From positions 13,924 through 77,923 of IMG/VR virus record IMGVR_UViG_3300022074_000019: a DNA stretch of 64,000 nucleotides; one strand, written 5' to 3'. Made by a program: the position numbers and the translations under genes. Origin of the DNA: a virus. The notes beneath the pieces are model-generated. The model saw only the letters and a program-made list of their open reading frames with translations. It was not told the origin of the DNA and searched no databases. This document shows positions 1-64,000 of this stretch, piece by piece (position 1 is the first letter of the stretch; each line of letters begins with the position of its first letter).

Positions 1-1
1 T

Positions 2-439
2 CCACTTCGCCCTGACTGGAACGATCTGCGTAGTGACGACCGTGAAGTTGCCTATGTCTGGTCTACTGAGCACAAATACGCTGGGTGTCCCGATTTGATT
101 GGCACCATTGGCGGTTTGAACGTTATTGCTGACTTCAAGACTTCTAACGGTCCTTACTGCTCATCCTCGCCTGAGCGGGGTGATCGTGCTGGCTATGGTG
201 GCTGGCGCAAATTCCAAAAATGCGCACAGCAGTTAGGAGCTTATCGTTACGCGCTTAACGAACGTGTTGGCTTTAAATGTGATGTTGCCTTGATTATTGT
301 CACCACAGAAGAGGCTACTCAAGGTATATTTATTGACGGAGATCAACTCGATCTCTACGAATCTCGCTTTTTGAAGCGGGCGAAAATGTTCCACGATATG
401 CACCCAGATACAGATGATCAAGTTGCGGATATCAGTTAA
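2..439 (+). CDS. PD-(D/E)XK family exonuclease (5' truncated by window edge)
   Basis: Frame is open from position 2; motifs YAGCPDLIG...IADFKTS and QLGAY typical of phage PD-(D/E)XK nucleases. Confidence 0.75.
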   Translation, partial: PLRPDWNDLRSDDREVAYVWSTEHKYAGCPDLIGTIGGLNVIADFKTSNGPYCSSSPERGDRAGYGGWRKFQKCAQQLGAYRYALNERVGFKCDVALIIVTTEEATQGIFIDGDQLDLYESRFLKRAKMFHDMHPDTDDQVADIS

Positions 440-2633
440 TAAGAGTTGTAAAAACAAAGAGAGTCAGCCTGCATATGACTGGCTAAACATCAATGAGAGT
501 CTGGAGTGGCTTCAAGGGTGGGTTTCAGCTGGTTACGGCTGGTGTGCTACTCATTTTGTTGACAGGCATCGTCGTCAAGACAATGCTGTTGGTAGCAATG
601 TTGTAGTCATTGACTTCGATGGCGACACCACGCTGGGCCGTTTCTGGCAGATGCAGACTGCACGTGACTGGTGTGTGGCTACTTACACATCATCTAGTCA
701 CACAGAGCAGTGCCATCGCTTCCGTGCCATCTTTCCTCTTGCTATCGACTTGCAGACAGCAGCTCAGCACAAAGGTGCTTATTGGCTTGTCGTCAATCGA
801 CTGCTTGCTGACTTAGGTCTCGAATCTCTCGAAGACAATTGCGGACAAAAGCGTGAGCGTCTCTGGTATGGCAACACCAATGCCGAGTGGCAGCTCAATC
901 CAGGTGCGGAAGTTCCTGACTTTTTGCTTAATGATATTGACTATGAAGAAGCGGTTGATTTTGTCTCTGCTGAGGTCACTGATCAAGATGTAGATCGCTG
1001 TCAGTGGCTTCTGCGTAACTTCCTGACGCCTTCTGAAGATGGCGAGTATGAATCACGTTACGTGCCAGTTATGGCCGCCTGCGCAGCCGTAGGACAGCCT
1101 CTCTTTGATGACTGGGTTGATTGGGTATTGCGTGGTCATCATGGTGAAAAACGTGAGAACATTTTGCCATTCAAATGGCGTGGTCTCGGTAACCAATCTG
1201 GACCTGCTAAGTTATACTCGCTTGCTAAAAAACAAGACAGTAACTGGACATCACAGTTACCACCTGAACTTAAGTTCGGTGCCGTTGGATCTGCTGTCGG
1301 CTATACAGAGTTTGATCAGCTTCCCAACTTTGATGACGTAATCCATACTATCGAGGTAAAAGTGGAACCCGAATTTGAACCAATCCCTGATGCATCTCAG
1401 GCTGTTAAAAAGACTAGAGGTCGTCCTAAGAAATCAAGCAGTGATGCAGCTAAAGAACGTGAGAGTGATGTCAAGCAAGTTCTTGAGATTCTTTCTCTGC
1501 TTCGAAAAAATGAGTTGACTGGTGCTATCGAATACACAGATGGCACTGGCAAAACTGTTGAGCTTCAGGGCAATGACCTTGATCTCATGACTACCAAGCT
1601 CGCTTGTGAGCATGGGGTCTTTATCCCTGAGATGCGTATCAAGTCTGCTATCCAGTATGCCGCTCTCAAGCACAAGTATTGTCCAATTCGACGTTATCTT
1701 GATACTTGTTCAGCGCAAGCTATCCCACACAAAGATTGGGATCGTATTGGCGAAATTTTTCTTGGCAACAAGAACAAGCTGGCAACTCTTGCCATGCAAC
1801 GCATGATGATTGGCGCCGTTGCGCGTGCTTACAACCCTGGATGCTCTATGTCTTGGCTGCCCATTCTCGTAGGCGCACAAGGTGTAGGTAAATCTCAATT
1901 TAGTAGAAGCCTTGTTCCTGAGAAGCTTTTCGCTGAGGTGTCTACTCCCCTCGACACTCTCATGAAAGAGCAGTATCGACTTCACGTTGCTTGGCTACTT
2001 GAGCTTCCTGAGATTGATCACTTCTTTCAGTCTCGCAACATCGAGAACTTTAAGAACTTGATTACTACTCGTTGCGATGAGGTTCGTCGTCCCTATGCAT
2101 CACTCCCTGAGCGTTTGCTCCGCAGGTTTGTGATGATCGGCACGACCAATCGTAATCAGTTTTTGGTTGACAGTACTGGTAACCGTCGTTTTGTTCCTCT
2201 TGAAATTGGAGCTAACTTTCTCATTCCTTGGGAGCAGCTGCAAGAAGAGCGAGACATGCTGTGGGCTTCTGCTATTCAGGCTTACCGCAATGGCGAATCC
2301 TATGAGTTCAATAGTGGTGAAATTGCTCAGATCTCTGAGTACATTCAAGAGTTTGGTGATCCTGATCCTTGGATGGAAAAGATCAGTAATTACGTGGCAT
2401 TGAAGCCTGAAGTTACTGCTGCTGACGTTCTAACACAAGCACTGGATCTTGATCCACGTGCGCAAGGTAGACGTGAAGCACGTCGTGTTGCTGATGTTCT
2501 CCAAACTCTTGGATGGCGTCGACTTAATACCTCACGAAAAGATGCAGTTACTGGTAAAACTAAGTCAGTCCGACTTTGGGTTCGTCCCAAGGATGATCCT
2601 CTTACTGAAGATCACATCCTCAAAGACTTCTGA
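414..2633 (+). CDS. Primase-helicase (N-terminal primase, PriCT-like region, C-terminal VapE-like helicase)
   Basis: IDFD and HRFR primase-type motifs; Walker A GAQGVGKS; VapE-type RRPY, GTTN, DSTGNRRF. Confidence 0.85.
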   Translation: MIKLRISVNKSCKNKESQPAYDWLNINESLEWLQGWVSAGYGWCATHFVDRHRRQDNAVGSNVVVIDFDGDTTLGRFWQMQTARDWCVATYTSSSHTEQCHRFRAIFPLAIDLQTAAQHKGAYWLVVNRLLADLGLESLEDNCGQKRERLWYGNTNAEWQLNPGAEVPDFLLNDIDYEEAVDFVSAEVTDQDVDRCQWLLRNFLTPSEDGEYESRYVPVMAACAAVGQPLFDDWVDWVLRGHHGEKRENILPFKWRGLGNQSGPAKLYSLAKKQDSNWTSQLPPELKFGAVGSAVGYTEFDQLPNFDDVIHTIEVKVEPEFEPIPDASQAVKKTRGRPKKSSSDAAKERESDVKQVLEILSLLRKNELTGAIEYTDGTGKTVELQGNDLDLMTTKLACEHGVFIPEMRIKSAIQYAALKHKYCPIRRYLDTCSAQAIPHKDWDRIGEIFLGNKNKLATLAMQRMMIGAVARAYNPGCSMSWLPILVGAQGVGKSQFSRSLVPEKLFAEVSTPLDTLMKEQYRLHVAWLLELPEIDHFFQSRNIENFKNLITTRCDEVRRPYASLPERLLRRFVMIGTTNRNQFLVDSTGNRRFVPLEIGANFLIPWEQLQEERDMLWASAIQAYRNGESYEFNSGEIAQISEYIQEFGDPDPWMEKISNYVALKPEVTAADVLTQALDLDPRAQGRREARRVADVLQTLGWRRLNTSRKDAVTGKTKSVRLWVRPKDDPLTEDHILKDF

Positions 2634-2656
2634 TAATTCTACTTTTTAACTTTAAA

Positions 2657-2893
2657 ATGAAAACATCTGATATCCATATCGGACTGCGTGTCCGTGTGCT
2701 GTCTAATGACAACACCGCTCTTGTAGTTAGTAAGCCTGAGTATTACACCTCACGTTCTAAGCTTGTTCGTATAAAGTATGAGAACAGCACACGCTATGAA
2801 TACACTACTAATCATTTGATTGAAGCTTTGCCTGTTGATGAACAATATCCAGAGCTTGGTGGTTCTTATGTAAAACCTGAAGGTGATTTCTAA
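2657..2893 (+). CDS. Hypothetical protein
   Basis: ATG ORF closely packed in the replication operon. Confidence 0.6.
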   Translation: MKTSDIHIGLRVRVLSNDNTALVVSKPEYYTSRSKLVRIKYENSTRYEYTTNHLIEALPVDEQYPELGGSYVKPEGDF

Positions 2894-2894
2894 T

Positions 2895-3704
2895 ATGCCT
2901 GAATCGCAGCCCAGCAAAAAACGTGGCGGTCATGCCTACGGTCGTCGTAATCAGCAGATGTCAAATACTGCCGAAGAAGGAGAACTTTGCATCTACAGCG
3001 GCCACTCTCTTGGTCGGTTTTCTTCTCATTCGATGCGTTACGACAGCCATCAAGCTTGTACTCGTTGCGTTGCCTCAGCACGGGAAGGAATGCTTTCCTT
3101 TGATGTAGACCGTTTACTCAAGAAATATCGATCAAAAGCTCTTAAGTTTTGGAGTCAAGTTGATATTGGTTCCCCTGATGAATGCTGGAACTGGAATGGA
3201 GTTATTAATCCCAGAACTAAGCAAGCTCAGTTTGCTTGGCGTCGGCCAGGAATCTCATCATCTACCCAGCATCATCCTCAACGTGTTGCTATGTGGTTGA
3301 CTTGGGGTGATCTTGGGTTTACAGGCGTTAAGACCACTTGCGGCAATAAATATTGCTGTAATCCTTTCCATCTCATTCCTCAAAACATTGGTGTTTTTGT
3401 CGATAATGATACTTATTTAGAGTCATTCGAGCTTGCTTGTCAGATCCATACACTTAAGCAGCAAATTGCTGAGTATGTCATCGAAGAAGCAATCAAGGAA
3501 GAAGCTAAAAAAGCAGAAAAACTAGATGCTGAATTACGTAATGGAATGCTGCTTAATCCCGACACACAATTTGGTGATCGGTTTGAAGCTTTAGTCACTG
3601 ATTTCTTGTCTGGAGCTCACATCTCTCAGCTTAATCCAGAAGATTCCAGCATGTTTAAGTTACCTACTGATAATGATGCTGAAAACCCCACAGATAACAT
3701 TTAA
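2895..3704 (+). CDS. HNH_3-like Zn-finger protein, catalytic His apparently lost
   Basis: ECWNWNG...QRVAMWL...KTTCGNKYCCNPFHL matches the HNH_3 pattern, but the usual xHxC reads KTTC. Confidence 0.6.
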   Translation: MPESQPSKKRGGHAYGRRNQQMSNTAEEGELCIYSGHSLGRFSSHSMRYDSHQACTRCVASAREGMLSFDVDRLLKKYRSKALKFWSQVDIGSPDECWNWNGVINPRTKQAQFAWRRPGISSSTQHHPQRVAMWLTWGDLGFTGVKTTCGNKYCCNPFHLIPQNIGVFVDNDTYLESFELACQIHTLKQQIAEYVIEEAIKEEAKKAEKLDAELRNGMLLNPDTQFGDRFEALVTDFLSGAHISQLNPEDSSMFKLPTDNDAENPTDNI

Positions 3705-3736
3705 TTTATTTACACTTTTACAAGAGTCATTTAGTT

Positions 3737-4165
3737 ATGTCAAGACGAACAGACTTACTTCAGCATCTTATTCAGTCCGACAAGTTCGGCGAAGAGAAGA
3801 CTCAAGAGCAAAAGTTTCTTGCTGCTACTGCTGAATTGATCCTCACTGATCTAATCAATATTGCATCTAATGGTGTACTAGCGAAAGGTGCAGGCAGTTT
3901 AATTATCAATCTTCAAAACGATTCAACCACTTATATGAGTGGTTATGACATTGAACAGGATATTTACACTGCTGAGAAGGCAGAAGACGAAGATACCATC
4001 AAGTTTCTTCGATCTCTGCTTGAAGAAATTAACGAAAATGACTGGTTTAACAATGTATTAATTACTTTGATCAGTGATGCTGGAACAAGAACATTTAGTG
4101 TCGAAGCAGGAGGGAGCCAAGAAAGCCTCCGAACGATCGCAGAAGAATTTACAGGACAAGCTTAA
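3737..4165 (+). CDS. Hypothetical protein
   Basis: 142-aa ORF in operon. Confidence 0.65.
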   Translation: MSRRTDLLQHLIQSDKFGEEKTQEQKFLAATAELILTDLINIASNGVLAKGAGSLIINLQNDSTTYMSGYDIEQDIYTAEKAEDEDTIKFLRSLLEEINENDWFNNVLITLISDAGTRTFSVEAGGSQESLRTIAEEFTGQA

Positions 4166-4745
4166 AGTAGCTGGACTTAAACTTCCGCTGTATCCAACAC
4201 CTCAAATCATTGAGCGTGCACGGACTGTTATGGGTGGTATTGACTACGATCCTACTTCTGATCCTGTTCAGCAAGTTCTTGTTGATGCAACGTCAGTTCC
4301 TTCAGTCAATACTAACCCTCTGCAAGAGCACTGGCATGGCAATGTGTTTGTTTCTCCCAAAGGGGCAGTGCGTACCACTCGAATTTGGTTGAACAAAACG
4401 ATTGATGAGTATCGAAATCATTACATCAATAGTTTTGTATTTTTCACGAGTGCCTCAGAAATCATGAGAGCTGCTCCTGCAATCTTGGATTATCCATTTT
4501 GCATTCCTTTCAAACGTATTAAGCAGCTGCGGGCGACACCTAGTGGATTTGAACCCGTATGCCCGTCTACTTGGAATATTCTTGTGTATGGCCCGCCAGT
4601 TGATGCAGCCATTACCTCTATCGATAAAGTTTCACTATTCCACAACACTTTCCGTGATATTGGCCGTGTCTGCTTTAACGAGTTTGCTGGTGACAGCTGG
4701 ACACGTGATCTTGAGTATTACACTGAAAAGCGTGGTGAAGTTTAA
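4074..4745 (+). CDS. Phage N6-adenine methyltransferase-like protein, degenerate motif IV
   Basis: TPQIIERARTVMGGIDYDP.S and WHGNVFV match phage Dam-like MTases; expected NPPY reads SPKG; start uncertain. Confidence 0.55.
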   Translation: MMLEQEHLVSKQEGAKKASERSQKNLQDKLKVAGLKLPLYPTPQIIERARTVMGGIDYDPTSDPVQQVLVDATSVPSVNTNPLQEHWHGNVFVSPKGAVRTTRIWLNKTIDEYRNHYINSFVFFTSASEIMRAAPAILDYPFCIPFKRIKQLRATPSGFEPVCPSTWNILVYGPPVDAAITSIDKVSLFHNTFRDIGRVCFNEFAGDSWTRDLEYYTEKRGEV

Positions 4746-5164
4746 TGCATAAGCAAATATCTCCTTCTGCTTTTATTACGCTTCCATCTGGTGACGAAGT
4801 CTTCCCTTCACGTCTTATCCATCGTGATGGAACAATTATGTGGAAGCATGCATTGCAAGCTGGTGATAAGCATTATGTGCCTACATCTCTCGCTCATGAA
4901 GCACACATAATCAAGACTGCAGCACGTCTTGAAGAATTGAATGCATGGGTATCCCAAAATCTTGAGCCATGGGATTGTTTCTTGCCAAAATTTTGGTATG
5001 ACCCTCGTAGTATTCATAAACCAACAGCATCTGGATATGCTTGCGAGTTTCAGCACACTTCTCTCAGTACCAGCGCTGTGCTTGAAATGCTTGCACCCCA
5101 TGTGCAAGATCATGAAACTCTTGTCTTGCTAAATAACAGTAACTTGTATTTCTCTAGGTGTTGA
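4745..5164 (+). CDS. Peptidase M15-like fold protein, degenerate
   Basis: HIIKTAARLEEL...FWY...GYACEF resembles cyanobacterial M15A proteins; Zn ligands not evident. Confidence 0.4.
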   Translation: MHKQISPSAFITLPSGDEVFPSRLIHRDGTIMWKHALQAGDKHYVPTSLAHEAHIIKTAARLEELNAWVSQNLEPWDCFLPKFWYDPRSIHKPTASGYACEFQHTSLSTSAVLEMLAPHVQDHETLVLLNNSNLYFSRC

Positions 5165-5224
5165 TAAGGCCGGTTAACACCGGCTGCAGTTTGGGTAAAT
5201 TAAGTCTATACTTTTAACAGAACA

Positions 5225-5536
5225 ATGTATGATATGGACTACGAAAAATTTAAAAAGGATCTAGAAGAATTTGAATCCTGGGATGACAGCAAAATCATTA
5301 GTATGTATAACAAATCTGACGCTGTAAATAGTCCTTCGCATTACACACGTGGATCTACAGAAGCGATCGACATTATTGAGGAAGCCATTCAAGACGCACC
5401 GTCACCTGTAGAAGGAATGCTTCAAGGACAAGTACTTAAGTATCTCTTGCGGCTTTGGCTCAAAGAAAACTCTGTTCAAGACGCCAAGAAAGCTAAGTGG
5501 TATCTCGACCGATTGATTTCTAAGCTAGAAGACTAA
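5225..5536 (+). CDS. DUF3310 (SaV / T7 gp1.7-like) protein
   Basis: DAVNSPSHYT...EAIDII...KYLLR...QDAKKAKWYL signature. Confidence 0.85.
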   Translation: MYDMDYEKFKKDLEEFESWDDSKIISMYNKSDAVNSPSHYTRGSTEAIDIIEEAIQDAPSPVEGMLQGQVLKYLLRLWLKENSVQDAKKAKWYLDRLISKLED

Positions 5537-6120
5537 TGCCTGCACCTAAGCACGATCCAACTTTCATTCATGATAAAGAGCGTTACTTTATCAATTTAGC
5601 CAAGCAGGTTGAAACCGGATCTAATCATCCCATCGCTCCTGGTGGATGTGTAATTGTGCGCGATCGAGAGATCGTTGGTGATGGCCGCAGTATTCTCGCA
5701 GATTGCAAGGTTGAAATAGACTGTGTAACCTATGCAATAGCCACTGCTTGCAAGCGTGGCACACCTATCACAGGTGCCGTTATATATTCCACTCGTTATC
5801 CTTTTTCTGCCTCTGTCTTTCAGTTATACCTGATGGGCATTCGCAAAATTATTGTGTTGGCTCACGAGTGGGAGCCTTACTACAAAGACGAATATCGACG
5901 CAGTGCTCGACTAGCACGCGAACTATCTATATCTATTGAACCATTTTTTGAAAACGAAGATGAACGTTTCTCAACCAACAACCAAGCCCCCCGTTTCGAC
6001 GACAAAGAAGAGCAATTCCAGAACAAAGACCTCTACACGTACAGCCCGGCGGAACGCGATGATTTCGACGCTGAACAATATCAACAACAAATCGATGACT
6101 CAAACCACTCTACTCTTTGA
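5536..6120 (+). CDS. dCMP deaminase-like protein lacking Zn-binding motifs
   Basis: GCVIVRDREIVGDG, GAVIYST.YP and GIRKII scaffold present; HAE and PCxxC replaced by DCV and PFSAS. Confidence 0.65.
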   Translation: MPAPKHDPTFIHDKERYFINLAKQVETGSNHPIAPGGCVIVRDREIVGDGRSILADCKVEIDCVTYAIATACKRGTPITGAVIYSTRYPFSASVFQLYLMGIRKIIVLAHEWEPYYKDEYRRSARLARELSISIEPFFENEDERFSTNNQAPRFDDKEEQFQNKDLYTYSPAERDDFDAEQYQQQIDDSNHSTL

Positions 6121-6625
6121 CCTTGAATCCACTGGTCTGCTTCGTCGTGGCTCCAGTATCCACTGCATCGTTGCCCGAGATCTCAACAACTCCTCAGATG
6201 CGCTCGTATGGGATGTACCTCGTAACAACCTCGATCAAGGTGTTGAACAGCTACGTCGAGCCGATGTGCTTGTTGGGCATAACATCGCTGGCTACGACAT
6301 CCCCCTGATTCAAGAGGGATACGACTTTGATTTCCAAGGCGAAGTTATCGACACCCTTGTACTTTCTCGTTTGTTCTATCCACATATCCAAGAGCGTGAC
6401 TTCGAACGTCGTCCTATTGGCATGCCTCAGAAACTTTACGGCCGTCATAGTTTGGAGGCCTGGGGTTATCGCCTCAAATGCTTCAAAGGCGACTTTGGTA
6501 AGCATGATGGTGCTTGGGATACTTACACACCCGAAATGCTTGACTATTGCATTCAAGATACTGAGGTAACTGTCAAGCTCTACGAACTTATGCTTCGACG
6601 TATGCAAGATTATGCAACCACGTAA
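6095..6625 (+). CDS. 3'-5' exonuclease domain of T7-like DNA polymerase A (stand-alone gene)
   Basis: ExoI FDLESTGL, ExoII GHNIAGYD, HSLEAWGYRL, ExoIII YCIQD. Confidence 0.9.
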   Translation: MTQTTLLFDLESTGLLRRGSSIHCIVARDLNNSSDALVWDVPRNNLDQGVEQLRRADVLVGHNIAGYDIPLIQEGYDFDFQGEVIDTLVLSRLFYPHIQERDFERRPIGMPQKLYGRHSLEAWGYRLKCFKGDFGKHDGAWDTYTPEMLDYCIQDTEVTVKLYELMLRRMQDYATT

Positions 6626-6693
6626 ATCCCCATTAAAAGTTAAACCTGATTATCCTAAGGATAATAAATCGACTAACAATAAAGAAAAAACTA

Positions 6694-6948
6694 ATGAGCA
6701 AGACCGAGACTACTTTGAAAGCTACAGATCCTTTGACCGTTGACGAGGTCAAGGCTGCTAGTGACATCTTCTTTCCACTTTTTACTGAGGTTGATGGCCG
6801 CATGCCTGACGGAGCTTCTGTTGAAGATACTTTGAAGGTTATGGAAGCTGTAGCCAAACTCGCTCATAAACAGCGTGCTAAAGCTAAAGAAGAAAAGATT
6901 AAAGAAAAATTTGGTTTCAACAAAATTGCTGAGGATGCTGATGATTGA
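6694..6948 (+). CDS. Hypothetical protein between the exonuclease and polymerase genes
   Basis: 84-aa ORF whose end overlaps the polymerase start. Confidence 0.65.
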   Translation: MSKTETTLKATDPLTVDEVKAASDIFFPLFTEVDGRMPDGASVEDTLKVMEAVAKLAHKQRAKAKEEKIKEKFGFNKIAEDADD

Positions 6949-8242
6949 TTGCGTCAAACTTGAAATGGATATGGCACTGCTGATGACACAGCAGGAGGCC
7001 TCTGGATTCCGCTTTGACATGGACGCCGCAGAGCGTGTGCGTGATGAGCTCACAAATGAAATGCAGACACTGCTAGGCATCATCAAATCTCGCTACCCTT
7101 TTGTTCCTGGCAAAGTATTTACACCAAAGCGTGCAAACAAAACTAAAGGTTATGTGGCTGGTGCACCCTTTACCAAGCTAGAGGAGTTCAACCCAACCAG
7201 CCGTCAGAACATTGCCTGGGCTTTGCAAACGTTCCGCAAGGCTCGCTTCACCAAGCTCACCGATAGTGGTAAGCCGAAGGTCGATGAAGCTGTGCTGAGC
7301 GAGGTACGTGATAAAGCACTGCAAGATGGCAACACCCTGCTGCACGAAGAGTGTGAGATGTTTATCCGTCTACTTACTCTGCAGAAGTGGCTGGGACAGC
7401 TTTCTGAGGGTGCGAACTCTTGGTTCAATACGATTGAGCAGGACGGCTGCATCCATCACAGCTGCACACTTGCTACACAAACGGGGCGTAACGCCCACCG
7501 TGGTCCCAACCTCGGCAATGTCGTAAGTGCACCTTGGGCACGTCAACTGTTTATCCCTCACCCCGGTCACGTCATGGTAGGCGCTGACCTTGAAGGCTTA
7601 GAGCTTCGAGCGCTTGGGCACTACCTCAGCAGGTTCGATGACAATGCCTTCGCTGACGTTGTTATCAACGGCGATATTCACCAGCAGAACGCTGACCGTG
7701 TGGGTTGCACTCGTAAAGAAGTAAAAACCATTACCTACGCTTTCATCTATGGCGCAGGTGATGCAAAGCTCGGACACAGCTTGTGTCCTGAGCTGCCTGA
7801 TATTGAGAAAAAACAACTTGGCACTGAGCTTCGTCGCAAGTTCCTTGCCGCTATTCCTGGATTGGAGCCATTAATTGATGCAGTCAAACAAAAAGTTCGC
7901 AATAGCGGTCGTCTTAGGGGGCTTGATGGGCGTCCTGTATTCTGTCGGGCTGAACATGCCTCACTCAACTACCTATTGCAATCCGCTGGAGCAGTCATCT
8001 CCAAGCGTTGGGTGGTTTTCGGACAACAACTGCTAGACGAAGCAGGGCTTGTCTACGATCGCGATTACACCCGTTGTGCATATGTGCACGATGAAGTTCA
8101 ACTGTCTGTTATACCCCAACAAGTTGATACTGTTAAACAGCTTCTAGAAAATGCTGCTCCACTTGCTGGACAGTATTACAACTTTCGAGTTCCTATTGCA
8201 GCTTCTGCAGACAGTGGCGCGTCATGGCAGGATACACATTGA
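6935..8242 (+). CDS. polA: DNA polymerase family A, polymerase domain
   Basis: Motif A GADLEGLELR, motif B KTITYAFIYG, motif C YVHDEVQ; FNPTSRQNI and KPKVDE as in T7-like Pol; start is ATG 6935 or 6941. Confidence 0.95.
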   Translation: MLMIDCVKLEMDMALLMTQQEASGFRFDMDAAERVRDELTNEMQTLLGIIKSRYPFVPGKVFTPKRANKTKGYVAGAPFTKLEEFNPTSRQNIAWALQTFRKARFTKLTDSGKPKVDEAVLSEVRDKALQDGNTLLHEECEMFIRLLTLQKWLGQLSEGANSWFNTIEQDGCIHHSCTLATQTGRNAHRGPNLGNVVSAPWARQLFIPHPGHVMVGADLEGLELRALGHYLSRFDDNAFADVVINGDIHQQNADRVGCTRKEVKTITYAFIYGAGDAKLGHSLCPELPDIEKKQLGTELRRKFLAAIPGLEPLIDAVKQKVRNSGRLRGLDGRPVFCRAEHASLNYLLQSAGAVISKRWVVFGQQLLDEAGLVYDRDYTRCAYVHDEVQLSVIPQQVDTVKQLLENAAPLAGQYYNFRVPIAASADSGASWQDTH

Positions 8243-8274
8243 GATATCAAGTTCATATTGATACAATGTAAATT

Positions 8275-8469
8275 ATGGAGAATCCTGAAAGTCATCTGTT
8301 TAACTTTCAAGTCGATGGACCGGCATTAAAACTGCTGGTCAGGGGAATGCGTTACTACTTAGAAAAGTGGCCAGGTGGTGATGCTAACGATCAGATTGCA
8401 ATTCAAAACATGTTATTTGAATTAAATAAAGCACATCTTGAGTTGCAGTTTATTGAAGACAATAGCTAA
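8275..8469 (+). CDS. Hypothetical protein, paralogue of 8845-9024
   Basis: Own TACAAT -10 box; similar to the 8845 ORF. Confidence 0.55.
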   Translation: MENPESHLFNFQVDGPALKLLVRGMRYYLEKWPGGDANDQIAIQNMLFELNKAHLELQFIEDNS

Positions 8470-8648
8470 ACAGTAATTGAATGTTCGCCGTGGACTTCGG
8501 TTATTTCGTAACATTGAGTTATGGAACATTTTTGGCAGCGATTTCAAAAATCACTGAGGTTGCAGAAGTGGCCTGTGCTTTCTAATGCTGAGCATTTGCT
8601 CAGAGAGCAGAAGCGAAAGCTTGACAAATTATATGGTCGTAATGACAA

Positions 8649-8852
8649 ATGAATATTCTTGCCGCTCTGATAATTGCTACGCATGGTGCTGGACCCTACG
8701 ACTGGCATATGTCATGCGAAAGATGGCAAGAGCGTGCACATGAAATTCTTGCTGATGAAAAACTACCTGAAAAAGAACGCTGGTTTCTTGTTCGATATTT
8801 ACGTAATAAAGTAATAGGTATATGCCCTTTTGACTGGACTGATAATGTCTAA
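8649..8852 (+). CDS. Hypothetical protein
   Basis: Short ORF with hydrophobic N-terminus. Confidence 0.5.
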   Translation: MNILAALIIATHGAGPYDWHMSCERWQERAHEILADEKLPEKERWFLVRYLRNKVIGICPFDWTDNV

Positions 8853-9024
8853 AAATACAATCCCTATTGAATTTGATAAAGCATCCATCAAGATGCTGCT
8901 TAATACTCTAGATAAATATCAAGAGTCTCATCCCCTTGGTTCACCTGTAGAAAAAGATCGTTTTTCTGATATCTATAAAAAGTTAAAGATTGCTCTTTTT
9001 GAGCTCACTTTTATGGACGGCTAA
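8845..9024 (+). CDS. Hypothetical protein
   Basis: Overlaps the upstream stop; similar to the 8275 ORF. Confidence 0.5.
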   Translation: MSKNTIPIEFDKASIKMLLNTLDKYQESHPLGSPVEKDRFSDIYKKLKIALFELTFMDG

Positions 9025-9026
9025 GA

Positions 9027-9043
9027 GTATTAATAGCTACAAT
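9027..9043 (+). promoter_or_regulatory. NtcA box (GTA-N8-TAC) overlapping a TACAAT -10 element
   Basis: GTAttaatagcTAC at 9027-9040; TACAAT at 9038-9043; riboswitch starts 9 nt later. Confidence 0.7.
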
Positions 9044-9051
9044 TAAATTAC

Positions 9052-9100
9052 ATCGTTCATCCCTAAAGGGACGCAAGTAAGGCAGAGCCTGAAGGAACGG
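9052..9100 (+). ncRNA. Glutamine riboswitch (glnA-type RNA motif)
   Basis: ATCGTTC-A-TCCC-TAAA-GGGA-CGC-AAGTA-AGGC-AGA-GCCT-GAAG-GAACG: P1 CGTTC/GAACG, P2, and P3 with an AGUA/GAA E-loop; lies upstream of a YRG-motif peptide. Confidence 0.85.
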
Positions 9101-9130
9101 GAAATTTCTTAAACACTATGGAGGTTTCCA

Positions 9131-9322
9131 ATGTCTAACGTAATGATTCGTGGTCTCATGAAAGTCCACAAAGATAACCGTCGTGCTAGCAATGAGCAGG
9201 CACGCGAACTCAACCATCTTCGCAGTCGCTCCTACCGTGGAGTTCCTACTAAGAACACCAACTGGATTACCGCTGATGTTCACGGTAATTTTGTTTATCG
9301 TGGTGTTGCTTACACCAAATGA
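9131..9322 (+). CDS. DUF4278-like peptide (YRG repeats)
   Basis: GGAGG SD; SYRGV and VYRGVAY motifs. Confidence 0.8.
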   Translation: MSNVMIRGLMKVHKDNRRASNEQARELNHLRSRSYRGVPTKNTNWITADVHGNFVYRGVAYTK

Positions 9323-9325
9323 AAT

Positions 9326-9348
9326 AGCCGGCTAACGCCGGCTTTTTT
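9326..9348 (+). terminator. Intrinsic terminator built from the TAAC hairpin
   Basis: AGCCGGC-TAAC-GCCGGCT plus T-tract between convergent genes. Confidence 0.75.
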
Positions 9349-9356
9349 CTACTTTT

Positions 9357-9668
9357 TTATGAATAAAGATCTTCGTAGATATCGTCACTCATTTTAGGTC
9401 TAAAGGATTCACTCATTTGTTTATCCTGTCCAATTTCTCTATAGCGTTCTTGCTGAATACCAATACCTGGACTCTGCCCACCAGTGCCAGGTGTACGAAT
9501 CTCTGTACGCTTTGGACCATTGGCTGCATAAGCTTGCCTACCATTCCAAGCACGAGCTTTCTTAAGAGCTTGACGTTGTTTACTTACAGCACCTGTACGT
9601 GTCAATGAATCTTTATCTTGATCAGAGACACGCCGTAAGTCAGTTTTTTCAGTGCGGAACCCTGCCAC
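9357..9668 (-). CDS. Hypothetical protein
   Basis: 103-aa ORF ending the minus-strand operon. Confidence 0.55.
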   Translation of the reverse strand: MAGFRTEKTDLRRVSDQDKDSLTRTGAVSKQRQALKKARAWNGRQAYAANGPKRTEIRTPGTGGQSPGIGIQQERYREIGQDKQMSESFRPKMSDDIYEDLYS

Positions 9669-9864
9669 TACGTCTTACCATTGCTTTCTCTTCCATTGTA
9701 AGAGGTTCTTTTGCATTGGGCTCAGCATAAAAACACACAATCCAATCTGAATCGCGTGACAATAATTCATCCTGCATGGCCTCTTCTAGCATGCTTAGAG
9801 CTGCTAGTTGATGAGGCTCCTGGTAGTACTTAAAAATGTCTCTCAAAGATATCTTTGCTTTCAC
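9649..9864 (-). CDS. Stand-alone homologue of the endolysin N-terminal domain
   Basis: FKYY.E.HQ.AA...L...SDW shared with the N-terminus of 14827-15594. Confidence 0.6.
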   Translation of the reverse strand: MKAKISLRDIFKYYQEPHQLAALSMLEEAMQDELLSRDSDWIVCFYAEPNAKEPLTMEEKAMVRRSGRVPH

Positions 9865-10121
9865 TGGAGACCAATCGTTGTTTGAAGCTCTTTAACTGCA
9901 ACAGCTACAGGTTGAAGCACACTGACCATCTTCTTAGGGACTTCACGGTCAATCACCTGCACCACACCTTCAAGACGCTCAAAGCGGTCTTTATCTTCCA
10001 CAACAATTAGCTCAACACGCTGTTCAAGATTATTCAATTTCTCGTCAAGCTTTTTAGCACGCAGGTGAGCAAAGGGGATACTCAATGCAATAGCAAAGAG
10101 AGAACTAACTACGTATTCCAT
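9861..10121 (-). CDS. Membrane-anchored coiled-coil protein
   Basis: Hydrophobic N-terminus followed by coiled coil. Confidence 0.5.
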   Translation of the reverse strand: MEYVVSSLFAIALSIPFAHLRAKKLDEKLNNLEQRVELIVVEDKDRFERLEGVVQVIDREVPKKMVSVLQPVAVAVKELQTTIGLQ

Positions 10122-10156
10122 CTATCTATTTTGAACTAATTGAAGTCTAATACAAA

Positions 10157-10486
10157 TCACATCATCATGAGACCATCGTTGTCGATGTCATCGTCTTCCC
10201 AACCTGGGTCCATAATATCGGTGGGCATATTGTCATCTTCTGACTGCATCTTCAGCAGTTCAATGAATGTTTCTTCTGAAAGAATTTCAGGTAATCCTTC
10301 TTGCTTCTCTTCAATTTTGAAAACAACTCCGTTCTGAAGAAGCACATTCTGGACGCCGTTCTTCTGCTGCATGCGGGACTTGAGAAGTTTAACTGCAGTT
10401 CGCTCTAGTTCGTGCCGGCTCATACGAGATACTTCATATCGCGCACGCTGTAGTGCAAACCGTTGTTCTATCGTCAAATCCTTCAT
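10157..10486 (-). CDS. nblA: NblA-like phycobilisome degradation protein with acidic tail
   Basis: LTIEQRFAL...VSRMSRHEL...L...MQQKN resembles the NblA pattern LxLEQxF...MS.EQ. Confidence 0.6.
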   Translation of the reverse strand: MKDLTIEQRFALQRARYEVSRMSRHELERTAVKLLKSRMQQKNGVQNVLLQNGVVFKIEEKQEGLPEILSEETFIELLKMQSEDDNMPTDIMDPGWEDDDIDNDGLMMM

Positions 10487-10832
10487 TCTCTAAATCCTCT
10501 GCAACAATACGTTCGTTGGCGATCCACTCTTCGATCAATTCTTTGGCAATAGTGTTGTAAAACTCTTGCCGTTGATACCACACTAGCCAATTTTCACTAC
10601 CTTTGTCGTGATTACAACTTCGGCAGCATGGAAGTAAGTTAGATCGAAGGCTACTACCCCCTGCGGATTTGGGTTTTATGTGATCAAGAGTGGTGGCTCT
10701 ATTCTCACGGCAGTAAGCACAAAGACCGCCAAAAGCATATTTAAGTTCTTGACGGAATTGACGCTTGGCGGAGCCTTTATTGAGGCACTGGAGAGAGAAC
10801 ATAAGTTCCTTCCAGTCTTCTGCGTAACCCAT
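10434..10832 (-). CDS. HNH endonuclease
   Basis: CAYC...DHIKPKSAGG...N...CCRSCNHDKG. Confidence 0.9.
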   Translation of the reverse strand: MGYAEDWKELMFSLQCLNKGSAKRQFRQELKYAFGGLCAYCRENRATTLDHIKPKSAGGSSLRSNLLPCCRSCNHDKGSENWLVWYQRQEFYNTIAKELIEEWIANERIVAEDLENEGFDDRTTVCTTACAI

Positions 10833-10861
10833 AGAGTTGTTATTAGCAACTTGGTTACAGT

Positions 10862-11137
10862 CTAATTGTCACTAGAGTCTTTAGAAGTATTCGTTCTATC
10901 TGATACATATGAAACACCCATTTCTCCACCTAGTGGTGTTTCACCTTGCTGTTTTTCCCAAAATTCCCACTCAGCTTCGTAAGCTTCTTCAGTCGCAGCA
11001 AGATACTCCTCCACAGCACTGTCCATTTTGTGTGGAAGAGTTGAGTAAAATTTTTCTCTATCTATTGCTCTTTTTATGTCGTCAGCAATGCTTCGGCTGT
11101 TGTAATGCCATAGCCATTTGCCATCAGGGGGTATCAA
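10862..11137 (-). CDS. Hypothetical protein
   Basis: Coupled to the upstream ORF. Confidence 0.5.
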   Translation of the reverse strand: MIPPDGKWLWHYNSRSIADDIKRAIDREKFYSTLPHKMDSAVEEYLAATEEAYEAEWEFWEKQQGETPLGGEMGVSYVSDRTNTSKDSSDN

Positions 11138-11283
11138 CCCTTTTTTACAGAAGAGGGCTTAATAGCATTCAGCGCTTGAATCAACAGTTGAATAACACTG
11201 TTTGAGCGCAGAGGTGTAAGAGCAATAATTTCACTGGCAGCAGCGACAACGATCCAGAAGATCGGGCTTGCAAGTACTTCCAT
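11134..11283 (-). CDS. Small membrane protein (possible holin), not in ORF track
   Basis: MEVLASPIFWIVVAAASEIIALTPLRSNSVIQLLIQALNAIKPSSVKKG; TAGAAT -10 upstream. Confidence 0.55.
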   Translation of the reverse strand: MEVLASPIFWIVVAAASEIIALTPLRSNSVIQLLIQALNAIKPSSVKKG

Positions 11284-11315
11284 AACTATGTATCAATAAC
11301 TGTCCTTATTCTAAC

Positions 11316-11427
11316 TACCACGCTAACCACACTAAACCACGTAAGTTTCTATATACCTATTCTTTTATTCCTTCTACTTAGGTTTTAATTAAGCAGTTTA
11401 TAGGGACTAGTGTGGTAACTGCGGTTT
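11316..11427 (-). repeat. Iteron/AT-rich element copy A (putative replication origin)
   Basis: Three CCAC (11318, 11327, 11337) and GTGG/GCGG (11412, 11421) flank an AT-rich core; homologous to copies B and C. Confidence 0.65.
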
Positions 11428-12205
11428 ACTGTAGTTTTTGCAGCTGCTCGTATTTATCTTCTAGCAGGATGTGGCCGTATTGAGCTGTCATTCCTGCAGG
11501 AACATGACCAATAATCGAGGCAGCAATGCTGTATTCAATTCCCGCTTTACGCATTCGTGTTGCGATGTTGTGCCTAATGCCGTGAGCTGAGTGACCACAG
11601 CGCCGTTTCATGTAGCGACTGAAGTAATCACCCGCCTTAGGGTTAGTGTTAAAAGGGAAATTTTCGATAAATCTACGGTACTTATGATGGATAGGCACTT
11701 CTCGCCGGCTGGGCTCATTCTTGATTCCACGTACTTCATTATCGATAATGCTGAAGTGTGGGCATGGGTGATTTAAAATAATATCTTCTGGTTTCAAGCA
11801 GGCCAGCTCATTCACTCTGAAGCCGTGATACCACAGTCCCATAAAGAGTGGATGTTCTGTTAGTCCAACCTCTTCGTAATAACTAAGAGGAAGAAACGGA
11901 TATTTTTTCTTTCCTCGCTTTAATCCTTTCAATGATCCTCGCCACGGATTATCGTCAACAATTTCCATTTGCTCGTAGCCAATTTGCCAAATGGTTCCGC
12001 AGTACCCCAGTTGCGTTCTCACATAGCTCTGCTTGTATCCCAAATTGTTCAGCTGTGCTCGTCGAAGGTTGACAAATTTTTTGTCCACTTCTTCAACCGG
12101 TTTGTCTTCAAAACCTCTGATTGCGTACTGCCATCCCCTGAGCGTGGCAGGAGCAACAGGCTGATAGCCCGCAACCGCTTCCATCAGTTCTTGTGTTGTG
12201 AGCAT
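11426..12205 (-). CDS. Tyrosine recombinase/integrase
   Basis: Catalytic set intact: GFR, KN, HGIR, IIGH, QY. Confidence 0.9.
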   Translation of the reverse strand: MLTTQELMEAVAGYQPVAPATLRGWQYAIRGFEDKPVEEVDKKFVNLRRAQLNNLGYKQSYVRTQLGYCGTIWQIGYEQMEIVDDNPWRGSLKGLKRGKKKYPFLPLSYYEEVGLTEHPLFMGLWYHGFRVNELACLKPEDIILNHPCPHFSIIDNEVRGIKNEPSRREVPIHHKYRRFIENFPFNTNPKAGDYFSRYMKRRCGHSAHGIRHNIATRMRKAGIEYSIAASIIGHVPAGMTAQYGHILLEDKYEQLQKLQ

Positions 12206-12569
12206 AGTCAGATATAAGTAACGCCAATACTGTTCTACCTTGACTCGTCCGCTTTCGTGGGTTTACCTTGAGGGGTCACCCCTGCGGGTGTTGTGTAATG
12301 GTAAGAACGTAGTACTGACGAGGGTTCTGAGTCTACAATACACTTCGAAAAACGTCAATTTATTGGCTTCTGGTTAATTTGTAGTTGTGACGAAAGCAAC
12401 ACTTTTTATTAATGCAAACGTTGCTTTTTTGACGTTAATATAATAGTGATCCCCGAAGAAGAACTACGTCAGGGGTGCCATCGGGAACCAAAGTTGTGGG
12501 GTTTTTTGTAGTTTCCACCCATGTAATTGAATCCCCTGCCGACTGATCATTGGTGGGGGATCCCTTTTA

Positions 12570-12809
12570 TTATTTGCTAATAATATTCTTGTAAAAGTTT
12601 GCCTTCTTTTTCATTTTAGGTGTAGCATCAGGATCATTCAGCACTTTATTTGCAAAGGCCTTTCGTCCAGCTGGGGTGTCTGGGTGACCTGCTTTCGTAG
12701 CAGCTGCAGTAAACGTCCCCTTTGTTCCACCTTTTTTGCGGTGCGACATTTTTTCAAATGCTGCCTTGAGTCGATCGCCAGCTTTACGCATTTTTCTTTT
12801 TCTTCTCAA
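12570..12809 (-). CDS. Small basic protein
   Basis: Lys-rich; KGTFTAAA...MKKKANF. Confidence 0.55.
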   Translation of the reverse strand: MRRKRKMRKAGDRLKAAFEKMSHRKKGGTKGTFTAAATKAGHPDTPAGRKAFANKVLNDPDATPKMKKKANFYKNIISK

Positions 12810-12972
12810 AATGCTTACGCAGTTGCGGAGGCATCTTTGAAGTGTCCGTATCTTTTACATCAATCTTGCCATCTTTATTGGTGTCCTTCTTTGTAGAATC
12901 AGCTTCTTCTTTCTTTTTATCAAAGAATGCCTGAGCCTTTTCTTTTGCTTTAGAGCGATTATTGTTAGACAT
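12784..12972 (-). CDS. Small basic protein with EF-hand-like DTNKDGKID
   Basis: Own TACAAT -10 box. Confidence 0.55.
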   Translation of the reverse strand: MSNNNRSKAKEKAQAFFDKKKEEADSTKKDTNKDGKIDVKDTDTSKMPPQLRKHFEKKKKNA

Positions 12973-13007
12973 TGATAATCTGCAGTGCTGTTCTAATTGT
13001 AATAAAA

Positions 13008-13262
13008 TTAACGACGATACTTCGCAGTCTTTTTAGCAACATCATCTGGCTGTTTGCTGAACTGTTTGCCTTTGCGAGCTGCTGCACGTTTTTTAGCAGT
13101 GCTCCTGGCGTATTCCTTATCAGACAATGCTTCTCGTGCTTTTTTAGGCAGATAACGCTCACCTGTAGCATTTTTGCCTTGAGTACTATTTTTGCCAGAT
13201 TTAGTGCCCCAGTCTTCCTTGGTCCAACTATCTAATGATTTTTGTGATTCACGCTTAGCCAT
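13008..13262 (-). CDS. DUF5872-like C-terminal half
   Basis: QKSLDSWTKEDW.TKSG...ERYLPKKA. Confidence 0.6.
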   Translation of the reverse strand: MAKRESQKSLDSWTKEDWGTKSGKNSTQGKNATGERYLPKKAREALSDKEYARSTAKKRAAARKGKQFSKQPDDVAKKTAKYRR

Positions 13263-13474
13263 TAGTCTTTATAGCCTCCACCTTTTGCTTTGTATTCTTT
13301 GGCCATCATTTGGGCTTTACGAGCAGACCATTGCCCAGGTTTGCCGCCTTTGCTGCCAGCTTTGATGCGATTAAAAATCTGCTTGCGTAAACCAGGCTTG
13401 GTGTAGTTACCTGCCTCATTGACTCGGGATTTAGCTTTTGCTTTTGCTTTCGATCTGGATTCAGCAGACATCAC
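13262..13474 (-). CDS. DUF5872-like N-terminal half
   Basis: YTKPGLR...KGGKPGQWSARKAQ...EYK.KGGGY. Confidence 0.65.
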   Translation of the reverse strand: MMSAESRSKAKAKAKSRVNEAGNYTKPGLRKQIFNRIKAGSKGGKPGQWSARKAQMMAKEYKAKGGGYKD

Positions 13475-14058
13475 ATGTTCTCCTTAAGTTTAGTTAGACG
13501 CAAGGCTTGCTTTTTGTGTTTGTCAGATGCGCCATGAAGCTGCTCGATAATTTCTGACATTTCACTATTAACATCAGATTCGTCAGCTGATTTATGCATT
13601 TCTTCTTCTGGTGACATTTTATCTTCAATTGGACCACCATGAATCCAAGCGTCACAGGTGCGATCACCTGCACATTTAAATTTGAACAGTTGGCAATAAC
13701 CTAAATTTGCATGCTCAATAACATGCCGAGGATCAACATAAGGTTCTTCTTCTGTTCCAATACCTCCGCCAATGCAGCACATCACCTTCCAAGTTTGATC
13801 AAAGGCTCCACAGTTGCCACACCGAGCAGACATTGCTTCACAGATGTCTGTCTTAAACAGATCTGCTTTCTGTTGCCAAAACTCTTCGTTTGGATAGTCA
13901 GGATTCAAAGGACCGTAATTAAAATTCTCAATGGTCCAATTCCTATTTTTTGTATTTTCATGCACATCCGTGGTTGCCAACGGGCATGATTCTTTGTGAT
14001 AAGTTACATGTTTACCAAGCATTGCTTGGGCTTGTCTTTCAGAATAATCCATTACCAC
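13471..14058 (-). CDS. Cys-rich hypothetical protein
   Basis: CGNC...GYC...FKC...TCDAW. Confidence 0.6.
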   Translation of the reverse strand: MVMDYSERQAQAMLGKHVTYHKESCPLATTDVHENTKNRNWTIENFNYGPLNPDYPNEEFWQQKADLFKTDICEAMSARCGNCGAFDQTWKVMCCIGGGIGTEEEPYVDPRHVIEHANLGYCQLFKFKCAGDRTCDAWIHGGPIEDKMSPEEEMHKSADESDVNSEMSEIIEQLHGASDKHKKQALRLTKLKENM

Positions 14059-14327
14059 TTCACCTTATGTGACCAATAACGTGCAGACAATTTACTGGGC
14101 TTTGAATCTTGTGCATTGTGTCGAGCGTAGTAAGACTTTTTGCGTGCCTTATCTTTGGCCGACTTAGGATTTTTACCAGCACCTTTTACGCCCTGTTGAC
14201 CAAAACGAATCAACTTTTCAGTGCTGCCTACTTTTGCAAGTACTGCATGGGATTTTTTCGGATGATTAGGTGTACGTTTTGGCTTATTATAGCCAGAAAA
14301 AACTTCACCCGCTTTACGAATAGCCAT
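14052..14327 (-). CDS. Small basic protein
   Basis: KLIRFGQQG...YARH...SARYWS..W pattern common in marine phages. Confidence 0.6.
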   Translation of the reverse strand: MAIRKAGEVFSGYNKPKRTPNHPKKSHAVLAKVGSTEKLIRFGQQGVKGAGKNPKSAKDKARKKSYYARHNAQDSKPSKLSARYWSHKVKW

Positions 14328-14348
14328 GCTATTGCTTACGCTACTACC

Positions 14349-14492
14349 CTATTTTAGCGGCTCTAAAGGATCATCTTTGCCAGCACAGATAGCAACTGCT
14401 CGCTTGTAAAACATATTATCTCGTTTCTCTTCTGGAAGGGTTTCAAAATACTCTTTTACTTTTTCCCAATTGGTAAGTTCGTCTGGAGACAT
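14349..14492 (-). CDS. Small hypothetical protein, not in ORF track
   Basis: MSPDELTNWEKVKEYFETLPEEKRDNMFYKRAVAICAGKDDPLEPLK; TAATG coupling to the upstream ORF. Confidence 0.6.
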   Translation of the reverse strand: MSPDELTNWEKVKEYFETLPEEKRDNMFYKRAVAICAGKDDPLEPLK

Positions 14493-14761
14493 TATTCAGT
14501 AGAGGCAAGGAACTCCATCTCGGCATGCATTTGATCACTAAGAGAAGACACCTGCGCACAGGCACCAAGAATTAATCCACGTTGATTTGGTGTCAGTTTA
14601 GCGTCAATAGCATCTTCTGATAGGACAGCAGCAATGTCTCCAAGAGACATAATAATTGCAGGCAAACCCCACTTTTCCACCAATCCATGCATAACTGAAA
14701 GAAGTGGATTATCACCACTTTCAATTGCATCCCAAAATTCTTGGCGTTCCTCGTTCGTCAT
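14492..14761 (-). CDS. Hypothetical protein
   Basis: TAGAAT -10 upstream. Confidence 0.6.
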   Translation of the reverse strand: MTNEERQEFWDAIESGDNPLLSVMHGLVEKWGLPAIIMSLGDIAAVLSEDAIDAKLTPNQRGLILGACAQVSSLSDQMHAEMEFLASTE

Positions 14762-14826
14762 TAATTACATCCAAGGGTTGCTTACATTCTACAAGTTAGA
14801 ATTGTGGTATACGATTTAGAATCAAT

Positions 14827-15594
14827 ATGGCCAAACTAACCTTAGAAACATTTAAAAACTTTTTCAAGTATTACAACGAAGAAGAGCATCAAATTCGTGC
14901 CATTGAAGAATTATATTCTGGATTAGAAGGCAATGTTTGCACTGTCTATCTTGATGATCAAAGTGATTGGGTTCTGAAGTACCGAAATAAAGTTAAACAA
15001 CCCACTGAGTCTATTCCAGAAAAACAGTGGCCAATTACTAAAAATCAAATGGCAAGTATTATGGGATGTAAATCCAGCAGCTTGTCAGATGAATTAATGA
15101 ATGACTTTGCTCGTTGTGTTGATCTCTACGACATGGATCTTAAGAGCATTGCATATTTTCTTGGCCAGTGTGCTCATGAAAGTGCAGGACTTAAGTGTGA
15201 CGTAGAAATTCATGATGGATCAAACTACGAATGGCGTAGAGATTTAGGCAATATTTATCCCGGTGATGGTGTCAAGTTTGCTGGAACTGGCTGGATTCAA
15301 GTAACCGGACGTTATAACCATCAGGCTTTCTCTGATTATCTACAAAAGAAAGGTGAGTACGATTCTAAAATTATGGAAGTTGGCAAAACCCACACCAGTA
15401 AAAAATACCCGTGGTCAATTAGCGGGCATTGGTGGTATAACAACAAGTTGAACGAATATTGTCAAAGCAATCCACCCGTCGACCGTGTGGGTCAGCGGGT
15501 GAATGGTCGTTATTTACCTAACGGCTATGAAGCACGTAGACACTACAGCAAAGCATCTTTCGATGTGCTTGGACTACAGTATCCAGGGAACTGA
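14827..15594 (+). CDS. Endolysin, GH19 (chitinase-like) family
   Basis: FLGQCAHES...GDGVKFAGTGWIQVTGRYN...VNG. Confidence 0.9.
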   Translation: MAKLTLETFKNFFKYYNEEEHQIRAIEELYSGLEGNVCTVYLDDQSDWVLKYRNKVKQPTESIPEKQWPITKNQMASIMGCKSSSLSDELMNDFARCVDLYDMDLKSIAYFLGQCAHESAGLKCDVEIHDGSNYEWRRDLGNIYPGDGVKFAGTGWIQVTGRYNHQAFSDYLQKKGEYDSKIMEVGKTHTSKKYPWSISGHWWYNNKLNEYCQSNPPVDRVGQRVNGRYLPNGYEARRHYSKASFDVLGLQYPGN

Positions 15595-15765
15595 TCACTC
15601 AGACGTTTCTTCTTTTTCGACTTCTTCTTCAGGACTAAACTCAAGAGTTTCAATCAGTCGCTGAAGATAGGAAGCGGAGAACTGCTGAAGTTTTCCGTCA
15701 CCAGTTGATCGAGCGGCGGCGTAAGAGTTGATCGCTTCTACCAATTCAGATTGTTTGCAGGACAT
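15595..15765 (-). CDS. Small hypothetical protein, not in ORF track
   Basis: MSCKQSELVEAINSYAAARSTGD... with acidic tail. Confidence 0.55.
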   Translation of the reverse strand: MSCKQSELVEAINSYAAARSTGDGKLQQFSASYLQRLIETLEFSPEEEVEKEETSE

Positions 15766-15795
15766 TTCTATAGATTAATCAAGTTTTAATCTAAC

Positions 15796-15819
15796 AAAAA
15801 GCCCCAGTTAAGGGGCTTT
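15796..15819 (-). terminator. Intrinsic terminator after the tail fibre gene
   Basis: Minus strand AAAGCCCC-TTAACT-GGGGCTTTTT. Confidence 0.7.
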
Positions 15820-15842
15820 GGCTGCAGGGTTTATCACAATAA

Positions 15843-17990
15843 TCAAGCAATGCCAGCATCCACTAAGCGGCGCTCAAGAGCTTCAACCTTAGCGATTGTT
15901 TCTTGCAGAGCAGCAGTAAGCAGTGGCACTAATTTGCCTGGATCGATACCTTGTGGAGAAATAATTGACTTTGTTTCTGTAACTGCTTCAGTCAAAACGT
16001 TACCATCTTCGTCCAAAACTGCTGGCGTTACTTCGACTTCTTGCTCTTCCATCGCATCTTTTTCGCCAAACACTGCTTCTGGAACGACGTCAGACAGTTC
16101 GTGAGCAATGAAGCCATCAATAGTTTGACCGGGTTCTGCAATAAAGTTAAATCGACAAGGTGTCAATAACTTAAAGCGATCAATACCATCCGATAGACTT
16201 GTCACATTTTCCTTCAAACGATAATCTGAAGTAGTGACAAAAGTAGCGTTTGACGTTGTGACATCAATTCTGCCAACTTGCGTTCCACTACGGAAAAATC
16301 TTATAAGATTTCCATTCGAGTTTCTATTACAAAAGAGGGAAGCCTGAGTGCTTCTTGATATAAATAATGACGTTCCGGTGCTGTTTTTTTCAAAATTTGC
16401 ACCAATTGTTGTGTTATTAAAGCCGGGGACAGAAGACGAATTTTGATGGATAAGTATGTGGCCGCTCGAGCTTATGCGCATCTGTTCCGCAGGCGTATTG
16501 CTTGCGGATGTATAAAACTCCAGATCGGCATAGTTTCCTGCTGTATCTTGACGTGATTTAATTGCTGCTGTTCGCGCAAAATCATTGCCACCGCCGTTGT
16601 TTGGGGTGAGGTAAAGAGCAACGTTTGTATTAACACCTGAGCCTGTGTTTTGGATGCACATTGTGCCTCCTTGACCGCCTGAGTTAATGCCTCGCGCCGT
16701 TACTTGAGCGATTGGGCTACCCGTCCCAATACCAACGTTGCCATTAGAAGCGATGCGCACTCTTTCGCCACCATTGACAACTGCACGAAAATCATTACTT
16801 AATGTTTGTAAGTAAGTAGTACTTGTAGTTCCCGAATCTGCAAAATGTAATTTACATGAACCACCCGTTGTAGTAAGAGATAATACATCCCCCCCACTCG
16901 CAACAATATCTAATTGGCTACTCGGGTTACTCGTGCCAATACCAACCTTGCCGGTGGCACCGATGCGCATTCTTTCTTGGCCGCCGTCGTTGTTAGTGGC
17001 GTCACCATGGGTTCTCGTAAAGAACGCTAGATCTGCACCACTAGAGCCACCTTTGCGTATGGCACTAATTTTTGCATTCTTATTACCAGGCCCGCCACTA
17101 CCGCTTACTCTAAACTCGATGCTTCCATATAGATCACCGTTGTTGGGGGCTGAACTAAAGATACTTATTCTTTGATCAGTATCAGATGCACTACCTACTG
17201 TAAGTTTTGTTGCAGGGGCAGCCGTGCCAATACCAACGTTGCCGCTGGTGCCGACAATCCTGAATCTTTCAGTCCCGCGAGTATTCAGAATAAAACTGCT
17301 CTGCGAACTGGTGGCGGCATCATCTACATTTAAAGCAACGTTACCAGCACTACTGTTTGCATTAATATCAAAATGAACGTTTGTAGTTGTGTCCGTAAAA
17401 CGCATTTGCGGATTTGAACTACTTAAATGTAATGTTTTAAGAGGATCAGCCGTGCCAATACCGACGTTGCCACTGGAATCGATGCGCACCCGTTCGGTTA
17501 CGGATGAATTTGCAGAGGAAGTGCCGAAAGCAATCTCGCCATCATCTTCATTTGCCGAATCGAGACCGTTGCGGAAATCGATTCTAGAGACGGTGTTACC
17601 GTTCCACTGTCCAAGAATCTGACCACCAATCACATCAGAACTTCTGGCGTTGTCTACCGAAAATTTTGCGGAGCTGTTAGCCGTAGCCCTAGCAAGAATA
17701 GTAGGACTAGTATCTACGACTTCAATCTTTTCTGAAGGACTGTTCGTCCCAATACCAACGTTCCCACCTGTCACGTTGACGCCAGCAGAGAACTCACACG
17801 TTCCAGTAACTGGGTCATTACTTGAATCAAGTTTTAGAAAACGAGCGTCAAGTGTAGTTAGTCCGGTAGCTTGAAAAGATCCAGACCAGAATCCATTAGG
17901 TGGTGTGCCTACATAAGTGTAAATAACACCGTTATCTGCTTCAAACGTTTGTCCGTTAGATGTTGCAGTAGGAAAATTAATCTGGGCCAT
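15843..17990 (-). CDS. Tail fibre/spike with C-terminal S74 intramolecular chaperone
   Basis: Multiple GNVGIGT repeats; TSDYRLKEN...GFIAHE...LVPLL. Confidence 0.9.
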   Translation of the reverse strand: MAQINFPTATSNGQTFEADNGVIYTYVGTPPNGFWSGSFQATGLTTLDARFLKLDSSNDPVTGTCEFSAGVNVTGGNVGIGTNSPSEKIEVVDTSPTILARATANSSAKFSVDNARSSDVIGGQILGQWNGNTVSRIDFRNGLDSANEDDGEIAFGTSSANSSVTERVRIDSSGNVGIGTADPLKTLHLSSSNPQMRFTDTTTNVHFDINANSSAGNVALNVDDAATSSQSSFILNTRGTERFRIVGTSGNVGIGTAAPATKLTVGSASDTDQRISIFSSAPNNGDLYGSIEFRVSGSGGPGNKNAKISAIRKGGSSGADLAFFTRTHGDATNNDGGQERMRIGATGKVGIGTSNPSSQLDIVASGGDVLSLTTTGGSCKLHFADSGTTSTTYLQTLSNDFRAVVNGGERVRIASNGNVGIGTGSPIAQVTARGINSGGQGGTMCIQNTGSGVNTNVALYLTPNNGGGNDFARTAAIKSRQDTAGNYADLEFYTSASNTPAEQMRISSSGHILIHQNSSSVPGFNNTTIGANFEKNSTGTSLFISRSTQASLFCNRNSNGNLIRFFRSGTQVGRIDVTTSNATFVTTSDYRLKENVTSLSDGIDRFKLLTPCRFNFIAEPGQTIDGFIAHELSDVVPEAVFGEKDAMEEQEVEVTPAVLDEDGNVLTEAVTETKSIISPQGIDPGKLVPLLTAALQETIAKVEALERRLVDAGIA

Positions 17991-18025
17991 TTCTGTTTCC
18001 TTTAGATACTTCTATTGTATTGAAA

Positions 18026-18286
18026 TCACTCAGCAGGGACTTCTTCAACTTCAGCAATGCTTGCTTCATAAGCAGCAACAACTGCAGGAGTCCAAAGAGC
18101 ATCAGCAATTACTTTAACTTCATCAGGGGCTTCACTCAAGTCAGAGCCAGGAACAAAGACTGAGCGGTGATACTGACGACCAACTTCTTCGCCATCACGT
18201 TCGACAACGGTAGCAACACGCAGTTGGATTGTTTGATCAGGAAGAATTTCTTCTTTAAGTTCTAGGCGTTCGGTATAAGTAGCCAT
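18026..18286 (-). CDS. Putative tail fibre assembly protein
   Basis: Lies between fibre genes; IQLR...RQYHR...WT..V.AAY pattern. Confidence 0.55.
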   Translation of the reverse strand: MATYTERLELKEEILPDQTIQLRVATVVERDGEEVGRQYHRSVFVPGSDLSEAPDEVKVIADALWTPAVVAAYEASIAEVEEVPAE

Positions 18287-18352
18287 ATTAGGAACCCACG
18301 ACTGTGGGAGACAGGTTTAATAGCCGTAGTTTTGTGCCGTTGCGGGCAATAA

Positions 18353-20182
18353 TCAAGCCCCAGTGAAGTATTGTATTGAGAAAAATAGAGAAATACCACT
18401 ACTACTGCAGCTAGATCCATTGACGTTTGCGGTAGTAGTAGTGCTGAGATTAAATTGCAGATCAGCTTTATTATTGAATTGCAGCATAACAAGCCCATTT
18501 GGTGCTCTATTGCTTGCACTATTGCCAAATCCAGTGTAAATGCCGACTGTTCCAGAACCCCTCTCATTTCCTGAATTAACATTGTTGAAAGGAAGTCCAT
18601 TTACCCTTAATGCATTGCCAGATGAATTGGTTGAACTGCATAAGATACGTCCAGTGACAGAGACTAGACCGCCGACCTTGGTGTATTTACCGGTGCTTGT
18701 AGTATAAACTGCAGAGAAATTACCATCAGCACTTTCAAGTTGAGGGGTAAATAATCCTTCTTCGTAATCGTCTAATGCGTTTGCTGCTGCGGTGTCAGCG
18801 CCGAACTTAAGACCATCAATGTCAACACGAATTCTTTGGACCCTTGAGGTGAAAAAGCCTAAAAAATCGCCATTGTGATGATATCTAATTCGTCCCATAT
18901 CAGCGTGATCGTCATCACCAAAATCAATCCCGGCAATTTGTGCAGTACCGGTCCTCATTCTAATGAGCTGACTTGATCCACCAAAAGCTCCTAACGTAAG
19001 TATTCCCTCTGGATCACTATTCCCAATACCAACGTGGCCATCAGAAGCGATGCGCATTTTTTCACTATTGTCAACAGCAAATATAATTGTGCTGTCTGCT
19101 TTTGCATTACCTTTGTCGGCATTAAATTTTAAACTTGCTGCATTCCCGTCAATTTCAGAATGACCGTCAACAGTGTCAGTAAGCCTAATGTTTGGCGCTG
19201 TAGATGCTAAATCCAACAGTTGAGAAGGACTTGTTGTACCTATACCAACTCTTGAATCAGTAATTGCAACGACTGTACTGGCTCTGCTGTTATGACTAAT
19301 CTTTAACTGATCTAAAGATCTATCTGCCCAAATTTGCCAGTTGCGTTGACCTTGGTTTTCAATAAACAAGCCAGCGCTGTTAGTTCCAGTATTGGTTGCA
19401 GATACTTTGATTTGTGGATTACTAGCACCTCGAACGTCTAACAACATGCTGGGACTACTCGTCCCAATACCAACGTTGCCGCTGGAAGTGATGCGCATGG
19501 CTTCGGAGTTATTGGTAGCGATTGCTAGGTAATCTCCATTATGGTTGTATTGAAGATAGCCAGCGTATTCACCCAATCCAGTGGTGCCATCAGCAAACAT
19601 AAGGGTACCGCGATGACTGGTGCCTGAAGCAATAGTGATACCACGGTCACCTGTTCCAGCTTCTCCAACAACTAAATTATTTGAGGTAGAGTCGTAATCA
19701 TTAGGAGTACTCGTCCCTATACCAACGTTGCCTCCAGTAATATTCAAGCCACCAGTAATGGGATCATTTCCTGAATTCAACATCAGGTAACGATCGTCAA
19801 GTGTGCCTGATTGAGAATTACTATTAGTTGTATCTGGTAGAACAGTAGGATCCCAACTATCAGGGCTGGCATCTACCCACTGAGAACTATCAGCATCCGT
19901 GTAATAAATATACAGACGACCGTCATCTGAGTTATACCACAAATTTCCGGACTGCGGATTAGAGGGTGGTGTCGTAGTGGCAGGAAGTTCTACTTGTCCA
20001 TCATCCGCGATATTTCCTACACCACTAATTCTAATAACGTTGTTATTACTGTCTTTTAAAAAGATTGCAGGATCATCTGTGTTGTAGTTAATTGCAAGTT
20101 CGCCGTATTCCAACTGACTAGCAGTAGGCGTTTTTGCAGAACCACTGGCCAGCACATTTGAGCGCTTAAGTTGAAGTCTCAT
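18353..20182 (-). CDS. Tail fibre protein
   Basis: GELAIN, GNLWYNS, GNVGIGT repeats, NALDDYEEG. Confidence 0.85.
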   Translation of the reverse strand: MRLQLKRSNVLASGSAKTPTASQLEYGELAINYNTDDPAIFLKDSNNNVIRISGVGNIADDGQVELPATTTPPSNPQSGNLWYNSDDGRLYIYYTDADSSQWVDASPDSWDPTVLPDTTNSNSQSGTLDDRYLMLNSGNDPITGGLNITGGNVGIGTSTPNDYDSTSNNLVVGEAGTGDRGITIASGTSHRGTLMFADGTTGLGEYAGYLQYNHNGDYLAIATNNSEAMRITSSGNVGIGTSSPSMLLDVRGASNPQIKVSATNTGTNSAGLFIENQGQRNWQIWADRSLDQLKISHNSRASTVVAITDSRVGIGTTSPSQLLDLASTAPNIRLTDTVDGHSEIDGNAASLKFNADKGNAKADSTIIFAVDNSEKMRIASDGHVGIGNSDPEGILTLGAFGGSSQLIRMRTGTAQIAGIDFGDDDHADMGRIRYHHNGDFLGFFTSRVQRIRVDIDGLKFGADTAAANALDDYEEGLFTPQLESADGNFSAVYTTSTGKYTKVGGLVSVTGRILCSSTNSSGNALRVNGLPFNNVNSGNERGSGTVGIYTGFGNSASNRAPNGLVMLQFNNKADLQFNLSTTTTANVNGSSCSSSGISLFFSIQYFTGA

Positions 20183-20228
20183 GGTAACAACCTATAACTA
20201 CTGGATAAAAATCCTGATACTATTCTAA

Positions 20229-21290
20229 TCAATACGATCCACCATCTAACACATAGTTGGCATCATCTAAGGCTGCTCTAAGTGATGATGGAGCAACTGC
20301 CGCTGCTGACTCTGTTCCTGCAATTGCTTCTGAGTTAGTTGCCAAACGAACAAGACCTTTTGTAGTTGTAGTTCCATCGACAATTTGTATTCCGCCTAAG
20401 CGTGTTTCAAGGGCTGCCGGAGTGACAACAGTATTTGTAGAGGTTCCCGCTGTCATTTCAGCAGAAGTTGCAATACGAATTGTCCCGTCAGCCGTCTGAG
20501 ATGCGTAGTTGATATCAAAATCAAAAACTGTTCCAGTTTGTTGAACTGTTAATGGAAGATTTACAGTTACGTCAACATCACCAACGACTTGAGCAACTTG
20601 AGCAGGTGTAACTGCGGTTGTATTGTTTGTCCCTGTAGATAGTTCAGATGCAGTAGCAATACGGATTACTCCGTTAGAAGAATCTGTTGCATATGGAATT
20701 GCATCAATCGCATCTTTTACTTGTTTAGGATTAACTGCAACATTCTCTACTGTGCCAGCAGTTACTTCTGAATCAGTTGCAATTTGAATAACACCGTTTG
20801 CACCGCTGGTAGCGTAAGCAACTGTAACTTGAAAATTGTTGTCACTTGTCTCTGTTACTTGAATTGGAGCAACACCAGATACAACAACACCATTCAAGGC
20901 AAAGACCATTTGATCTGGAGTTACTGCTGCAGCAACTGAAGATCCAGCAAGTGCTTCTGCATTAGTTGCAAAACGAACAATGCCTTTATCTGTAGTATTG
21001 CCAGAGTTTATTTTAATAACTTGATTGTCTAAATAAACTGGTAGTTGTGCAGTTAATGTGACATTACTTACTGAGGTATTTACAAATCCAACAGTGGCTG
21101 CATCCGTATTGGCACTAGGAGTTCCGTTAATAGTGACATTACCTGAAAAGCTACCTGTGGTAAAAGTAACGTTTTGCGTAAAATCAGCACCTGCAAATCG
21201 TGAGTCTGAATCAATAAACAGACGATCTGTTGACTGCAAGACTTCTTGATAGCCTACAGGATTGAGAACAGTAATTCTTCTGTCAGCCAT
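20229..21290 (-). CDS. Tail fibre repeat protein
   Basis: Five G.IR.AT..E......AVTP repeats. Confidence 0.75.
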   Translation of the reverse strand: MADRRITVLNPVGYQEVLQSTDRLFIDSDSRFAGADFTQNVTFTTGSFSGNVTINGTPSANTDAATVGFVNTSVSNVTLTAQLPVYLDNQVIKINSGNTTDKGIVRFATNAEALAGSSVAAAVTPDQMVFALNGVVVSGVAPIQVTETSDNNFQVTVAYATSGANGVIQIATDSEVTAGTVENVAVNPKQVKDAIDAIPYATDSSNGVIRIATASELSTGTNNTTAVTPAQVAQVVGDVDVTVNLPLTVQQTGTVFDFDINYASQTADGTIRIATSAEMTAGTSTNTVVTPAALETRLGGIQIVDGTTTTKGLVRLATNSEAIAGTESAAAVAPSSLRAALDDANYVLDGGSY

Positions 21291-21291
21291 A

Positions 21292-21816
21292 TCAAATTAC
21301 CAAGGGTGCAGAAATTTCAATGTTCATTTCATTAGTGTCTAGGGCTACACCAGCTTGAATGAGAACAGATCCTGCTGTAGTTGTATCAGGAGTTGTAGTG
21401 TAGTTGCCTGGTGTTGTAGAACTTAAGTAATACAACGTACCTGGCGTAAGATTGGCTGGAGAACCATCAACTACTGCTGAAGCAGAAAGAGATGTAATAG
21501 GCAACGAACTTGTGTAAGTGACAGTCGTCCCGCCTGTGGCTGTCGTTGTTGCTGCACCAGCTATTCGTGCTGTCGAGAGAGACGATGCATCAGCAAGAGC
21601 AGCTTGTCCAGTAGAAGTCAAATACAGCAGAGATCCAACCTGTGCAATGTTTCCAGAAGCCATTGTTGCGGTGAACAAGAACTCGGATGTGTTTTGGTTT
21701 GGATTAACAACATTGTCATCTCCAGTTAGCCGCCAAGTTCCGGGGCCTTGACCGGTTGGCTGTAGATAAATCCAAGCACGACCGAATTCGGTTTTGGTGT
21801 CACCTACGGATGGCAT
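21292..21816 (-). CDS. Virion structural protein
   Basis: LTPG.LYYLS beta-rich motif; tail context. Confidence 0.55.
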   Translation of the reverse strand: MPSVGDTKTEFGRAWIYLQPTGQGPGTWRLTGDDNVVNPNQNTSEFLFTATMASGNIAQVGSLLYLTSTGQAALADASSLSTARIAGAATTTATGGTTVTYTSSLPITSLSASAVVDGSPANLTPGTLYYLSSTTPGNYTTTPDTTTAGSVLIQAGVALDTNEMNIEISAPLVI

Positions 21817-21839
21817 CTGTTACTACACAACATCTTTTA

Positions 21840-22073
21840 TTATTTTAACTTGTCTTCTCCTTCCAATAGTTTGTTGAAATCTTGCAAATCTTTTGCAATT
21901 TGTTCTTTCAGAATTCGATTAAGAATATTTTGATATGTCATCACTAATTTAGCTGACACAATCAATTGCTTACGTAGCTCGTCAATATCTGAGCACTCGT
22001 TAATTTCATCAGCAATAACCCTAAGCCTCAATTGACCTTCTAAAGGAATGTCAAAATCATCTTTGCTAAACAT
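21840..22073 (-). CDS. Second NblA-like protein (divergent)
   Basis: PLEGQLRLR...I..C.D.DELRK.L...MTYQN. Confidence 0.45.
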   Translation of the reverse strand: MFSKDDFDIPLEGQLRLRVIADEINECSDIDELRKQLIVSAKLVMTYQNILNRILKEQIAKDLQDFNKLLEGEDKLK

Positions 22074-22114
22074 TTGATTATTGCTATTTATTTAAATACT
22101 AACCAGTTGATTTT

Positions 22115-23914
22115 TTAAATGTTGGCTAATGCCACAAGTGCATCAGTTTTGAATCCTGAATAAGTTGTATTGCTATTAAGTGCAGTTCGAACTCCTTCAA
22201 GTGCTGTAGTTAAAGTATTTAGTTTAGTTTGAACGTTTACGGTATTTACTAAGGTTTCGTTACCGTTGCTGTCAACAACAAAATTAGTAATAAAAAGACT
22301 ATCAGCATAAACACCTGAACTACGGACGCTTAATTGCTTTCCATTAGTTGCATGCTTCCAGCAGAAATCTTCCGTATCACCAAACTCCCATGCCATTTCA
22401 TTGGCAAAAGCTGTATTTCCAAAAGTCACATTGTTAGTTGAATCACTAGCAAGTTTAAGTGCTTGTCTACTGGAAGTTACGGAAGAACTGAAATCAACGC
22501 CAGCAACTGCTACGTCATTGGTAGTAATTGAAAGTGAAGCAAAGCTACTTCCACTGAGAGTGGCATAAGTTGCTGCAGCAAATGTTTTAAAGTCGTCCAC
22601 ATATTGACGCGTGGCGGCATCTGTTCCAAGCGATGGTGTAGCCACGTTATTAATTACTTGTCCTCCCATATTTAATGCACCCGAGAGAGTTCCTCCCGTT
22701 AGAAGCAGGTAATTATTCAAATCTGAATTTGTAGGCAATCCAGATACTGTTGTACTTAAGGAACTAATCGATGAAGTATTTGTATCAATGTTGGATTGAA
22801 GTGTTGTGTCTGCTGCATTACTTGCAGTCTGTACAGCAGTTAGTGCAGTTTGAGTAGCTTTTGTTGAAAGATCTGATTGCAGCGTTGTGATGCTACTTTG
22901 CAAAGCTGAAGAATCAAAAGCAATTGAGTTAGACCCAAAGGTTACGGTTGTTCCTCCTGCACCTGTAATTGCCACATCGCTTGCATTGCCTGCACTATCA
23001 AGCAAACGAAGACCTGAAGGTGTAGTTAACGAATAAGTAACTGGAGAAACATTTTCAAGAGTTGTAACTCTTGTATCAAGTCCACTGATCTGCGTCGATG
23101 TAGTAGACGAAAGCGTTGTTACAGTTGACTGCAGTGTTGTAAATTCAGTTTCTTGGCTAAAGTCAGGCGTTGACGTTTGCCATGCACTGCCACTGCTCAC
23201 ATACAGTTGCAGAGTGCTGCTGTTGTACCAAAGTTCACCATCAGCTGTGATACTAGGAGCAGTTCCACTTACTGTAATTGTTGCTCCAGATGAACCCTGA
23301 GAATTATCAATTTTAGTGTTCAGGAATTCAAGAGTATCAATCGACCACGCATTAAATTCCTTTTGAGTATCAACTCCTGTAGTTGATGGAAATACAGAAG
23401 GAACTGCGCCAAGATCAGTTACAGTTGTCGATGCAAGTGCTAGTTGATCTGTATTGATCGAGGTAGATGTAACTAGAGTCCACTGATTTCCTGTATACAG
23501 GTAAAGGCTTTGAGTACTCGGCTGATACCATAAAGCACCTTCAATAGCACTGTTAGGCTGAGTATCAGAAAGAACTGTCAGTTGATCTGCACCATTTGTT
23601 TGATGAAAGTCACCGCCAATCCAAACCATCATTCGGCCTTGACGTTTGTCAAACCAAAGATCACCATCCTCAGGATAATTAAGCCACTGACCACCAATTA
23701 CAGCACCTTCTGAATCAGTCTCAGGCAGCCAGCCAGGAGGATAGTCTCCTACACCAATATTGCCCCACTCCTTTTTAATATCTAAAATTGCATCACGAAT
23801 TCCTGCATAACTTGGCGCATACTCATTCGGTAGAGCATTATTGCGAAGACGCAGTTCATTGAATGCTGCAACGATGCCAGCGTATGAATCGTTCTGATAA
23901 GTAGACACGCGCAA
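22115..23914 (-). CDS. Fibre/whisker-like virion protein
   Basis: GDLWF/GALWY/GELWY repeats, coiled coil, GGTLSG, DAAT..YVD. Confidence 0.7.
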   Translation of the reverse strand: MRVSTYQNDSYAGIVAAFNELRLRNNALPNEYAPSYAGIRDAILDIKKEWGNIGVGDYPPGWLPETDSEGAVIGGQWLNYPEDGDLWFDKRQGRMMVWIGGDFHQTNGADQLTVLSDTQPNSAIEGALWYQPSTQSLYLYTGNQWTLVTSTSINTDQLALASTTVTDLGAVPSVFPSTTGVDTQKEFNAWSIDTLEFLNTKIDNSQGSSGATITVSGTAPSITADGELWYNSSTLQLYVSSGSAWQTSTPDFSQETEFTTLQSTVTTLSSTTSTQISGLDTRVTTLENVSPVTYSLTTPSGLRLLDSAGNASDVAITGAGGTTVTFGSNSIAFDSSALQSSITTLQSDLSTKATQTALTAVQTASNAADTTLQSNIDTNTSSISSLSTTVSGLPTNSDLNNYLLLTGGTLSGALNMGGQVINNVATPSLGTDAATRQYVDDFKTFAAATYATLSGSSFASLSITTNDVAVAGVDFSSSVTSSRQALKLASDSTNNVTFGNTAFANEMAWEFGDTEDFCWKHATNGKQLSVRSSGVYADSLFITNFVVDSNGNETLVNTVNVQTKLNTLTTALEGVRTALNSNTTYSGFKTDALVALANI

Positions 23915-23963
23915 CTATTAACACTACTATTTCTATTGTAGTGAAGCAGTATCGCATTCTTGC

Positions 23964-25742
23964 TTAAAACTGACTGGTCAAAAACACATATCCAAGCTCA
24001 ACGTCATCTAAGTTAAGTGCTTCTGCAAGAGCTGCGACTACTTCAATCGTTGTTATTTCAGATCGCTTCATTTGTTCAAGAAACTCATCGCCCACCTCTT
24101 GAATTTCTTTTGCAAGCTTCTTTTCAAACTTTAAGCGTGATTCAATACTAGGAAACGTATTAGGTTCTTGAACTCTTATCTTGTTGATAAACATTGCAGC
24201 AATTGAATGCTTGCATACTTTAAATCCTTTTTTGTATTGCTCAGTTGCCCAGCTTTCAATAATACCTGTTGCTTGGGCAACACCCTCAATATCAAATGAA
24301 TTAGGACTTTTTGCACTAGGTGCTGGATACCTAGATTGCCTATTGATTCTTCCTGTATCGCTATCAAAGGTTTCTGGCTGACGTAGTTTGCCTCTGATAT
24401 GAGCAGGGCAGCTACATGAGTAGAGATCTGCATATGAGAGAGTTCTTCCTGTCAAAAATATTTGATCGAGAAATGGGTCAATACTTAAATTAATTTTTTG
24501 CCAAGCACTTTCGCCTGGAATTAGTGGTTGATGAAAATAGTTGCCATCTTCATCGATGTCTACATCTTGATACGTAAAACTATTAGCGGGAAATACAATA
24601 AATCTATTTTGTTCATATGGAGTATAGAGTGTCAGCGTACTTTTAAATATTGTCGATGTAATCTCTAATTCATTTGTGGCTGGACGTGCCATGACTGATT
24701 GAATTGTCCAAGGCATAATTGCATAAGATGAAGTTCCTACTTCACTTGCAACCACATCTCCAGTTAGATATTTATTGCCAAAATACTTTTGGTAGTCAGA
24801 CTTTCTAAAAAAGAATGATCCTTGCAAAGTACTTGTTGTATTTGTTGTGTTGAAAATTACTTCTAGGCTGGCTATATCACCAAGCGTTGGTGGCAAGTTA
24901 GTTGTATTCTTTAGAATTTGAAGCTCTTCGCCAGTGCGAGAATCATTTTCAATAACTTCAAAGTATGTCTCAAAATCTTTGAATTCAGTCAGTGAGGTGA
25001 CAGCAGTGACGTTGTAAAACTCAGGGGTATAAACAATTTGACCAACTAATGCTTGAATATCATTGTTGTTTTCTTGTATGAAGCTTGTTGCCATGATGTC
25101 ACTCAATGGCATGGTTGCTACGATCTGCAGTCCATCTTTCGAGCTTTTGCCTTTATATACAGCAGGTCGTCGATTTGAAGTTAGTACTTGCTCAATATTG
25201 GCAGAGGCATTTCCATCAGTTACTCGTTCGCCAAGTGATCGCAATAAACTTGCATCACTATTAGCATTGCCTTGAACTTGAACAACAACTTCTCTATTCA
25301 AATATCCTTCAGGAAAATTAATTTGATCTGCTTCTATACTTGTAATTACACCTACAGAATGCTGAGCTGAAGCCGATCGTTTAATTGTATAGTGAGTTCT
25401 ACTGTCAGAATTTTTAGTTGCAAACCTATATCCAGTAAACGTTACTGGTGTTTCAGCAGGAGTACCTTGATACAGAACAGCATTAGCCGCGTCGTAGGGT
25501 AAATACGCTGCTTGATAGTAGTACTCCGTGCCCTTGCGCCATCTGGCCCAAGTACTATCCATATCGAATTGCTCGATTGCGCTTCTAGTTACTGTCGAGC
25601 CATAGCGACGATCGCTTGGATAATTGCCTGCAGCCCCTGGCCCTTTCGCTTTATCTGTTCGATTGTTGACCTCAGTTACAGCAAATGACTTCGATCTACC
25701 AAATGATTTACTACCGAAGCCATTTTGCTTTCTAGGCATCAA
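23964..25742 (-). CDS. Large hypothetical protein with SWIM-like CxC...CKH motif
   Basis: YSCSCP...KVCKHSIA. Confidence 0.55.
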   Translation of the reverse strand: MMPRKQNGFGSKSFGRSKSFAVTEVNNRTDKAKGPGAAGNYPSDRRYGSTVTRSAIEQFDMDSTWARWRKGTEYYYQAAYLPYDAANAVLYQGTPAETPVTFTGYRFATKNSDSRTHYTIKRSASAQHSVGVITSIEADQINFPEGYLNREVVVQVQGNANSDASLLRSLGERVTDGNASANIEQVLTSNRRPAVYKGKSSKDGLQIVATMPLSDIMATSFIQENNNDIQALVGQIVYTPEFYNVTAVTSLTEFKDFETYFEVIENDSRTGEELQILKNTTNLPPTLGDIASLEVIFNTTNTTSTLQGSFFFRKSDYQKYFGNKYLTGDVVASEVGTSSYAIMPWTIQSVMARPATNELEITSTIFKSTLTLYTPYEQNRFIVFPANSFTYQDVDIDEDGNYFHQPLIPGESAWQKINLSIDPFLDQIFLTGRTLSYADLYSCSCPAHIRGKLRQPETFDSDTGRINRQSRYPAPSAKSPNSFDIEGVAQATGIIESWATEQYKKGFKVCKHSIAAMFINKIRVQEPNTFPSIESRLKFEKKLAKEIQEVGDEFLEQMKRSEITTIEVVAALAEALNLDDVELGYVFLTSQF

Positions 25743-26221
25743 TAGAATCCGCCTTGAGCTGCAATAACAGGAGTGCCAGCACTGTTAGCAGGCCCAGCAA
25801 GCTGCAACGAGCACCAAAGAACAGAGCCTTTTGGAATATAAAGTGCACGCACTTGTGGATCACCGCCAGTACCTGGCAACGGAGCTAAAACTTTCGGCAG
25901 TGAAGTACACGAACGGATTTGTCCCGCAGTAGTGGGGCTATCAATTTGCTGAATGTATGTCGCGTCACTTGGCCTGAGATAATCTACTGCTGTGCTGAGA
26001 TAAAACACAGCTTTGTATGAAACTGTACTACGTGCAATTACGTACAGATCTTCTACAATTGCGCCATCATTAGATGTGCAATCAACAAGGACAGACGACT
26101 CATTAGTTCCCAAAATATCGAGACTTGTTGCAGATCCTGAAGTTAAACTGTTTGATTCAACAACTGAATGAAACGGACGATCAACCAGCAGGGGTTGTTT
26201 ATTAGTAGCTGTAGTAGCCAT
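25739..26221 (-). CDS. Putative virion structural protein
   Basis: Beta-rich, ends GGFY; late context. Confidence 0.5.
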   Translation of the reverse strand: MATTATNKQPLLVDRPFHSVVESNSLTSGSATSLDILGTNESSVLVDCTSNDGAIVEDLYVIARSTVSYKAVFYLSTAVDYLRPSDATYIQQIDSPTTAGQIRSCTSLPKVLAPLPGTGGDPQVRALYIPKGSVLWCSLQLAGPANSAGTPVIAAQGGFY

Positions 26222-26892
26222 TATTTGTTACCTTTACGAATTGTAGTTTTAGTAGATCCAGGAATCATTGAGCCATCGTCTGGAGACATGACTTGAGCTG
26301 CTGCTTGTGCATCAGGTACGCCCTGAAGCGTAAGTCCGCCCTCAGAGTTTCCTGACATTGTAGAAGGAACAGCACCAGGATTAAAGACTCCACCCTCCTG
26401 TGCCATATCCATGTCAAAACCCATCATTCCAAGGGGACCGACTTGATAAGGAAGTTGATCACCTGAACCATAAAGCTTTTCACCACGTTCAGCTGCTTGC
26501 TGAGCCAAGTGCATTGGCTCCATCATGTCTTGCGATTCACGTAGAGGTTGTTGAATCGAACCGTAGGCAGCATTAAGACCACGGCCTTCTACAATGTTTT
26601 GATTTCGATCGGAGTTAGGTGCATAACCAGGAGTGCCTACTTTGCTAAACACATCAGGTGTGAACACTTCATCACCGTAAGGAGACTGAGCACCACCATC
26701 AAGGCTTGAAGGGGTCGGAGCGCCTCCTCCCATTGACTTACCCACCATCGGGTTATTCATCATGTTGCCGGCTCCCTGAGGGGCCATAGGCATAGGCTGA
26801 GGTGCACCAGCAAAGGTGGCGTTTGACTGACTTGTCATAGTCGGGTCAACATCACCTGCTGCTTTGCGACGGTTAATCTTTTCTTGAGACAT
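26221..26892 (-). CDS. Low-complexity hypothetical protein
   Basis: G/M/P-rich ORF. Confidence 0.55.
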   Translation of the reverse strand: MSQEKINRRKAAGDVDPTMTSQSNATFAGAPQPMPMAPQGAGNMMNNPMVGKSMGGGAPTPSSLDGGAQSPYGDEVFTPDVFSKVGTPGYAPNSDRNQNIVEGRGLNAAYGSIQQPLRESQDMMEPMHLAQQAAERGEKLYGSGDQLPYQVGPLGMMGFDMDMAQEGGVFNPGAVPSTMSGNSEGGLTLQGVPDAQAAAQVMSPDDGSMIPGSTKTTIRKGNK

Positions 26893-26893
26893 A

Positions 26894-27328
26894 TCAAGCT
26901 CCGTAGATTTGTTGACGGTTGTTCAATCCGGGATACTGCATGCCTTGAGCAAGCATTGCCAAACGCTCAGCAGCTAGACCACCTGAAATTTCAGGATCAA
27001 CTTGTGGTTGTATTGTTGCGGATGTTTCACCATCAGCAAAACCTGTTGTGTTCAGTGGATCGCCAATAATTTGATTGCCTGCAGCATCAAACCGTGGTTT
27101 AAAAATACCAGTAGCTCCATCAATCTGGTCTCCCGCCATCAAGTTGCTGTTGCCGTACTTGGGATGACGAGATGCTTTTGAAGCTTCGCCAGATCCATTT
27201 TCGTAAACAGACTGGATACCAAAGATAAAATCGTTTTGCCCGGCTTGAGCGATAGCAGCGGCTTTCTTGGATTGATAATCCGTATCTTTTCCGCGACCCA
27301 TTGTTATTTTTTGAGTTCCGTGATGCAT
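26894..27328 (-). CDS. Hypothetical protein
   Basis: ORF with TAGAAT -10. Confidence 0.55.
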   Translation of the reverse strand: MHHGTQKITMGRGKDTDYQSKKAAAIAQAGQNDFIFGIQSVYENGSGEASKASRHPKYGNSNLMAGDQIDGATGIFKPRFDAAGNQIIGDPLNTTGFADGETSATIQPQVDPEISGGLAAERLAMLAQGMQYPGLNNRQQIYGA

Positions 27329-27363
27329 GGGTTCACAAAGTATTTCCTAGATATATTCTAATA

Positions 27364-27843
27364 CTATCGATAGTTTTGGTTTAACCAAATGCGTGAACCC
27401 ACTGCTGTGTCTGCAGGACCAGGAATAGCCATGACAAATTCAGATCCTGAGCGTTCAAATGCATAGCGACGGACGTCAGGACGCCGATAGTTAGGAACAT
27501 ATAGAGTTTCAGCAAGACGGTCAACTTCACGTAGGTAGATCTCACGTGCATATGAATCGCCTTTCAAAGGATCAGTCGTGCGAATTGTTCGCTGAACATC
27601 ACCAGCAATCTGTTCGATCCGGCTTGCGTTTACTTGACCATTAGCAGTGTCATAGTATTCACTGGCTTCATAAGCAACGTCACAGCGGCGAATGTGATCA
27701 ACAATTTGATTGTAAAAATACTCATCTGGGATGAGCGCCATTGCTTCTTCTAGACGAGCACGATCACCAGCAGGAAGTTGTGAGCCAGAATTAAATCCTA
27801 GATGGAATCTAGTTTTTGACTTCAGTAGTTCGTTTAGTTCCAT
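27364..27843 (-). CDS. Putative head-tail adaptor
   Basis: Position downstream of capsid; N-terminal R.HLG pattern. Confidence 0.4.
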   Translation of the reverse strand: MELNELLKSKTRFHLGFNSGSQLPAGDRARLEEAMALIPDEYFYNQIVDHIRRCDVAYEASEYYDTANGQVNASRIEQIAGDVQRTIRTTDPLKGDSYAREIYLREVDRLAETLYVPNYRRPDVRRYAFERSGSEFVMAIPGPADTAVGSRIWLNQNYR

Positions 27844-28253
27844 TAGCCAAGAATCCCATCACGTGTATATGCTGCTTTTAGAATCTGCTGCAATTCATAC
27901 TGTTGATCGGGTGTCATCTCTTTTCCTGCAGCCTCTTGTGCTTGCAGTTCAGCCAAAAGTGCTCCTGTTCGTCCAGATTCCTGCATTGCAGATTGTTGAG
28001 CTGCTGCTCCTAAGCCACCACCGAGGATTGCTCCTACAAGACCACCAGCCATACGAATGCCAGGTTTCAAAATACGGTTTGTCCCTCGCATATTGCCAAT
28101 AGCTTTTCCAAGTGGCTGTGCCAATGAACCGCCAAGTACACCTAGACCACCGCCCAGCGCGGCGGCTGCAGCAGTCGAATCACTTAGGCGAGGACCCTGT
28201 TCTGCCTCATTGGCAGCTTGCGCCAACAAAATTTGTTCTAGACGAGGATCCAT
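27843..28253 (-). CDS. Gly/Ala-rich hypothetical protein (RMAG motif)
   Basis: Gly-zipper-like segments. Confidence 0.55.
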   Translation of the reverse strand: MDPRLEQILLAQAANEAEQGPRLSDSTAAAAALGGGLGVLGGSLAQPLGKAIGNMRGTNRILKPGIRMAGGLVGAILGGGLGAAAQQSAMQESGRTGALLAELQAQEAAGKEMTPDQQYELQQILKAAYTRDGILG

Positions 28254-28279
28254 TTGTCTTCTGCCTTTGTATTCTTATT

Positions 28280-28714
28280 TTAACTAATGAAGATAAGGTC
28301 TTCTTCAATTAGTTGTTCCCAATTAACACGGGGGATGTTTTCTAGTTGCTTGAGATTTGAAAAACGTTCTCCGCTTAAGGACATTCGCAATTCAACAATA
28401 CGCTTAGCAGTTGCATAGCCAACACCAGGCAGTCGTTTTGCAATCTGTTCAGCAGGAGCAGTGTTCAAATTTAGACGAGTATCTTCAATGGGTACTACAG
28501 GATTAGGAAGAGGCTCTTCTGGCGGAGGAGCAATTTGAGGTGCTTCTACTTTGGCCAGTCGGCCTTTCTCACGGCTATAAGGAACAAGCTGCTCTAGAGT
28601 TACATATGTAATGGCTCCACCAGCATCACGCACCATTGCATATTCCTTATCGTGCTTGGCAATAAATTCAACCAATTTGCCAGTCTTACTATCTTGAAAT
28701 AGATTACTATCCAT
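28280..28714 (-). CDS. Helix-hairpin-helix DNA-binding protein (ComEA-like HhH)
   Basis: LNLNTA...LPGVG...AKRIV. Confidence 0.75.
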   Translation of the reverse strand: MDSNLFQDSKTGKLVEFIAKHDKEYAMVRDAGGAITYVTLEQLVPYSREKGRLAKVEAPQIAPPPEEPLPNPVVPIEDTRLNLNTAPAEQIAKRLPGVGYATAKRIVELRMSLSGERFSNLKQLENIPRVNWEQLIEEDLIFIS

Positions 28715-28750
28715 TATTATTTAGGGTAAGCATACATTTATTATAGACAT

Positions 28751-28778
28751 AAAAAAGCGCCCCACAAGGAGCGCCTTT
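28751..28778 (-). terminator. Terminator of the capsid operon
   Basis: GC-rich hairpin followed by T6 on the minus strand. Confidence 0.55.
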
Positions 28779-28796
28779 GATGTTATTGATGATGGA

Positions 28797-29366
28797 TCAA
28801 TATCCAGAGCCGGATTCGCTCTTATAGGGGATACTGTAGTCATCAACGTCGGGGCCAGGAGCGTCAACGTAGTAGCAGACTTCAACCATAACGGCTGCAC
28901 AGTCAGCAGGATCAACGATCGTCAGAGCACCAGAGTAAGCAGCAGAGATGGTGATCTCGCTGGACTCGATGGACACAGCACCGTTGCTGAAGGTGGTAGA
29001 AGCACCAGCGGCGGGGAATGCACCAGCCACAGCAGCCAAAGAAGCTTCAGTGTTTGTGGTGGTAGTCAAACCATCAACAGCCACAGTGTCAGTGCCACTT
29101 GCTTTCAGGTTGGTAGTGCTGATAGCAGTGCGATAGACGGTAGCACCAGCGGGAACCTTAAAAGGCTTATCCAGACGGGGCTTGTCGTCAGCACGGAGGT
29201 CAGGAGAAAGGATCTCCAGAGCCAGGGTGCCACCGCCAGTTTGGTTTGCGGTGACGATAGCGATGCCACGGAGTTGGTAGTACTCAACACCGGGGACGGC
29301 CAGCACACCCTGTTCGCGATAAGCGTTCAGGTGAGCTACATAGTTACCGGGAAAAATTACAGACAT
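28797..29366 (-). CDS. Capsid decoration/minor capsid protein
   Basis: Directly after MCP, AGGAGG SD, same codon bias as MCP. Confidence 0.6.
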   Translation of the reverse strand: MSVIFPGNYVAHLNAYREQGVLAVPGVEYYQLRGIAIVTANQTGGGTLALEILSPDLRADDKPRLDKPFKVPAGATVYRTAISTTNLKASGTDTVAVDGLTTTTNTEASLAAVAGAFPAAGASTTFSNGAVSIESSEITISAAYSGALTIVDPADCAAVMVEVCYYVDAPGPDVDDYSIPYKSESGSGY

Positions 29367-29381
29367 TGTTAGTTCCTCCTA

Positions 29382-30509
29382 TCAATATACGAAAGAGTAA
29401 CCAACCGTGATGAAGTCCTTATTCAGTACTTCAAAACCGGCAAACAGGGACCAGATCATGATGATAAAACGAGAGAAGTCGTCGTTGTTGTTCAACAGGA
29501 TCTGAGCGTTGTTACCACCGATACCCACGCCAACAGCCTGAGGACCGAAGAAGATCAGTTGAGATGCGGCGTAATCAGCGGCACCTGAACCGGCATCGGT
29601 AATCGTCAGGTTGAAGGTCGTTTCAGGAAGGTTGGTGGACTCGAACCAACGGACACCTTCAAAAAGGAAGCCAGTGGGCATCACGGGCTGACCAGCCACA
29701 AAGCCGGCTTGGCCATAGCCAGGACCCATGCCTTGGAAGAAGGAAGCGTTGGGAGCAGCGTTGGGCTGCATGGGGTTGATCATGCCGTTACCGGGGTAAC
29801 GAGCAATCTCGCGGAAGTCAGAGTTCTGACGAAGATGCATCATCGCGGTCGGATCCACGATGCAGCGGTAGTAACCATCAGCGAAGGTCGGGACGTTGCG
29901 CTTACGCATGTCCTTGACGACTTCCAGAAGGTCAGTGGTCACGTCAAACTTGGCAGATTCACCAGCTGCGTAGTTGACGCCCTTGGCTTTGCCACCAGGC
30001 AGGTAATAACCACCTTGGTCTTTGCCAGCAATACCGTTGGCTTCGGCCTTCAGCAGTTCGTTTGCAAAGACGCGGTCACGCCAGCGGCGATAGTCGTCCA
30101 GCAGGGTCAGAGAACCGATGGACTGGTGGAAGACGTTGAGGTTACCGGTGTCAAGCAGCAGGCGCTGAGCGGTGATCAGGGTTTCGCGAGCAACCTTGAA
30201 AGTAGAAGGCTGGGCGCTGTCACGAGTATCGGCGGGACCGGTGTATTCGCGCAGGGTCACCAAGACCTTGTCTTTAACAATATTGCGTGCAGAGGCGGTT
30301 CCGAGGGTTTGATCTGCGGTCCGCTCACGGGACTCCTTAGTGCCAGGCTTGCCCCAGAAGCGATAGCGATCAAGCTGCACAGTTTGACCGGGTTGCTTAC
30401 TGAAGTCATGTACGACCACGGGCTCCACAGCCATCTCAATGATGTATGCGGGGTGGGGACGATACAGTTCGGCACCAAGAAGTTTTGGAAAATCATTATC
30501 AATCCACAT
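29382..30509 (-). CDS. Major capsid protein
   Basis: 375 aa; PGQTVQL, Y.CIV.P, G.LFEGVRWFES, DDFSR...W; strong codon bias. Confidence 0.85.
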   Translation of the reverse strand: MWIDNDFPKLLGAELYRPHPAYIIEMAVEPVVVHDFSKQPGQTVQLDRYRFWGKPGTKESRERTADQTLGTASARNIVKDKVLVTLREYTGPADTRDSAQPSTFKVARETLITAQRLLLDTGNLNVFHQSIGSLTLLDDYRRWRDRVFANELLKAEANGIAGKDQGGYYLPGGKAKGVNYAAGESAKFDVTTDLLEVVKDMRKRNVPTFADGYYRCIVDPTAMMHLRQNSDFREIARYPGNGMINPMQPNAAPNASFFQGMGPGYGQAGFVAGQPVMPTGFLFEGVRWFESTNLPETTFNLTITDAGSGAADYAASQLIFFGPQAVGVGIGGNNAQILLNNNDDFSRFIIMIWSLFAGFEVLNKDFITVGYSFVY

Positions 30510-30623
30510 CGGATCGTAACTCCAAAACTAAAAGGTTTATAAGCGACATTCGACTTTGCCGCATAACTAGATGTTACTTAAATTAGATATAATTTTTATA
30601 TGAATACCCAAGAATATTAGGTA

Positions 30624-31016
30624 ATGGAATTTATCGATAGCAAGGAATGGGTGCCTGTGCATACTCTTCCCGGTTTCGAATGCTGCATCGAATATTATGT
30701 AAATGCTTCTGGTGATATCAAAAGCACTAAAGGGACAATTGAACGTATTCTTAAACAGAAAATTGCAAAGACTGGATATCCTGTTGTTAATTTGACTCAG
30801 CGTGTGGGTCGTAAGAAGATACTTACTATTCCAGTTCATACACTTGTAGCTTTTGCTTTTCTAGGATTACCACCAACTCCCTACGGTAAGCGTAAAGGTT
30901 GTAGTGTTGTTCGTCATATTGATGGCAACAAGAAAAATAATAAAGTAGAAAACCTAATGTGGATCAAACGTCAGCAACAAAAAATAACTAAAATAGAGAA
31001 AGTAGAAATTGAGTAA
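30624..31016 (+). CDS. NUMOD4/HNH homing-endonuclease-like protein
   Basis: EW.PV..LPGFE..Y.V...G.IKS; VH.LVA.AF; VRHIDGNKKNN..ENL. Confidence 0.85.
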   Translation: MEFIDSKEWVPVHTLPGFECCIEYYVNASGDIKSTKGTIERILKQKIAKTGYPVVNLTQRVGRKKILTIPVHTLVAFAFLGLPPTPYGKRKGCSVVRHIDGNKKNNKVENLMWIKRQQQKITKIEKVEIE

Positions 31017-31024
31017 AACATCTA

Positions 31025-31540
31025 ATGGCTGATCGAGTTATCTACAAAGGTGGACAATCTGTTCCTGTCAATACTGGTGGTAATATTCAATTGGTCCTTC
31101 CCAAGCGTGGTAGTTATCATAGATTTCCTCGTTGGTGGAATAAGAAGCCCGGAGCTTATATTGAGTGTGCAATCTTTCGAGTCAAGCTAGATAATGGGTC
31201 TTACGTTCGTCTGATTATTCCTTCGGCAGACCGCATTAATCTTGAGATCCGTCACGACGGATTTGGTAACTTTACTTTTCCTGCAGCACGAATTGATCGG
31301 GTAGCTATTTTTAAAGATGAGTCTCCCGATCTGTTGGTTGAATATCAATTTTCTAAAATTTCTGGTGGCAAAGTTCTAAAGCGTAGTGTGTCTCCACTGC
31401 CTCCTTATCCTGCACCACCTGAGCCGCTTACTCCTTTGGAAAAGTTTCCACGTCGCCCTTCTGCTCTCAAACGTCGTAAAAAGACAACGATTAAAGTTGA
31501 GGTTAAAGATCAAGCTGAAGAATCGACGTCAGACAGTTAA
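31025..31540 (+). CDS. Hypothetical protein
   Basis: 171-aa ORF. Confidence 0.55.
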   Translation: MADRVIYKGGQSVPVNTGGNIQLVLPKRGSYHRFPRWWNKKPGAYIECAIFRVKLDNGSYVRLIIPSADRINLEIRHDGFGNFTFPAARIDRVAIFKDESPDLLVEYQFSKISGGKVLKRSVSPLPPYPAPPEPLTPLEKFPRRPSALKRRKKTTIKVEVKDQAEESTSDS

Positions 31541-32206
31541 CTTGCGCTGAGCTGTAGTTAGCTCGTAATATTCAATATATTTATCGCCTATCTCAAGACG
31601 TACATTGTAAGGAATCCTCTTTGTATTTCGAGCATGAAATCCTAAATAGAAGTAGTCTTTTGCCCCGATGAACATCTCATCATACGCAAATTCTTCGCGA
31701 TTTTTAGTGTATAGTCTGACGTCAAAATATGCATCAAGGAACCGATTCCCGGTTTTGAAATTTGTCAGTTTTACACTGACATAAGGCTTTTTGAACTGGG
31801 ACAAATCATTCGAAGTTCTCGCAGGTTCGTATGCATTAACAATAGATGTGTCTTCTGCAAAATTAAAGACCGCAGTATCGTAATCATTTGTCGTTCCGCT
31901 TTCTGGAAAAGTCCAGACATGGAAGTAATCATTTTCGGGTGTTTGGATGTTTGAAAAAGCACTTGCTGAAGAGACAACTTCCAAATCAATTTTTAGAAAC
32001 ACATTCTCTGTGCCAAACAGTCCTACAGCATCTTTGAAGTCAATAAGACGAGGGATTGCTGTAACTCGCTCAGTTTTGGCATTTTGAATGGTTGCTGAAT
32101 CTTTGGCAAAGTTCAGCGATTTACTAGATGCGTAGTTAGCTGGCAAGCTACTGCCGCTCCCACCCATAAGCAGAATTGAGCTATTAGTTTCTTCTGTGAC
32201 GTTCAT
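31529..32206 (-). CDS. Hypothetical (virion?) protein
   Basis: 225-aa ORF with TACAAT -10. Confidence 0.55.
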   Translation of the reverse strand: MNVTEETNSSILLMGGSGSSLPANYASSKSLNFAKDSATIQNAKTERVTAIPRLIDFKDAVGLFGTENVFLKIDLEVVSSASAFSNIQTPENDYFHVWTFPESGTTNDYDTAVFNFAEDTSIVNAYEPARTSNDLSQFKKPYVSVKLTNFKTGNRFLDAYFDVRLYTKNREEFAYDEMFIGAKDYFYLGFHARNTKRIPYNVRLEIGDKYIEYYELTTAQRKLTV

Positions 32207-32237
32207 TACTCATCTGCATGCCTATCACTATTGTAAA

Positions 32238-33179
32238 TTACAAATAACCATTTACCTCTTCTTGGTTATCACGCAATGCACGAAGAGCTTTTTGCTCTAG
32301 TGTCCGTACACGATCTCGTGACATATTTAGGATTTGACCAATAGCTGTCATTGACATTGGCTCAAGAATATCCTCACCAATTCCATACCGCATTGAAATT
32401 ACTGCAGCTTGCATTTCAGGCAATTCTTCAATCAAATGGCGGATATCTTCTTTGATGAACTGACGCTCAAGCAGTGTGTCAGGTAGTTGTGTTTCGTCTT
32501 CCAATAGATCTACAAGAGCGGTATCCCTGTTTTCTCCAATCTTGATTTCCAAAGACGTTGGTTGACGCGCTTTACACATCAGATCTTTAATTTCGTCAAC
32601 AGTCATTCCCATGTAATCTGACAACTGAAATACATTCGGCATCTCCCCATTAAGTTGGCTTAGTTCCCGCTGGGCTTTCTTAAGTTTGTTGAGGTTCTCA
32701 GTAACGTGGATCGGTAGTCGGATAGCACGTGATTTTTCCGCAATCGCCCGAGTAATCCCTTGCCGTATCCACCAATAAGCGTAAGTAGAGAACTTATAAC
32801 CACGACCAGGATCAAACTTCTCAACACCACGGACGAGACCAATCGTCCCCTCTTGGATGATGTCCAAGAGTTCCATGTTCCTCTTTGTGTATTTCTTTGC
32901 GACACTAACGACGAGCCGGAGATTGGCCGTAACCATTTTGTCTTTTGCTTTTTCTCCATCACGAATATCACGACGAAGTTCTTTTAATGATACTCCTAAA
33001 GATGTAGCAAGTTCTTCATTATTAGGATTAGAAAGTAATTCCTTGCATGCTTTGATTTCCATCAGTCGTTGTACTTGACGACCAAGCAGGATTTCTTCGT
33101 CATGCTCCAAAAGAGGAATCCGTCCGATATCACGAAGATAAGAACGGACGGAGTCTCCACTTAATTTAATTGCACTCAT
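32238..33179 (-). CDS. RpoD-family (group 2-like) RNA polymerase sigma factor
   Basis: Regions 1.2-4: DSVRSYL, ANLRLVVSVAKKY, KFSTYAYWWIRQ, SRDRVR.LE.KAL; no region 1.1. Confidence 0.95.
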   Translation of the reverse strand: MSAIKLSGDSVRSYLRDIGRIPLLEHDEEILLGRQVQRLMEIKACKELLSNPNNEELATSLGVSLKELRRDIRDGEKAKDKMVTANLRLVVSVAKKYTKRNMELLDIIQEGTIGLVRGVEKFDPGRGYKFSTYAYWWIRQGITRAIAEKSRAIRLPIHVTENLNKLKKAQRELSQLNGEMPNVFQLSDYMGMTVDEIKDLMCKARQPTSLEIKIGENRDTALVDLLEDETQLPDTLLERQFIKEDIRHLIEELPEMQAAVISMRYGIGEDILEPMSMTAIGQILNMSRDRVRTLEQKALRALRDNQEEVNGYL

Positions 33180-33234
33180 ATAACCCCTATGACTATCTAT
33201 TAATAATAGGGTATATTCTATTAATTTGTCAACA

Positions 33235-33564
33235 CTAAGCGCGAGATATTACGCCTACTATTTCTTCCTCTGGCTCACTATGTAGCATTGCAAATCTTGT
33301 ACTTTCTTTCGGAGCTTCCGTTGCACCTTCGAGGGCTTCAACTGCCATTGCCTGAGCGGCATGTTCGTTAAAACCTTTCTCTCGGTAGATGTCATAGAAA
33401 CGCTCATATTTTTCAATAGAGCTATCAAGATCTTCACCATGATGCAGCATTTCAGCCGTCAAATGATTGGCGGCTTGATCAGGCACACCATCGGTCTTAA
33501 GGTGCTTCCAAATAGTTTGGAATACCTCAGGATCTTGTTTAGGAGTTTCACCTGCTAATCGCAC
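33235..33564 (-). CDS. Hypothetical protein (RLAG motif)
   Basis: ORF with TAGAAT -10. Confidence 0.55.
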   Translation of the reverse strand: MRLAGETPKQDPEVFQTIWKHLKTDGVPDQAANHLTAEMLHHGEDLDSSIEKYERFYDIYREKGFNEHAAQAMAVEALEGATEAPKESTRFAMLHSEPEEEIVGVISRA

Positions 33565-33606
33565 GTAATTTACCTATCTATGACTTCAACTATTCTATCG
33601 AAACTA

Positions 33607-34095
33607 TTAACCGTATTGATTAGCTTCAGCAATCAAAGATCCAAGATCAGGTGATTGACCCATGCGCTTAGAAATTGCAATATTCATTTCAAACTGTTCA
33701 GGCCCAATGCGATCAATTTCAGCATTCAAGTTTTCCATACCTTTGGTTAACTGATAAGCATCCATTACATTTGCTTTAGCCATATCCCGATATTGAGCAG
33801 TAGCACTTTCAACACTCGAGGTTTCAGCCATCATTTTGGTTTGCATTCCTTGAGAAGCAGCAACTTGTTGAGGAATCGCAGAAATTGTGTTTTGTTGGAT
33901 ATTTTGAAGCTTTAGATCACCTTGGCGTTGCAGCTGTGCATTAGCACCAGGCTTGCTTGCCATCCCACCATCCATCATGTTGGTCATGCCTTGGTTGGGA
34001 GGAGTCATGGCTCCGAGACCCTGCTGCATAGAGGAGAATTGCATTGCCTCCCGTGCATAAGGAGCCTCACCCATTTGTTGAATACGTTGAGCCAT
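33607..34095 (-). CDS. Q/M-rich hypothetical protein
   Basis: ORF with TACAAT -10. Confidence 0.55.
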   Translation of the reverse strand: MAQRIQQMGEAPYAREAMQFSSMQQGLGAMTPPNQGMTNMMDGGMASKPGANAQLQRQGDLKLQNIQQNTISAIPQQVAASQGMQTKMMAETSSVESATAQYRDMAKANVMDAYQLTKGMENLNAEIDRIGPEQFEMNIAISKRMGQSPDLGSLIAEANQYG

Positions 34096-34125
34096 TGTTC
34101 AAATACTTTCTATACTTCTATTGTA

Positions 34126-34150
34126 AAAGGGCCACCGAAGTGACCCTTTC
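34126..34150 (-). terminator. Intrinsic terminator with cUUCGg loop
   Basis: Minus strand AAAGGGTCAC-TTCG-GTGGCCCTTTT. Confidence 0.75.
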
Positions 34151-34160
34151 GTTATTTAGA

Positions 34161-35180
34161 TCAATAGTCCTGAACCAGCATCTTGGACTGGAAGGCTTGA
34201 GGGCCAGCCTGAGCAAGATACTGCCAAGCATTCTCAGGATTGTTGTCCATCATGGAGCTGAAGTCACCCCAGAAGGAGCCAGCGCCGGACTCCTGACGAC
34301 CAGGGGTAGGCATATCCATTTGAGGACGTTCGAAGGACTGAGGCACGCCACGCTGTTCTTGAGCAATGATTTCTTGCTCAAACTGAGCACGAGCTTCATA
34401 CTGTTCGCGTACAGCGGTCTCTTCAGCGGTTTCAGTCGGGTAGGGACCTTCTGCACCAAAGAAGCCGTTGACGTAGTCAGCAAGGACGTCGGGATCAGTC
34501 AGCATGATGTTCATGGCGGCACGCTCTTCAGAAGCAGCGTCCAGCATGGTGTTCATGGTGGTGTTGCGGCCAACTTGCTCGATCAAAGCGTCTTCCACTG
34601 CACAGGCGTAGTTATTGAGCAGGGCAGGGGCTTCAGCACCAAAGTGCTCAAGAACTTCGAGAGAGACGTCAGAAATCTGACTCAGGTAAGAATCAGCTGC
34701 GGGAGCGGGGGCGGCTTGATATTGAGCGGCCTGTTCAGCTTGAAGCTGGGACAGATACGCCGCCTCCTGGGCCGAATAAGTTGGGGTTGAAGCTTGGGGA
34801 GCGTAAGTCGGCATCGCCTGGCTTGCCCATTCCGGAGCCTGGGGCTGTGAACCCAGCGGAGCCTGGATACTGGCCTGTGGTGTTGGTGTTTGATACGCCG
34901 AGTACGGTGCCGGGGCTTGGGACGCTTGCGGCGAATTCAGGCTTGCGCTGAGTGCCTGGAATGCTTCCTGCCATGGATTGTTGGCCGCCGCCGGAGCCGA
35001 AGCCTGCGGGGCCGCTGCCGGTTGGTAAGTTGCCGGTGCCTGGGGCATTACCGGCGCTTGAGCCTGGAAGCTCGACGGGCTGTTCGTCGCGAATTGGGAG
35101 GCCGAGTCGGGCACGCTTGCGGTCGGCATCGCTGAGCTTACGGGCGCGGACGGTGCTGTCGTCTGACTGATACTTTCCAC
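34161..35180 (-). CDS. Putative capsid scaffolding protein
   Basis: Acidic, P/A/Q-rich N-terminus; AAGGAG SD before GTG; MCP-like codon bias. Confidence 0.6.
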   Translation of the reverse strand: MESISQTTAPSAPVSSAMPTASVPDSASQFATNSPSSFQAQAPVMPQAPATYQPAAAPQASAPAAANNPWQEAFQALSASLNSPQASQAPAPYSAYQTPTPQASIQAPLGSQPQAPEWASQAMPTYAPQASTPTYSAQEAAYLSQLQAEQAAQYQAAPAPAADSYLSQISDVSLEVLEHFGAEAPALLNNYACAVEDALIEQVGRNTTMNTMLDAASEERAAMNIMLTDPDVLADYVNGFFGAEGPYPTETAEETAVREQYEARAQFEQEIIAQEQRGVPQSFERPQMDMPTPGRQESGAGSFWGDFSSMMDNNPENAWQYLAQAGPQAFQSKMLVQDY

Positions 35181-36930
35181 TGTAACTTAACTCCTTACGT
35201 AAAAATTCAAGGGATCGATAGAGGAATCCTGTGATGTCAAGATTCGGATCAGCCGCCAATGGCTGATTAGGCATTTGCGGGTGGGGCAGCTGATACAACT
35301 GACCTAACATCCCAATGAATGTATTAAAACTTTGTTGGGATTGCTGGACCATCCTGAAGGGATAGCCGGTCAACATTGCTGAGCGTTCTTCGTCAGTTTT
35401 GCTGGGGAAGAGATACTTAAGGGCTTCAATAGAATCAACACCTAGTTCTTGGAGGTTTCTGACGACGATACTATTATTAAGAATGCCCTGAGAATCCTCT
35501 TCGAAAATCTCACCGGTCCAGCGCCAATTAACTTTGCTGCTGCCGTCAGGGATTAAACCAGTAACCCCTTCAGGTATTTGACCTGATTCAATACTAGCAG
35601 AAAAGAGTTGTGCTCTATCATCTAGGTATTGTTTTTGATCAATTTGATATTGTAGTTCAGCATCAGTATAAAGTTCTTCAGTCTCAAACTCTTCGCGTAG
35701 AGGAATGCTTGGCTTTTCAAGCTCCATAGTTTTTGAAAATGATTCTTCAAAGATATGCTCTTCATGCTGAATCATCATTGCAAATAATTTACACAAACCA
35801 AAGTCAAACAATGCTTTGCATTTCTTTTCTGCAGTTGCGGCACACCTACCATAAAGAGATTTCATCTCATAAGCAGAAGCTGCGGTATTAATGTCAATAT
35901 CATCTACACCACCTAGTGCAAGACGAATTTCAGATCGATACTGTTTTACATAGAGATTTTGGTCACCACTTACAGCATCAGGTGTCATGTAAGACACACG
36001 ATCAGTTGGCTCAAGGTTGGCAATAACTCTAGGTACTTTGATTTGACCATCAATGCTTGATCCAAAACCGGGTGCACTTACACGTGTGCTAGGCCGATCC
36101 ATTGCAAAAAAGCCAGCTTGAGAACTAATAGTTGGCTTCATATTGCCTTCTTCACCAGACTCAAGAATGTCGTGACGAGGCCGACTAGAAACTAAAGTTG
36201 GATTTCCAAAGAACTTCATGTTCTTTCGAACATTACGCACTAGTTCATCGTGAAATAAAATTTGATTTGACAGCTGATCAAATTCTCCACTACCAGTATT
36301 CTCTCCTGTGCAGTCGATGTTATTAAACACTTCTACAGCAGGAATAAATCCGAGACTGTTAGTTAATTCTTCAGTTTGACCTGCTTGTCCCATAGGAAAA
36401 GTAGGCATTCCTCCTTGATCTTCAAAGTCAATTTTTTCGTTAGAAATTGTTTGAATAATTTTGTCTTTGTAGACCTTTAGGCGAATATACTTTTTCTTTC
36501 CGCCACGAGGATTAGGCATGGACATTGCGTCCATCAGATTTGCTTCTTTGACACCAAAACTGTATACAAGCTCTACATGTTCAATATCACCAAATTGATC
36601 ACGATAGCAACGATAACTATCTTTAGGAAAATAGAGCAGTTGATAGGTCTCTCCTTGAGGTCGAAAGTAAAATAAACCTTGACCATCACACAAGAAATAA
36701 TCGACAATACTGTCAAGTTTCATCTCAAGCATATTGTGCTCATAAACTTTTTTTATAAAAGATTTACGACTACCATACGAATCTTGTTCGCTATAAAATT
36801 CAACACCTCTACGAAGAATAAACATACGCATCTGAGCAAGATGCGAGGATACAATCATTGTGTCAATGGGAAGATCTCCTCGCTTTTCTTTAGCAGCCGT
36901 GAGTATTTCCTTGAATTGATGATTAGCCAT
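34735..36930 (-). CDS. Portal protein
   Basis: Size, position between terminase and scaffold, and LGFIP.VE..N motif. Confidence 0.7.
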   Translation of the reverse strand: MANHQFKEILTAAKEKRGDLPIDTMIVSSHLAQMRMFILRRGVEFYSEQDSYGSRKSFIKKVYEHNMLEMKLDSIVDYFLCDGQGLFYFRPQGETYQLLYFPKDSYRCYRDQFGDIEHVELVYSFGVKEANLMDAMSMPNPRGGKKKYIRLKVYKDKIIQTISNEKIDFEDQGGMPTFPMGQAGQTEELTNSLGFIPAVEVFNNIDCTGENTGSGEFDQLSNQILFHDELVRNVRKNMKFFGNPTLVSSRPRHDILESGEEGNMKPTISSQAGFFAMDRPSTRVSAPGFGSSIDGQIKVPRVIANLEPTDRVSYMTPDAVSGDQNLYVKQYRSEIRLALGGVDDIDINTAASAYEMKSLYGRCAATAEKKCKALFDFGLCKLFAMMIQHEEHIFEESFSKTMELEKPSIPLREEFETEELYTDAELQYQIDQKQYLDDRAQLFSASIESGQIPEGVTGLIPDGSSKVNWRWTGEIFEEDSQGILNNSIVVRNLQELGVDSIEALKYLFPSKTDEERSAMLTGYPFRMVQQSQQSFNTFIGMLGQLYQLPHPQMPNQPLAADPNLDITGFLYRSLEFLRKELSYSGKYQSDDSTVRARKLSDADRKRARLGLPIRDEQPVELPGSSAGNAPGTGNLPTGSGPAGFGSGGGQQSMAGSIPGTQRKPEFAASVPSPGTVLGVSNTNTTGQYPGSAGFTAPGSGMGKPGDADLRSPSFNPNLFGPGGGVSVPASS

Positions 36931-36965
36931 CCCTTATCCTCTATTTACTTTTAGTGTAACGGCAA

Positions 36966-37616
36966 TCAGTTAAACCGTAGTCCAGCAAATGCACCTTCTT
37001 CAGCTAAACGTCGCCGTGGCATTGATAAGGAATTACCAAACATCATTGACCCTCTAGTTTGGCTGTAATCATTTCCAATACTGGTGTAATCTCCAAAGGT
37101 GCTATCTGTAATATTAGTAGTCATATCTCCACGCTTACCAATGTTGGCATCAATGTTACCAGCATTAAACGATCCTGTTTCTCCGCCAATTACAAAGACG
37201 GGAGCTTCTTCTTTAATAGGAGGCATTACTGGTATTTCGAATACAGGTGAAGTAGGCTCCGGACGTAATTCAAATGGTGACTCCATTACTGGTGCTGAAG
37301 ATTCAGCAGGCTCAGTACCGATGTCATTAGCAGGATTCTTAGGCTCAGTCGGTGCAGGCTCTGCAATTTGCTTACCGGTTAAACGAGAGTAATCATCTTC
37401 AGCAAATTTTCCTCCCTGGAAAGCCATAATAATATCTTTATCGCTATATCCAGAAAGATCATATTTATTTCTATCTACCATGCCTAATCTTGCCGCGGCA
37501 CGCTCTGGATCAGCAGCGATGCGCTCGCGCGCGTTCTCATTACGTTGAGCAAGACTAAGTTCTTTTTTGAACTCATCGCTTCCTGCCATTCTAGTTTTAG
37601 ACATTATTTGTATCAA
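36966..37616 (-). CDS. Hypothetical virion protein (RMAG), paralogue of 37646-38956
   Basis: Shared IGK.GDM.T.IT.S.FG...S.GNDYS.T.G.M.FGN block; ATG start probably 37604. Confidence 0.55.
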   Translation of the reverse strand: MIQIMSKTRMAGSDEFKKELSLAQRNENARERIAADPERAAARLGMVDRNKYDLSGYSDKDIIMAFQGGKFAEDDYSRLTGKQIAEPAPTEPKNPANDIGTEPAESSAPVMESPFELRPEPTSPVFEIPVMPPIKEEAPVFVIGGETGSFNAGNIDANIGKRGDMTTNITDSTFGDYTSIGNDYSQTRGSMMFGNSLSMPRRRLAEEGAFAGLRFN

Positions 37617-37645
37617 ATAGGCATAAACCTATTCTACATAATTGA

Positions 37646-38956
37646 CTATTTCAGATATTTCATTGCATTTTCGTAGATGTCTTCACCTGGATCCAAATCA
37701 ACTGGTCGTGGAGCAATTGGCATTTCGAAAGTAGGTGCCTGATAACCAGCTATCGATCCCATATACTGACTTCGGATTTGATCCACTTTGTCTTGTAAGT
37801 AGTTCTGATTGGCTCCAGCAAACTTAAATGCAGCAACTCGATCTGTATTTGGACGGGAATTAGCTTTTCTGGCTTGTTCAATAGCACCAGCTGCACGCCC
37901 ATAACCACTTAACTGAGATTTAGAGCGTTGAAGAAAATTGTCGTTTAGTGCGTTGTAGGCAGTGGCAGACTGCATATTTGCTAAGGCACTATCAGCATTA
38001 GTACTACCAGAAACTCCACCATTATTGCCAAAGCGCATATTGCCAACAGTGACAGAGTAATCATTGCCGACACTGGCACCTGCACCGAATTGGCTATTAG
38101 TGATTGTGGTATCCATATCGCCTTGCTTGCCAATGGTGGCAGTGATGTCTTCGGCATTAAAGGAATTGTCAGTGTTGACGTTACCAATGCCTCCCATGTT
38201 GCGTTCACCATCAACGTTGCCGCTGTTATCGAACTGTTGATTGCCATCACCAATGATTCCCTCATTGTTATTAAGAGAGTCATTGATTTGGTTGTTTCCA
38301 GTGCCTATAACAGTATTGGCGGGTTTTGGTTTGGGCATGACTTGAGGCTTGAGGGGTGTAGAATTATTTTTCTCTTCAAGCAACTTTTTATATCGAGCCA
38401 TGTCGGACTTACCAAACATACGACCACCATCCAAAGCTTTAAATGCTAGTTCTTTATCAAGACCTTTAGTTTGCTTCTCAAACAAAGCCTTTAGATCTGC
38501 AGTAGAGCTATCTTTAATTCCGTGCCGTTTCTGTGCATCAGCAAAATATGCTTCGTTGGCTTCCTTGAATGATTGAGCCCTTTCTTTAGCTTGAACGAGT
38601 TTATCATCCTTCTTGGCTAGCTTGCCTTGAAGTTTTTCAATTTTTTGATCCTTTCGGTCGATCTTTGCGTCCTTTCTTTCTATCGTATTACTGGCTTTAT
38701 TGAGTTGGTTTTCGATTCTCTTTGGCTTATTTTGAATGGCTTGAGCTTTATTTTTAGCTTTTTGCTGTTTGATAAGTTTATTGTATCGCTGCATATCTCT
38801 ACCCTGGGTGTCAAAGCTGCCACCACCATCTAGTGCCTGAAAAGCTAAACCTGCATCCAGACCTTTAGTTGCTTCCTTGTAATCAGAAAACATTCTGTCT
38901 GCTCGACTTTTATCTCCACCAGCTTTATTTAAAAAATATTCTCTATTTGCAGCCAT
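37646..38956 (-). CDS. Hypothetical virion protein
   Basis: Coiled coil, N/G-rich region, internal duplication. Confidence 0.6.
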   Translation of the reverse strand: MAANREYFLNKAGGDKSRADRMFSDYKEATKGLDAGLAFQALDGGGSFDTQGRDMQRYNKLIKQQKAKNKAQAIQNKPKRIENQLNKASNTIERKDAKIDRKDQKIEKLQGKLAKKDDKLVQAKERAQSFKEANEAYFADAQKRHGIKDSSTADLKALFEKQTKGLDKELAFKALDGGRMFGKSDMARYKKLLEEKNNSTPLKPQVMPKPKPANTVIGTGNNQINDSLNNNEGIIGDGNQQFDNSGNVDGERNMGGIGNVNTDNSFNAEDITATIGKQGDMDTTITNSQFGAGASVGNDYSVTVGNMRFGNNGGVSGSTNADSALANMQSATAYNALNDNFLQRSKSQLSGYGRAAGAIEQARKANSRPNTDRVAAFKFAGANQNYLQDKVDQIRSQYMGSIAGYQAPTFEMPIAPRPVDLDPGEDIYENAMKYLK

Positions 38957-38967
38957 GGTTTTACTAT

Positions 38968-40506
38968 TTATAAGTCAAAGCTATTACTATTGTAGTCAAG
39001 CTGAAGACTACCTCGTCTCAACAATCCACCCATAGTTAAAACCATTGAGTCAACAGCGTCATCGTGCTGTGAGTGACCAAAGTTTACTAGTTCTTCTTCA
39101 AGGATGTTCCATTTACGCCACTTGTTCCAGACAACTTTTCTATGCTCATACAAGCCAAGGACGCCTCGCAGTCGTGCAAGTTTGTCACCTTTAAATCCTT
39201 TGACCGGTGAGCAGCTCAAGTTATACAAAGCACGCTGATCAAACATGACACGTTTGAAGTCTCCTTCAAATGAAGACTGATAAGCAACGGCTTCAGGCCA
39301 AATCATGCATGAAGACATTGTTGGAAAATAATGTCCCTCATCATTCTCAAGAACAATGTTCCAGTCAGCCAGCATTTCACAAAGTGTATCCATTTTTTCT
39401 AAGTTGCCCATGCTCTTCACACGGCGTTGATCAATCAAATAGATCTTGCCATCTTTAATCCCTCCAAGCGTAAATACAGTCCAGTCATTCTTTTCGTTGA
39501 CACCTGCACTCAAGTCAATGCCAACTCCAATGCAATCATATTCTTCTGGAACCTTGCCATATACGAGTAGATCTGGTGAAATACCTACATCACTAGATTG
39601 CACTGCAGTGTTTAGATACTGATAAGCAAAAGCGACACGATCTTCTTTCTTTCTTTCGTTCAAGTATTTCATTGACCAGAATTCTGGCCAGTAGGATCGT
39701 TGTCTACCATCTGCATCAGTAATCACAGCCTTTTGTATTATTTGCTTCCAATTATTCTTTGGAACAAATAATGAGGCGTGTATATCGTCAAAGTGGAAAC
39801 GAGTTCCCAAACATATCGCCCGAGCTCCTTGGAACATCGTAGGAGCGATAACGTTAGACCACGTTTGTTCCATCTCTCTCCTAATATCTGGATTGTTGAT
39901 CGAAGCAGCAGACTTGATAGGGTCATCAATAAGTACAAGTTGGGATCGCTTTGAGGTAATTGCACCTTTGAGACCACCACACGCAATAGTGAATGCTTCT
40001 TCCCCAGCGGTATCGATACCTGCAAACTCATAATCAATGCTCCAATATTCATCTGATCGTCTTACTTTTGAAAGCCTTACCATTGGAAATATTTCACGAT
40101 ACTTTGCACTTGCCAAAATGCCTTTGATAGTCGCAGACTTTGCGCGACTAATATCAACCATGTATGCGATATAAAGTATTCGCAGCATTTTCTTGGCAGC
40201 TGCATGTCTCCCGATCATCCAAGCAGCGAACAAACCAAGGACAGTGCTTTTCGCAGATCCGCGTGGTGCGAGGATCGATGTATTTGGGCCTCCGATTCCT
40301 AATAGGCATTCACTATCAACTCCTGTGCATAGCTCATTGTTCCATTCCAACATATGCTTTGCTGGAGGTTTTCCCATAAGAGTGCAGAAGCTCACAAAGT
40401 TATCTCGTGCCTGCAGTACATCTTCACTCGGAGGTTTAGAGGTAACTTTGGTAGCGTTCATCAACGCCATGCGTTTATACGCAAGCGCTGCACTTGGAAT
40501 AGCCAT
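38968..40506 (-). CDS. terL: Terminase large subunit
   Basis: APRGSAKST Walker A, LVLIDD Walker B, GTRFH, GIDL, HDDAVD. Confidence 0.92.
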   Translation of the reverse strand: MAIPSAALAYKRMALMNATKVTSKPPSEDVLQARDNFVSFCTLMGKPPAKHMLEWNNELCTGVDSECLLGIGGPNTSILAPRGSAKSTVLGLFAAWMIGRHAAAKKMLRILYIAYMVDISRAKSATIKGILASAKYREIFPMVRLSKVRRSDEYWSIDYEFAGIDTAGEEAFTIACGGLKGAITSKRSQLVLIDDPIKSAASINNPDIRREMEQTWSNVIAPTMFQGARAICLGTRFHFDDIHASLFVPKNNWKQIIQKAVITDADGRQRSYWPEFWSMKYLNERKKEDRVAFAYQYLNTAVQSSDVGISPDLLVYGKVPEEYDCIGVGIDLSAGVNEKNDWTVFTLGGIKDGKIYLIDQRRVKSMGNLEKMDTLCEMLADWNIVLENDEGHYFPTMSSCMIWPEAVAYQSSFEGDFKRVMFDQRALYNLSCSPVKGFKGDKLARLRGVLGLYEHRKVVWNKWRKWNILEEELVNFGHSQHDDAVDSMVLTMGGLLRRGSLQLDYNSNSFDL

Positions 40507-40531
40507 ATATTCTGTATCTAGTAATTACAGT

Positions 40532-40819
40532 TTAGCGATACCAACCACGTCTGCGCTCTACTGCATACTGAGCCATTCGATCCAAATATGACGCACGTGC
40601 TGCTGCAATTGCATTCTGACGTCTTGTAATTTCATATGCGATGCGCATGGCTTCTTGCAGCTTGCGTCTTTCCACTTCTCTAGCATTGTATCCAGTTAAT
40701 TGCTCTGTTCCCAAATGAGGCATTCCAGGCAATGCTGCTGCCAATGTTCCGCGAAGCCGAACGGCATTCGTACTATGTTCCCTAATCTCAGGTAGTTCAG
40801 GTAACTCTGGAATCATCAT
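40532..40819 (-). CDS. Hypothetical protein
   Basis: Translationally coupled ORF. Confidence 0.5.
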   Translation of the reverse strand: MMIPELPELPEIREHSTNAVRLRGTLAAALPGMPHLGTEQLTGYNAREVERRKLQEAMRIAYEITRRQNAIAAARASYLDRMAQYAVERRRGWYR

Positions 40820-41352
40820 TACCCGTTTACCTCGCTATACACTTTTGCCCAAACCGCATTCATTGCATTTTCAATGGGTTCAGAAAATTGAGGATCATCT
40901 TTGAAGATGGCTGTTAGTTCACGCATAACACGGTCAGCACCAGCCAAAATCAATCCACGTTTGTCAGTTGTTTTGTTAAATCGTTCAGAAGTCTCAATAT
41001 GACTGCGTAGTTCTTTCTCTAGGCTTGCAAGTCGCGCTGCTCCGTCTGATCCTTTTATCTCACCAGAAGTGATAGCCATACGCAACTCTTGAATATCACT
41101 ATGCAACGCACTGATTTCACTGTTCAAGATGCCACGTCGATCAAGCTTTTTAAATTTCATTTTGATCCATCGGGCCAGATCATTAAATGAACCTTCGTAT
41201 CCACAGATACCTGCATATACCCAAATCTCAATTACTGAAGGAGTGACATCAGCAAATTCTCTGAAGTCCTCACTCTCAGCGGCAGGAAGTGAATCCAACC
41301 ACTGATCAACAACTGTGAGATATATCTTACCGGTTGACGTAGAAGTAGTCAT
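40819..41352 (-). CDS. Possible terminase small subunit
   Basis: Helical 177-aa protein close upstream of terL; positional evidence only. Confidence 0.35.
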   Translation of the reverse strand: MTTSTSTGKIYLTVVDQWLDSLPAAESEDFREFADVTPSVIEIWVYAGICGYEGSFNDLARWIKMKFKKLDRRGILNSEISALHSDIQELRMAITSGEIKGSDGAARLASLEKELRSHIETSERFNKTTDKRGLILAGADRVMRELTAIFKDDPQFSEPIENAMNAVWAKVYSEVNG

Positions 41353-43202
41353 CAGAACATGCCTGCCAATCCGCGTGCATATTTACTCTGTCGTGCTGCC
41401 TTCTTGTCATCTTCAATTGTTGCCTGCTGCATAGTTTTACGCTCTTGACTTCCAGTTGTTTCAATCTTGCGAACATCTTGATCGCCCTGTCCAGCAATTT
41501 GTTCGAGAGCTTGTTTGCCTCTCTGTTCACCCATGCGGAAATCTTGATCACCTTGTCCAGTGATTTGTTCAAGAGCTTGCTTACCTTTAATACCTTGGAG
41601 AGCACGATCAGCAAAAGCTTGGGCATCAATCTTTCGAACGTCCTGATCACCTTGGCCTGCAATCTGCTCAAGAGCTTGCTTGCCTTTTTGATCTTGAAGA
41701 CGAATGTCTTGATCCCCTTGAGCCTTAATGCTAAGGCGTTGTTGATTACCTTGAGCACCAATCTGCTTTAAAGCTTCAATGCCTTGTGCACCAATTTGAT
41801 CCAACTTGCCTTGGTTATCAAGTTCTTTAAGTGCCTTATCAACATCACCCTGTTCAAGGATTTGATCAATTGCACCAGAGTTTTTTAGTGCTTGTAGCTC
41901 TTGATCATTTAAGCCCGATTGCTTAAGTTGATCCAAAGCTTGCTTACCCCTTATATTCTGAAGCTTCGCATCGACATTACCCTGTCTGTCGATCTTTTGA
42001 AGATCGATCTTACCCTGAGTGCTTAACTGTTGAATTTTTTGTCTACCATCTTCTGACTTCAACCACTTGTCAATGCCACCTTGAGCATTGATTTTTTTAA
42101 TGTCAATGTCACCTTGCTTGACAAGCTGCTGAAGAGCTTGCTTGCCCTTCATTCCCTGAAGAGCTTTATCAATATTGCCTTGTGCGCCAATCTGCCGAAG
42201 AGCCTGCTTACCCTTCATTCCTTGCAGAGCTTTATCGATGGCACCTTGGGCACCAATCTGCTTCATAGCTTGCCGACCTTTAGTGGATTGCAGCCACTTG
42301 TCAATTCCGCCTTGACGGTCAATCTGCTTAAGTGCACCTCTATCTCTAAGTGCTTGCAGCTGCCGGTCGTTTACACCAGACTGCTTCAGTTGCTCAAGGG
42401 CTTGATCCCCTTTTAAACCTTGAAGTGCTCTGTCTTGCCGTCCGGAAGTTCTGATCTGGCTAATAGCCTGCTTACCTTTTGTAGATTGCATCCACTTGTC
42501 AATGCCGCCTTGCTCTTGAATTTGCTGCAAGGCTCCAGAAGTCTTCAATTGTTGCAGCTGTTGATCGTTAAAGCCAGACTGCTTTAACTGGTTCATTGCT
42601 TGGGCACCTTTGATGTCTTGCAGATTAACATCTTGCCGACCTTGAGTGCGAATGTTCAGACGATTCTGTTGACCTTCAAGTCTAGTTTGGTTTTGCTGAA
42701 TGTCTCCACGTAGTGCAAGTTGATTGTTTAATCGATTTGCTTCGTCCTTTGCAAATTGCTCTTGAAAGTCATACTCGGCACCCATCTTGGTCATGCCATA
42801 GTTGAATTCCTTTTCCATGATGCCACTCTTGTTGCCAAACTCAAGTCCGGCAGCAACAGCCATCTGATTGGTGGCTATACCGGCATTAGTCAGTGCAATT
42901 TCTTGTGCTTGCTGAGTATTCATTGCACCTTGGATTGCATTCGACATGAACGTGTTCTTGATAGCAGCGCCTGCCGGATCATCAGTTGAGTCAGGCTGCC
43001 ATTTAAAGAACTTATCCATCATGCTCGCAAAATTAAACATGCCTGTATTTCTACTGCCCTGATTAGACGTGCCCCGCTGGCTATCTTGCTGAGCCTTAAG
43101 CTCCTTATAACGCTTCGCATCAGCAGCATCCCAATTGGGACTACCACCCATGGCTTTTTTGACTAGAGCTGGATCTAACCCCGGGGGTGGTTTTCTCGCC
43201 AT
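41352..43202 (-). CDS. Gln-rich 11-residue-repeat coiled-coil protein (putative ejection/pilot protein)
   Basis: Gly about every 11 residues over ~430 aa. Confidence 0.6.
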   Translation of the reverse strand: MARKPPPGLDPALVKKAMGGSPNWDAADAKRYKELKAQQDSQRGTSNQGSRNTGMFNFASMMDKFFKWQPDSTDDPAGAAIKNTFMSNAIQGAMNTQQAQEIALTNAGIATNQMAVAAGLEFGNKSGIMEKEFNYGMTKMGAEYDFQEQFAKDEANRLNNQLALRGDIQQNQTRLEGQQNRLNIRTQGRQDVNLQDIKGAQAMNQLKQSGFNDQQLQQLKTSGALQQIQEQGGIDKWMQSTKGKQAISQIRTSGRQDRALQGLKGDQALEQLKQSGVNDRQLQALRDRGALKQIDRQGGIDKWLQSTKGRQAMKQIGAQGAIDKALQGMKGKQALRQIGAQGNIDKALQGMKGKQALQQLVKQGDIDIKKINAQGGIDKWLKSEDGRQKIQQLSTQGKIDLQKIDRQGNVDAKLQNIRGKQALDQLKQSGLNDQELQALKNSGAIDQILEQGDVDKALKELDNQGKLDQIGAQGIEALKQIGAQGNQQRLSIKAQGDQDIRLQDQKGKQALEQIAGQGDQDVRKIDAQAFADRALQGIKGKQALEQITGQGDQDFRMGEQRGKQALEQIAGQGDQDVRKIETTGSQERKTMQQATIEDDKKAARQSKYARGLAGMF

Positions 43203-43268
43203 TTCAATCTACTTAAGCATTGTCTATATTCTACAAAGTTAGAATAGGACTATTGCATAGACGAAGGT

Positions 43269-44201
43269 ATGTCATTTATTCAAGCTGGTAATGAAGCTGT
43301 TCGTGCTGCATTAAAAGCAAGAATTGCTGCTGAACGGAATAAACCTAAATACGACCGATTTGGTAAACAAGCTATTCAAGATCAGACTGCGCAAGATCTC
43401 CTTTCAATGGAGATTCGTGGACGTGCTCAACAGGCTGCTATGGCTGTAAAGTCTAATCAAAAAACACGAGAAATAAATAGAGAGGCGGAAGAGTTTGCTA
43501 AAGAGCAAGTTCGCAGTGCAAAGATGGCAGGTAAGTTGGCTGGTGGAGCTGCTTTGATTGGAAGCTCTTATTTCATGAGTAAGCGCAAGGATGAAGCGGA
43601 TGGAAGAATCAGTATGCTTCAGGACTTTATTGATAAAAATAATGAATTAGGCCGTAGAGATCAAGAGGAATATAATCAACGATCAACTGAATCTCCCACT
43701 GAAACAGTAAGTGAGAATGATGCTTCTACTACTTCCTTATCAGGAAGTTATCCGACACCTAGTTCTAAAGAGACTTTGTCTGAATCATTTCCAAAGCCTA
43801 TTTCCTCTGGTCAGGCAATGTCTGCAGGTCTAGGTTCATACAAAGGTGGACCTAAGGCCACACAGGCTCAAATGACTAAGTTTGCAGAGCAGGCAGGCTT
43901 TAGTCCTGAGAATGCAAAGATTATGGCAGCAATTGCAATGGGTGAATCTGGCGGACGTCTAAAAATCGATACAGTCCAATCTGGACTTGATCCCAATATG
44001 AAAAATGAGTTTTCTGTTGGTGCTACTCAAATCAACGTTCAGGCACATGGAGACAAGCTTGCAAAACTTGGGTATACAGCCGATGATCTACGAGATCCTG
44101 TCAAGAATTTCCAAGTTGCCAAAATGGTTTACGACGAGATGGGCTCGTTCTCGCCGTGGAGCGTTTATAAATCTGGAGACTACAAACAGTATCTTGATTA
44201 A
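43269..44201 (+). CDS. Virion-associated lytic transglycosylase (SLT-like)
   Basis: AIAMGESGG...G.TQIN...DP..N...A...Y......PWSVY. Confidence 0.8.
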   Translation: MSFIQAGNEAVRAALKARIAAERNKPKYDRFGKQAIQDQTAQDLLSMEIRGRAQQAAMAVKSNQKTREINREAEEFAKEQVRSAKMAGKLAGGAALIGSSYFMSKRKDEADGRISMLQDFIDKNNELGRRDQEEYNQRSTESPTETVSENDASTTSLSGSYPTPSSKETLSESFPKPISSGQAMSAGLGSYKGGPKATQAQMTKFAEQAGFSPENAKIMAAIAMGESGGRLKIDTVQSGLDPNMKNEFSVGATQINVQAHGDKLAKLGYTADDLRDPVKNFQVAKMVYDEMGSFSPWSVYKSGDYKQYLD

Positions 44202-44908
44202 ATCGTGAAACCTTGGCCTAGATTTCGTAGTCCAGCCATTAAGGTCATAAACATACGATCTTTGCGCTCTTGTGCTTTTAGTTTGTCAGCTTGCTGAAGC
44301 TGCATAATTTGTAGCTGATAATTTCTGTTTTGAGCCGCTCTGTTATCAGCACGATCTTGATACTGCAATCTCATACGTTCGTCATAACGCTTTTGTTCTT
44401 GGATTCTGGCATTTTCTTTTTCTTTTTTCGCTTCTGCAACCTGTCTTTGACTGTCAGCAGCTCGAAGAGCATTAATAGTAGAGACAGTCGCTCCAGGTCC
44501 TAGCTTAGTGAGATCTAATCCAGGATTAGTGATTTGAGCTTCAGCCAAAGCTTGCCCCGTTAGTTGCATTTCAAGCAATCGATTTTTAGCAGCTACAGCA
44601 GTTTCACCTTCCTGAACTTGTAAAGCTTCTTCGGTAGTATTTATACCAGGAATAATGTCTCCTAGCTGCCGAGCTTTTAATCTTTCTTGAGACAGTAATT
44701 CGTTGAGGTCATTACGCTTAATTTCTGCAGCTCTTTGACGTAAGGCTTCTTCTGAGAATTGATCACCTTTTCCTAACAAAAAGGCAGCACCTTGACGAAA
44801 CCGATCACCAATATCAAAGCCGTCTTTAAATTTCTTTCTATCTTTTGTTAGCTCTTCACCGCTAGCAACTTCATCTTGATCAAGAATATTAAAAATGTCG
44901 ATACTCAT
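44198..44908 (-). CDS. Putative internal virion protein
   Basis: Coiled coil, late block. Confidence 0.5.
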   Translation of the reverse strand: MSIDIFNILDQDEVASGEELTKDRKKFKDGFDIGDRFRQGAAFLLGKGDQFSEEALRQRAAEIKRNDLNELLSQERLKARQLGDIIPGINTTEEALQVQEGETAVAAKNRLLEMQLTGQALAEAQITNPGLDLTKLGPGATVSTINALRAADSQRQVAEAKKEKENARIQEQKRYDERMRLQYQDRADNRAAQNRNYQLQIMQLQQADKLKAQERKDRMFMTLMAGLRNLGQGFTI

Positions 44909-45432
44909 CAGAACATTCCTCCACGAAGTGCTGCCAAAGCTTCTTCCATTCTACGTTGTTCTGGTGTCTTTCTATCTCCAAGAATGAACTGTGTGGCATC
45001 ACTTGCCATCTTGCCCAGGCCAACACCTGCAGCAGTTCCAAGAGGGCCACCAACAGAACCAAGTGCACCACCAATCATCATGGCAGTTGCATCCATTGCT
45101 TTGTTTGCACCACTCTCTTGACCAAACACAAGGTCACCAACTGCCATTGCACCGCCTAAGGCACCCAAGCCAGGTGCCAGAACTCTTGCTGCAGCACCTA
45201 CTTTTGCCATGCCGGGAAGTGAGCCCAAAGCTGCACCTGCAGAACCAGCCATTTTGCGTCCACCTTTGCCGACTGCACGGCCAGCTACCGCTTTTGCTTG
45301 GCGAGTGGGTTGCTCAAGTCCTCCATATAGCTGAGCTACTAAATCTCCATACACTTCAGCTCCTTCCTGAGCAAGGACACGGCCTCCTTGCATTTCACGT
45401 AGCAGTAGCTCTTTTTCTAGCTGGGTCATCAC
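44908..45432 (-). CDS. Gly-zipper putative internal virion protein
   Basis: GGALGSVGGPLG-type segments. Confidence 0.5.
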   Translation of the reverse strand: MMTQLEKELLLREMQGGRVLAQEGAEVYGDLVAQLYGGLEQPTRQAKAVAGRAVGKGGRKMAGSAGAALGSLPGMAKVGAAARVLAPGLGALGGAMAVGDLVFGQESGANKAMDATAMMIGGALGSVGGPLGTAAGVGLGKMASDATQFILGDRKTPEQRRMEEALAALRGGMF

Positions 45433-46094
45433 TTAACTCCTTGTAGAGCTTCTTTTGCTTCAAGACGAGTAACCTTGGTTTCTAGCTGTTGAACTGCACG
45501 AACCAAAAGGCCAATTAGATCACCAGTATCAATACATAGTTTATCAATTGTGGGATCATGATAAGTTGCATCAGGCAGTACCTGTTGGTATTCCTGTGCA
45601 ATAAAGCCGTGATGAACACGATTATAGTCAGTGCTGTACTCTTCTTTGTAATTGAAGGTTACTGGGCGCAAGTTACGCAGCATACTCAATGCGTCTTCAA
45701 TTCGTTCAATGTTTTCTTTTGTATCTTCGTCAGAGAGTACAGCTGAAGCAATCAATGTGCCTCCAGCTTGAATTATAGAACCCATTTTACTTTTATTTGC
45801 TGCGTCTGATACTCCATCTTTATAGGATTCTGCGTCTTCCTTAGCTTGTATGACTTGTTGTGCAGCTTTTAGTCCTGAGTCTCGAACACCGTGAATAACT
45901 TTCATTTGGCCACGATTTAGTGCGCCAATACGTGCTTGTCCTGCTTCTGCAAGACCACTAAAGTCAGGCTTATTGTCTTCTAAGAAACTGTAGCTGTCAG
46001 CAACTGTTGCTTGCCCTGCAGCACCAGTACCGCCAGTCATACTGCGGTGTTCGCTTAAATTGAAATCACTAAACCTTAGATCACCAAAAGCCAT
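45429..46094 (-). CDS. Protein with C-terminal peptidase S74 chaperone domain
   Basis: SDEDTKENI...LRPVTFNYK...GFIAQE...L..AVQQL. Confidence 0.8.
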   Translation of the reverse strand: MAFGDLRFSDFNLSEHRSMTGGTGAAGQATVADSYSFLEDNKPDFSGLAEAGQARIGALNRGQMKVIHGVRDSGLKAAQQVIQAKEDAESYKDGVSDAANKSKMGSIIQAGGTLIASAVLSDEDTKENIERIEDALSMLRNLRPVTFNYKEEYSTDYNRVHHGFIAQEYQQVLPDATYHDPTIDKLCIDTGDLIGLLVRAVQQLETKVTRLEAKEALQGVK

Positions 46095-46123
46095 TGCACT
46101 ATTGCTTATCTCTTACTAGTTTA

Positions 46124-46555
46124 TCAAGGCTTAAAAATCGAATATCCAATATCTTGTGTGTAAAATTCACCAGGACTCATTCCTCCAAAAATAGTATCTT
46201 TATTGAACGCATCACTATATGTTCCTATTTTTGGCCCTTCTAATTTAATAGGTTTTTTGCCAAAAACTCCGCCTTTAATTGCAGAGCCACTAATATTTCC
46301 AACCGCTCCTGCAAATGCTCCAGTCAGTCGAGCATCTGCTTGTTCTGCCACTCCAAATGCCTCAGCATCTCTTGCATATCTTGCAGCTTCATTTCGAGCA
46401 ATTGTATTAAGAGCATTAGCTTGAGCTTCACCCATGGTTCCCATGGTTGCTAGATCTTGATCTACAGCATCTTTAATGCCACGTCCGCCAATTTCGTCAT
46501 AACCTGCATTCTTTGCCATAAATGATGCAAGACCAGGGGGATTAGCAAAGCGCAT
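46124..46555 (-). CDS. Putative internal virion protein
   Basis: A/G-rich; own TAAACT -10. Confidence 0.5.
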   Translation of the reverse strand: MRFANPPGLASFMAKNAGYDEIGGRGIKDAVDQDLATMGTMGEAQANALNTIARNEAARYARDAEAFGVAEQADARLTGAFAGAVGNISGSAIKGGVFGKKPIKLEGPKIGTYSDAFNKDTIFGGMSPGEFYTQDIGYSIFKP

Positions 46556-46583
46556 GGTTCTTAATCTTCGTTTCTACAGTTTA

Positions 46584-47741
46584 TCAAAACTGTGGATTAT
46601 TCAATTGATTTTCTACGGTGTTACGCCGACGTCGCTCCTCCTCAAGTAAGTTTCCTGCAATTTGACCAGCTGCAAGTCCAGTCACACCGCCAACAAAACC
46701 ACCACGGATTGGCTTTTTACTTCTAACACCTGCAACACCGCCTGCTAATGCACCAAGATATGGAACGATGCCTGTAGTTACTGGAAGACTACGTCCAAGG
46801 AATTGCAGTTCAGGTCCGTGCACCCCCTCACTAGTAGTTTTCACAACACCACCAGGAAGTCCAAACTTGCCATCATCAAATGGATTCAAGTCGATCCCTT
46901 TGTCATATTTAAACGCTTGATAAGCTCTGTACTCTTCAGGTGATACATCTGGACGAACCTCTTTGAACTCACTATATGGAAGCATCTTTCCAGTAGAGCC
47001 CATTAGATATTTCAGTCCTACTTCGCCAAGGACGTTTGCTGTTTTTGTTGGATCCTCTTCACTAGGAAGCGCAGCCTTATAACCTTCTGCTCCACCAAAT
47101 GGTGTTAGCAAACCAAGTCCAGTGTTGATCGCAATTCCTGTAGGAATACCAAGTGCAGCTAAATACCCAGGTTCAAAGTTTCGTTTTTGTACATTGCCTT
47201 CACTATCAATACTTACACCTTTACGTGGGTTCCCAGCATCGTCTAAATACTTACCACCTTTAGGGGTAGTCTTGATCTTACCTACGGTCCTCTTTCCATA
47301 AAGAGAGGGATTAGCCAGGCCCATTGCGGACTCTGCAATTACATTGCCTGTAGCCTGTGCAGCATTCAGAAGCCAATAGAAGTTACGAGTATTGTCCTGT
47401 GTCACGTCTGCAGCCACAGTTCCTAACATCTGTCCAGACCTAGGACCAATGCCTTGTCTAGCACCTATACCCAAATCCTCTCGAATCATCCGAGCGTCCC
47501 TCTCTTTTTTTGAGAGAGTTTTTAGCCCCATATTCATAAGGGCATCATCAATAGCTTCTTTTGTTCGAATGCCGGTTGGATATGCACCAGCCATTTCTGA
47601 CATTCGTGGAGCATTCTCAGATTGACCAGCTGCTTTGCGTCCTTCACGATATGCCTTAGACCACTCTTCCCTACCTTCACCGTAAGCTTCTCTTGTCGCA
47701 TCCAAGAATCCTCCAAGATTTAGTGGCAATCGTCTAGCCAT
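46584..47741 (-). CDS. Putative internal virion protein
   Basis: G-rich 385-aa ORF. Confidence 0.55.
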   Translation of the reverse strand: MARRLPLNLGGFLDATREAYGEGREEWSKAYREGRKAAGQSENAPRMSEMAGAYPTGIRTKEAIDDALMNMGLKTLSKKERDARMIREDLGIGARQGIGPRSGQMLGTVAADVTQDNTRNFYWLLNAAQATGNVIAESAMGLANPSLYGKRTVGKIKTTPKGGKYLDDAGNPRKGVSIDSEGNVQKRNFEPGYLAALGIPTGIAINTGLGLLTPFGGAEGYKAALPSEEDPTKTANVLGEVGLKYLMGSTGKMLPYSEFKEVRPDVSPEEYRAYQAFKYDKGIDLNPFDDGKFGLPGGVVKTTSEGVHGPELQFLGRSLPVTTGIVPYLGALAGGVAGVRSKKPIRGGFVGGVTGLAAGQIAGNLLEEERRRRNTVENQLNNPQF

Positions 47742-48259
47742 TACGCAACTCCATAACCAGTAGTGGGATCTGCATACTGTTCACGTGTGCCTGGAAGCAA
47801 TCCATACTGAGCAAGGATCTGTCGCTCAAGGTCTGCAGCAAATGCAGCTTGTTGTTCTGCACCCATGCGTTCAAAGGGTGTTAGGCCTTGCCCACCCATG
47901 ACTAGGTCCTTCCCTCGCATGATTTGATCTCCTACTGCCATGCCGGCAACATCACCCCCAAAAGATCCAGCGAAGTCTGCAATATTTTGAACTGTCATAT
48001 TGTTTCTCATTCCTGGCAATGCTCCAACAGCTCGGCCTGTAGCTAAACCACCAAGGCCGCCACCGATAGCACTAGCACCGCCTGCAATTAGTTTATCTCC
48101 AAGATCTCCAGGAGTTTGTGTAGCAGCAAGGACACCGAAGATAGCATCAGGTGCAAGACGTCCTGCAATTTGTTCTTTAGTCATTCCACCAAACAAAAGA
48201 TCTTTTGAGGTTCCCCCAAGTTTTTTAAGCAGCTCTCCTGCCATTCGTGCTTTCGACAT
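47741..48259 (-). CDS. Gly-rich protein (RMAG)
   Basis: Coupled ORF. Confidence 0.55.
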   Translation of the reverse strand: MSKARMAGELLKKLGGTSKDLLFGGMTKEQIAGRLAPDAIFGVLAATQTPGDLGDKLIAGGASAIGGGLGGLATGRAVGALPGMRNNMTVQNIADFAGSFGGDVAGMAVGDQIMRGKDLVMGGQGLTPFERMGAEQQAAFAADLERQILAQYGLLPGTREQYADPTTGYGVA

Positions 48260-48546
48260 TAGCCTGCCCCCATTTGAATTTTGGCTTGATTGAATTGCAT
48301 CCCTTGATTAGATTGTGCAAATTGTTGGTTCCATGTGTTTACCCTATTTGCAAGTACTGGATCTTGCATCAACTCCATTGCAAATGCTCCTCCAGGACCA
48401 GCCATTCGAATACCAGATGTTTTATCTAGATCTTGTGCAGGCTTAGAAAATGCAGCTCCGCCCTCAGTAGCAAAGTTACTTGGAGTTTCCTCAAGCTGCC
48501 TCTTGATAAGGTTCCCCTGCTTTACTTGTTCAGGATCAAAGCTCAT
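48259..48546 (-). CDS. Hypothetical protein (RMAG)
   Basis: Coupled ORF. Confidence 0.55.
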   Translation of the reverse strand: MSFDPEQVKQGNLIKRQLEETPSNFATEGGAAFSKPAQDLDKTSGIRMAGPGGAFAMELMQDPVLANRVNTWNQQFAQSNQGMQFNQAKIQMGAG

Positions 48547-50654
48547 CAGAATCTCCGGGGCATACGGCCAACATTGCTGGGATTAGCCATGGTGTATTGG
48601 CTAACAGTTCGCTCTTGTTCTTGACGCTTCTTGGCATCACGATTAGCACGCTCTTGAGTGAGTTGTGCTTTTACTACTTTACCGCGTAGATCTTGTTCAT
48701 CGACGGGCATGATGCGACCGCCAGACTTTTTGGCACGTTCGACTTGATTCAGACGTTCCTTCTCTCGCAGTGCTTTTTCAATCTCAACAGGATCGGTTTG
48801 ACGTGTTCTGTTGTAGCGAGTCTTGTAACCTGGGCCAGCATCTTGTTCAACACCTCGCTTACCGGTTTTTTTGTCAATTACTTCAACAGCACCGATGAAT
48901 GGCTGACGAGCACCGGGGCTGGTAAGACGTCGGAATGATGAGCCAATGTCTTTACCTTCCATCTGCTGACCAGGCTGAATTCTTGCAACAGGCGCTTGCC
49001 CATCACGGGGGTTAATAGCCTCTGGAGAATTGAAGAAAACTTTTGCACCACCTTCTGTGGTCAGAATGGTCTTGTCGGGGAACTCGCGGAACTGAGTGGG
49101 TTGCAACGAACCCATAGGTCCTGTCCGAGTGAAGTATTGCTGCTTGCCTTGCTGGTTGATGCCAGCATTTTTAGCAACTTCCATCTGGTACAAAGCGTTA
49201 GCTAGCTGTGCTTCTTCTGCAGGTGTGTAACGCATGCGGTTCAGTACACCGCGAACGTCTGGTTGGGCCTGACGCACACTCCTCAGTTTCCCAGTAGCAG
49301 GATCCATTTCTTTCGTGGAGAACTTGCCACCCCGAGCAACCATCATGTCGGTCACACGCTGCAGTTCGTCAACGCTACGGATGTTGGTAGAAATGTTGTT
49401 GAAACCTTCTTGTCCCTTCAGGCGGTTAGCAAACAAAGTAGTGGTTCCGGTCACGTCCACCTGGGGGTAGTCACCAAAACTACGTCCACCTTCTCGGTAG
49501 CCCGGTTGCTTTTGCACCATGAACGCACGTGATGTCATGGGTGCATTTAGAGCTGAACCTGCGTCAGTGTTTGGTGTCACATACTCAGGCCCTTGAACTG
49601 CCAAGGTATTGCCTGTTTGCGGATCCAGAGCTACTCCATCATTCCGGAATAGTGCTGATGGGTAGGTAATGTTTGCACCTGTGCGGCGAATCGCGTCTAG
49701 AGCTTCGTCTGCAGCCACCGCAGGGAGCTGTGCTCCTGGGAAAACTGAAGATGGGCGGTACATAGTCTCGCCAATGTCTTCAGCTTCAATGGAAGCCATG
49801 ATGTTGTTGTATGCGGCCCGTCGTCCAGACATGCCAGCTAAGTCGCGCTCATTTAACCGACGCGCAGCGTCGGCCTGAATCGCTTTTTCTGCAGCAGGAT
49901 TGAGCTGATCCTCTAGCCGGGTCTGAGCATCTTCGAAACCAGCGGGGTTGCCACTTCCACCAAACACTTGTGCGATGGCACCCTGAAGACCTTTCTGCTC
50001 TTGGGCAGATGCATTCAATTCGTTTAGGGCATCTTGCATCACAGACTTTGGTGCAATGGTGGGACGCTCAGCCCCTTCACCCATCTCACCTAGCTCAGCG
50101 ACCATGCGGTCGTATTCATTGGGGTCATACCCAGTCTTTAGGACGACCTGACCTCTCTTGTCATAAGTCCGTTTTCCATAAGGGTTGCGCTGGTCGGGCT
50201 CGGAGCGATCCTCAAACTCTTCCATCTGCTCACGCAGTTTTGCTGTTTCCTGAGCGCCGTATTGCGTATCACCTTCTTTGTAATCGTAGTACTGCCCCTG
50301 ATCTTGACCAAACGGATCCACTTCAGGCAGGTCCATGAGGCTTACCCCCCGGATCTCAGCACTCTGACTGACATCAGCAAGACTGTTGGCTGCCTGAACC
50401 ATCTGACGCTCTGCATCTTCCATAGAGAAGGCGTCGTCTTGGCGTCGTTGACGGCGAACCATCTTTGACATCTGAGCAAGAGTTTCTTCCTCACTCATTC
50501 CCAATGTGCGCCCAGCAGCAAAAGCTTCTGCGCTAGCAATCAACTTATCGTTGCTATCGTTGGCATGCTGTCTAAAGTTATTACTTGCAGACTGATTACC
50601 AATTGCAGTGATTACACGATTGTGAAGCTGCTGTCTATCTTCTAGAGATGCCAC
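48546..50654 (-). CDS. Large putative internal virion protein
   Basis: 702-aa ORF, TACAAT -10. Confidence 0.6.
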   Translation of the reverse strand: MASLEDRQQLHNRVITAIGNQSASNNFRQHANDSNDKLIASAEAFAAGRTLGMSEEETLAQMSKMVRRQRRQDDAFSMEDAERQMVQAANSLADVSQSAEIRGVSLMDLPEVDPFGQDQGQYYDYKEGDTQYGAQETAKLREQMEEFEDRSEPDQRNPYGKRTYDKRGQVVLKTGYDPNEYDRMVAELGEMGEGAERPTIAPKSVMQDALNELNASAQEQKGLQGAIAQVFGGSGNPAGFEDAQTRLEDQLNPAAEKAIQADAARRLNERDLAGMSGRRAAYNNIMASIEAEDIGETMYRPSSVFPGAQLPAVAADEALDAIRRTGANITYPSALFRNDGVALDPQTGNTLAVQGPEYVTPNTDAGSALNAPMTSRAFMVQKQPGYREGGRSFGDYPQVDVTGTTTLFANRLKGQEGFNNISTNIRSVDELQRVTDMMVARGGKFSTKEMDPATGKLRSVRQAQPDVRGVLNRMRYTPAEEAQLANALYQMEVAKNAGINQQGKQQYFTRTGPMGSLQPTQFREFPDKTILTTEGGAKVFFNSPEAINPRDGQAPVARIQPGQQMEGKDIGSSFRRLTSPGARQPFIGAVEVIDKKTGKRGVEQDAGPGYKTRYNRTRQTDPVEIEKALREKERLNQVERAKKSGGRIMPVDEQDLRGKVVKAQLTQERANRDAKKRQEQERTVSQYTMANPSNVGRMPRRF

Positions 50655-50697
50655 TATCTTGATCTAGTAAACCTAGATCTATTGTAGAAAGTTTTAA

Positions 50698-52194
50698 TTA
50701 CTTTCTTTTTCCAATTATGCCAAGCTCAAATATTTTTGGATCTAGGCCCATATCTGGGGTATCTTCACTATAGTTCTGTAGCATGTTTGGGTAAATTGGT
50801 GACTGATAAGCCTCGTTTAGTTGTGACAAATCTTTTGTAGCTGGCTTGGGTTCAATGCTGCTTGGTGATTGTGCGTCAGCAGGCTTAGCAGGAGTGGTCA
50901 AGTATTGGCTCAGGAATTCTTGACCAAATTCCGTCTGATTACGCATATCGCCACGGATTTTGTCATACCCCTCCTGGCTGATTTCGTTGTAATTACCTTC
51001 AGAGTCCTTAATTGCGATTTTGCCGTCTTTGCGGAGGATGTTTTGAGCAGCGTTAGTTCGTTGCATCAATTCGAGTGGGCCAGCTCCCATCGGGGCATCA
51101 AGGAATGCACGGCCTCGTGCGGAGATTCCAGTACCTTTTTCAGTTTTTGGAGCTGCTGGTTGTCCATAGGTGGGATTCTGTGCAAGGAATTTCTCTCTTT
51201 GCCTCGCTCCGCGAGGGAGGGCGCGATTTTTCGTCTGATCCACTTCAAGAGCACGAGTTTGATCGCTCGCATCAGGCAGTGGGCTTGCACCAGACTGAGG
51301 ATCCAATCCATAGGTTCCAGGACGATAGTTTTCAGCCATTCCAGTACCAAGGCCTTTGAGCTCAGGCGTCGTCATATCTCCTTGACGCAATTTGCCGCCA
51401 TAGAGCTTGTCAAATTCAATACCATCCTGTTGAAATACTTTTGTAGATGTAATTGGCTCAGATCCAGCAGGAAGGTTGACCGATTCGAATCCTGATGTCT
51501 GTTTTTTGGTATTTGCCAATTCAATTCCTTTATTTGCAAGGAATACTTCATACTGAGCCCAGTTCATGGGCATATTTCCAGTATTTGGGCTCGTTACTGT
51601 TCGATCCAACTGCTGACTGCCGAATCCAGCACCAGATCGATAATCCTCGGCAGTTCTGCCTGCTCTCTGCTCAGTATCTTTGTAATCATCCGGCAGTTGA
51701 CCAGACATCCCAGGCAAAGTGACACTTTCGTCGTATGCAGCAAGATTTGTGTTCACACTAGGTGGAAGTTGTCCATATACAGGTTTTTCTTGTTCATTCA
51801 GTGGATTAAAAGCTGCCCTACCTGATCCTCTACCCGAACCTGCGGTATTAATATCTAAATTATCTTTCATGTATTGACCAATACCAGCACCAATTGCCAA
51901 TCCTGTTGTGAGAGTGCCTAAGCTGCCAGTAATACCTGGTGTCTTCGGCATTAATCCTCTGAGATTTTTTACATTCTTTCCTTTTTGCAGTTCTCGTGAA
52001 ATTCTTTGTGCTTCACGCATGTCATAATTAGTCTGCTGCTGAGGTGTGCGTGCACTTGGTGCAACTGGCTTCCCACCACTTAGTTTATTCCGCAGAAAAT
52101 CTTGTGATCTTTGGAAAATATTGCGATCAGGGTTGTTTTGACGTGCAATTTCTGCATCAAACTGTGCTTGCTCCAGAACACTTTTTGGAAACAT
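50698..52194 (-). CDS. Large putative internal virion protein
   Basis: 498-aa ORF, TAGAAT -10. Confidence 0.6.
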   Translation of the reverse strand: MFPKSVLEQAQFDAEIARQNNPDRNIFQRSQDFLRNKLSGGKPVAPSARTPQQQTNYDMREAQRISRELQKGKNVKNLRGLMPKTPGITGSLGTLTTGLAIGAGIGQYMKDNLDINTAGSGRGSGRAAFNPLNEQEKPVYGQLPPSVNTNLAAYDESVTLPGMSGQLPDDYKDTEQRAGRTAEDYRSGAGFGSQQLDRTVTSPNTGNMPMNWAQYEVFLANKGIELANTKKQTSGFESVNLPAGSEPITSTKVFQQDGIEFDKLYGGKLRQGDMTTPELKGLGTGMAENYRPGTYGLDPQSGASPLPDASDQTRALEVDQTKNRALPRGARQREKFLAQNPTYGQPAAPKTEKGTGISARGRAFLDAPMGAGPLELMQRTNAAQNILRKDGKIAIKDSEGNYNEISQEGYDKIRGDMRNQTEFGQEFLSQYLTTPAKPADAQSPSSIEPKPATKDLSQLNEAYQSPIYPNMLQNYSEDTPDMGLDPKIFELGIIGKRK

Positions 52195-52231
52195 TTTAAA
52201 TTGCTCGTATATTCTTTGTTTATTCTACAAA

Positions 52232-52534
52232 TTACGCGGATTTATCACCTTTCATTGCGTCACCAGCCATACGCATTTTCTTTGGCGCCGATTTTTTGGG
52301 CGATTTCTCCATATCAAGCGGTTTTTCACCTTCAATTCGCTCAATTGGCATGATTGATAGCTCATCTTCTCCACCGCCGTAACCGATTCCGATTAATGGT
52401 GAGCCTGGCAGGCACTTTTTAATCACCGGGTTGTAGGTATGACCAGGAGGGCAACCCGCTGCTCTAGCCAAAAGCTCTTCTTCCTCCATCATTTTGCGGA
52501 GTGTTGTTTTTCCAAACGGTGGAGGTACGCGCAT
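52232..52534 (-). CDS. Hypothetical protein (CPPG..C motif, RMAG)
   Basis: ATG MRVPPP downstream of a TACAAT -10. Confidence 0.5.
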   Translation of the reverse strand: MRVPPPFGKTTLRKMMEEEELLARAAGCPPGHTYNPVIKKCLPGSPLIGIGYGGGEDELSIMPIERIEGEKPLDMEKSPKKSAPKKMRMAGDAMKGDKSA

Positions 52535-52570
52535 TTTCTTGATATCCTTTCTTTCATTGTAGATACTACG

Positions 52571-52690
52571 AAACCACACTTGCCACACTATTTCTCTAAC
52601 CCTTGAAAATAAATATTAGTTAGAGAGGAAGAGAGAATAAAAAATAGGGTATATATAAACCTACGGTGGTTTTGCGTGGTTTCTGTGGTT
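52571..52690 (+). repeat. Iteron/AT-rich element copy B
   Basis: CCAC 52574, 52583; GTGG 52666, 52676, 52685. Confidence 0.65.
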
Positions 52691-52925
52691 TCACCTTTGA
52701 CTCCAAACAGTGGCCAAAAGCAAGCACGGGCAGAGATCTTACTTAGGGCGCAACGCAGCCATAATTAGTATTCCCACACAAACACACGTTCTAAATACAC
52801 AAGCACGGAAAAAAGACCCCTATAGGAGGTCAAAAGTGCTACAAAATTTTTGACACGTCTAATATACTACTTACCCCTCCGGTCACCCAAACAAAAAAAA
52901 TAGTAGTTAACGCAAGTTAAATCAG

Positions 52926-53248
52926 TTGCCTGCTTCGATTAACAGTTGCTTAAACTATTGTGTTCACTCACGTTTTACTTACGTAAACGTTCGTTCACTT
53001 TTGTTTTCTAACTCGTGTTTCACACGAGATTCACGCGAGTAAACTCAAGTTCATTCTACTTTAGTTAATTACTTTCGCAATAACTATTGTTTATTGAGAA
53101 TGAACTTTCGTTTCGTCTCGCGCTTATCAAATGCAATCGCTAGTTTCACTGAAGTTATTACCTTCGTTGAAACATCTGCGTAAACATTTGTATCCTTACT
53201 ATCAAGTTACTTGTCTACGTTGTTGAAAGAGGCAGGCAAATGCCTGCT
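52926..53248. other. Structured non-coding region (candidate ncRNA/leader or genome-end element)
   Basis: Nested helices, no long ORF, no GG dinucleotide in 52883-53230. Confidence 0.45.
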
Positions 53249-53277
53249 ATTGGTTCTGTGATCTTTGAAATTAAACC

Positions 53278-53484
53278 ATGGTCTACTGCGTTTACCATTG
53301 GAATACAACATCTGCATGCTGGGTTCCATCTGGCTACCTTACGGATGCATGTTACAAACAGATGCTGGCTCATAAGTATCACACTACTGGTAGTGCTGAG
53401 TTTATGATTGTCCATTGCTCTAAACAGCTTAATGCTAAACAGCGGAAGATCCGTGGTTGTCCTAATGCTGTCTTGAGTGTGTGA
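53278..53484 (+). CDS. Early hypothetical protein (W-x6-W family)
   Basis: HWNTTSACW. Confidence 0.5.
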   Translation: MVYCVYHWNTTSACWVPSGYLTDACYKQMLAHKYHTTGSAEFMIVHCSKQLNAKQRKIRGCPNAVLSV

Positions 53485-53697
53485 GTTACCTGGGTTGGTT
53501 CACTCCAACCTTTAACACCCGACGAATGTCGGGTCTTTCATCTGTGTAATTAGAACTGGTCACTATGTTCACTGAAACTATCGCATTGATTTGCTGCTTC
53601 GCTATTGGCTGTGCAGCTGGTATCTACTTTGATGATTGACACTTACACATGCCGGCTAACGCCGGCTGTATGTCTTGTGTCTTTAGTTATTACATTC

Positions 53698-53865
53698 ATG
53701 AACACTTTCACTCTCCAATACTGGAACGAACGTGACATGCAATGGAAAGGTTGCGGTGTTTCATCTACTGACCTCGCCATTGTTCAGTTGCGTATGAGCG
53801 GCTTCAAGAAGCAGTGCAACAACTGTGTTCGTTTCCGTATTGAACGTGAACTCATTGCCGGCTAA
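53698..53865 (+). CDS. Early hypothetical protein (W-x6-W family)
   Basis: ATG 31 nt after a hairpin; stop TAA supplied by the next hairpin loop. Confidence 0.6.
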   Translation: MNTFTLQYWNERDMQWKGCGVSSTDLAIVQLRMSGFKKQCNNCVRFRIERELIAG

Positions 53866-53903
53866 CGCCGGCTCTTTCTTTTATTACTCATTTGATATTT
53901 CTC

Positions 53904-54029
53904 ATGCTTCGTTTCATTGGTATCTGTGCTCTGTATACCGTTGGTAGCATCCTCGTCCTTGGCGCCGCTGCTAACTACGCAGACAACATTCTTAAGCCAG
54001 CACTTGAGCGTCCTGCTCAGATCCGTTGA
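53904..54029 (+). CDS. Small membrane peptide
   Basis: MLRFIGICALYTVGSILVLGAAA...; between hairpins. Confidence 0.5.
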   Translation: MLRFIGICALYTVGSILVLGAAANYADNILKPALERPAQIR

Positions 54030-54083
54030 CATATGCCGGCTAACGCCGGCTTTTGTCTTTTATGTAATTCATATTCATTCATT

Positions 54084-54269
54084 ATGTTTATCGCTGGTAT
54101 GTGTCGTATCTGGAGTAAGAAGCAAGGTGGCTACTGGGTCACCATGCCTTACGCCGCACGCGGTTACTCCGACTGTGAGCGTTTGGTTGAGGACTACGAA
54201 GATCGCTTCGGATCTCTCTATCAATACGCAATCACTGCTGATCACGACCTCTGTCGTCCATGTGTTTGA
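54084..54269 (+). CDS. Early hypothetical protein
   Basis: Between hairpins. Confidence 0.6.
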   Translation: MFIAGMCRIWSKKQGGYWVTMPYAARGYSDCERLVEDYEDRFGSLYQYAITADHDLCRPCV

Positions 54270-54323
54270 ACCTTATGCCGGCTAACGCCGGCTTTGGTTC
54301 TTTGTGTTCATTACATACCTCGT

Positions 54324-54467
54324 ATGTCTAACTTCACTTACGTTCCATCCGTAACAACGGACGTTGAACTCCAAGCTTGGATTGAAGAACAAGTTGCTCG
54401 TGTGCATCACCACAATGAGCAGTGGCTTCAAGACCAAGATGAAGAGTACACCGAGTCCCTCCTGTGA
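54324..54467 (+). CDS. Small acidic protein
   Basis: 31 nt after a hairpin. Confidence 0.5.
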   Translation: MSNFTYVPSVTTDVELQAWIEEQVARVHHHNEQWLQDQDEEYTESLL

Positions 54468-54568
54468 CTACGGTTTTCATCGTTGCTCTTGTTTTCTGGT
54501 GGATCTGGAAGATCACCGACTGACCGGGTAACCCCCGGTCTTTTTTCTGTTGAACTTATATCTGTGAT

Positions 54569-54748
54569 ATGCATATCAACTCCTGGTGTGTCTATGACGC
54601 CAAGACTGACGAAGTCATCGGCGTATGGGACACCTACAACCAAGCAGAGACTTACTTCGATGATCATGTTGATCTATTCGAAGGATATCTGCAGTTGTTT
54701 CCTTGGGCTGAGTATACCTTCGATCAGCCTTCCCTCTCTATCTCCTGA
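54569..54748 (+). CDS. Small acidic protein
   Basis: Between hairpins. Confidence 0.55.
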   Translation: MHINSWCVYDAKTDEVIGVWDTYNQAETYFDDHVDLFEGYLQLFPWAEYTFDQPSLSIS

Positions 54749-54808
54749 GAGTTATCGCCGGTTAACACCGGCTCTTTTTTTTTATGTCATTCGTTTCTAC
54801 TCATTCTT

Positions 54809-55099
54809 ATGCAAGTCCTTGCAACTCTTTACAAGCGCACGAAAGATGGCAATCTTTCCGCTTGGAACTTCTGTGTTGTTGAAGAGACGCAGCAATGCTT
54901 CGCCATAGGCGGTGGTGACCTGAAAGTCATTTCAGCCTTGGATAAGAAGCATCTGCGGAACATCTATCAGTCCTTTATCCGCTATGGATACAAGGCTGAA
55001 GTTCCTGCTAAGAAGATGCTTATCTCTGATCCTTGGGAGTCTCAACTCCCTTTGCAGGAGCAGCTTCTCCTTGACAGTCTTGCCTCAGAGCTTGTTTGA
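54809..55099 (+). CDS. Hypothetical protein
   Basis: Between hairpins. Confidence 0.6.
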   Translation: MQVLATLYKRTKDGNLSAWNFCVVEETQQCFAIGGGDLKVISALDKKHLRNIYQSFIRYGYKAEVPAKKMLISDPWESQLPLQEQLLLDSLASELV

Positions 55100-55172
55100 A
55101 GACCTTCCCGGCTAACGCCGGGTGGGTTTTTCCTTGCCCTATAGGGCATGTTCATTTATGTAATAGCTTCAC

Positions 55173-55403
55173 ATGAAACTTTCGTTCCCTGGTGCGTCCA
55201 TGTCTATGCGTCTCTTCGAGCGCGTCGATACCCTGGACGAACAGTATGACATCTTCGATGTTGGCGTTGAACAAGCTGATGGCTCCATCGACAGTATTGC
55301 CGTTGGTGGTTCCTTCAGCTACGCCAAGTCTCTCCTTGGCAAGGCCAATGAGGCTGTCGATAACAAGATCGCCAAGGTTGCAAAGGCTGCAACTGAGGTC
55401 TGA
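55173..55403 (+). CDS. Hypothetical protein, strong codon bias
   Basis: Between hairpins. Confidence 0.6.
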   Translation: MKLSFPGASMSMRLFERVDTLDEQYDIFDVGVEQADGSIDSIAVGGSFSYAKSLLGKANEAVDNKIAKVAKAATEV

Positions 55404-55439
55404 TCCAGTAGGCCCTGCTAACGCAGGGTCCTTTTTTAC

Positions 55440-55748
55440 TTATTGCAGATCAATTGTTCCACTCGACTGTTGATCCATCATCATCTGCGTCAGGTCGTAT
55501 AGACCTTTGCCTGCCAGCGTGACGCCCCCTGCCGGTAGCGCGTACCTCGCCGCTGCGTTTACGCCCAACATCCCGTATGCGGCTGCCTTCTCCGCTGCTG
55601 TGCCGGACGGTGCATACGTGATTGGGAATCCGGACGTCATCTGAACGAGGGGGTGTGCTCCCTTTGAAACCTTGGCTGCATATGCGTCATCGAACTCACG
55701 CAGAGATGCTCCAGCTTTCCTCAGTTTGTCCTTAACTTTACCAAGCAT
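55440..55748 (-). CDS. Late-type protein (RKAG) inverted in the early region
   Basis: TAGAAT -10 upstream on the minus strand. Confidence 0.55.
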   Translation of the reverse strand: MLGKVKDKLRKAGASLREFDDAYAAKVSKGAHPLVQMTSGFPITYAPSGTAAEKAAAYGMLGVNAAARYALPAGGVTLAGKGLYDLTQMMMDQQSSGTIDLQ

Positions 55749-55979
55749 TTCCCATAATCCAGTCCGTCCATACCATTCTATCTGTATGGCTGCGGGGGAA
55801 TTGCGGGGGAGTTGGCAAATCTATTGCCCACTACGTGGGGGCGCCGAGTTTTTAGCGGAAACTAATGTTCAGCTGAATACATAACTATCAAATAAGGAAT
55901 AGAATTTATATATAAAAGTCTCTAAATGAGCAGGACCGGCTAACTCCGGTTCCTCCTGTTAATACACTCGAAATGATAA

Positions 55980-56510
55980 ATGTCTATCACAAAGATAGTT
56001 GTGGCTGCCGTTGCAGTAGCAGTCGGTTGCTTAGAACATGCACAAGCCACACCCCCATCTTTTGAACATCATGTTCAACTTATGGATGCCGTTAAGTCTA
56101 CAGGTATAGCACTCGATATTAATCCTTTTGAGTGCACAGATGGTGTCGAAGGGTTTTACACGCCAACCAGCAAACGTCTTGCGATCTGTCAAGACAACGC
56201 TACTCAACAAGGTGAAGAAGTTTCGTGGACGCTAGACGATTTCGATACTCTGCGACACGAAGCTCACCATCTTGTCCAAGGCTGCATGGTTGGAGAAAAC
56301 TTCGATAACAAGCTTGGATTCGTTTACCGCGATCCAAAGACACTTGTTCTAAATAATCTAGGATATAAACAAGCAATGTCCGTTATTCGCCTGTATCAAC
56401 GAGCAGGCTTTAGCGGAGTAATCATTGGCTTGGAACTAGAAGCCGCAGCTGTTGCTGCAATGAATAACCCTTTGGAACAAGTTCAAGATATCAATCGCTT
56501 CTGCTTTTGA
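55980..56510 (+). CDS. Exported HExxH metallopeptidase-like protein
   Basis: Signal-peptide-like N-terminus; LRHEAHH...ELEA. Confidence 0.65.
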   Translation: MSITKIVVAAVAVAVGCLEHAQATPPSFEHHVQLMDAVKSTGIALDINPFECTDGVEGFYTPTSKRLAICQDNATQQGEEVSWTLDDFDTLRHEAHHLVQGCMVGENFDNKLGFVYRDPKTLVLNNLGYKQAMSVIRLYQRAGFSGVIIGLELEAAAVAAMNNPLEQVQDINRFCF

Positions 56511-56560
56511 ACCACTCACCGGCTAACGCCGGTTTCTTTTGTTCTACGTGCAATTTAATC

Positions 56561-56725
56561 ATGACACCTTATTCCGATTATCAAGAGCTTGACGCTGGCC
56601 CTGATGCCACTCTTCAAGCGCTCTTTATCAAGGACCTTCAGTCAATTCAAGCAAAGGCAACCTACTGGGATGTCTATTGCGCAGTTGAACCGTCTGCTCC
56701 TGAATGCAAGGTTCACGATAACTGA
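56561..56725 (+). CDS. CP12-like peptide (C-terminal motif only)
   Basis: YCAVEPSAPECKVHDN matches the CP12 CxxxPxxxEC tail. Confidence 0.55.
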   Translation: MTPYSDYQELDAGPDATLQALFIKDLQSIQAKATYWDVYCAVEPSAPECKVHDN

Positions 56726-57452
56726 TCCCTTTATTCACTAAAACCATGTCTAGATCTGAGCAACGTTTTAAGTCTGTCTGCAATGAGATTCGTCTGTATC
56801 GCAATATGGGCGATCGAGAAGCTCTTGCTAATGCCACTATTGAATGGCGGCAGTTACACGATTCACTTGGTGAAGATCGTGCCAGTCAACTTATACGTGA
56901 GATGAATGCAAATTCCTAATTACCTTCATCACTCGAAGAAAGAGGCTAAGCGTAAGCTCAAGCCTCAAGCTATGCGGCAGCGTAAAGCCGCGTTGAAAGC
57001 TCTCAAACGTAAACTTACTCAAGCTAAATGATCATCTGGAATTCACAAGACCTCGTCCTTGCTGTTATCGGTAGTGTGGGTATCCTCACTACTGGTGTAG
57101 TTGCACTATACGGATTCCGTAGAAACCGTAATGGCTGCGGACGTTATCAATAAGCTCAATGTTTATCTTATGAATGTTGATCTAATTTGACTATGCTTAC
57201 ATCTCTATTCCCGTATTTCGCTCCTACCTATATCGTTATTCCTGAATCTCGATATACCAAGTATCAATTGGAGGAGCTTGAGAACAGGCTATCTATTGTC
57301 GATGCCCAGCTCGACACTCTTTCAGATACTAAGAAAGAACTCGATACGCTCAAGTCTGAGCTTGTCGATAAAATTAAAGAACTAAAGCAAACTGAATAAA
57401 CCAGTGCCGGTAAATACCGGCTCTTTTTTTCAATGTAAATCGAGGATAAAAT

Positions 57453-57575
57453 CATGGCTCGTTCACTTTCTGGTCACACCTTTGTTAAAGGCACTCCCAA
57501 GAAAACTCGCCAAGGGCAAGGAACGCATTCCAAGCCCAAGCACAACAAGAAGAAGATGCGTGGTCAAGGCAAATG
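57453..57575 (+). CDS. Small basic peptide
   Basis: PKKTRQGQG...RGQGK; between hairpins. Confidence 0.55.
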
Positions 57576-57629
57576 ATCTCCTGCCGGTTAACACCGGCTT
57601 TTCTTTTGCTTGTCTTTTTACGCAATTAT

Positions 57630-57836
57630 ATGAGCGTCGATTTCAAAATCATCAGCAACACTGCTGTCGCTGGTATCTCCCTCGTCATGCCCATGACTGA
57701 GGAGGCTTACCACTACATCGAAGATGAGTGCGACATGACCGTCCTTAACGCCGGTTGTGCACCTATCGACAGCGAGTTTGTAGGTGACTTCATCTCTGAT
57801 GCAGGTTGGTCCAAGTTCTCTGCAGAACTTGTCTGA
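57630..57836 (+). CDS. Hypothetical protein
   Basis: Between hairpins. Confidence 0.55.
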   Translation: MSVDFKIISNTAVAGISLVMPMTEEAYHYIEDECDMTVLNAGCAPIDSEFVGDFISDAGWSKFSAELV

Positions 57837-57890
57837 TCTAACTCAGCCGGCTAACGCCGGTTGAATTCTTTCGTAAGTTTTACGAATTAT

Positions 57891-58412
57891 ATGCTCAGAG
57901 CGATTAGCACTAAACATTTTGTTGGCCTTGTTCGTGCCGAACCATGCAAATTCAAAATTGTTCATGCATTCGACTTTGACGACACCATTACTCTCAAGCC
58001 TAAAGACTTTGACAATACTGGCCTAACTACTAGTGATTACTTTGATGCTGCTCGTCGCTTTACTCCTGACGAAGCAATCGTAGATCTCTTGCGTCTTCAG
58101 CATAAGATCGGAGATCGCATTGCTATTGCTACAGCTAGACCTCCTGAAAGGCTTGTTGAGACTTATCAATGGCTAGTCAAGTATCGAATTCCTTTTGACG
58201 TGCTTATGCACTCAACAGGTGTGATTACAAGTGGCATGGCTAAGCAGCACATGCTTAAACATCTACGTAAGTCTTACCGAATGGTTGGCACACTCATTGA
58301 TGATAGTCCTTGGAACATTGAAGGTGCACGTTTACAACGTATCAAACGCATTCATGTTCGTAAGAACTGTGCCTACTGGGCATCTCACCCTGAAATTGTT
58401 TTCAAGGTTTGA
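57891..58412 (+). CDS. HAD-family phosphatase (polynucleotide phosphatase-like)
   Basis: FDFDDT, ATAR, K, IDDS motifs. Confidence 0.75.
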   Translation: MLRAISTKHFVGLVRAEPCKFKIVHAFDFDDTITLKPKDFDNTGLTTSDYFDAARRFTPDEAIVDLLRLQHKIGDRIAIATARPPERLVETYQWLVKYRIPFDVLMHSTGVITSGMAKQHMLKHLRKSYRMVGTLIDDSPWNIEGARLQRIKRIHVRKNCAYWASHPEIVFKV

Positions 58413-58587
58413 TGTCTGTACGCATACTCATTATCTACGCAACCCTTTCTGTAGGTCTCAACATGAATGTCACAAATGATCGATTTGTTCTGCTACCATT
58501 TCTTCCACAACGTCTATCCGTCGTTGTTATAAGACAGTAAGTCCGGTTAACACCGGCTTTTCTTTTTGATGTAACTGACTCAAATAT

Positions 58588-58974
58588 ATGAGCACAATTC
58601 CAAACGGCATCTCTTCTGATGACCTGAAAGCCTTGATGGCTACAGCTCACATCGATTGTGAAGACGTTGAGATTGAGGATAATTCTGATCAACCTCAAGT
58701 CAAGACAAAGAACGGCTCTTTTACTCAAGCAGAAATCGAAGCTTTAGCTGAGGCTACTGATGAAGAGCTCTTCATGATCTGCCCTCATCCAATTGCTCAC
58801 AAAGTCCTGGTTCTTCAAATCTTGGACAAAATGATTCATTGGCATGAGCAGTGCGCTCTTAACAAAGATGAGCCTATTGAAGCGGCTGCTTGGGCAGCTG
58901 ATGCAGGCAAATTGCATGCAGTCAAAACCTTGTTCCAACTCATCTCGTTTGGTGATCAAGATTTCACTTGTTGA
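58588..58974 (+). CDS. Hypothetical protein
   Basis: Between hairpins. Confidence 0.6.
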   Translation: MSTIPNGISSDDLKALMATAHIDCEDVEIEDNSDQPQVKTKNGSFTQAEIEALAEATDEELFMICPHPIAHKVLVLQILDKMIHWHEQCALNKDEPIEAAAWAADAGKLHAVKTLFQLISFGDQDFTC

Positions 58975-59030
58975 AAGCTCAAGACCGGCTAACGCCGGTC
59001 CTTTTCTTCTGTGTTCTTTCTTTGCAAATC

Positions 59031-59489
59031 ATGCAAAACCAAACTCAACTTCGCTCTTACGCTCAGTTCAACACCTTCACTGTGACTGGACGTATCCAGT
59101 TCGCCAAGAAGGTTGCTGGCAAGCGCGGTGACTTCCTGTCTGTGACTGTTATCACCAACTTCCTCAACGACGACGAGGGTTATACGATCGATTTCCTCGA
59201 TAGTGACAACCTGCTGTCTCTGTTCGAGCAAGGCTATCTGCCTGTTGGTCGTCAAGTCACCCTGACTGGTCACGTTGACAGCTTTGGTCAGACCTACACC
59301 GATCCCAAGACCGGTGAGCTTGTCATGCTCAAGCGTCCTCAGATGAAACTGAGTGGCGTCAACATTCCGACCGGTGGCCTTGGTCCTATGCCTAAGGCTG
59401 TCACCGAACAGCGTCGTCAGAACATTGTTGTTCGACCTTCTGCAGCTGAGCAAGTTGCACCTGAAGTTCAGGAAGCTCCTGCCTTCTGA
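59031..59489 (+). CDS. Single-stranded DNA-binding protein (OB fold)
   Basis: N.F.VTGRI...GRQVTLTG; C-terminal EAPAF; strong codon bias. Confidence 0.65.
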   Translation: MQNQTQLRSYAQFNTFTVTGRIQFAKKVAGKRGDFLSVTVITNFLNDDEGYTIDFLDSDNLLSLFEQGYLPVGRQVTLTGHVDSFGQTYTDPKTGELVMLKRPQMKLSGVNIPTGGLGPMPKAVTEQRRQNIVVRPSAAEQVAPEVQEAPAF

Positions 59490-59769
59490 TGTATCAGCTC
59501 CCTCTAACGAGGGGGCTTTTTTATATTCTCTATCCTCATATTGAACATGGGTCCACTATTCGGAAATCATCCCTTGCTTTTTCAAATTGCATCTAGAATG
59601 CAAGAACTAGGTTTTACTGAAGAAGAAAGCCTTGAAGTCGTTATTGGCGGTAGCTCTGTCTATGAAATTGACGGAGCTGGTACAAAATGGGCTCCTGTAA
59701 AAGGCACTCGTAAATACAATAGCGACGCCTTTATTGTTATTCGTAAACCTAAACCAGTAATAAGCTCAA

Positions 59770-59994
59770 ATGGTTGAACTACTTACTTACTACGTTATTT
59801 CTGGTCTCCTTATTGTGGGAGCACCAGCAATCTTTTTTCTGATTGTTTTTATGCCTGCTCTTCAGAATACGAAGGGTAGAATTGTTGGTTATCGAGATCA
59901 CAAGATATTTGGCAACTCATCAGTCTATGAGAATACTCATGGCGATAACACTAAATTCTTTCTTCAAATCCCTTATGATTCCAGAACTTCGTGA
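59770..59994 (+). CDS. Small membrane protein
   Basis: One TM helix. Confidence 0.5.
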   Translation: MVELLTYYVISGLLIVGAPAIFFLIVFMPALQNTKGRIVGYRDHKIFGNSSVYENTHGDNTKFFLQIPYDSRTS

Positions 59995-60186
59995 AGAGTT
60001 TGTGTTTGACTTAGCTAATCACATACTCAAGAAATCAACAAAAGCTGGTGTTTGGGCTATGGCTGTAGATCGCGTTTGCGATGTACTCCTGACTAAAACA
60101 GACGAAGAGCTAATTGATATGGCTCCTAGTAATCTTATCGTCTGTGATAAGACCAAGCACAATAAGAACAAACCTAAAGGCTTCTA

Positions 60187-60381
60187 ATGAAATTTACTAT
60201 AGAAAAATCTCGCTATGGTCTCTACACAAGTGTGTTTGAGGACGGTACAAAAGGCACCACTGCACTTACTGAAGAGGCTTGCCACTTTGTAACTGTCAAC
60301 ATCCGTATCCCTGTACTTCAGGGTACATGGGACGGAAACACTTCTGTTGTTGGATCAGCAGTCGTAGGTGGCAAGCTTTGA
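60187..60381 (+). CDS. Hypothetical protein
   Basis: Coupled ORF. Confidence 0.55.
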   Translation: MKFTIEKSRYGLYTSVFEDGTKGTTALTEEACHFVTVNIRIPVLQGTWDGNTSVVGSAVVGGKL

Positions 60382-61134
60382 TTACTTGCGTCGTTTACCG
60401 TTACCGTTAATCGCTTTTTCTAGGATTACGGTGTCAGCATTTATGGTGACCTGGCGGTCATCGCCGCCATTTTGACGCACTTGACTGTCGTAGTTACGCA
60501 GCTCGTCTCGTCCAACCTGTTTAATAATATTATTCATAACTGAATCTTTCATAGCCTGAGCTTCTACTTTCTGAGCCTCACGGACAGGACTCATGTCTAA
60601 TTTTTCACGCATAGATGGATGCTTTTCCAATAAATCATTAATGTAATTATTCATATCAGGCACAGCCTTAGTCATGTACTGCTTACCAACATGTTTACGA
60701 TAATCAAGAGGTAATTCGCTTGCATCTAAGATGTCTTGCACCATACCAAATGGTTTTGCATTTGGATGAAATTGATATCCTCTCTTTATTGCATACTCGT
60801 GAATGCCACTTTGATGAATATCCTGCGGCATATTAATTAAATTTAAAATGTTATTACCTGTTGCGCCATACTGGTTTAAATAGGCAGTAAGTTCTGCCGC
60901 TTCTGCATCAGTTAGCCCTTTGTATAAAGGATCTAACGTTTTAAGAATAGCTCTGTGGTGAGCCTGTTCGCCAGGTCGAGCCTTCATCAACTCATAAACA
61001 ACAGTATCGTCTGAATTCTTGGCACGACGCATCATGTTTTTGCCAGTTGCATCATTTAGTTGTGATTTATAAGCCTCTCCAGCTTTATTTGCTAAACCTG
61101 GAGACTGATAATCTCTAGCTGCACCACGAGTCAC
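60382..61134 (-). CDS. AHH/HNH-like nuclease-fold protein
   Basis: QAHH...N..NL..MP...H...IH. Confidence 0.5.
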   Translation of the reverse strand: MTRGAARDYQSPGLANKAGEAYKSQLNDATGKNMMRRAKNSDDTVVYELMKARPGEQAHHRAILKTLDPLYKGLTDAEAAELTAYLNQYGATGNNILNLINMPQDIHQSGIHEYAIKRGYQFHPNAKPFGMVQDILDASELPLDYRKHVGKQYMTKAVPDMNNYINDLLEKHPSMREKLDMSPVREAQKVEAQAMKDSVMNNIIKQVGRDELRNYDSQVRQNGGDDRQVTINADTVILEKAINGNGKRRK

Positions 61135-61248
61135 ACATATACATACCTATGACTATTTATTCATCTAGGTATCACTATCTACATCTACATCGTATCTAAT
61201 TTGTATTAACAATTAGAATAAAATAAAGGCGCTAAGTATTTACTAGCA

Positions 61249-61872
61249 ATGTCATTTCAAAGAGATAAAGACGGAAATTATCTTGTTCCTATCGTCTCCT
61301 TAGGCGAACGCCTGCGTGATAACTTCGGATTAACTATCAAAGAGCATTCGCACTTTGACAAAGTTGATAACGTTCATTCACCTAATAGCTATCACTATTA
61401 CGACGAAGCACTTGATATTCAAGACTGGCGTGGAGGATCAGGTGCAGGTGCTGAAGGTTTTAATGGTGTCGGTTATCAACAGCGCACCAAAAATCTGCGT
61501 GACTTGATGCGCGGCTCAGGTGCTGAAGTGATCGGACCTGGTGACATGGAAGGTCACGACACTCACCTTCACCTGGCAGCGAAAGGAGGGATCTTCAAGC
61601 TCAACGAAGATCAATACAACTATCTTTTTAGTGATACTTCTGGTGGTCGTTCTTCTACTTTTGCTCCTCTTACTCCTTCTTCTTCAACTCCTTTAGATCC
61701 TTCTACTCCTTCGCCTGTAGCTGATACTCAAGTTGCACCAGCAACTGATTACACTAATATGTCTAAGCAGCAGATTAATGATGCATACGACAAGCTTCGC
61801 ATGGCTGGTGATGTGTTTGCGGCTGAAAAAGAAGGCATGAAGATGCACAAGGCATTCTTTAATGAGAAGTAA
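61249..61872 (+). CDS. Zn peptidase (M15-like) putative peptidoglycan hydrolase, RMAG tail
   Basis: SYHYYDEALD (H-x6-D) and HLH. Confidence 0.6.
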   Translation: MSFQRDKDGNYLVPIVSLGERLRDNFGLTIKEHSHFDKVDNVHSPNSYHYYDEALDIQDWRGGSGAGAEGFNGVGYQQRTKNLRDLMRGSGAEVIGPGDMEGHDTHLHLAAKGGIFKLNEDQYNYLFSDTSGGRSSTFAPLTPSSSTPLDPSTPSPVADTQVAPATDYTNMSKQQINDAYDKLRMAGDVFAAEKEGMKMHKAFFNEK

Positions 61873-62078
61873 AAGGAGCAAGCTACTATGAATAAACATG
61901 AGAAGAAACTAATTAAGTTTCAAAATCAAGCTCAAGACTGTGTGTCTCGTATAGAGGCTCAAGATATTCTGCGTAAAGCAGAAAAAGCACGTTGCAAACT
62001 ACTCGCCAAAAAGCTGTTCAAACAGTAAATCCACCGGCTAACGCCGGTTGAGTTTTGTTTGTCCTTTACAAAGACACC

Positions 62079-62297
62079 ATGGACCAAGAGTTCGTGATGA
62101 TCAGCAGAGGCGAAGTTGAAATGCTTCTGCTTCAATTCAAACGTGCCGAAGGCTTTTGCGATAAAGCAAGATCTCCTTCACGTAAACCAACCATAGAAGA
62201 GTTGATGATGGAACCTACGTGTTTCTATTCAGGTGCATCTGGTTATGCACGTGCCACTCTTCGCAATGCAATTCAAACTTTAGAATCAAACCTATGA
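62079..62297 (+). CDS. Hypothetical protein
   Basis: 30 nt after hairpin 62033. Confidence 0.55.
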   Translation: MDQEFVMISRGEVEMLLLQFKRAEGFCDKARSPSRKPTIEELMMEPTCFYSGASGYARATLRNAIQTLESNL

Positions 62298-62464
62298 GTG
62301 ACTTCCCTTTCGACGATATCGAAAGGCTGTATCGGGAGGAGGATGCTCTTCCTCCCATTCCAAATTGGCCTTCAATATTTAGTGATGAACCAAAGCCTAA
62401 AAAACAACAAGATCAAGCAAACAAAAGCACTGTAAAATAATATAAGCAGTGACTTTTATTAGCA

Positions 62465-63127
62465 ATGGGTAAGAAGAAAAAGAAGTCCTCTTCTTTCGAT
62501 GGCAAGGCTACTGGTTATGACTATCTAAGAGACAAATTTAACAAGAACTACGAACCTCATCGTAGTGATCGTATGTCTGGAGAAATTTATAATCGTGAAC
62601 GTGATGAAGCTTTTCAGCGTTATTTGATGACAGGCGACAAATATTCTGGCATGGATTCAGGTATGCGTCGATATCAAGAAAAACTAGATAAAAAACTTGA
62701 TAAAAAGCCTTCTGTTGAAGATAGGCTTTTTGAAGCAGGTATTCCTCCCTCACAGTGGCAATATTACGCTAATAAAGCTGGCATTACTAATGTGAATAGC
62801 AAAGGTGATGCTAAAAAGCTCATTGATGTTTATGACAAAGATGAGCGTTATCAAGGACCTGACAAGCCTTTTGAACCTGAAGTTCCTGAACTTCCTGAAC
62901 CTCCATCAGAGCCTCAGTTTCTCATCACTGAAGAAGAAGATCTTGCTAGAGATACAGCACGAGATGAGCGCATTGCTGACTATGAAAAAAATCGTGCTCT
63001 TACAGGATTAATTGGTGATGAAGACACCCAAAAATATCTTGATGATTATAAGTTCAATGTCGCTTCTGGACTTAGTAATGCAGGTATCAGTACTCGTGGA
63101 CCTGAAGCTCCTTTATTTATCCTTTGA
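62465..63127 (+). CDS. Hypothetical protein
   Basis: TAAAAT -10; 220 aa. Confidence 0.6.
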   Translation: MGKKKKKSSSFDGKATGYDYLRDKFNKNYEPHRSDRMSGEIYNRERDEAFQRYLMTGDKYSGMDSGMRRYQEKLDKKLDKKPSVEDRLFEAGIPPSQWQYYANKAGITNVNSKGDAKKLIDVYDKDERYQGPDKPFEPEVPELPEPPSEPQFLITEEEDLARDTARDERIADYEKNRALTGLIGDEDTQKYLDDYKFNVASGLSNAGISTRGPEAPLFIL

Positions 63128-63402
63128 TCATGTTTACTTCTGAAGATTTACAAGCAAGATTTGAAGAAAAGATGGGCATGGAACTTACTCCAACAGCCCC
63201 TCAATCTCCAGCTGAAGGTTCATTCCAAAATTTACCTAACTCCAATATGGAAACTAATTCAGGTGCAACTCCTACACCTGTATATGGAGATGCTACCTCT
63301 GATGGATTAGATTTTGCTAATAACTTTAAGATGAATGTTGCTGATCGTTTGGTGCCTGTCGAAGACGATGGGACAATTCGTCCTTCATCTATAAGATTTT
63401 AA
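63124..63402 (+). CDS. Hypothetical protein
   Basis: FKMNVA resembles YKFNVA in the upstream ORF. Confidence 0.55.
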   Translation: MIMFTSEDLQARFEEKMGMELTPTAPQSPAEGSFQNLPNSNMETNSGATPTPVYGDATSDGLDFANNFKMNVADRLVPVEDDGTIRPSSIRF

Positions 63403-63467
63403 CCACGTTAATAGTGTGGTATTTCAAATCAATTGCCCCGCAAGCAATGTGGGGTATTTTTGTGCTT

Positions 63468-63586
63468 AAAGCCACGCTACTTACCCCTACCCCATATAAA
63501 GAGTTTTAAAAAAGATAGAGAGGGGGAGTGTAATAAAAAAGAGATATATAGGAAACTACCGTGGCTAAGCGCGGTTTGCGTGGTTC
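63468..63586 (+). repeat. Iteron/AT-rich element copy C
   Basis: CCAC 63472; GTGG 63561, GCGG 63571, GTGG 63580. Confidence 0.6.
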
Positions 63587-63737
63587 TGCTTGGGGTATTC
63601 CAAGGCAGCATCCGTTGCAGCGCAAGCGAATACGAGCAAATAACCACATCTAAGCATCTACCGCACTAAATGTAGTTCTGTAAAAATGTAGTCATATTGA
63701 CACGTATAATTTCCCGGATCCTGCTCAAGAGGGCCTT

Positions 63738-63887
63738 TTGCAAAAACGTGTGACCGTCCTCTTGCCTGTGGACGTCCATCGGCGGCTCAAGCTCAAGAGC
63801 ATCGATGAAGACACTACGATGAATGCTCTAATACAGCACGCTGTATCTCTGCTACTACAGCAATCTTCACAAGAAAATCCGATGTAA
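63738..63887 (+). CDS. Ribbon-helix-helix (ParG/CopG-like) DNA-binding protein, not in ORF track
   Basis: TTG start; KRVTVLLPVDVHRRLKLKSIDEDTTMNALI; TATAAT at 63705. Confidence 0.65.
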   Translation: MQKRVTVLLPVDVHRRLKLKSIDEDTTMNALIQHAVSLLLQQSSQENPM

Positions 63888-64000
63888 TCAGATTTTTCTG
63901 TTTAACTGAATACCTTCTAAGGGCCGGTTAACACCGGCTTTTGATTTTGGTGTTCTATATACATGTCCAACACATGCCCGCGAATTTCACATCCGGCTGG

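Follow-up and report, generated by a model that had tools for sequence, protein, structure and literature searches.

Encapsulins load diverse cargo through short terminal peptides, mostly C-terminal and rich in Gly, Ser and Leu, that dock inside an HK97-fold shell, in a pocket of its inner face. Amphipathic helices also recruit proteins to shells in bacterial microcompartments, as encapsulation peptides, and in phage P22, whose scaffolding protein binds coat through C-terminal helices in which a basic residue is key. Short leaders or N-terminal extensions are removed by the prohead proteases of T4 and phiKZ and by poxvirus and adenovirus proteases, with cuts before the final X of A-G-X (poxvirus I7L) and of (M/L/I)-X-G-G-X (adenovirus). 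In phage T4 the internal proteins IPI-III and Alt carry a capsid-targeting sequence (CTS) that is removed by the prohead protease gp21 (PMC3012670, PMC9026906), and in this sequence a cleavage site and an address tag coexist (PMC3012670). The prohead proteases of phiKZ-like phages and SPN3US cut at S/A/G-x-E motifs (PMC5694885, PMC7411985).

Here we analyse a 64,000-nucleotide stretch of viral DNA (the window), which is part of a 77.9-kb relative of Synechococcus phage S-EIV1. S-EIV1-like cyanophages form a widespread lineage of viruses of cyanobacteria on which little work has been done; S-EIV1 itself is the only isolate with these genes, and no proteomics was found in the literature on it. 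A sequence-only reading of the window had noticed a recurring tetrapeptide, RMAG, and proposed that it sorts diverse cargo into the virion.

Enrichment of RMAG in the window

Exact RMAG had been listed in six proteins, under positions that are the low ends of the ORFs and not those of the motif; we retain them here as protein names. All six copies were found, each read in frame within a long ORF, the six carriers belong to no known family, and no other frame contains RMAG, whether in the window or anywhere in the 77.9-kb genome. The estimate of well under one chance copy held up, since composition predicts 0.23 copies against the 6 seen (Poisson p 1.6e-7). Among 4-mers sitting in separate proteins RMAG is the most extreme in the window, and any equally extreme 4-mer appeared in only 3 of 300 proteomes shuffled within proteins, corresponding to ~0.01 in this family-wise test. 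A profile trained on the relatives alone and then run on the window proteins selected 9 of them, compared with <1 expected.

A wider motif in related viruses

Across about 25 related viral contigs the motif widens to R-[M/F/L/I/K]-A-G. RMAG as originally read was thus too narrow a unit, but the motif itself is real, and the conserved unit consists of R, a hydrophobic residue or K, and A-G, followed by a helix. In 23 related loci the gene strand holds 73 copies of R[MF]AG, against 1-14 for each of the other 23 residue orderings; the opposite strand holds 8 copies. Eight near-complete genomes carry 6-14 copies each, of which almost all lie on the late strand; the median for the other orderings is 1-2. 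Every one of the six Arg codons is in use, and selection therefore acts on the peptide; all Ala and Gly codons are used as well, and 18 of 18 DNA matches in five relatives lie in frame.

In orthologues of 40-65% identity the motif is invariant while its flanks vary. Enrichment over shuffled proteomes and conservation in orthologues together support a functional shared peptide signal. Syntenic proteins of S-EIV1 have RLAG and RIAG in place of RMAG, and two proteins of that phage (48012 and 49618) carry two copies each. The hydrophobic motif residue showed no co-variation between families within a genome, and hence no co-evolution signal, a neutral result for the interpretation. About ten sequence-unrelated clusters carry the motif, which is portable between them: hhalign of two carrier families aligned nothing beyond the 8 motif columns (probability 0.3%).

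Tagged proteins and their families

Table 1. Motif copies in the window, with the untagged major capsid protein
Motif	Position in protein	Coordinates	Strand	Protein
RMAG	residues 67-70	28044..28055	-	136-aa protein 27843-28253; motif directly before Gly/Ala-rich hydrophobic stretch
RLAG	residues 2-5 (MRLAG)	33550..33561	-	109-aa protein 33235-33564, encoded between the portal and the capsid
RMAG	residues 5-8 (MSKTRMAG, ATG start)	37581..37592	-	protein 36966-37604, between terminase and portal
KMAG	residue 85 (SAKMAGKLAGG)	43521..43532	+	310-aa protein 43269-44201
RMAG	residues 5-8 (MSKARMAG)	48236..48247	-	172-aa Gly-rich protein 47741-48259
RMAG	residues 47-50	48397..48408	-	95-aa protein 48259-48546
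RKAG	residues 10-13	55710..55721	-	102-aa protein 55440-55748
RKAG	right after probable ATG start (MRKAGDRLKAAF)	12777..12788	-	protein 12570-12791
RKAG	residues 4-7 (MAIRKAGEVFSGY)	14307..14318	-	91-aa basic protein 14052-14327
NKAG	residues 10-13	38918..38929	-	436-aa protein 37646-38956
KMAG	residue 60 (GRKMAGS)	45244..45255	-	174-aa Gly-rich protein 44908-45432
RFAN	residues 2-5 (MRFAN)	46541..46552	-	143-aa protein 46124-46555
RMAG	residue 106 of 118, 9 residues from C-terminus	52262..52273	-	protein 52232-52588
RMAG	residue 184 of 207, near C-terminus	61798..61809	+	protein 61249-61872
		29382..30509	-	major capsid protein, untagged (phrog_1357, E 8.6e-20)

In the 47741 family R5 and A7 do not vary across 22 diverse homologues. 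Its 120 homologues include 24 with RMAG, 24 with RFAG and 13 with RLAG; RFAF, RMAM and further variants also occur, and the motif mostly lies at residues 2-7. Distant members have F, M or A in place of Gly. The 48259 motif closes a stretch predicted to be a loose linker, and a helix follows directly (coil 21-50 and helix 51-61 in an AF2 model of low confidence); R47, A49 and G50 are invariant in the family alignment, and 62 of 70 homologues have RMAG, the remainder being RKAG, RFAG, RTAG or fragments. Homologues of 36966 display an invariant RMAG[SE] behind a leader of 4 to 20 residues, and among orthologues its Arg codon alternates between AGA and CGG. For 27843, RMAG, RFAG or RIAG is kept in about ten relatives at 34-99% identity, always followed by a GGLVGAILGG-like sequence.

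Several of the proposed variants are conserved as well. RLAG of 33235 appears as R[LK]AG in most relatives: orthologues in G001, G004/G005, G006, G007, G008 and G010 start MRLAG, VRLAG, xRKAGD or xRKAGE, and the one in G002 has MRKAA. An N-terminal R[KM]AG matching the RKAG of 55440 (profile score 12.6; 0.38 matches expected in a shuffled proteome) is found in 6 of the 9 proteins of the family, with sequences such as MDKRKAGEFL and MDSLRMAGQKV. KMAG of 43269 aligns with AMAG, RKAG, RKAG and QMAG in orthologues. This protein has a C-terminal lysozyme-like SLT_3 domain (Pfam PF18896, E 2e-12), which accounts for one of the two peptidoglycan hydrolases named in the sequence-only reading; Pfam supports neither the second hydrolase nor the label of an AHH-like protein.

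Other copies are variable or decayed. Near the KMAG of 44908, 13 of 18 family members have xGRFAGS, but its exact alignment to the window copy is uncertain. The RFAN of 46124 is, to judge from its G001 orthologue, which starts MTRMAG, a decayed copy of the tag; in relatives, small ORFs that adjoin the orthologue of 47741 begin with MTRFAG, MARFAG or MRFAG, and the G001 one alone was matched to 46124. In 37646, a partial paralogue of 36966 with a C-terminal segment common to both, the window's NKAG has decayed, but the N-terminus reads MSKKRMAGE, MSRMAGD or MSKSRKAGE in 5 of the family's 14 members. RKAG of 12570, whose profile score of 21.8 is the highest in the window, is present, but its place is taken by RKQAKGL or RSKAKSL in orthologues that are 70-75% identical. 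Protein 14052 scored 13.1 (0.34 matches expected); its orthologue alignments leave the N-terminus uncovered, and the S-EIV1 orthologue lacks the motif. RMAG of 61249 scored 18.7 with a profile trained without that family, and is kept in G006 but decayed in G007 (LRAGKD) and absent in G005. In the 52232 family 1 of 8 members has RMAG and the alignment of the G001 orthologue stops before the motif, which suggests that this is probably not a functional copy. RKAG of recombinase 11426 and NKAG of 62465 are present and unconserved in orthologues; NKAG of 60382 is also present, but its sole match is weak and does not cover the motif.

The capsid had been described as untagged, and we found no R[MFLIK]AG in the capsid, portal or terminase clusters.

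Position and downstream helix

The tendency to lie near a terminus holds for the N-terminus specifically. Of 104 distinct instances 55 fall within the first 12 residues, compared with 6% expected from all positions; about half of the copies are internal. Leaders ahead of the motif span 1 to about 60 residues and vary in length and sequence, and conservation runs from the Arg onward. The residue after Gly is mostly E, S or D.

Past the motif the conserved unit continues for ~10 residues in the form of an amphipathic helix. Peaks of hydrophobic residues fall at +1/2, +5/6, +9/10 and +13 relative to the motif, and the helical hydrophobic moment of the 11 residues after it is 0.41 versus 0.30 (p 2e-11). 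AF2 models of low confidence place the motif inside or immediately before a helix. In 27843, 44908 and 43269 a Gly/Ala-rich hydrophobic stretch of transmembrane (TM) length follows the motif instead of the amphipathic helix. The N-terminal bias, variable leaders and downstream amphipathic helix fit a sorting or docking tag, which is thus partly supported by these sequence features.

A proposed docking helix and its alternatives

The proposal of a sorting tag for virion cargo survives as a functional shared peptide signal. A tail-fibre-like (short fibre-like) protein is tagged in relatives, which argues against purely intracapsid cargo. Our best explanation, held tentatively and somewhat short of probable, is that the R-x-A-G tag works as a portable helix through which proteins dock as they are assembled into the particle. 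In this reading R-[M/F/L/I/K]-A-G invariably caps the N-terminal end of a portable amphipathic helix, about 14 residues long, that is placed at or near the protein's N-terminus or behind a flexible or Gly-rich extension, in ten or more sequence-unrelated late-strand families throughout the S-EIV1-like lineage. The tag would act as an address or docking peptide by which minor particle proteins, destined for the virion, bind one common conserved partner during particle building. The docked set would include Gly-rich membrane-like proteins, the lysozyme-domain protein and small proteins encoded between the terminase, portal and capsid genes, joined in relatives by the short fibre-like protein.

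Candidate partners are the unusually conserved capsid protein and an acidic protein encoded just after the portal gene. The major capsid protein (375 aa, with full-length matches to relatives and 71% identity to S-EIV1) is the lineage's most conserved protein, at 89-93% identity among relatives whose portals are 67-79% and tagged proteins 38-66% identical, making it a candidate reader of the tag. In a bolder version, which we regard as unlikely, one pocket of the HK97-fold capsid or scaffold, in a lineage without a maturation protease, reads the 14-residue peptide on a dozen unrelated proteins. R-x-A-G would then be a general address code setting the virion's minor-protein content, amounting to encapsulin-style cargo loading by a phage; attaching the tag would then be enough to load any protein.

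The main rival to the docking helix is maturation cleavage at A-G or after the Gly by a phage or host protease, which would remove leaders (MSKA-RMAG, M-RFAG) or longer extensions. Cleavage would suit leaders that differ so widely (1 to about 60 residues) ahead of a conserved remainder, as well as the two copies in S-EIV1 48012 and 49618; the four fixed positions look like P4-P1 of a specific protease, and A-G is also the pair at which several viral and LexA-type proteases cut. We nevertheless consider it improbable. Neither Pfam nor PHROGs detected a protease family in the ORFs scanned, which covered the late arm and the rest of the genome, and Pfam gave no match to Peptidase_C5, C57, C48 or any other peptidase, leaving room for a highly divergent or host enzyme. 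The capsid protein and portal are without the motif, a cut site does not need the conserved amphipathic helix ~10 residues downstream, and the Gly is replaceable in the 47741 family.

Alternatively, the motif could serve membrane targeting or insertion: the Arg and the hydrophobic or amphipathic segment behind it would anchor ejection or lysis-related proteins in a membrane of the host or the virus, and these proteins would share membrane chemistry and not one protein partner. Amphipathic helices are classic membrane-binding elements, TM-length stretches rich in Gly and Ala follow the motif in the three proteins named above, and a language-model search returned weak Gly-zipper neighbours (score 0.76, a lead only). 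However, nothing in a membrane helix calls for an invariant R-x-A-G, a strongly hydrophilic or acidic character is seen in many of the tagged helices (RMAGSDEFKKEL, RLAGETPKQD, RMAGDKINEDRN), and E, S or D mostly follows the Gly, so that we rate this explanation as quite unlikely.

That the copies have no common function and reflect chance plus hidden paralogy among low-complexity Gly-rich proteins is very improbable. In its favour, proteins 27843, 44908 and 47741 each weakly match one Gly-rich S-EIV1 protein and may therefore be paralogues of distant origin, conservation is poor for two of the six exact RMAGs, and the 4-mer was picked after inspecting the sequence. Against this, the ordering control (73 versus at most 14), the N-terminal bias and the hhalign result largely refute the idea, and the shuffle test (~0.01) and retention of the motif in families otherwise dissimilar point the same way. 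A nucleic-acid signal inside the coding sequence (a DNA or RNA site such as MGN-ATG-GCN-GG), to which the location of all copies on one strand and the agreement of the window's two N-terminal copies at 20 of 24 bases might point, is scarcely credible and is refuted by the codon data (six Arg codons; ATG swapped for TTT/TTC, AAR, CTN or ATT; free wobble), with every copy in the coding frame and no similarity upstream of start codons.

Comparison with known systems

Like the phiKZ, SPN3US, poxvirus and adenovirus cleavage sites, R-x-A-G is a short motif that recurs in many proteins at variable distance from the N-terminus, and it has the A-G pair in common with the poxvirus site. Unlike them, it is accompanied by no detected protease gene and by a capsid without the site, and its unit includes a downstream helix. 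Prohead proteases of the T4, phiKZ or HK97 type would have a capsid or scaffold with the same site, and the capsid here has no R[MFLIK]AG; the Pfam scans likewise revealed no virus-encoded cognate cysteine protease of clan CE.

Two further signals were rejected. The type IV prepilin (class III) signal is a short basic leader ending in Gly, then about 20 hydrophobic residues; here a hydrophobic stretch occurs in 27843, 43269 and 44908 only, and most tags are polar or acidic and amphipathic. The Tat signal reads S/T-R-R-x-F-L-K, then a hydrophobic region; in our motif a single Arg is the rule, preceded by T, M, G or S.

As with the T4 CTS, the same short N-terminal peptide is found on several non-homologous proteins of one phage, is portable and is confined to late or particle-associated genes. 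The two have no sequence likeness: four residues and a helix pattern are fixed here, whereas the T4 CTS is a nearly identical 10-mer. About half of the R-x-A-G copies are internal, and a packaging role for the tag is putative. Neither a gp21-like protease nor an L/I-x-E cut site was found in the ORFs scanned genome-wide. One carrier in relatives is fibre-like, and therefore the target need not be the capsid interior.

The amphipathic helix and the proposed recruitment to a shell recall the microcompartment peptides and the P22 scaffolding helix, in contrast to which the tag has a fixed tetrapeptide cap and is spread over ten protein families of one virus. It resembles encapsulin cargo-loading peptides in being short, conserved and terminal and in following a flexible linker on proteins unrelated to one another (the 48259 coil being taken from a low-confidence AF2 model). 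It differs from them in consisting of R-x-A-G and a helix and not of a C-terminal Gly-Ser-Leu-rich stretch, and its binding to the capsid is putative. The encapsulin shell and the capsid protein of this phage belong to one fold class, and loading of this kind needs no proteolysis, matching the absence of a detected protease gene.

Occurrence and genomic setting

All six RMAG tetrapeptides from which the sequence-only reading proposed a shared capsid-targeting or processing signal are genuine and in frame (in 27843, 36966, 47741, 48259, 52232 and 61249; proteins are named by the low end of their ORF in the window), and the six frames of the whole genome hold no further copy. Composition predicts 0.23 copies (p 1.6e-7), and RMAG is the most extreme 4-mer dispersed over separate proteins of the window proteome. 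EQIA and QIAG follow, each in five different proteins (0.26-0.36 expected). Since the 4-mer had been picked post hoc, within-protein shuffles of the proteome were scored for any equally extreme 4-mer. The enrichment held, such a 4-mer arising in only 3 of 300 shuffles, and the case from the window alone is therefore suggestive, not overwhelming.

Among isolated phages the capsid protein has a single match, its counterpart in Synechococcus phage S-EIV1 (71% identity), and is far more conserved towards that phage than all else (portal 43%, terminase 55%); an S-EIV1 counterpart was found for only about a quarter of the window's proteins. Outside the window, which covers bases 13924-77923, the 77.9-kb record encodes a photosystem reaction-centre protein, a transaldolase, a ribonucleotide reductase and ThyX, and the virus is therefore a cyanophage. 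S-EIV1-like phages are reported to be abundant in fresh and marine waters and, to our knowledge, almost none of their structural proteins has a known match.

Genes were called throughout by greedy ORF picking, which leaves a number of start sites uncertain. The late arm lies on the minus strand, where it begins near 52.6 kb of the window and runs down to 12.6 kb. Apart from the fibre-like, capsid, portal, terminase, sigma-factor and SLT_3 proteins, its products matched no known family in Pfam or PHROGs. Two plus-strand ORFs accompany the sigma-factor gene, and S-EIV1 is without this insertion. The portal ORF shares its last 445 nt, in another frame, with the ORF that follows it, and both frames look conserved in relatives (portal frame 56-72%, other frame 53-64% identity). 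From a candidate start at the ATG at 34814, the product of the second ORF would be acidic, 217 aa long and encoded where a scaffold gene usually lies; a frameshift product is also possible. In the product of 40819 (177 aa), just upstream of the terminase gene, more than 100 positions reach 90% conservation or higher when 25 loci are compared. This protein matched no Pfam or PHROG family and may be a small terminase subunit, appearing by eye to be a helical protein of that type.

Late-arm features, other ORFs discussed and standing of the motif copies (window positions)
Feature	Position	Strand	Remark
Tail-fibre-like proteins	15843, 18353, 20229, 45429	-	late arm
Major capsid protein	29382-30509	-	375 aa, late arm
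Two ORFs beside sigma-factor gene	30624-31540	+	between portal and capsid genes
Sigma factor	32238-33179	-	phrog_351, E 9e-81; between portal and capsid genes
ORF after portal gene	34161-35180	-	overlaps portal ORF
Portal	34735-36930	-	late arm
36966	36966-37616	-	between terminase and portal
37646	37646-38956	-	between terminase and portal
Large terminase	38968	-	late arm
40819	40819-41352	-	candidate small terminase
41352	41352-43202	-	Gln-rich repeat protein
Lysozyme-like SLT_3 protein	43269	+	domain match
61249	61249-61872	+	candidate peptidase
Motif, firm orthologue support	27843, 36966, 47741, 48259, 33235, 55440
Motif, moderate orthologue support	43269, 44908
Motif, decayed copies	46124 (MRFAN), 37646 (NKAG)
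Motif kept in only 1/3 orthologues	61249
Motif not conserved or without support	52232, 12570 (exact motif), recombinase RKAG, NKAGs of 60382 and 62465

Conservation of the motif in relatives

Searching IMG/VR with the tagged proteins and family alignments yielded about 25 related contigs, six of them near-complete genomes (73-82 kb). Five relatives gave 18 matches to the back-translated pattern MGN-ATG-GCN-GG, each of them on the late strand and each an in-frame RMAG within an ORF; the reversed control matched once. Copy counts do not represent independent events, since orthologues account for many of the instances. Across 23 non-redundant loci, the gene strand held 73 R[MF]AG against 1-14 for each of the 23 other orderings, the highest of which (GR[MF]A and [MF]AGR) both overlap the motif. 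The opposite strand held 8. R[MFLIK]AG is present at 6-14 copies per genome in eight near-complete genomes, compared with a median of 1-2 for other orderings.

In the 48259 family RMAG was found in 62 of 70 homologues, with R47, A49 and G50 invariant behind a linker of variable length and sequence. The 47741 family keeps R5 and A7 without exception, as the 36966 family does RMAG[S/E], where leaders of 4-20 residues precede it, and members of the 27843 family carry RMAG, RFAG or RIAG, in each case followed by GGLVGAILGG. The second residue is M in the window's clade and often F elsewhere; several families have K, and S-EIV1 has L or I (MRLAG at 48012; RIAG and RLAG in 49618). In principle, then, the earlier grouping that placed RKAG and RLAG beside RMAG is justified. 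M, F and L are mixed within genomes, and no co-variation of this residue between families of one genome was seen.

The motif draws on each of the six Arg codons, and so on both codon families, as well as on every Ala and Gly codon, and the second codon switches among ATG, TTY, AAR and CTN. Selection therefore acts on the peptide and not on DNA or RNA, and a DNA-level signal was ruled out. The motif is judged a genuine signal of the whole lineage, with a putative function.

Public gene calls in the 36966 family (P0191 and others) often place the start at the Met inside RMAG (MAGSDEF...), hiding the Arg and the leader. Conservation of the Arg across codon families makes the ATG upstream of the motif the likelier true start, and annotators should be warned that gene callers often begin tagged genes at this internal Met. 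Several tagged genes (minus-strand starts at 37604, 33564, 55748 and 38956) are preceded at a distance of 15-35 nt by a TAGAAT- or TAGAATA-like word, a possible -10 element for late transcription from a promoter.

Carrier families

Clustering placed the motif in about 10 families, and a profile-profile comparison of two of them aligned only the eight motif columns (probability 0.3%). The carrier families are therefore unrelated, and hidden homology between them was rejected; the Gly-rich carriers 27843, 44908 and 47741 may be distant paralogues. A profile trained on relatives only, then run over the window's proteome, picked in order 12570, 47741, 48259, 61249, 14052, 55440, 27843, 44908 and 36966, for which fewer than one match is expected in a shuffled proteome; 33235 ranks next. 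The N-terminus of 14052, which holds its candidate RKAG copy, is unaligned in every orthologue. Among the exact-RMAG proteins, orthologues bear out the motif in 27843, 36966, 47741 and 48259, but not in 52232 and only in part in 61249.

The motif is absent from the capsid, portal and terminase proteins, from the highly conserved 40819 and from the large proteins 48546 and 41352. In relatives the latter ranges in length between 154 and 1160 residues, and at one related locus (L049) the repeat of its counterpart itself holds RLAG or RVAG four times (EQLRLAGLND).

Pfam and PHROGs returned no family for the six RMAG proteins, and tblastn of 47741 gave no match among isolated phages. PDB sequence searches with the 47741 and 48259 family profiles and the capsid protein returned nothing, and the ESM Atlas just viral clusters without a name. 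By eye, 61249 has the H-x6-D and H-x-H spacing of LAS-type zinc cell-wall peptidases, making it a candidate member; Pfam gave no match. 36966 and 37646 have tagged or tag-like N-termini and agree at about 65% identity over a stretch of about 48 residues at the C-terminal end; they are judged partial paralogues.

Anatomy of the tagged unit

Of 104 distinct instances, 55 fall within the first 12 residues, although such positions make up 6% of the total. Typical N-termini are MSKxRMAG, MRFAG, MTRFAG, MxxRKAG[DE] and MRLAG, and internal copies are preceded by a Gly-rich or low-complexity extension or by a variable linker. A polar residue (E, S or D) directly follows the motif Gly, with hydrophobic peaks at +5/6, +9/10 and +13. 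The helical hydrophobic moment of the 11 residues after the motif is 0.41, compared with 0.30 in random or N-terminal control segments (p 2e-11). In low-confidence AF2 monomers the motif is placed within an N-terminal helix (47741, pLDDT 65) or where a loose linker passes into a helix (48259, pLDDT 62). Position, residue pattern, hydrophobic moment and model placement together indicate a unit in which R-x-A-G caps a predicted amphipathic helix of about 14 residues.

Discussion

The motif keeps three residues invariant, recurs in proteins that are unrelated, and occupies an accessible site with an amphipathic helix behind it; these features suggest that the R-x-A-G helix would be a recognition peptide for a single conserved partner. 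We tentatively prefer the reading that tagged proteins would dock via this helix during particle assembly, because the carriers lie in the structural arm and some of them, the lysozyme-domain and Gly-rich membrane-like proteins, appear to be of kinds that other podovirus-like phages hold within their particles. Among genomes with portals 67-79% and tagged proteins 38-66% identical, the capsid protein is 89-93% identical. This would fit a protein keeping a pocket for many clients and makes the capsid a candidate partner, as a lead only. One short protein of relatives, whose C-terminal domain is of tail-fibre type, bears the tag, so the tag's target may lie elsewhere than the capsid interior.

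A cleavage site is a serious rival, if an unlikely one. The variable-length leaders before a conserved Arg have the look of propeptides, and T4 combines addressing with cutting (PMC3012670). However, no protease gene was detected by Pfam or PHROGs in the ORFs scanned across the genome, nor did those conserved proteins that lack a known family show a catalytic His, Cys or Ser signature. The 375-aa capsid protein is without a site, and the conserved unit extends well past what a cut site needs. The lack of a detectable protease gene, the siteless capsid protein and the length of the unit are further reasons for preferring docking. A membrane anchor, less probable again, would fit the three carriers with hydrophobic stretches, but many tags are hydrophilic. 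Tat and prepilin signals were rejected from the residue pattern around the motif.

With the shared tag, the likely minor particle proteins of the S-EIV1-like lineage can be listed from sequence alone, and one peptide with three invariant residues becomes a concrete experimental handle. A literature search for RMAG and RFAG returned unrelated uses only and no paper naming the motif. Of known systems, the T4 capsid-targeting sequence comes closest; the tag does not resemble it in sequence, and the protease and cut site that are defining features of the T4 system were sought in this virus genome and not found. The nearest protease-free analogue, the encapsulin cargo-loading peptide, is likewise unlike it in sequence. 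Should the tag function with no protease involved, it would differ as a solution from the address-and-cut systems of T4 and phiKZ and stand nearer to encapsulin cargo loading, and the R-x-A-G helix could then serve as a portable loading tag.

Follow-up and report, generated by a model that had tools for sequence, protein, structure and literature searches.

The window analysed here, a 64,000-nt stretch covering most of a 77.9-kb contig, belongs to an uncultured marine cyanophage that encodes psbA, talC, RNR and thyX and has S-EIV1 as its closest isolate. Its early + strand arm raises the question of why one small hairpin stands behind almost every small gene, at a near-fixed distance from the next start codon. 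The answer we favour, with about even confidence, is that the hairpins are stem-loops of the terminator or attenuator type which also serve as linkers for recombination, and that they form a non-T4 variant, without promoters, of the PeSL (promoter-early stem-loop) cassettes known from T4-type myoviruses (Arbiol et al. 2010, PMC2839356; Comeau et al. 2014, PMC4122927). The original prediction of about 20 co-oriented hairpins heading single-gene cassettes was confirmed, and the interpretations offered with it were partly supported.

The window was searched for the CCGGY-TAAC-RCCGG hairpin with the pattern CCGGYTAACRCCGG, allowing up to 2 mismatches, and was compared with shuffles. This gave 18 matches, all on the + strand, against 0.31 +/- 0.63 in the shuffles, indicating that the predicted series is real; the whole contig held 19 exact forward matches and no reverse ones. 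The genome has 39 perfect G+C-rich hairpins whose loop is 4 nt long, and in 20 of them the loop is TAAC. Copies were confined to the + strand early/replication arm, with none in the 43-kb late arm. The copies are as follows.

5169..5184, + strand: replication-arm copy, outside the range of the original prediction, with orthologues in relatives G001, G002, G003 and G004
9326..9343, + strand: strongest copy (7 bp, -13.2 kcal/mol, T-rich tail), at the convergent +/- arm junction
53231..53248, + strand: first hairpin of the early arm, GGCAGGC-AAAT-GCCTGCT, then TGATCTTTGAAA at +11, a position occupied by TGTTCTTTGAAA in strain L108
53517..53534, + strand: GAAT-loop variant heading a 24-aa ORF; its unit is wholly missing from strain L108 and replaced in run X9
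53651..53666, + strand: GCCGGC-TAAC-GCCGGC hairpin, ATG 53698 31 nt downstream
53857..53872, + strand: TAAC hairpin, the TAA of its loop being the stop codon of a 55-aa ORF; left partner of a 178-bp cassette indel
54035..54050, + strand: TAAC hairpin, right partner of the 178-bp cassette indel; homology begins at 54034 in variant contigs
54277..54292, + strand: TAAC hairpin, then TGTTCATTA at +13
54522..54540, + strand: variant GACCGGG-TAACC-CCCGGTC with a 5-nt loop, then T6
54757..54772, + strand: GCCGGT-TAAC-ACCGGC hairpin, then TCT9
55107..55148, + strand: TAAC hairpin and a second G+C hairpin, TGCCC-TATA-GGGCA, which begins at the conserved TG; 50-nt spacer
55413..55428, + strand: terminal hairpin CCCTGC-TAAC-GCAGGG with T6, lacking the TGTYC motif and facing a convergent - strand gene
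55935..55950, + strand: degenerate copy with a C.T closing mismatch, heading a 176-aa gene; an A+T-rich stretch and a - strand gene lie upstream
56518..56533, + strand: TAAC hairpin, ATG 27 nt downstream
57406..57421, + strand: GCCGGT-AAAT-ACCGGC hairpin, then TCT7
57583..57598, + strand: TAAC hairpin, ATG 31 nt downstream
57847..57860, + strand: TAAC hairpin heading a 173-aa gene cassette
58543..58556, + strand: TAAC hairpin ending the 173-aa gene unit
58983..59000, + strand: 7-bp TAAC hairpin, then TGTTCTTTC at +12
59500..59513, + strand: variant CCCTC-TAAC-GAGGG, then T6
62033..62048, + strand: TAAC hairpin, then TGTCCTTTA
63923..63938, + strand: TAAC hairpin, then TGTTCTATA

The stems consist of 5-7 G+C base pairs on a UAAC tetraloop, with energies of -5.7 to -13.2 kcal/mol and T-rich tails, and the intergenic folds had z-scores of -2.3 to -3.9. 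Stem covariation, another predicted feature, was observed across 61 distinct units from five genomes, in which all six pairs changed on both sides. A perfect 5-bp stem was the criterion for choosing these units, which leaves the free outer pair as the sole unbiased one; it was paired in 59 of the 61 units, and six of these pairs were G.U, which pair on the sense strand only, indicating that pairing occurs on that strand.

The idea that the hairpins extrude on the template strand and serve a phage RNA polymerase as N4-type promoters was not supported, and we give it practically negligible probability. Small G+C-rich co-oriented hairpins upstream of early genes do resemble such promoters, but the loops have 4 nt rather than 3, the promoter geometry was unmatched, and the hairpins directly follow stop codons and carry U-rich tails. 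No phage RNA polymerase was found in the genome (98% complete); its longest ORF is 739 aa, and a virion RNA polymerase is therefore lacking. The phage probably relies on the RNA polymerase of its host.

Terminators, or processing and stabilising sites, had also been proposed, and appear to be the best anatomical fit. Terminator-like sites numbered 36, against 9.7 +/- 3.0 in shuffles. Like intrinsic (Rho-independent) terminators and attenuators, the modules have a G+C stem (5-7 bp) with a loop of 4 nt, followed by a U-rich tail, and lie just past stop codons in the direction of transcription; the strongest copies stand at convergent junctions. Hairpins 9326 and 55413, singled out as terminator-like in the original prediction, both precede convergent - strand genes and have the longest T runs; the copies in this setting carry runs of T5-T6 without the downstream motif.

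In the mechanism we favour, an internal hairpin with its U-rich tail would stop a fraction of polymerases (attenuation), protect the 3' end of the upstream message, or both, and the two copies facing convergent genes, with their longer T runs, would act as full stops. The hairpin begins 3-10 nt after the stop codon or has the stop codon within its loop, so that a terminating ribosome should melt the 5' arm of the hairpin, and read-through would then depend on translation. Hairpins 54757 and 57406 are each spanned by a contig from an RNA library that may hold DNA, and with this proviso the two contigs fit read-through.

Several features count against termination and linkage as the best reading. 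If some 15 terminators stood in series with no recognisable promoter among them, distal genes would receive too little transcription, unless the hairpins were weak or overridden. Several copies have poor U-tracts, those at 53651, 55107, 57847 and 62033 lacking a clean one, as predicted; copy 55935, which, again as predicted, is preceded by a - strand gene rather than a co-oriented one, is probably in the 5' UTR, upstream of its gene. The conservation of loop, core and TGTYC, the existence of hairpin-less indels and alignment bias weigh on the same side. Unlike usual intrinsic terminators, the hairpins here share one invariant loop and almost invariant stems, stand remarkably near the preceding stop codon (3-10 nt) and keep a fixed distance to the start codon; a downstream motif is conserved, and about 15 copies stand in series without promoters between them. 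The invariant TAAC loop, CCGG core and fixed-distance T-G-T-Y-C exceed the needs of a plain terminator. C(UUCG)G hairpins, reportedly described by Tuerk et al. in 1988 from T4 intercistronic regions, are alike in being one unusually stable tetraloop hairpin repeated between phage genes, whereas here the tetraloop is UAAC, the copies are denser and the geometry is fixed.

The distance from hairpin to next ATG was 27-36 nt in 16 units, in agreement with the near-fixed spacing claimed; the 31 nt given for two of the start codons was not reproduced, the gaps being 30 nt at 59031 and 32 nt at 57454. The leaders in these gaps were, as described before, T-rich and G-poor and had no Shine-Dalgarno (SD) sequence. 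A leader without its hairpin was unstructured (-0.1 kcal/mol, z +0.94), the mean fold z-score of 33 leaders being -0.22. This G-poor, unstructured 27-36 nt may serve as an SD-less landing pad for the ribosome of the next gene, which would explain the near-fixed distance. About 13 nt behind the hairpin lies the T-G-T-Y-C motif, which resembles boxA.

It is possible, if unlikely, that the hairpins are processing or stabilising sites only, with long early transcripts being cut in the leader by a host endonuclease (e.g. RNase E) and the hairpin capping the 3' end, yielding monocistronic messages with zero termination. Stable hairpins followed by single-stranded, A/U-rich, G-poor leaders would suit this scheme. 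Cyanobacterial RNase E cleaves single-stranded A/U-rich RNA (PMC8682795). Two RNA-library contigs start 9 and 13 nt past hairpins 54035 and 58983, and the two others span hairpins, but these are contig ends, which differ from RNA ends, in a library that may hold DNA. T-G-T-Y-C also departs from A(-3)/U(+2), the signature that has been reported for the cyanobacterial enzyme (PMC8682795), and the copies at convergent junctions resemble true terminators.

The likeness to boxA raises the prospect of nut-like antitermination, in which the UAAC hairpin would be boxB and U-G-U-Y-C-U-U-U-A would be boxA, loading NusB/NusE, perhaps with a small basic phage protein, so that polymerase reads through the array; we consider this distinctly unlikely. 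The UAAC loop belongs to the UNAC class, which Zhao et al. 2012 (cited in PMC12550061) reportedly compared with GNRA loops. The motif T-G-T-Y-C-T-T-T-A (+12 to +21) matched the 9-mer at a mean of 6.45 of its 9 positions, compared with 5.11 +/- 0.17 when the leaders were shuffled, but the T-rich background raises match scores, the consensus was derived from these same units before the boxA comparison, and only about one third of the units of this genome matched at 7 or more of the 9 positions. It shares with boxA G2, C5 and U6-U8 (E. coli numbering), of which G2, C5 and U6 are intolerant of transversions in E. coli (PMC3177189). The rrn antiterminator has the order boxB, boxA, boxC (PMC10250234), and the rrn leaders of two marine Synechococcus share a conserved block in which a hairpin, GGGA-GCGA-UCCC, is followed after 12 nt by GUUCUU(U/C)AAG, in the same order and at nearly the same spacing as the phage units; this host block is presumed to be a boxA. 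The best motif copy, TGTTCTTTGAAA in strain L108, is at the first hairpin of the arm, the motif is missing from the two terminal hairpins, and the early proteins include two strongly basic ones of 40-41 aa (pI 11.7 and 12.0). Judged by sequence alone, the units are similar to the boxB-boxA sites of rrn leaders and lambda nut in having a small hairpin, about 12 nt, and then a single-stranded U-G-Y-U-C-U-U-U-A-like motif; they differ in numbering about 20 rather than one or two, in the degenerate motif of most copies and in the U-rich hairpin tail. A single site per operon would suffice for antitermination. Complexes of the rrn type are known mainly to counter Rho, and cyanobacteria are not known to have Rho; both points argue against this explanation.

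Sigma-70-like sites numbered 13, against 21.2 +/- 4.6 in shuffles, and none of the 13 was in a hairpin-to-ATG spacer; a sigma-70 promoter in the spacer was rejected, as none fits any spacer. True PeSLs, in which a terminator is joined to an unconventional spacer promoter starting at or near the conserved TG, perhaps with a phage group-2 sigma, are quite improbable here. Most spacers of this genome have no A within their first 10 nt and thus no -10 element, and with TGTYC as the -35 the -10 would fall within the ORF; for a leaderless start, A(-11) was found in 12 of 33 units and T(-7) in 9 of 33. On the other side, the T-G pair obeys the pyrimidine(-1)/purine(+1) start-site rule, TA-containing hexamers often lie 5-6 nt upstream of TG in the spacers of G001 and L035, two RNA-library contigs begin near TG, the phage encodes a cyanobacterial-type sigma factor called group-2, and a few terminator hairpins of the late arm are directly followed by the late promoter motif.

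Like PeSL cassettes, the units are short, conserved, co-oriented modules with a terminator stem-loop that flank small ORFans and occupy almost all intergenic spaces of a hyperplastic early region; in both, the modules go with insertion, deletion and replacement among close relatives, including a clean excision between two flanking copies. They lack the -35/N17/-10 promoter and Shine-Dalgarno sequence, the 27-36 nt spacer being unable to accommodate such a promoter, their stem-loops are far more uniform (UAAC loop, CCGG core), and the phage is not T4-like. By analogy, the module appears to be, in function, the promoter-less counterpart of T4-type PeSL modules.

Comparison of strains bore out the predicted shuffling of accessory genes in its PeSL-like form. 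Whole units of hairpin, leader and gene were gained, lost or replaced. Strains either had or lacked a 178-bp unit carrying a 41-aa gene, bounded exactly by hairpins 53857 and 54035, with an overlap of 30 bp. The 173-aa cassette headed by hairpin 57847 was missing from strains L107 and L108, homology resuming at 58540-58543 in strains without it. Replacements in L108 and X9 stopped exactly at the 5' edge of hairpin 62033, four different upstream contexts in the population joined at the 5' edge of hairpin 63923, and replacements also ended at that edge and at 53513/53856. Breakpoints at hairpins, anticipated in the original prediction, made up 6 of 21 boundaries when counted within 5 nt of a hairpin 5' edge (P = 2e-6 over the region; P = 0.005 when restricted to non-coding DNA). 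At the level of breakpoints this demonstrates the second role of the modules as recombination linkers. A foreign unit with the same hairpin forces the alignment to start there, and the breakpoints are thus no proof of crossover sites. As the 30-45 bp module recurs between cassettes, it would provide portable short homology.

Site-specific recombination at the hairpins, with single-stranded DNA folding into attC-like sites for cleavage by the tyrosine recombinase of the phage, is very improbable. As with integron attC, repeats that form hairpins stand between single-gene cassettes that are co-oriented, have no promoters and follow one control region; breakpoints fall at hairpins, and a tyrosine recombinase gene is present at 11426-12205. 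However, attC sites are imperfect hairpins of 57-141 bp that contain extrahelical bases as well as conserved core sites, and they require an IntI integrase; all of this is missing here, the hairpins being perfect, 14-18 nt long and without R/L boxes. The 259-aa recombinase scored 23.8 bits against a cut-off of 220 with the XerA/integron-integrase model, and was far below every curated cut-off, so this part of the prediction was not sustained. The clean 30-bp overlap of the 178-bp indel is the expected product of short-homology recombination. Gene-sized indels without hairpins are common in the lineage (59773-59974 here; G002 versus L076) and have 4-9 bp of microhomology. Three homologous 130-bp elements, one adjoining the recombinase gene and two direct copies bracketing the array, could be cited for site-specific recombination but are a likelier target of the recombinase than the hairpins.

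In relatives about 70% identical, the hairpin, its orientation and spacing and the T-G-T-Y-C motif were kept, and the hairpins ran in the same direction as the genes in every relative examined. Copies per genome numbered 20 in G000 (this phage), at least 17 in G001, 9 in G004 and 4-5 in G002 and G003, rising with the number of small early cassettes.

The 77.9-kb contig was estimated to be 98% complete by CheckV. Its first and last 785 bp (contig 1-785 and 77139-77923, the latter being window 63216-64000) are 97.7% identical with 18 mismatches, so the assembly closes on itself; this repeat is probably the product of a circular assembly across strain variants, not a true terminal repeat. The + strand arm extends from approximately 52.5 kb of the window, across the contig end and start, to 9.3 kb of the window, and carries small early genes followed by psbA, transaldolase, ribonucleotide reductase, thyX, mazG, exonuclease, primase-helicase and family A DNA polymerase genes. 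The - strand arm encodes the terminase and the virion structural and tail-fibre genes. The closest isolate is Synechococcus phage S-EIV1, with 54% identity in the terminase and 47% in a virion protein. Near-identical DNA is present in seawater and marine metagenomes from many studies, indicating that the source is an uncultured marine cyanophage. Annotated features of the window were as follows:

32238-33179, - strand: full-length cyanobacterial group-2 sigma factor (regions 1.2, 2, 3 and 4; TIGR02997, 396.7 bits, above cut-off)
11426-12205, - strand: small tyrosine recombinase of 259 aa, whose match to Pfam Phage_integrase (32.6 bits) is confined to the catalytic C-terminus
52560-52700 (+ strand), 63457-63597 (+ strand) and 11306-11440 (- strand): three homologous elements of ~130 bp, with GTGG boxes ~10 nt apart and a TATATA block
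56906-57031 and 57454-57576, + strand: two very basic early proteins of 40-41 aa (pI 11.7 and 12.0, 30-34% Lys+Arg), candidate nucleic-acid-binding proteins
~63741-63887, + strand: small ORF with a ribbon-helix-helix-like sequence (LPVDVHRRLKLKSIDEDTTMNALIQHAV), directly 3' of the second 130-bp element

The original prediction of a co-oriented hairpin array heading single-gene cassettes was borne out. CCGGY-TAAC-RCCGG has 18 matches in the window, all of them on the + strand, compared with an expectation of 0.31, and the whole genome has 19 exact forward matches and no reverse ones. The 10.4-kb array holds 19-20 copies, or approximately 1.8 per kb (19 includes the variants starting at 53517, 54522, 57406 and 59500); six more lie in the replication arm and none in the 43-kb late arm. 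Half of the genome's perfect G+C-rich hairpins with four-base loops have the TAAC loop. A stop codon precedes each copy by 3-10 nt, and in four units, counted across genomes, the TAA of the loop is the stop codon itself. The near-fixed distance to the following gene was also upheld, the next ATG lying 27-36 nt on in 16 units. Hairpin fold energies range from -5.7 to -13.2 kcal/mol, and whole intergenic spacers are more stable than shuffled sequences (z-scores -2.3 to -3.9).

Stem covariation was assessed on an alignment of 61 distinct units, drawn from this genome and from those of four relatives. Two-sided changes were found at all six stem pairs, a result that is partly built in since the units were selected by a perfect 5-bp stem. 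The outermost pair, which lay outside the selection criterion, pairs in 59 of the 61 units, six times as G.U; as these six can pair on the sense strand only, an RNA or sense single-strand structure is favoured. UAAC is a UNAC tetraloop, a class that Zhao et al. 2012 (listed in PMC12550061) set against GNRA loops. An Rfam search of 52000-64000 returned nothing meaningful.

The suggestion that the hairpins are terminators or RNA processing sites fits their terminator anatomy, as judged from sequence: a G+C stem, a T-rich stretch within 0-2 nt, and co-orientation with the upstream gene. Terminator-like sites number 36 where 9.7 +/- 3.0 would be expected, a fourfold excess, and they include every TAAC copy of the array except the degenerate one at 55935. 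The best explanation, to which we give roughly even odds, is that the hairpins are stem-loops of the terminator or attenuator type and serve as cassette linkers as well.

Promoter readings fared less well. In a consensus scan, sigma-70-like sites in the region numbered 13 against 21.2 expected, i.e. below chance, and none fell between hairpin and ATG in any spacer. A full -35/N17/-10 promoter is too long for a 31-nt spacer (spacers are 27-36 nt). Were the TGTYC motif, found ~12-13 nt past the hairpin, a -35 element, the -10 would sit in the coding sequence, and no TAnnnT occurs in the first codons; a leaderless start was likewise set aside, with no -10 signal at the required position (-12 to -7). 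Hairpin promoters of the phage N4 type, also put forward in the original prediction, are excluded by a missing polymerase and the wrong loop size: no phage RNA polymerase was found among the proteins scanned against PHROGs and Pfam, the largest ORF (739 aa) being the primase-helicase, and the loops have 4 nt (TAAC), not 3 nt.

Downstream of the hairpin, a U-rich tail of 10-12 nt leads into T-G-T-Y-C-T-T and then into an A/T-rich, nearly G-free stretch that runs to the ATG. The first ten spacer bases lack A in most units of this genome. The TGTYC motif is fixed in position relative to the hairpin, not the ATG; it was found again at non-orthologous sites in relatives only ~70% identical, and is missing at both hairpins that face convergent genes. 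The leaders, described as mostly SD-less in the original prediction, have no Shine-Dalgarno sequence, each position over the last ~17 nt before the ATG (loop-anchored positions 22-38) showing G in 0-6 of the 33 units. The leaders are unstructured, the fold energies of all 33 matching those of shuffled sequences (mean z -0.22). A second stem-loop beginning at TG had seemed plausible from the many TG...CA pairings visible by eye, and was rejected on these same energies; a real second G+C hairpin occurs only in units of roughly 50 nt. Also discarded were an upstream mini-ORF starting from D-T-G, since frames and stop codons disagree between units, an RNase E signature, which gave no match in the leaders, and T7-type primase sites (GTGTC/TTGTC), which were set aside as coincidence. 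We infer that a ~30-nt unstructured landing pad for SD-less initiation, together with compactness pressure, would be sufficient to explain the near-fixed ATG distance.

The motif itself resembles the antitermination element boxA. The unit consensus U-G-U-Y-C-U-U-U-A differs from the E. coli boxA core U-G-C-U-C-U-U-U-A at position 3 only, and retains G2, C5 and U6, at which transversions are not tolerated in boxA (PMC3177189). In the rrn leaders of two marine Synechococcus genomes, a conserved hairpin, GGGA-GCGA-UCCC, is followed after 12 nt by GUUCUU(U/C)AAG, an identical order and nearly identical spacing to the phage units, and the best boxA-like copy follows the hairpin that opens the early arm. 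Each unit might combine a leaky terminator with a mimic of the host's rrn boxB-boxA antiterminator, forming a self-contained "stop unless modified" module that would load NusB/NusE, possibly joined by a small basic phage protein recognising the UAAC loop; every cassette would then take both terminator and override with it to any insertion site. We consider this unlikely: a boxA-like match at seven or more of nine positions is present in only ~7 of 22 units, about a third, the matching was done against a T-rich background, and the unit consensus was derived prior to the boxA comparison. As for the Synechococcus leaders, the sequence after the hairpin reads ACGGUGUUGUAAGUUCUU(U/C)AAGCGG in both genomes and the ITS carries GAACCUUGACAAC; in one of the two, a MAG (L191), the block lies ~450 nt 5' of the 16S gene. 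These leader and ITS blocks are likely to be host boxB/boxA elements.

The exact 16-mer is present in 84 IMG/VR stretches; contigs related to this phage carry several each, and many of the 84 hold one copy, near chance level for a 16-mer. Exact-pattern counts in four related phage genomes were 12 (G001), 8 (G004), 4 (G002) and 4 (G003), always co-oriented, and most units in these relatives retain a gap of 29-34 nt to the next ATG. Across relatives, hairpin number tracks the number of small early cassettes. Hairpins are absent from S-EIV1. G005, an unrelated genome with a single exact copy, was rejected as a chance match. The array genes form a mosaic, some being syntenic in relatives (30-70% protein identity), many unique and a few located elsewhere. 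No close relatives of an array protein were found in IMG/VR, and the array had no megablast match in the phage collection; a metagenome scan did reveal three close strains.

Strain comparison was carried out on 52500-64000 using contigs from four runs, three of DNA and one of an RNA library (X17; 18 of 30 bins covered at low depth, contigs only, which may include DNA), together with strain L108, which is 93% identical overall. A 178-bp unit with the 41-aa gene is present in some variants and missing from others, its limits falling exactly at hairpins 53857 and 54035; the two alignments share 30 bp, the overlap that recombination between the two repeats should leave. L108 lacks the unit comprising hairpin 53517, its leader and a 24-aa ORF. 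Another unit, consisting of hairpin 57847, leader, 173-aa gene and tail, extends to hairpin 58543; L108 and a second close strain, L107, have 47 nt in its place. Other replacements stop at a hairpin's 5' edge, namely that of 53857, 62033 or 63923, the last being the meeting point of four different upstream contexts. Pooling all strain data gave 21 distinct homology boundaries, of which six lie within 5 nt of a hairpin 5' edge (P = 2e-6 over the whole region, 0.005 over non-coding DNA only), in agreement with the expectation that indels and replacements sit at hairpins. Since a foreign unit ending in the same hairpin makes an alignment start there, this marks the hairpins as shared linkers and does not indicate the place of crossover. 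Gene-sized indels free of hairpins, with 4-9 bp of microhomology, are also seen, both within the array (59773-59974) and in relatives, where they affect the replication arm. The gene at 59770-59994, which has no flanking hairpins, is precisely missing from L107, L108 and X17; it and the gene at 59975-60187 (both + strand) have homologues at other sites in G001 (14360 and 19460). Two apparent junctions, a joint of 54780 to 59231 in contigs of run X7 (side 22) and a loose contig end at 54058 matching the tail of hairpin 9326, were dismissed as repeat artefacts.

These features recall the promoter-early stem-loop (PeSL) modules of T4-type myoviruses, in which a stem-loop terminator is followed by a sigma-70-like early promoter, a Shine-Dalgarno sequence and a start codon, and which are dense in hyperplastic regions, flank indels and form mini-circles (PMC2839356, PMC4122927). 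The array shares with PeSLs the stem-loop between small early ORFs, the density, the co-orientation and the association with indels and replacements, but has neither promoter nor Shine-Dalgarno sequence, and its phage is not T4-like. It is therefore PeSL-like in genome plasticity and not a PeSL by definition. The likeness to integrons drawn in the original prediction did not hold: the array consists of perfect hairpins of 14-18 nt, whereas attC sites are imperfect, 57-141 bp long, and have extrahelical bases and core sites, and the tyrosine recombinase scored 23.8 bits as an integron integrase against a cut-off of 220 bits (NF040815).

To our knowledge, PeSL-type regulatory linkers have been described so far in T4-like myoviruses only; the design principle now appears in an unrelated, uncultured and widespread marine cyanophage lineage. 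Such a repeated terminator module would insulate small accessory genes and supply portable homology for exchange, and as the array version is promoter-less, the terminator part alone seems sufficient. Such a linker bears on the assembly and turnover of early host-takeover gene sets in phages, and CCGGY-TAAC-RCCGG with TGTYC offers a simple sequence tag by which metagenomes of this lineage can be searched for cassette boundaries. As far as we know, the cyanobacterial host lacks Rho, so the dense hairpins adjacent to stop codons suit the study of termination by cyanobacterial RNA polymerase; the series is also suited to the question of an override of termination by translation or Nus factors.

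Other repeated sequences were observed in the genome. The motif TACAATAGAA / TGTAGAATA(G/T) recurs 15-35 nt 5' of late - strand genes (window 10000-52600), and is probably a late promoter mark; in a few places it lies immediately 3' of a terminator hairpin. Two direct copies of the ~130-bp element flank the hairpin array, and the inverted copy adjoins the tyrosine recombinase gene. At 90-150 nt past each direct copy is the sequence TTGACACGT(C)TAAT. The ribbon-helix-helix-like ORF following the second direct copy is replaced in strain L108.
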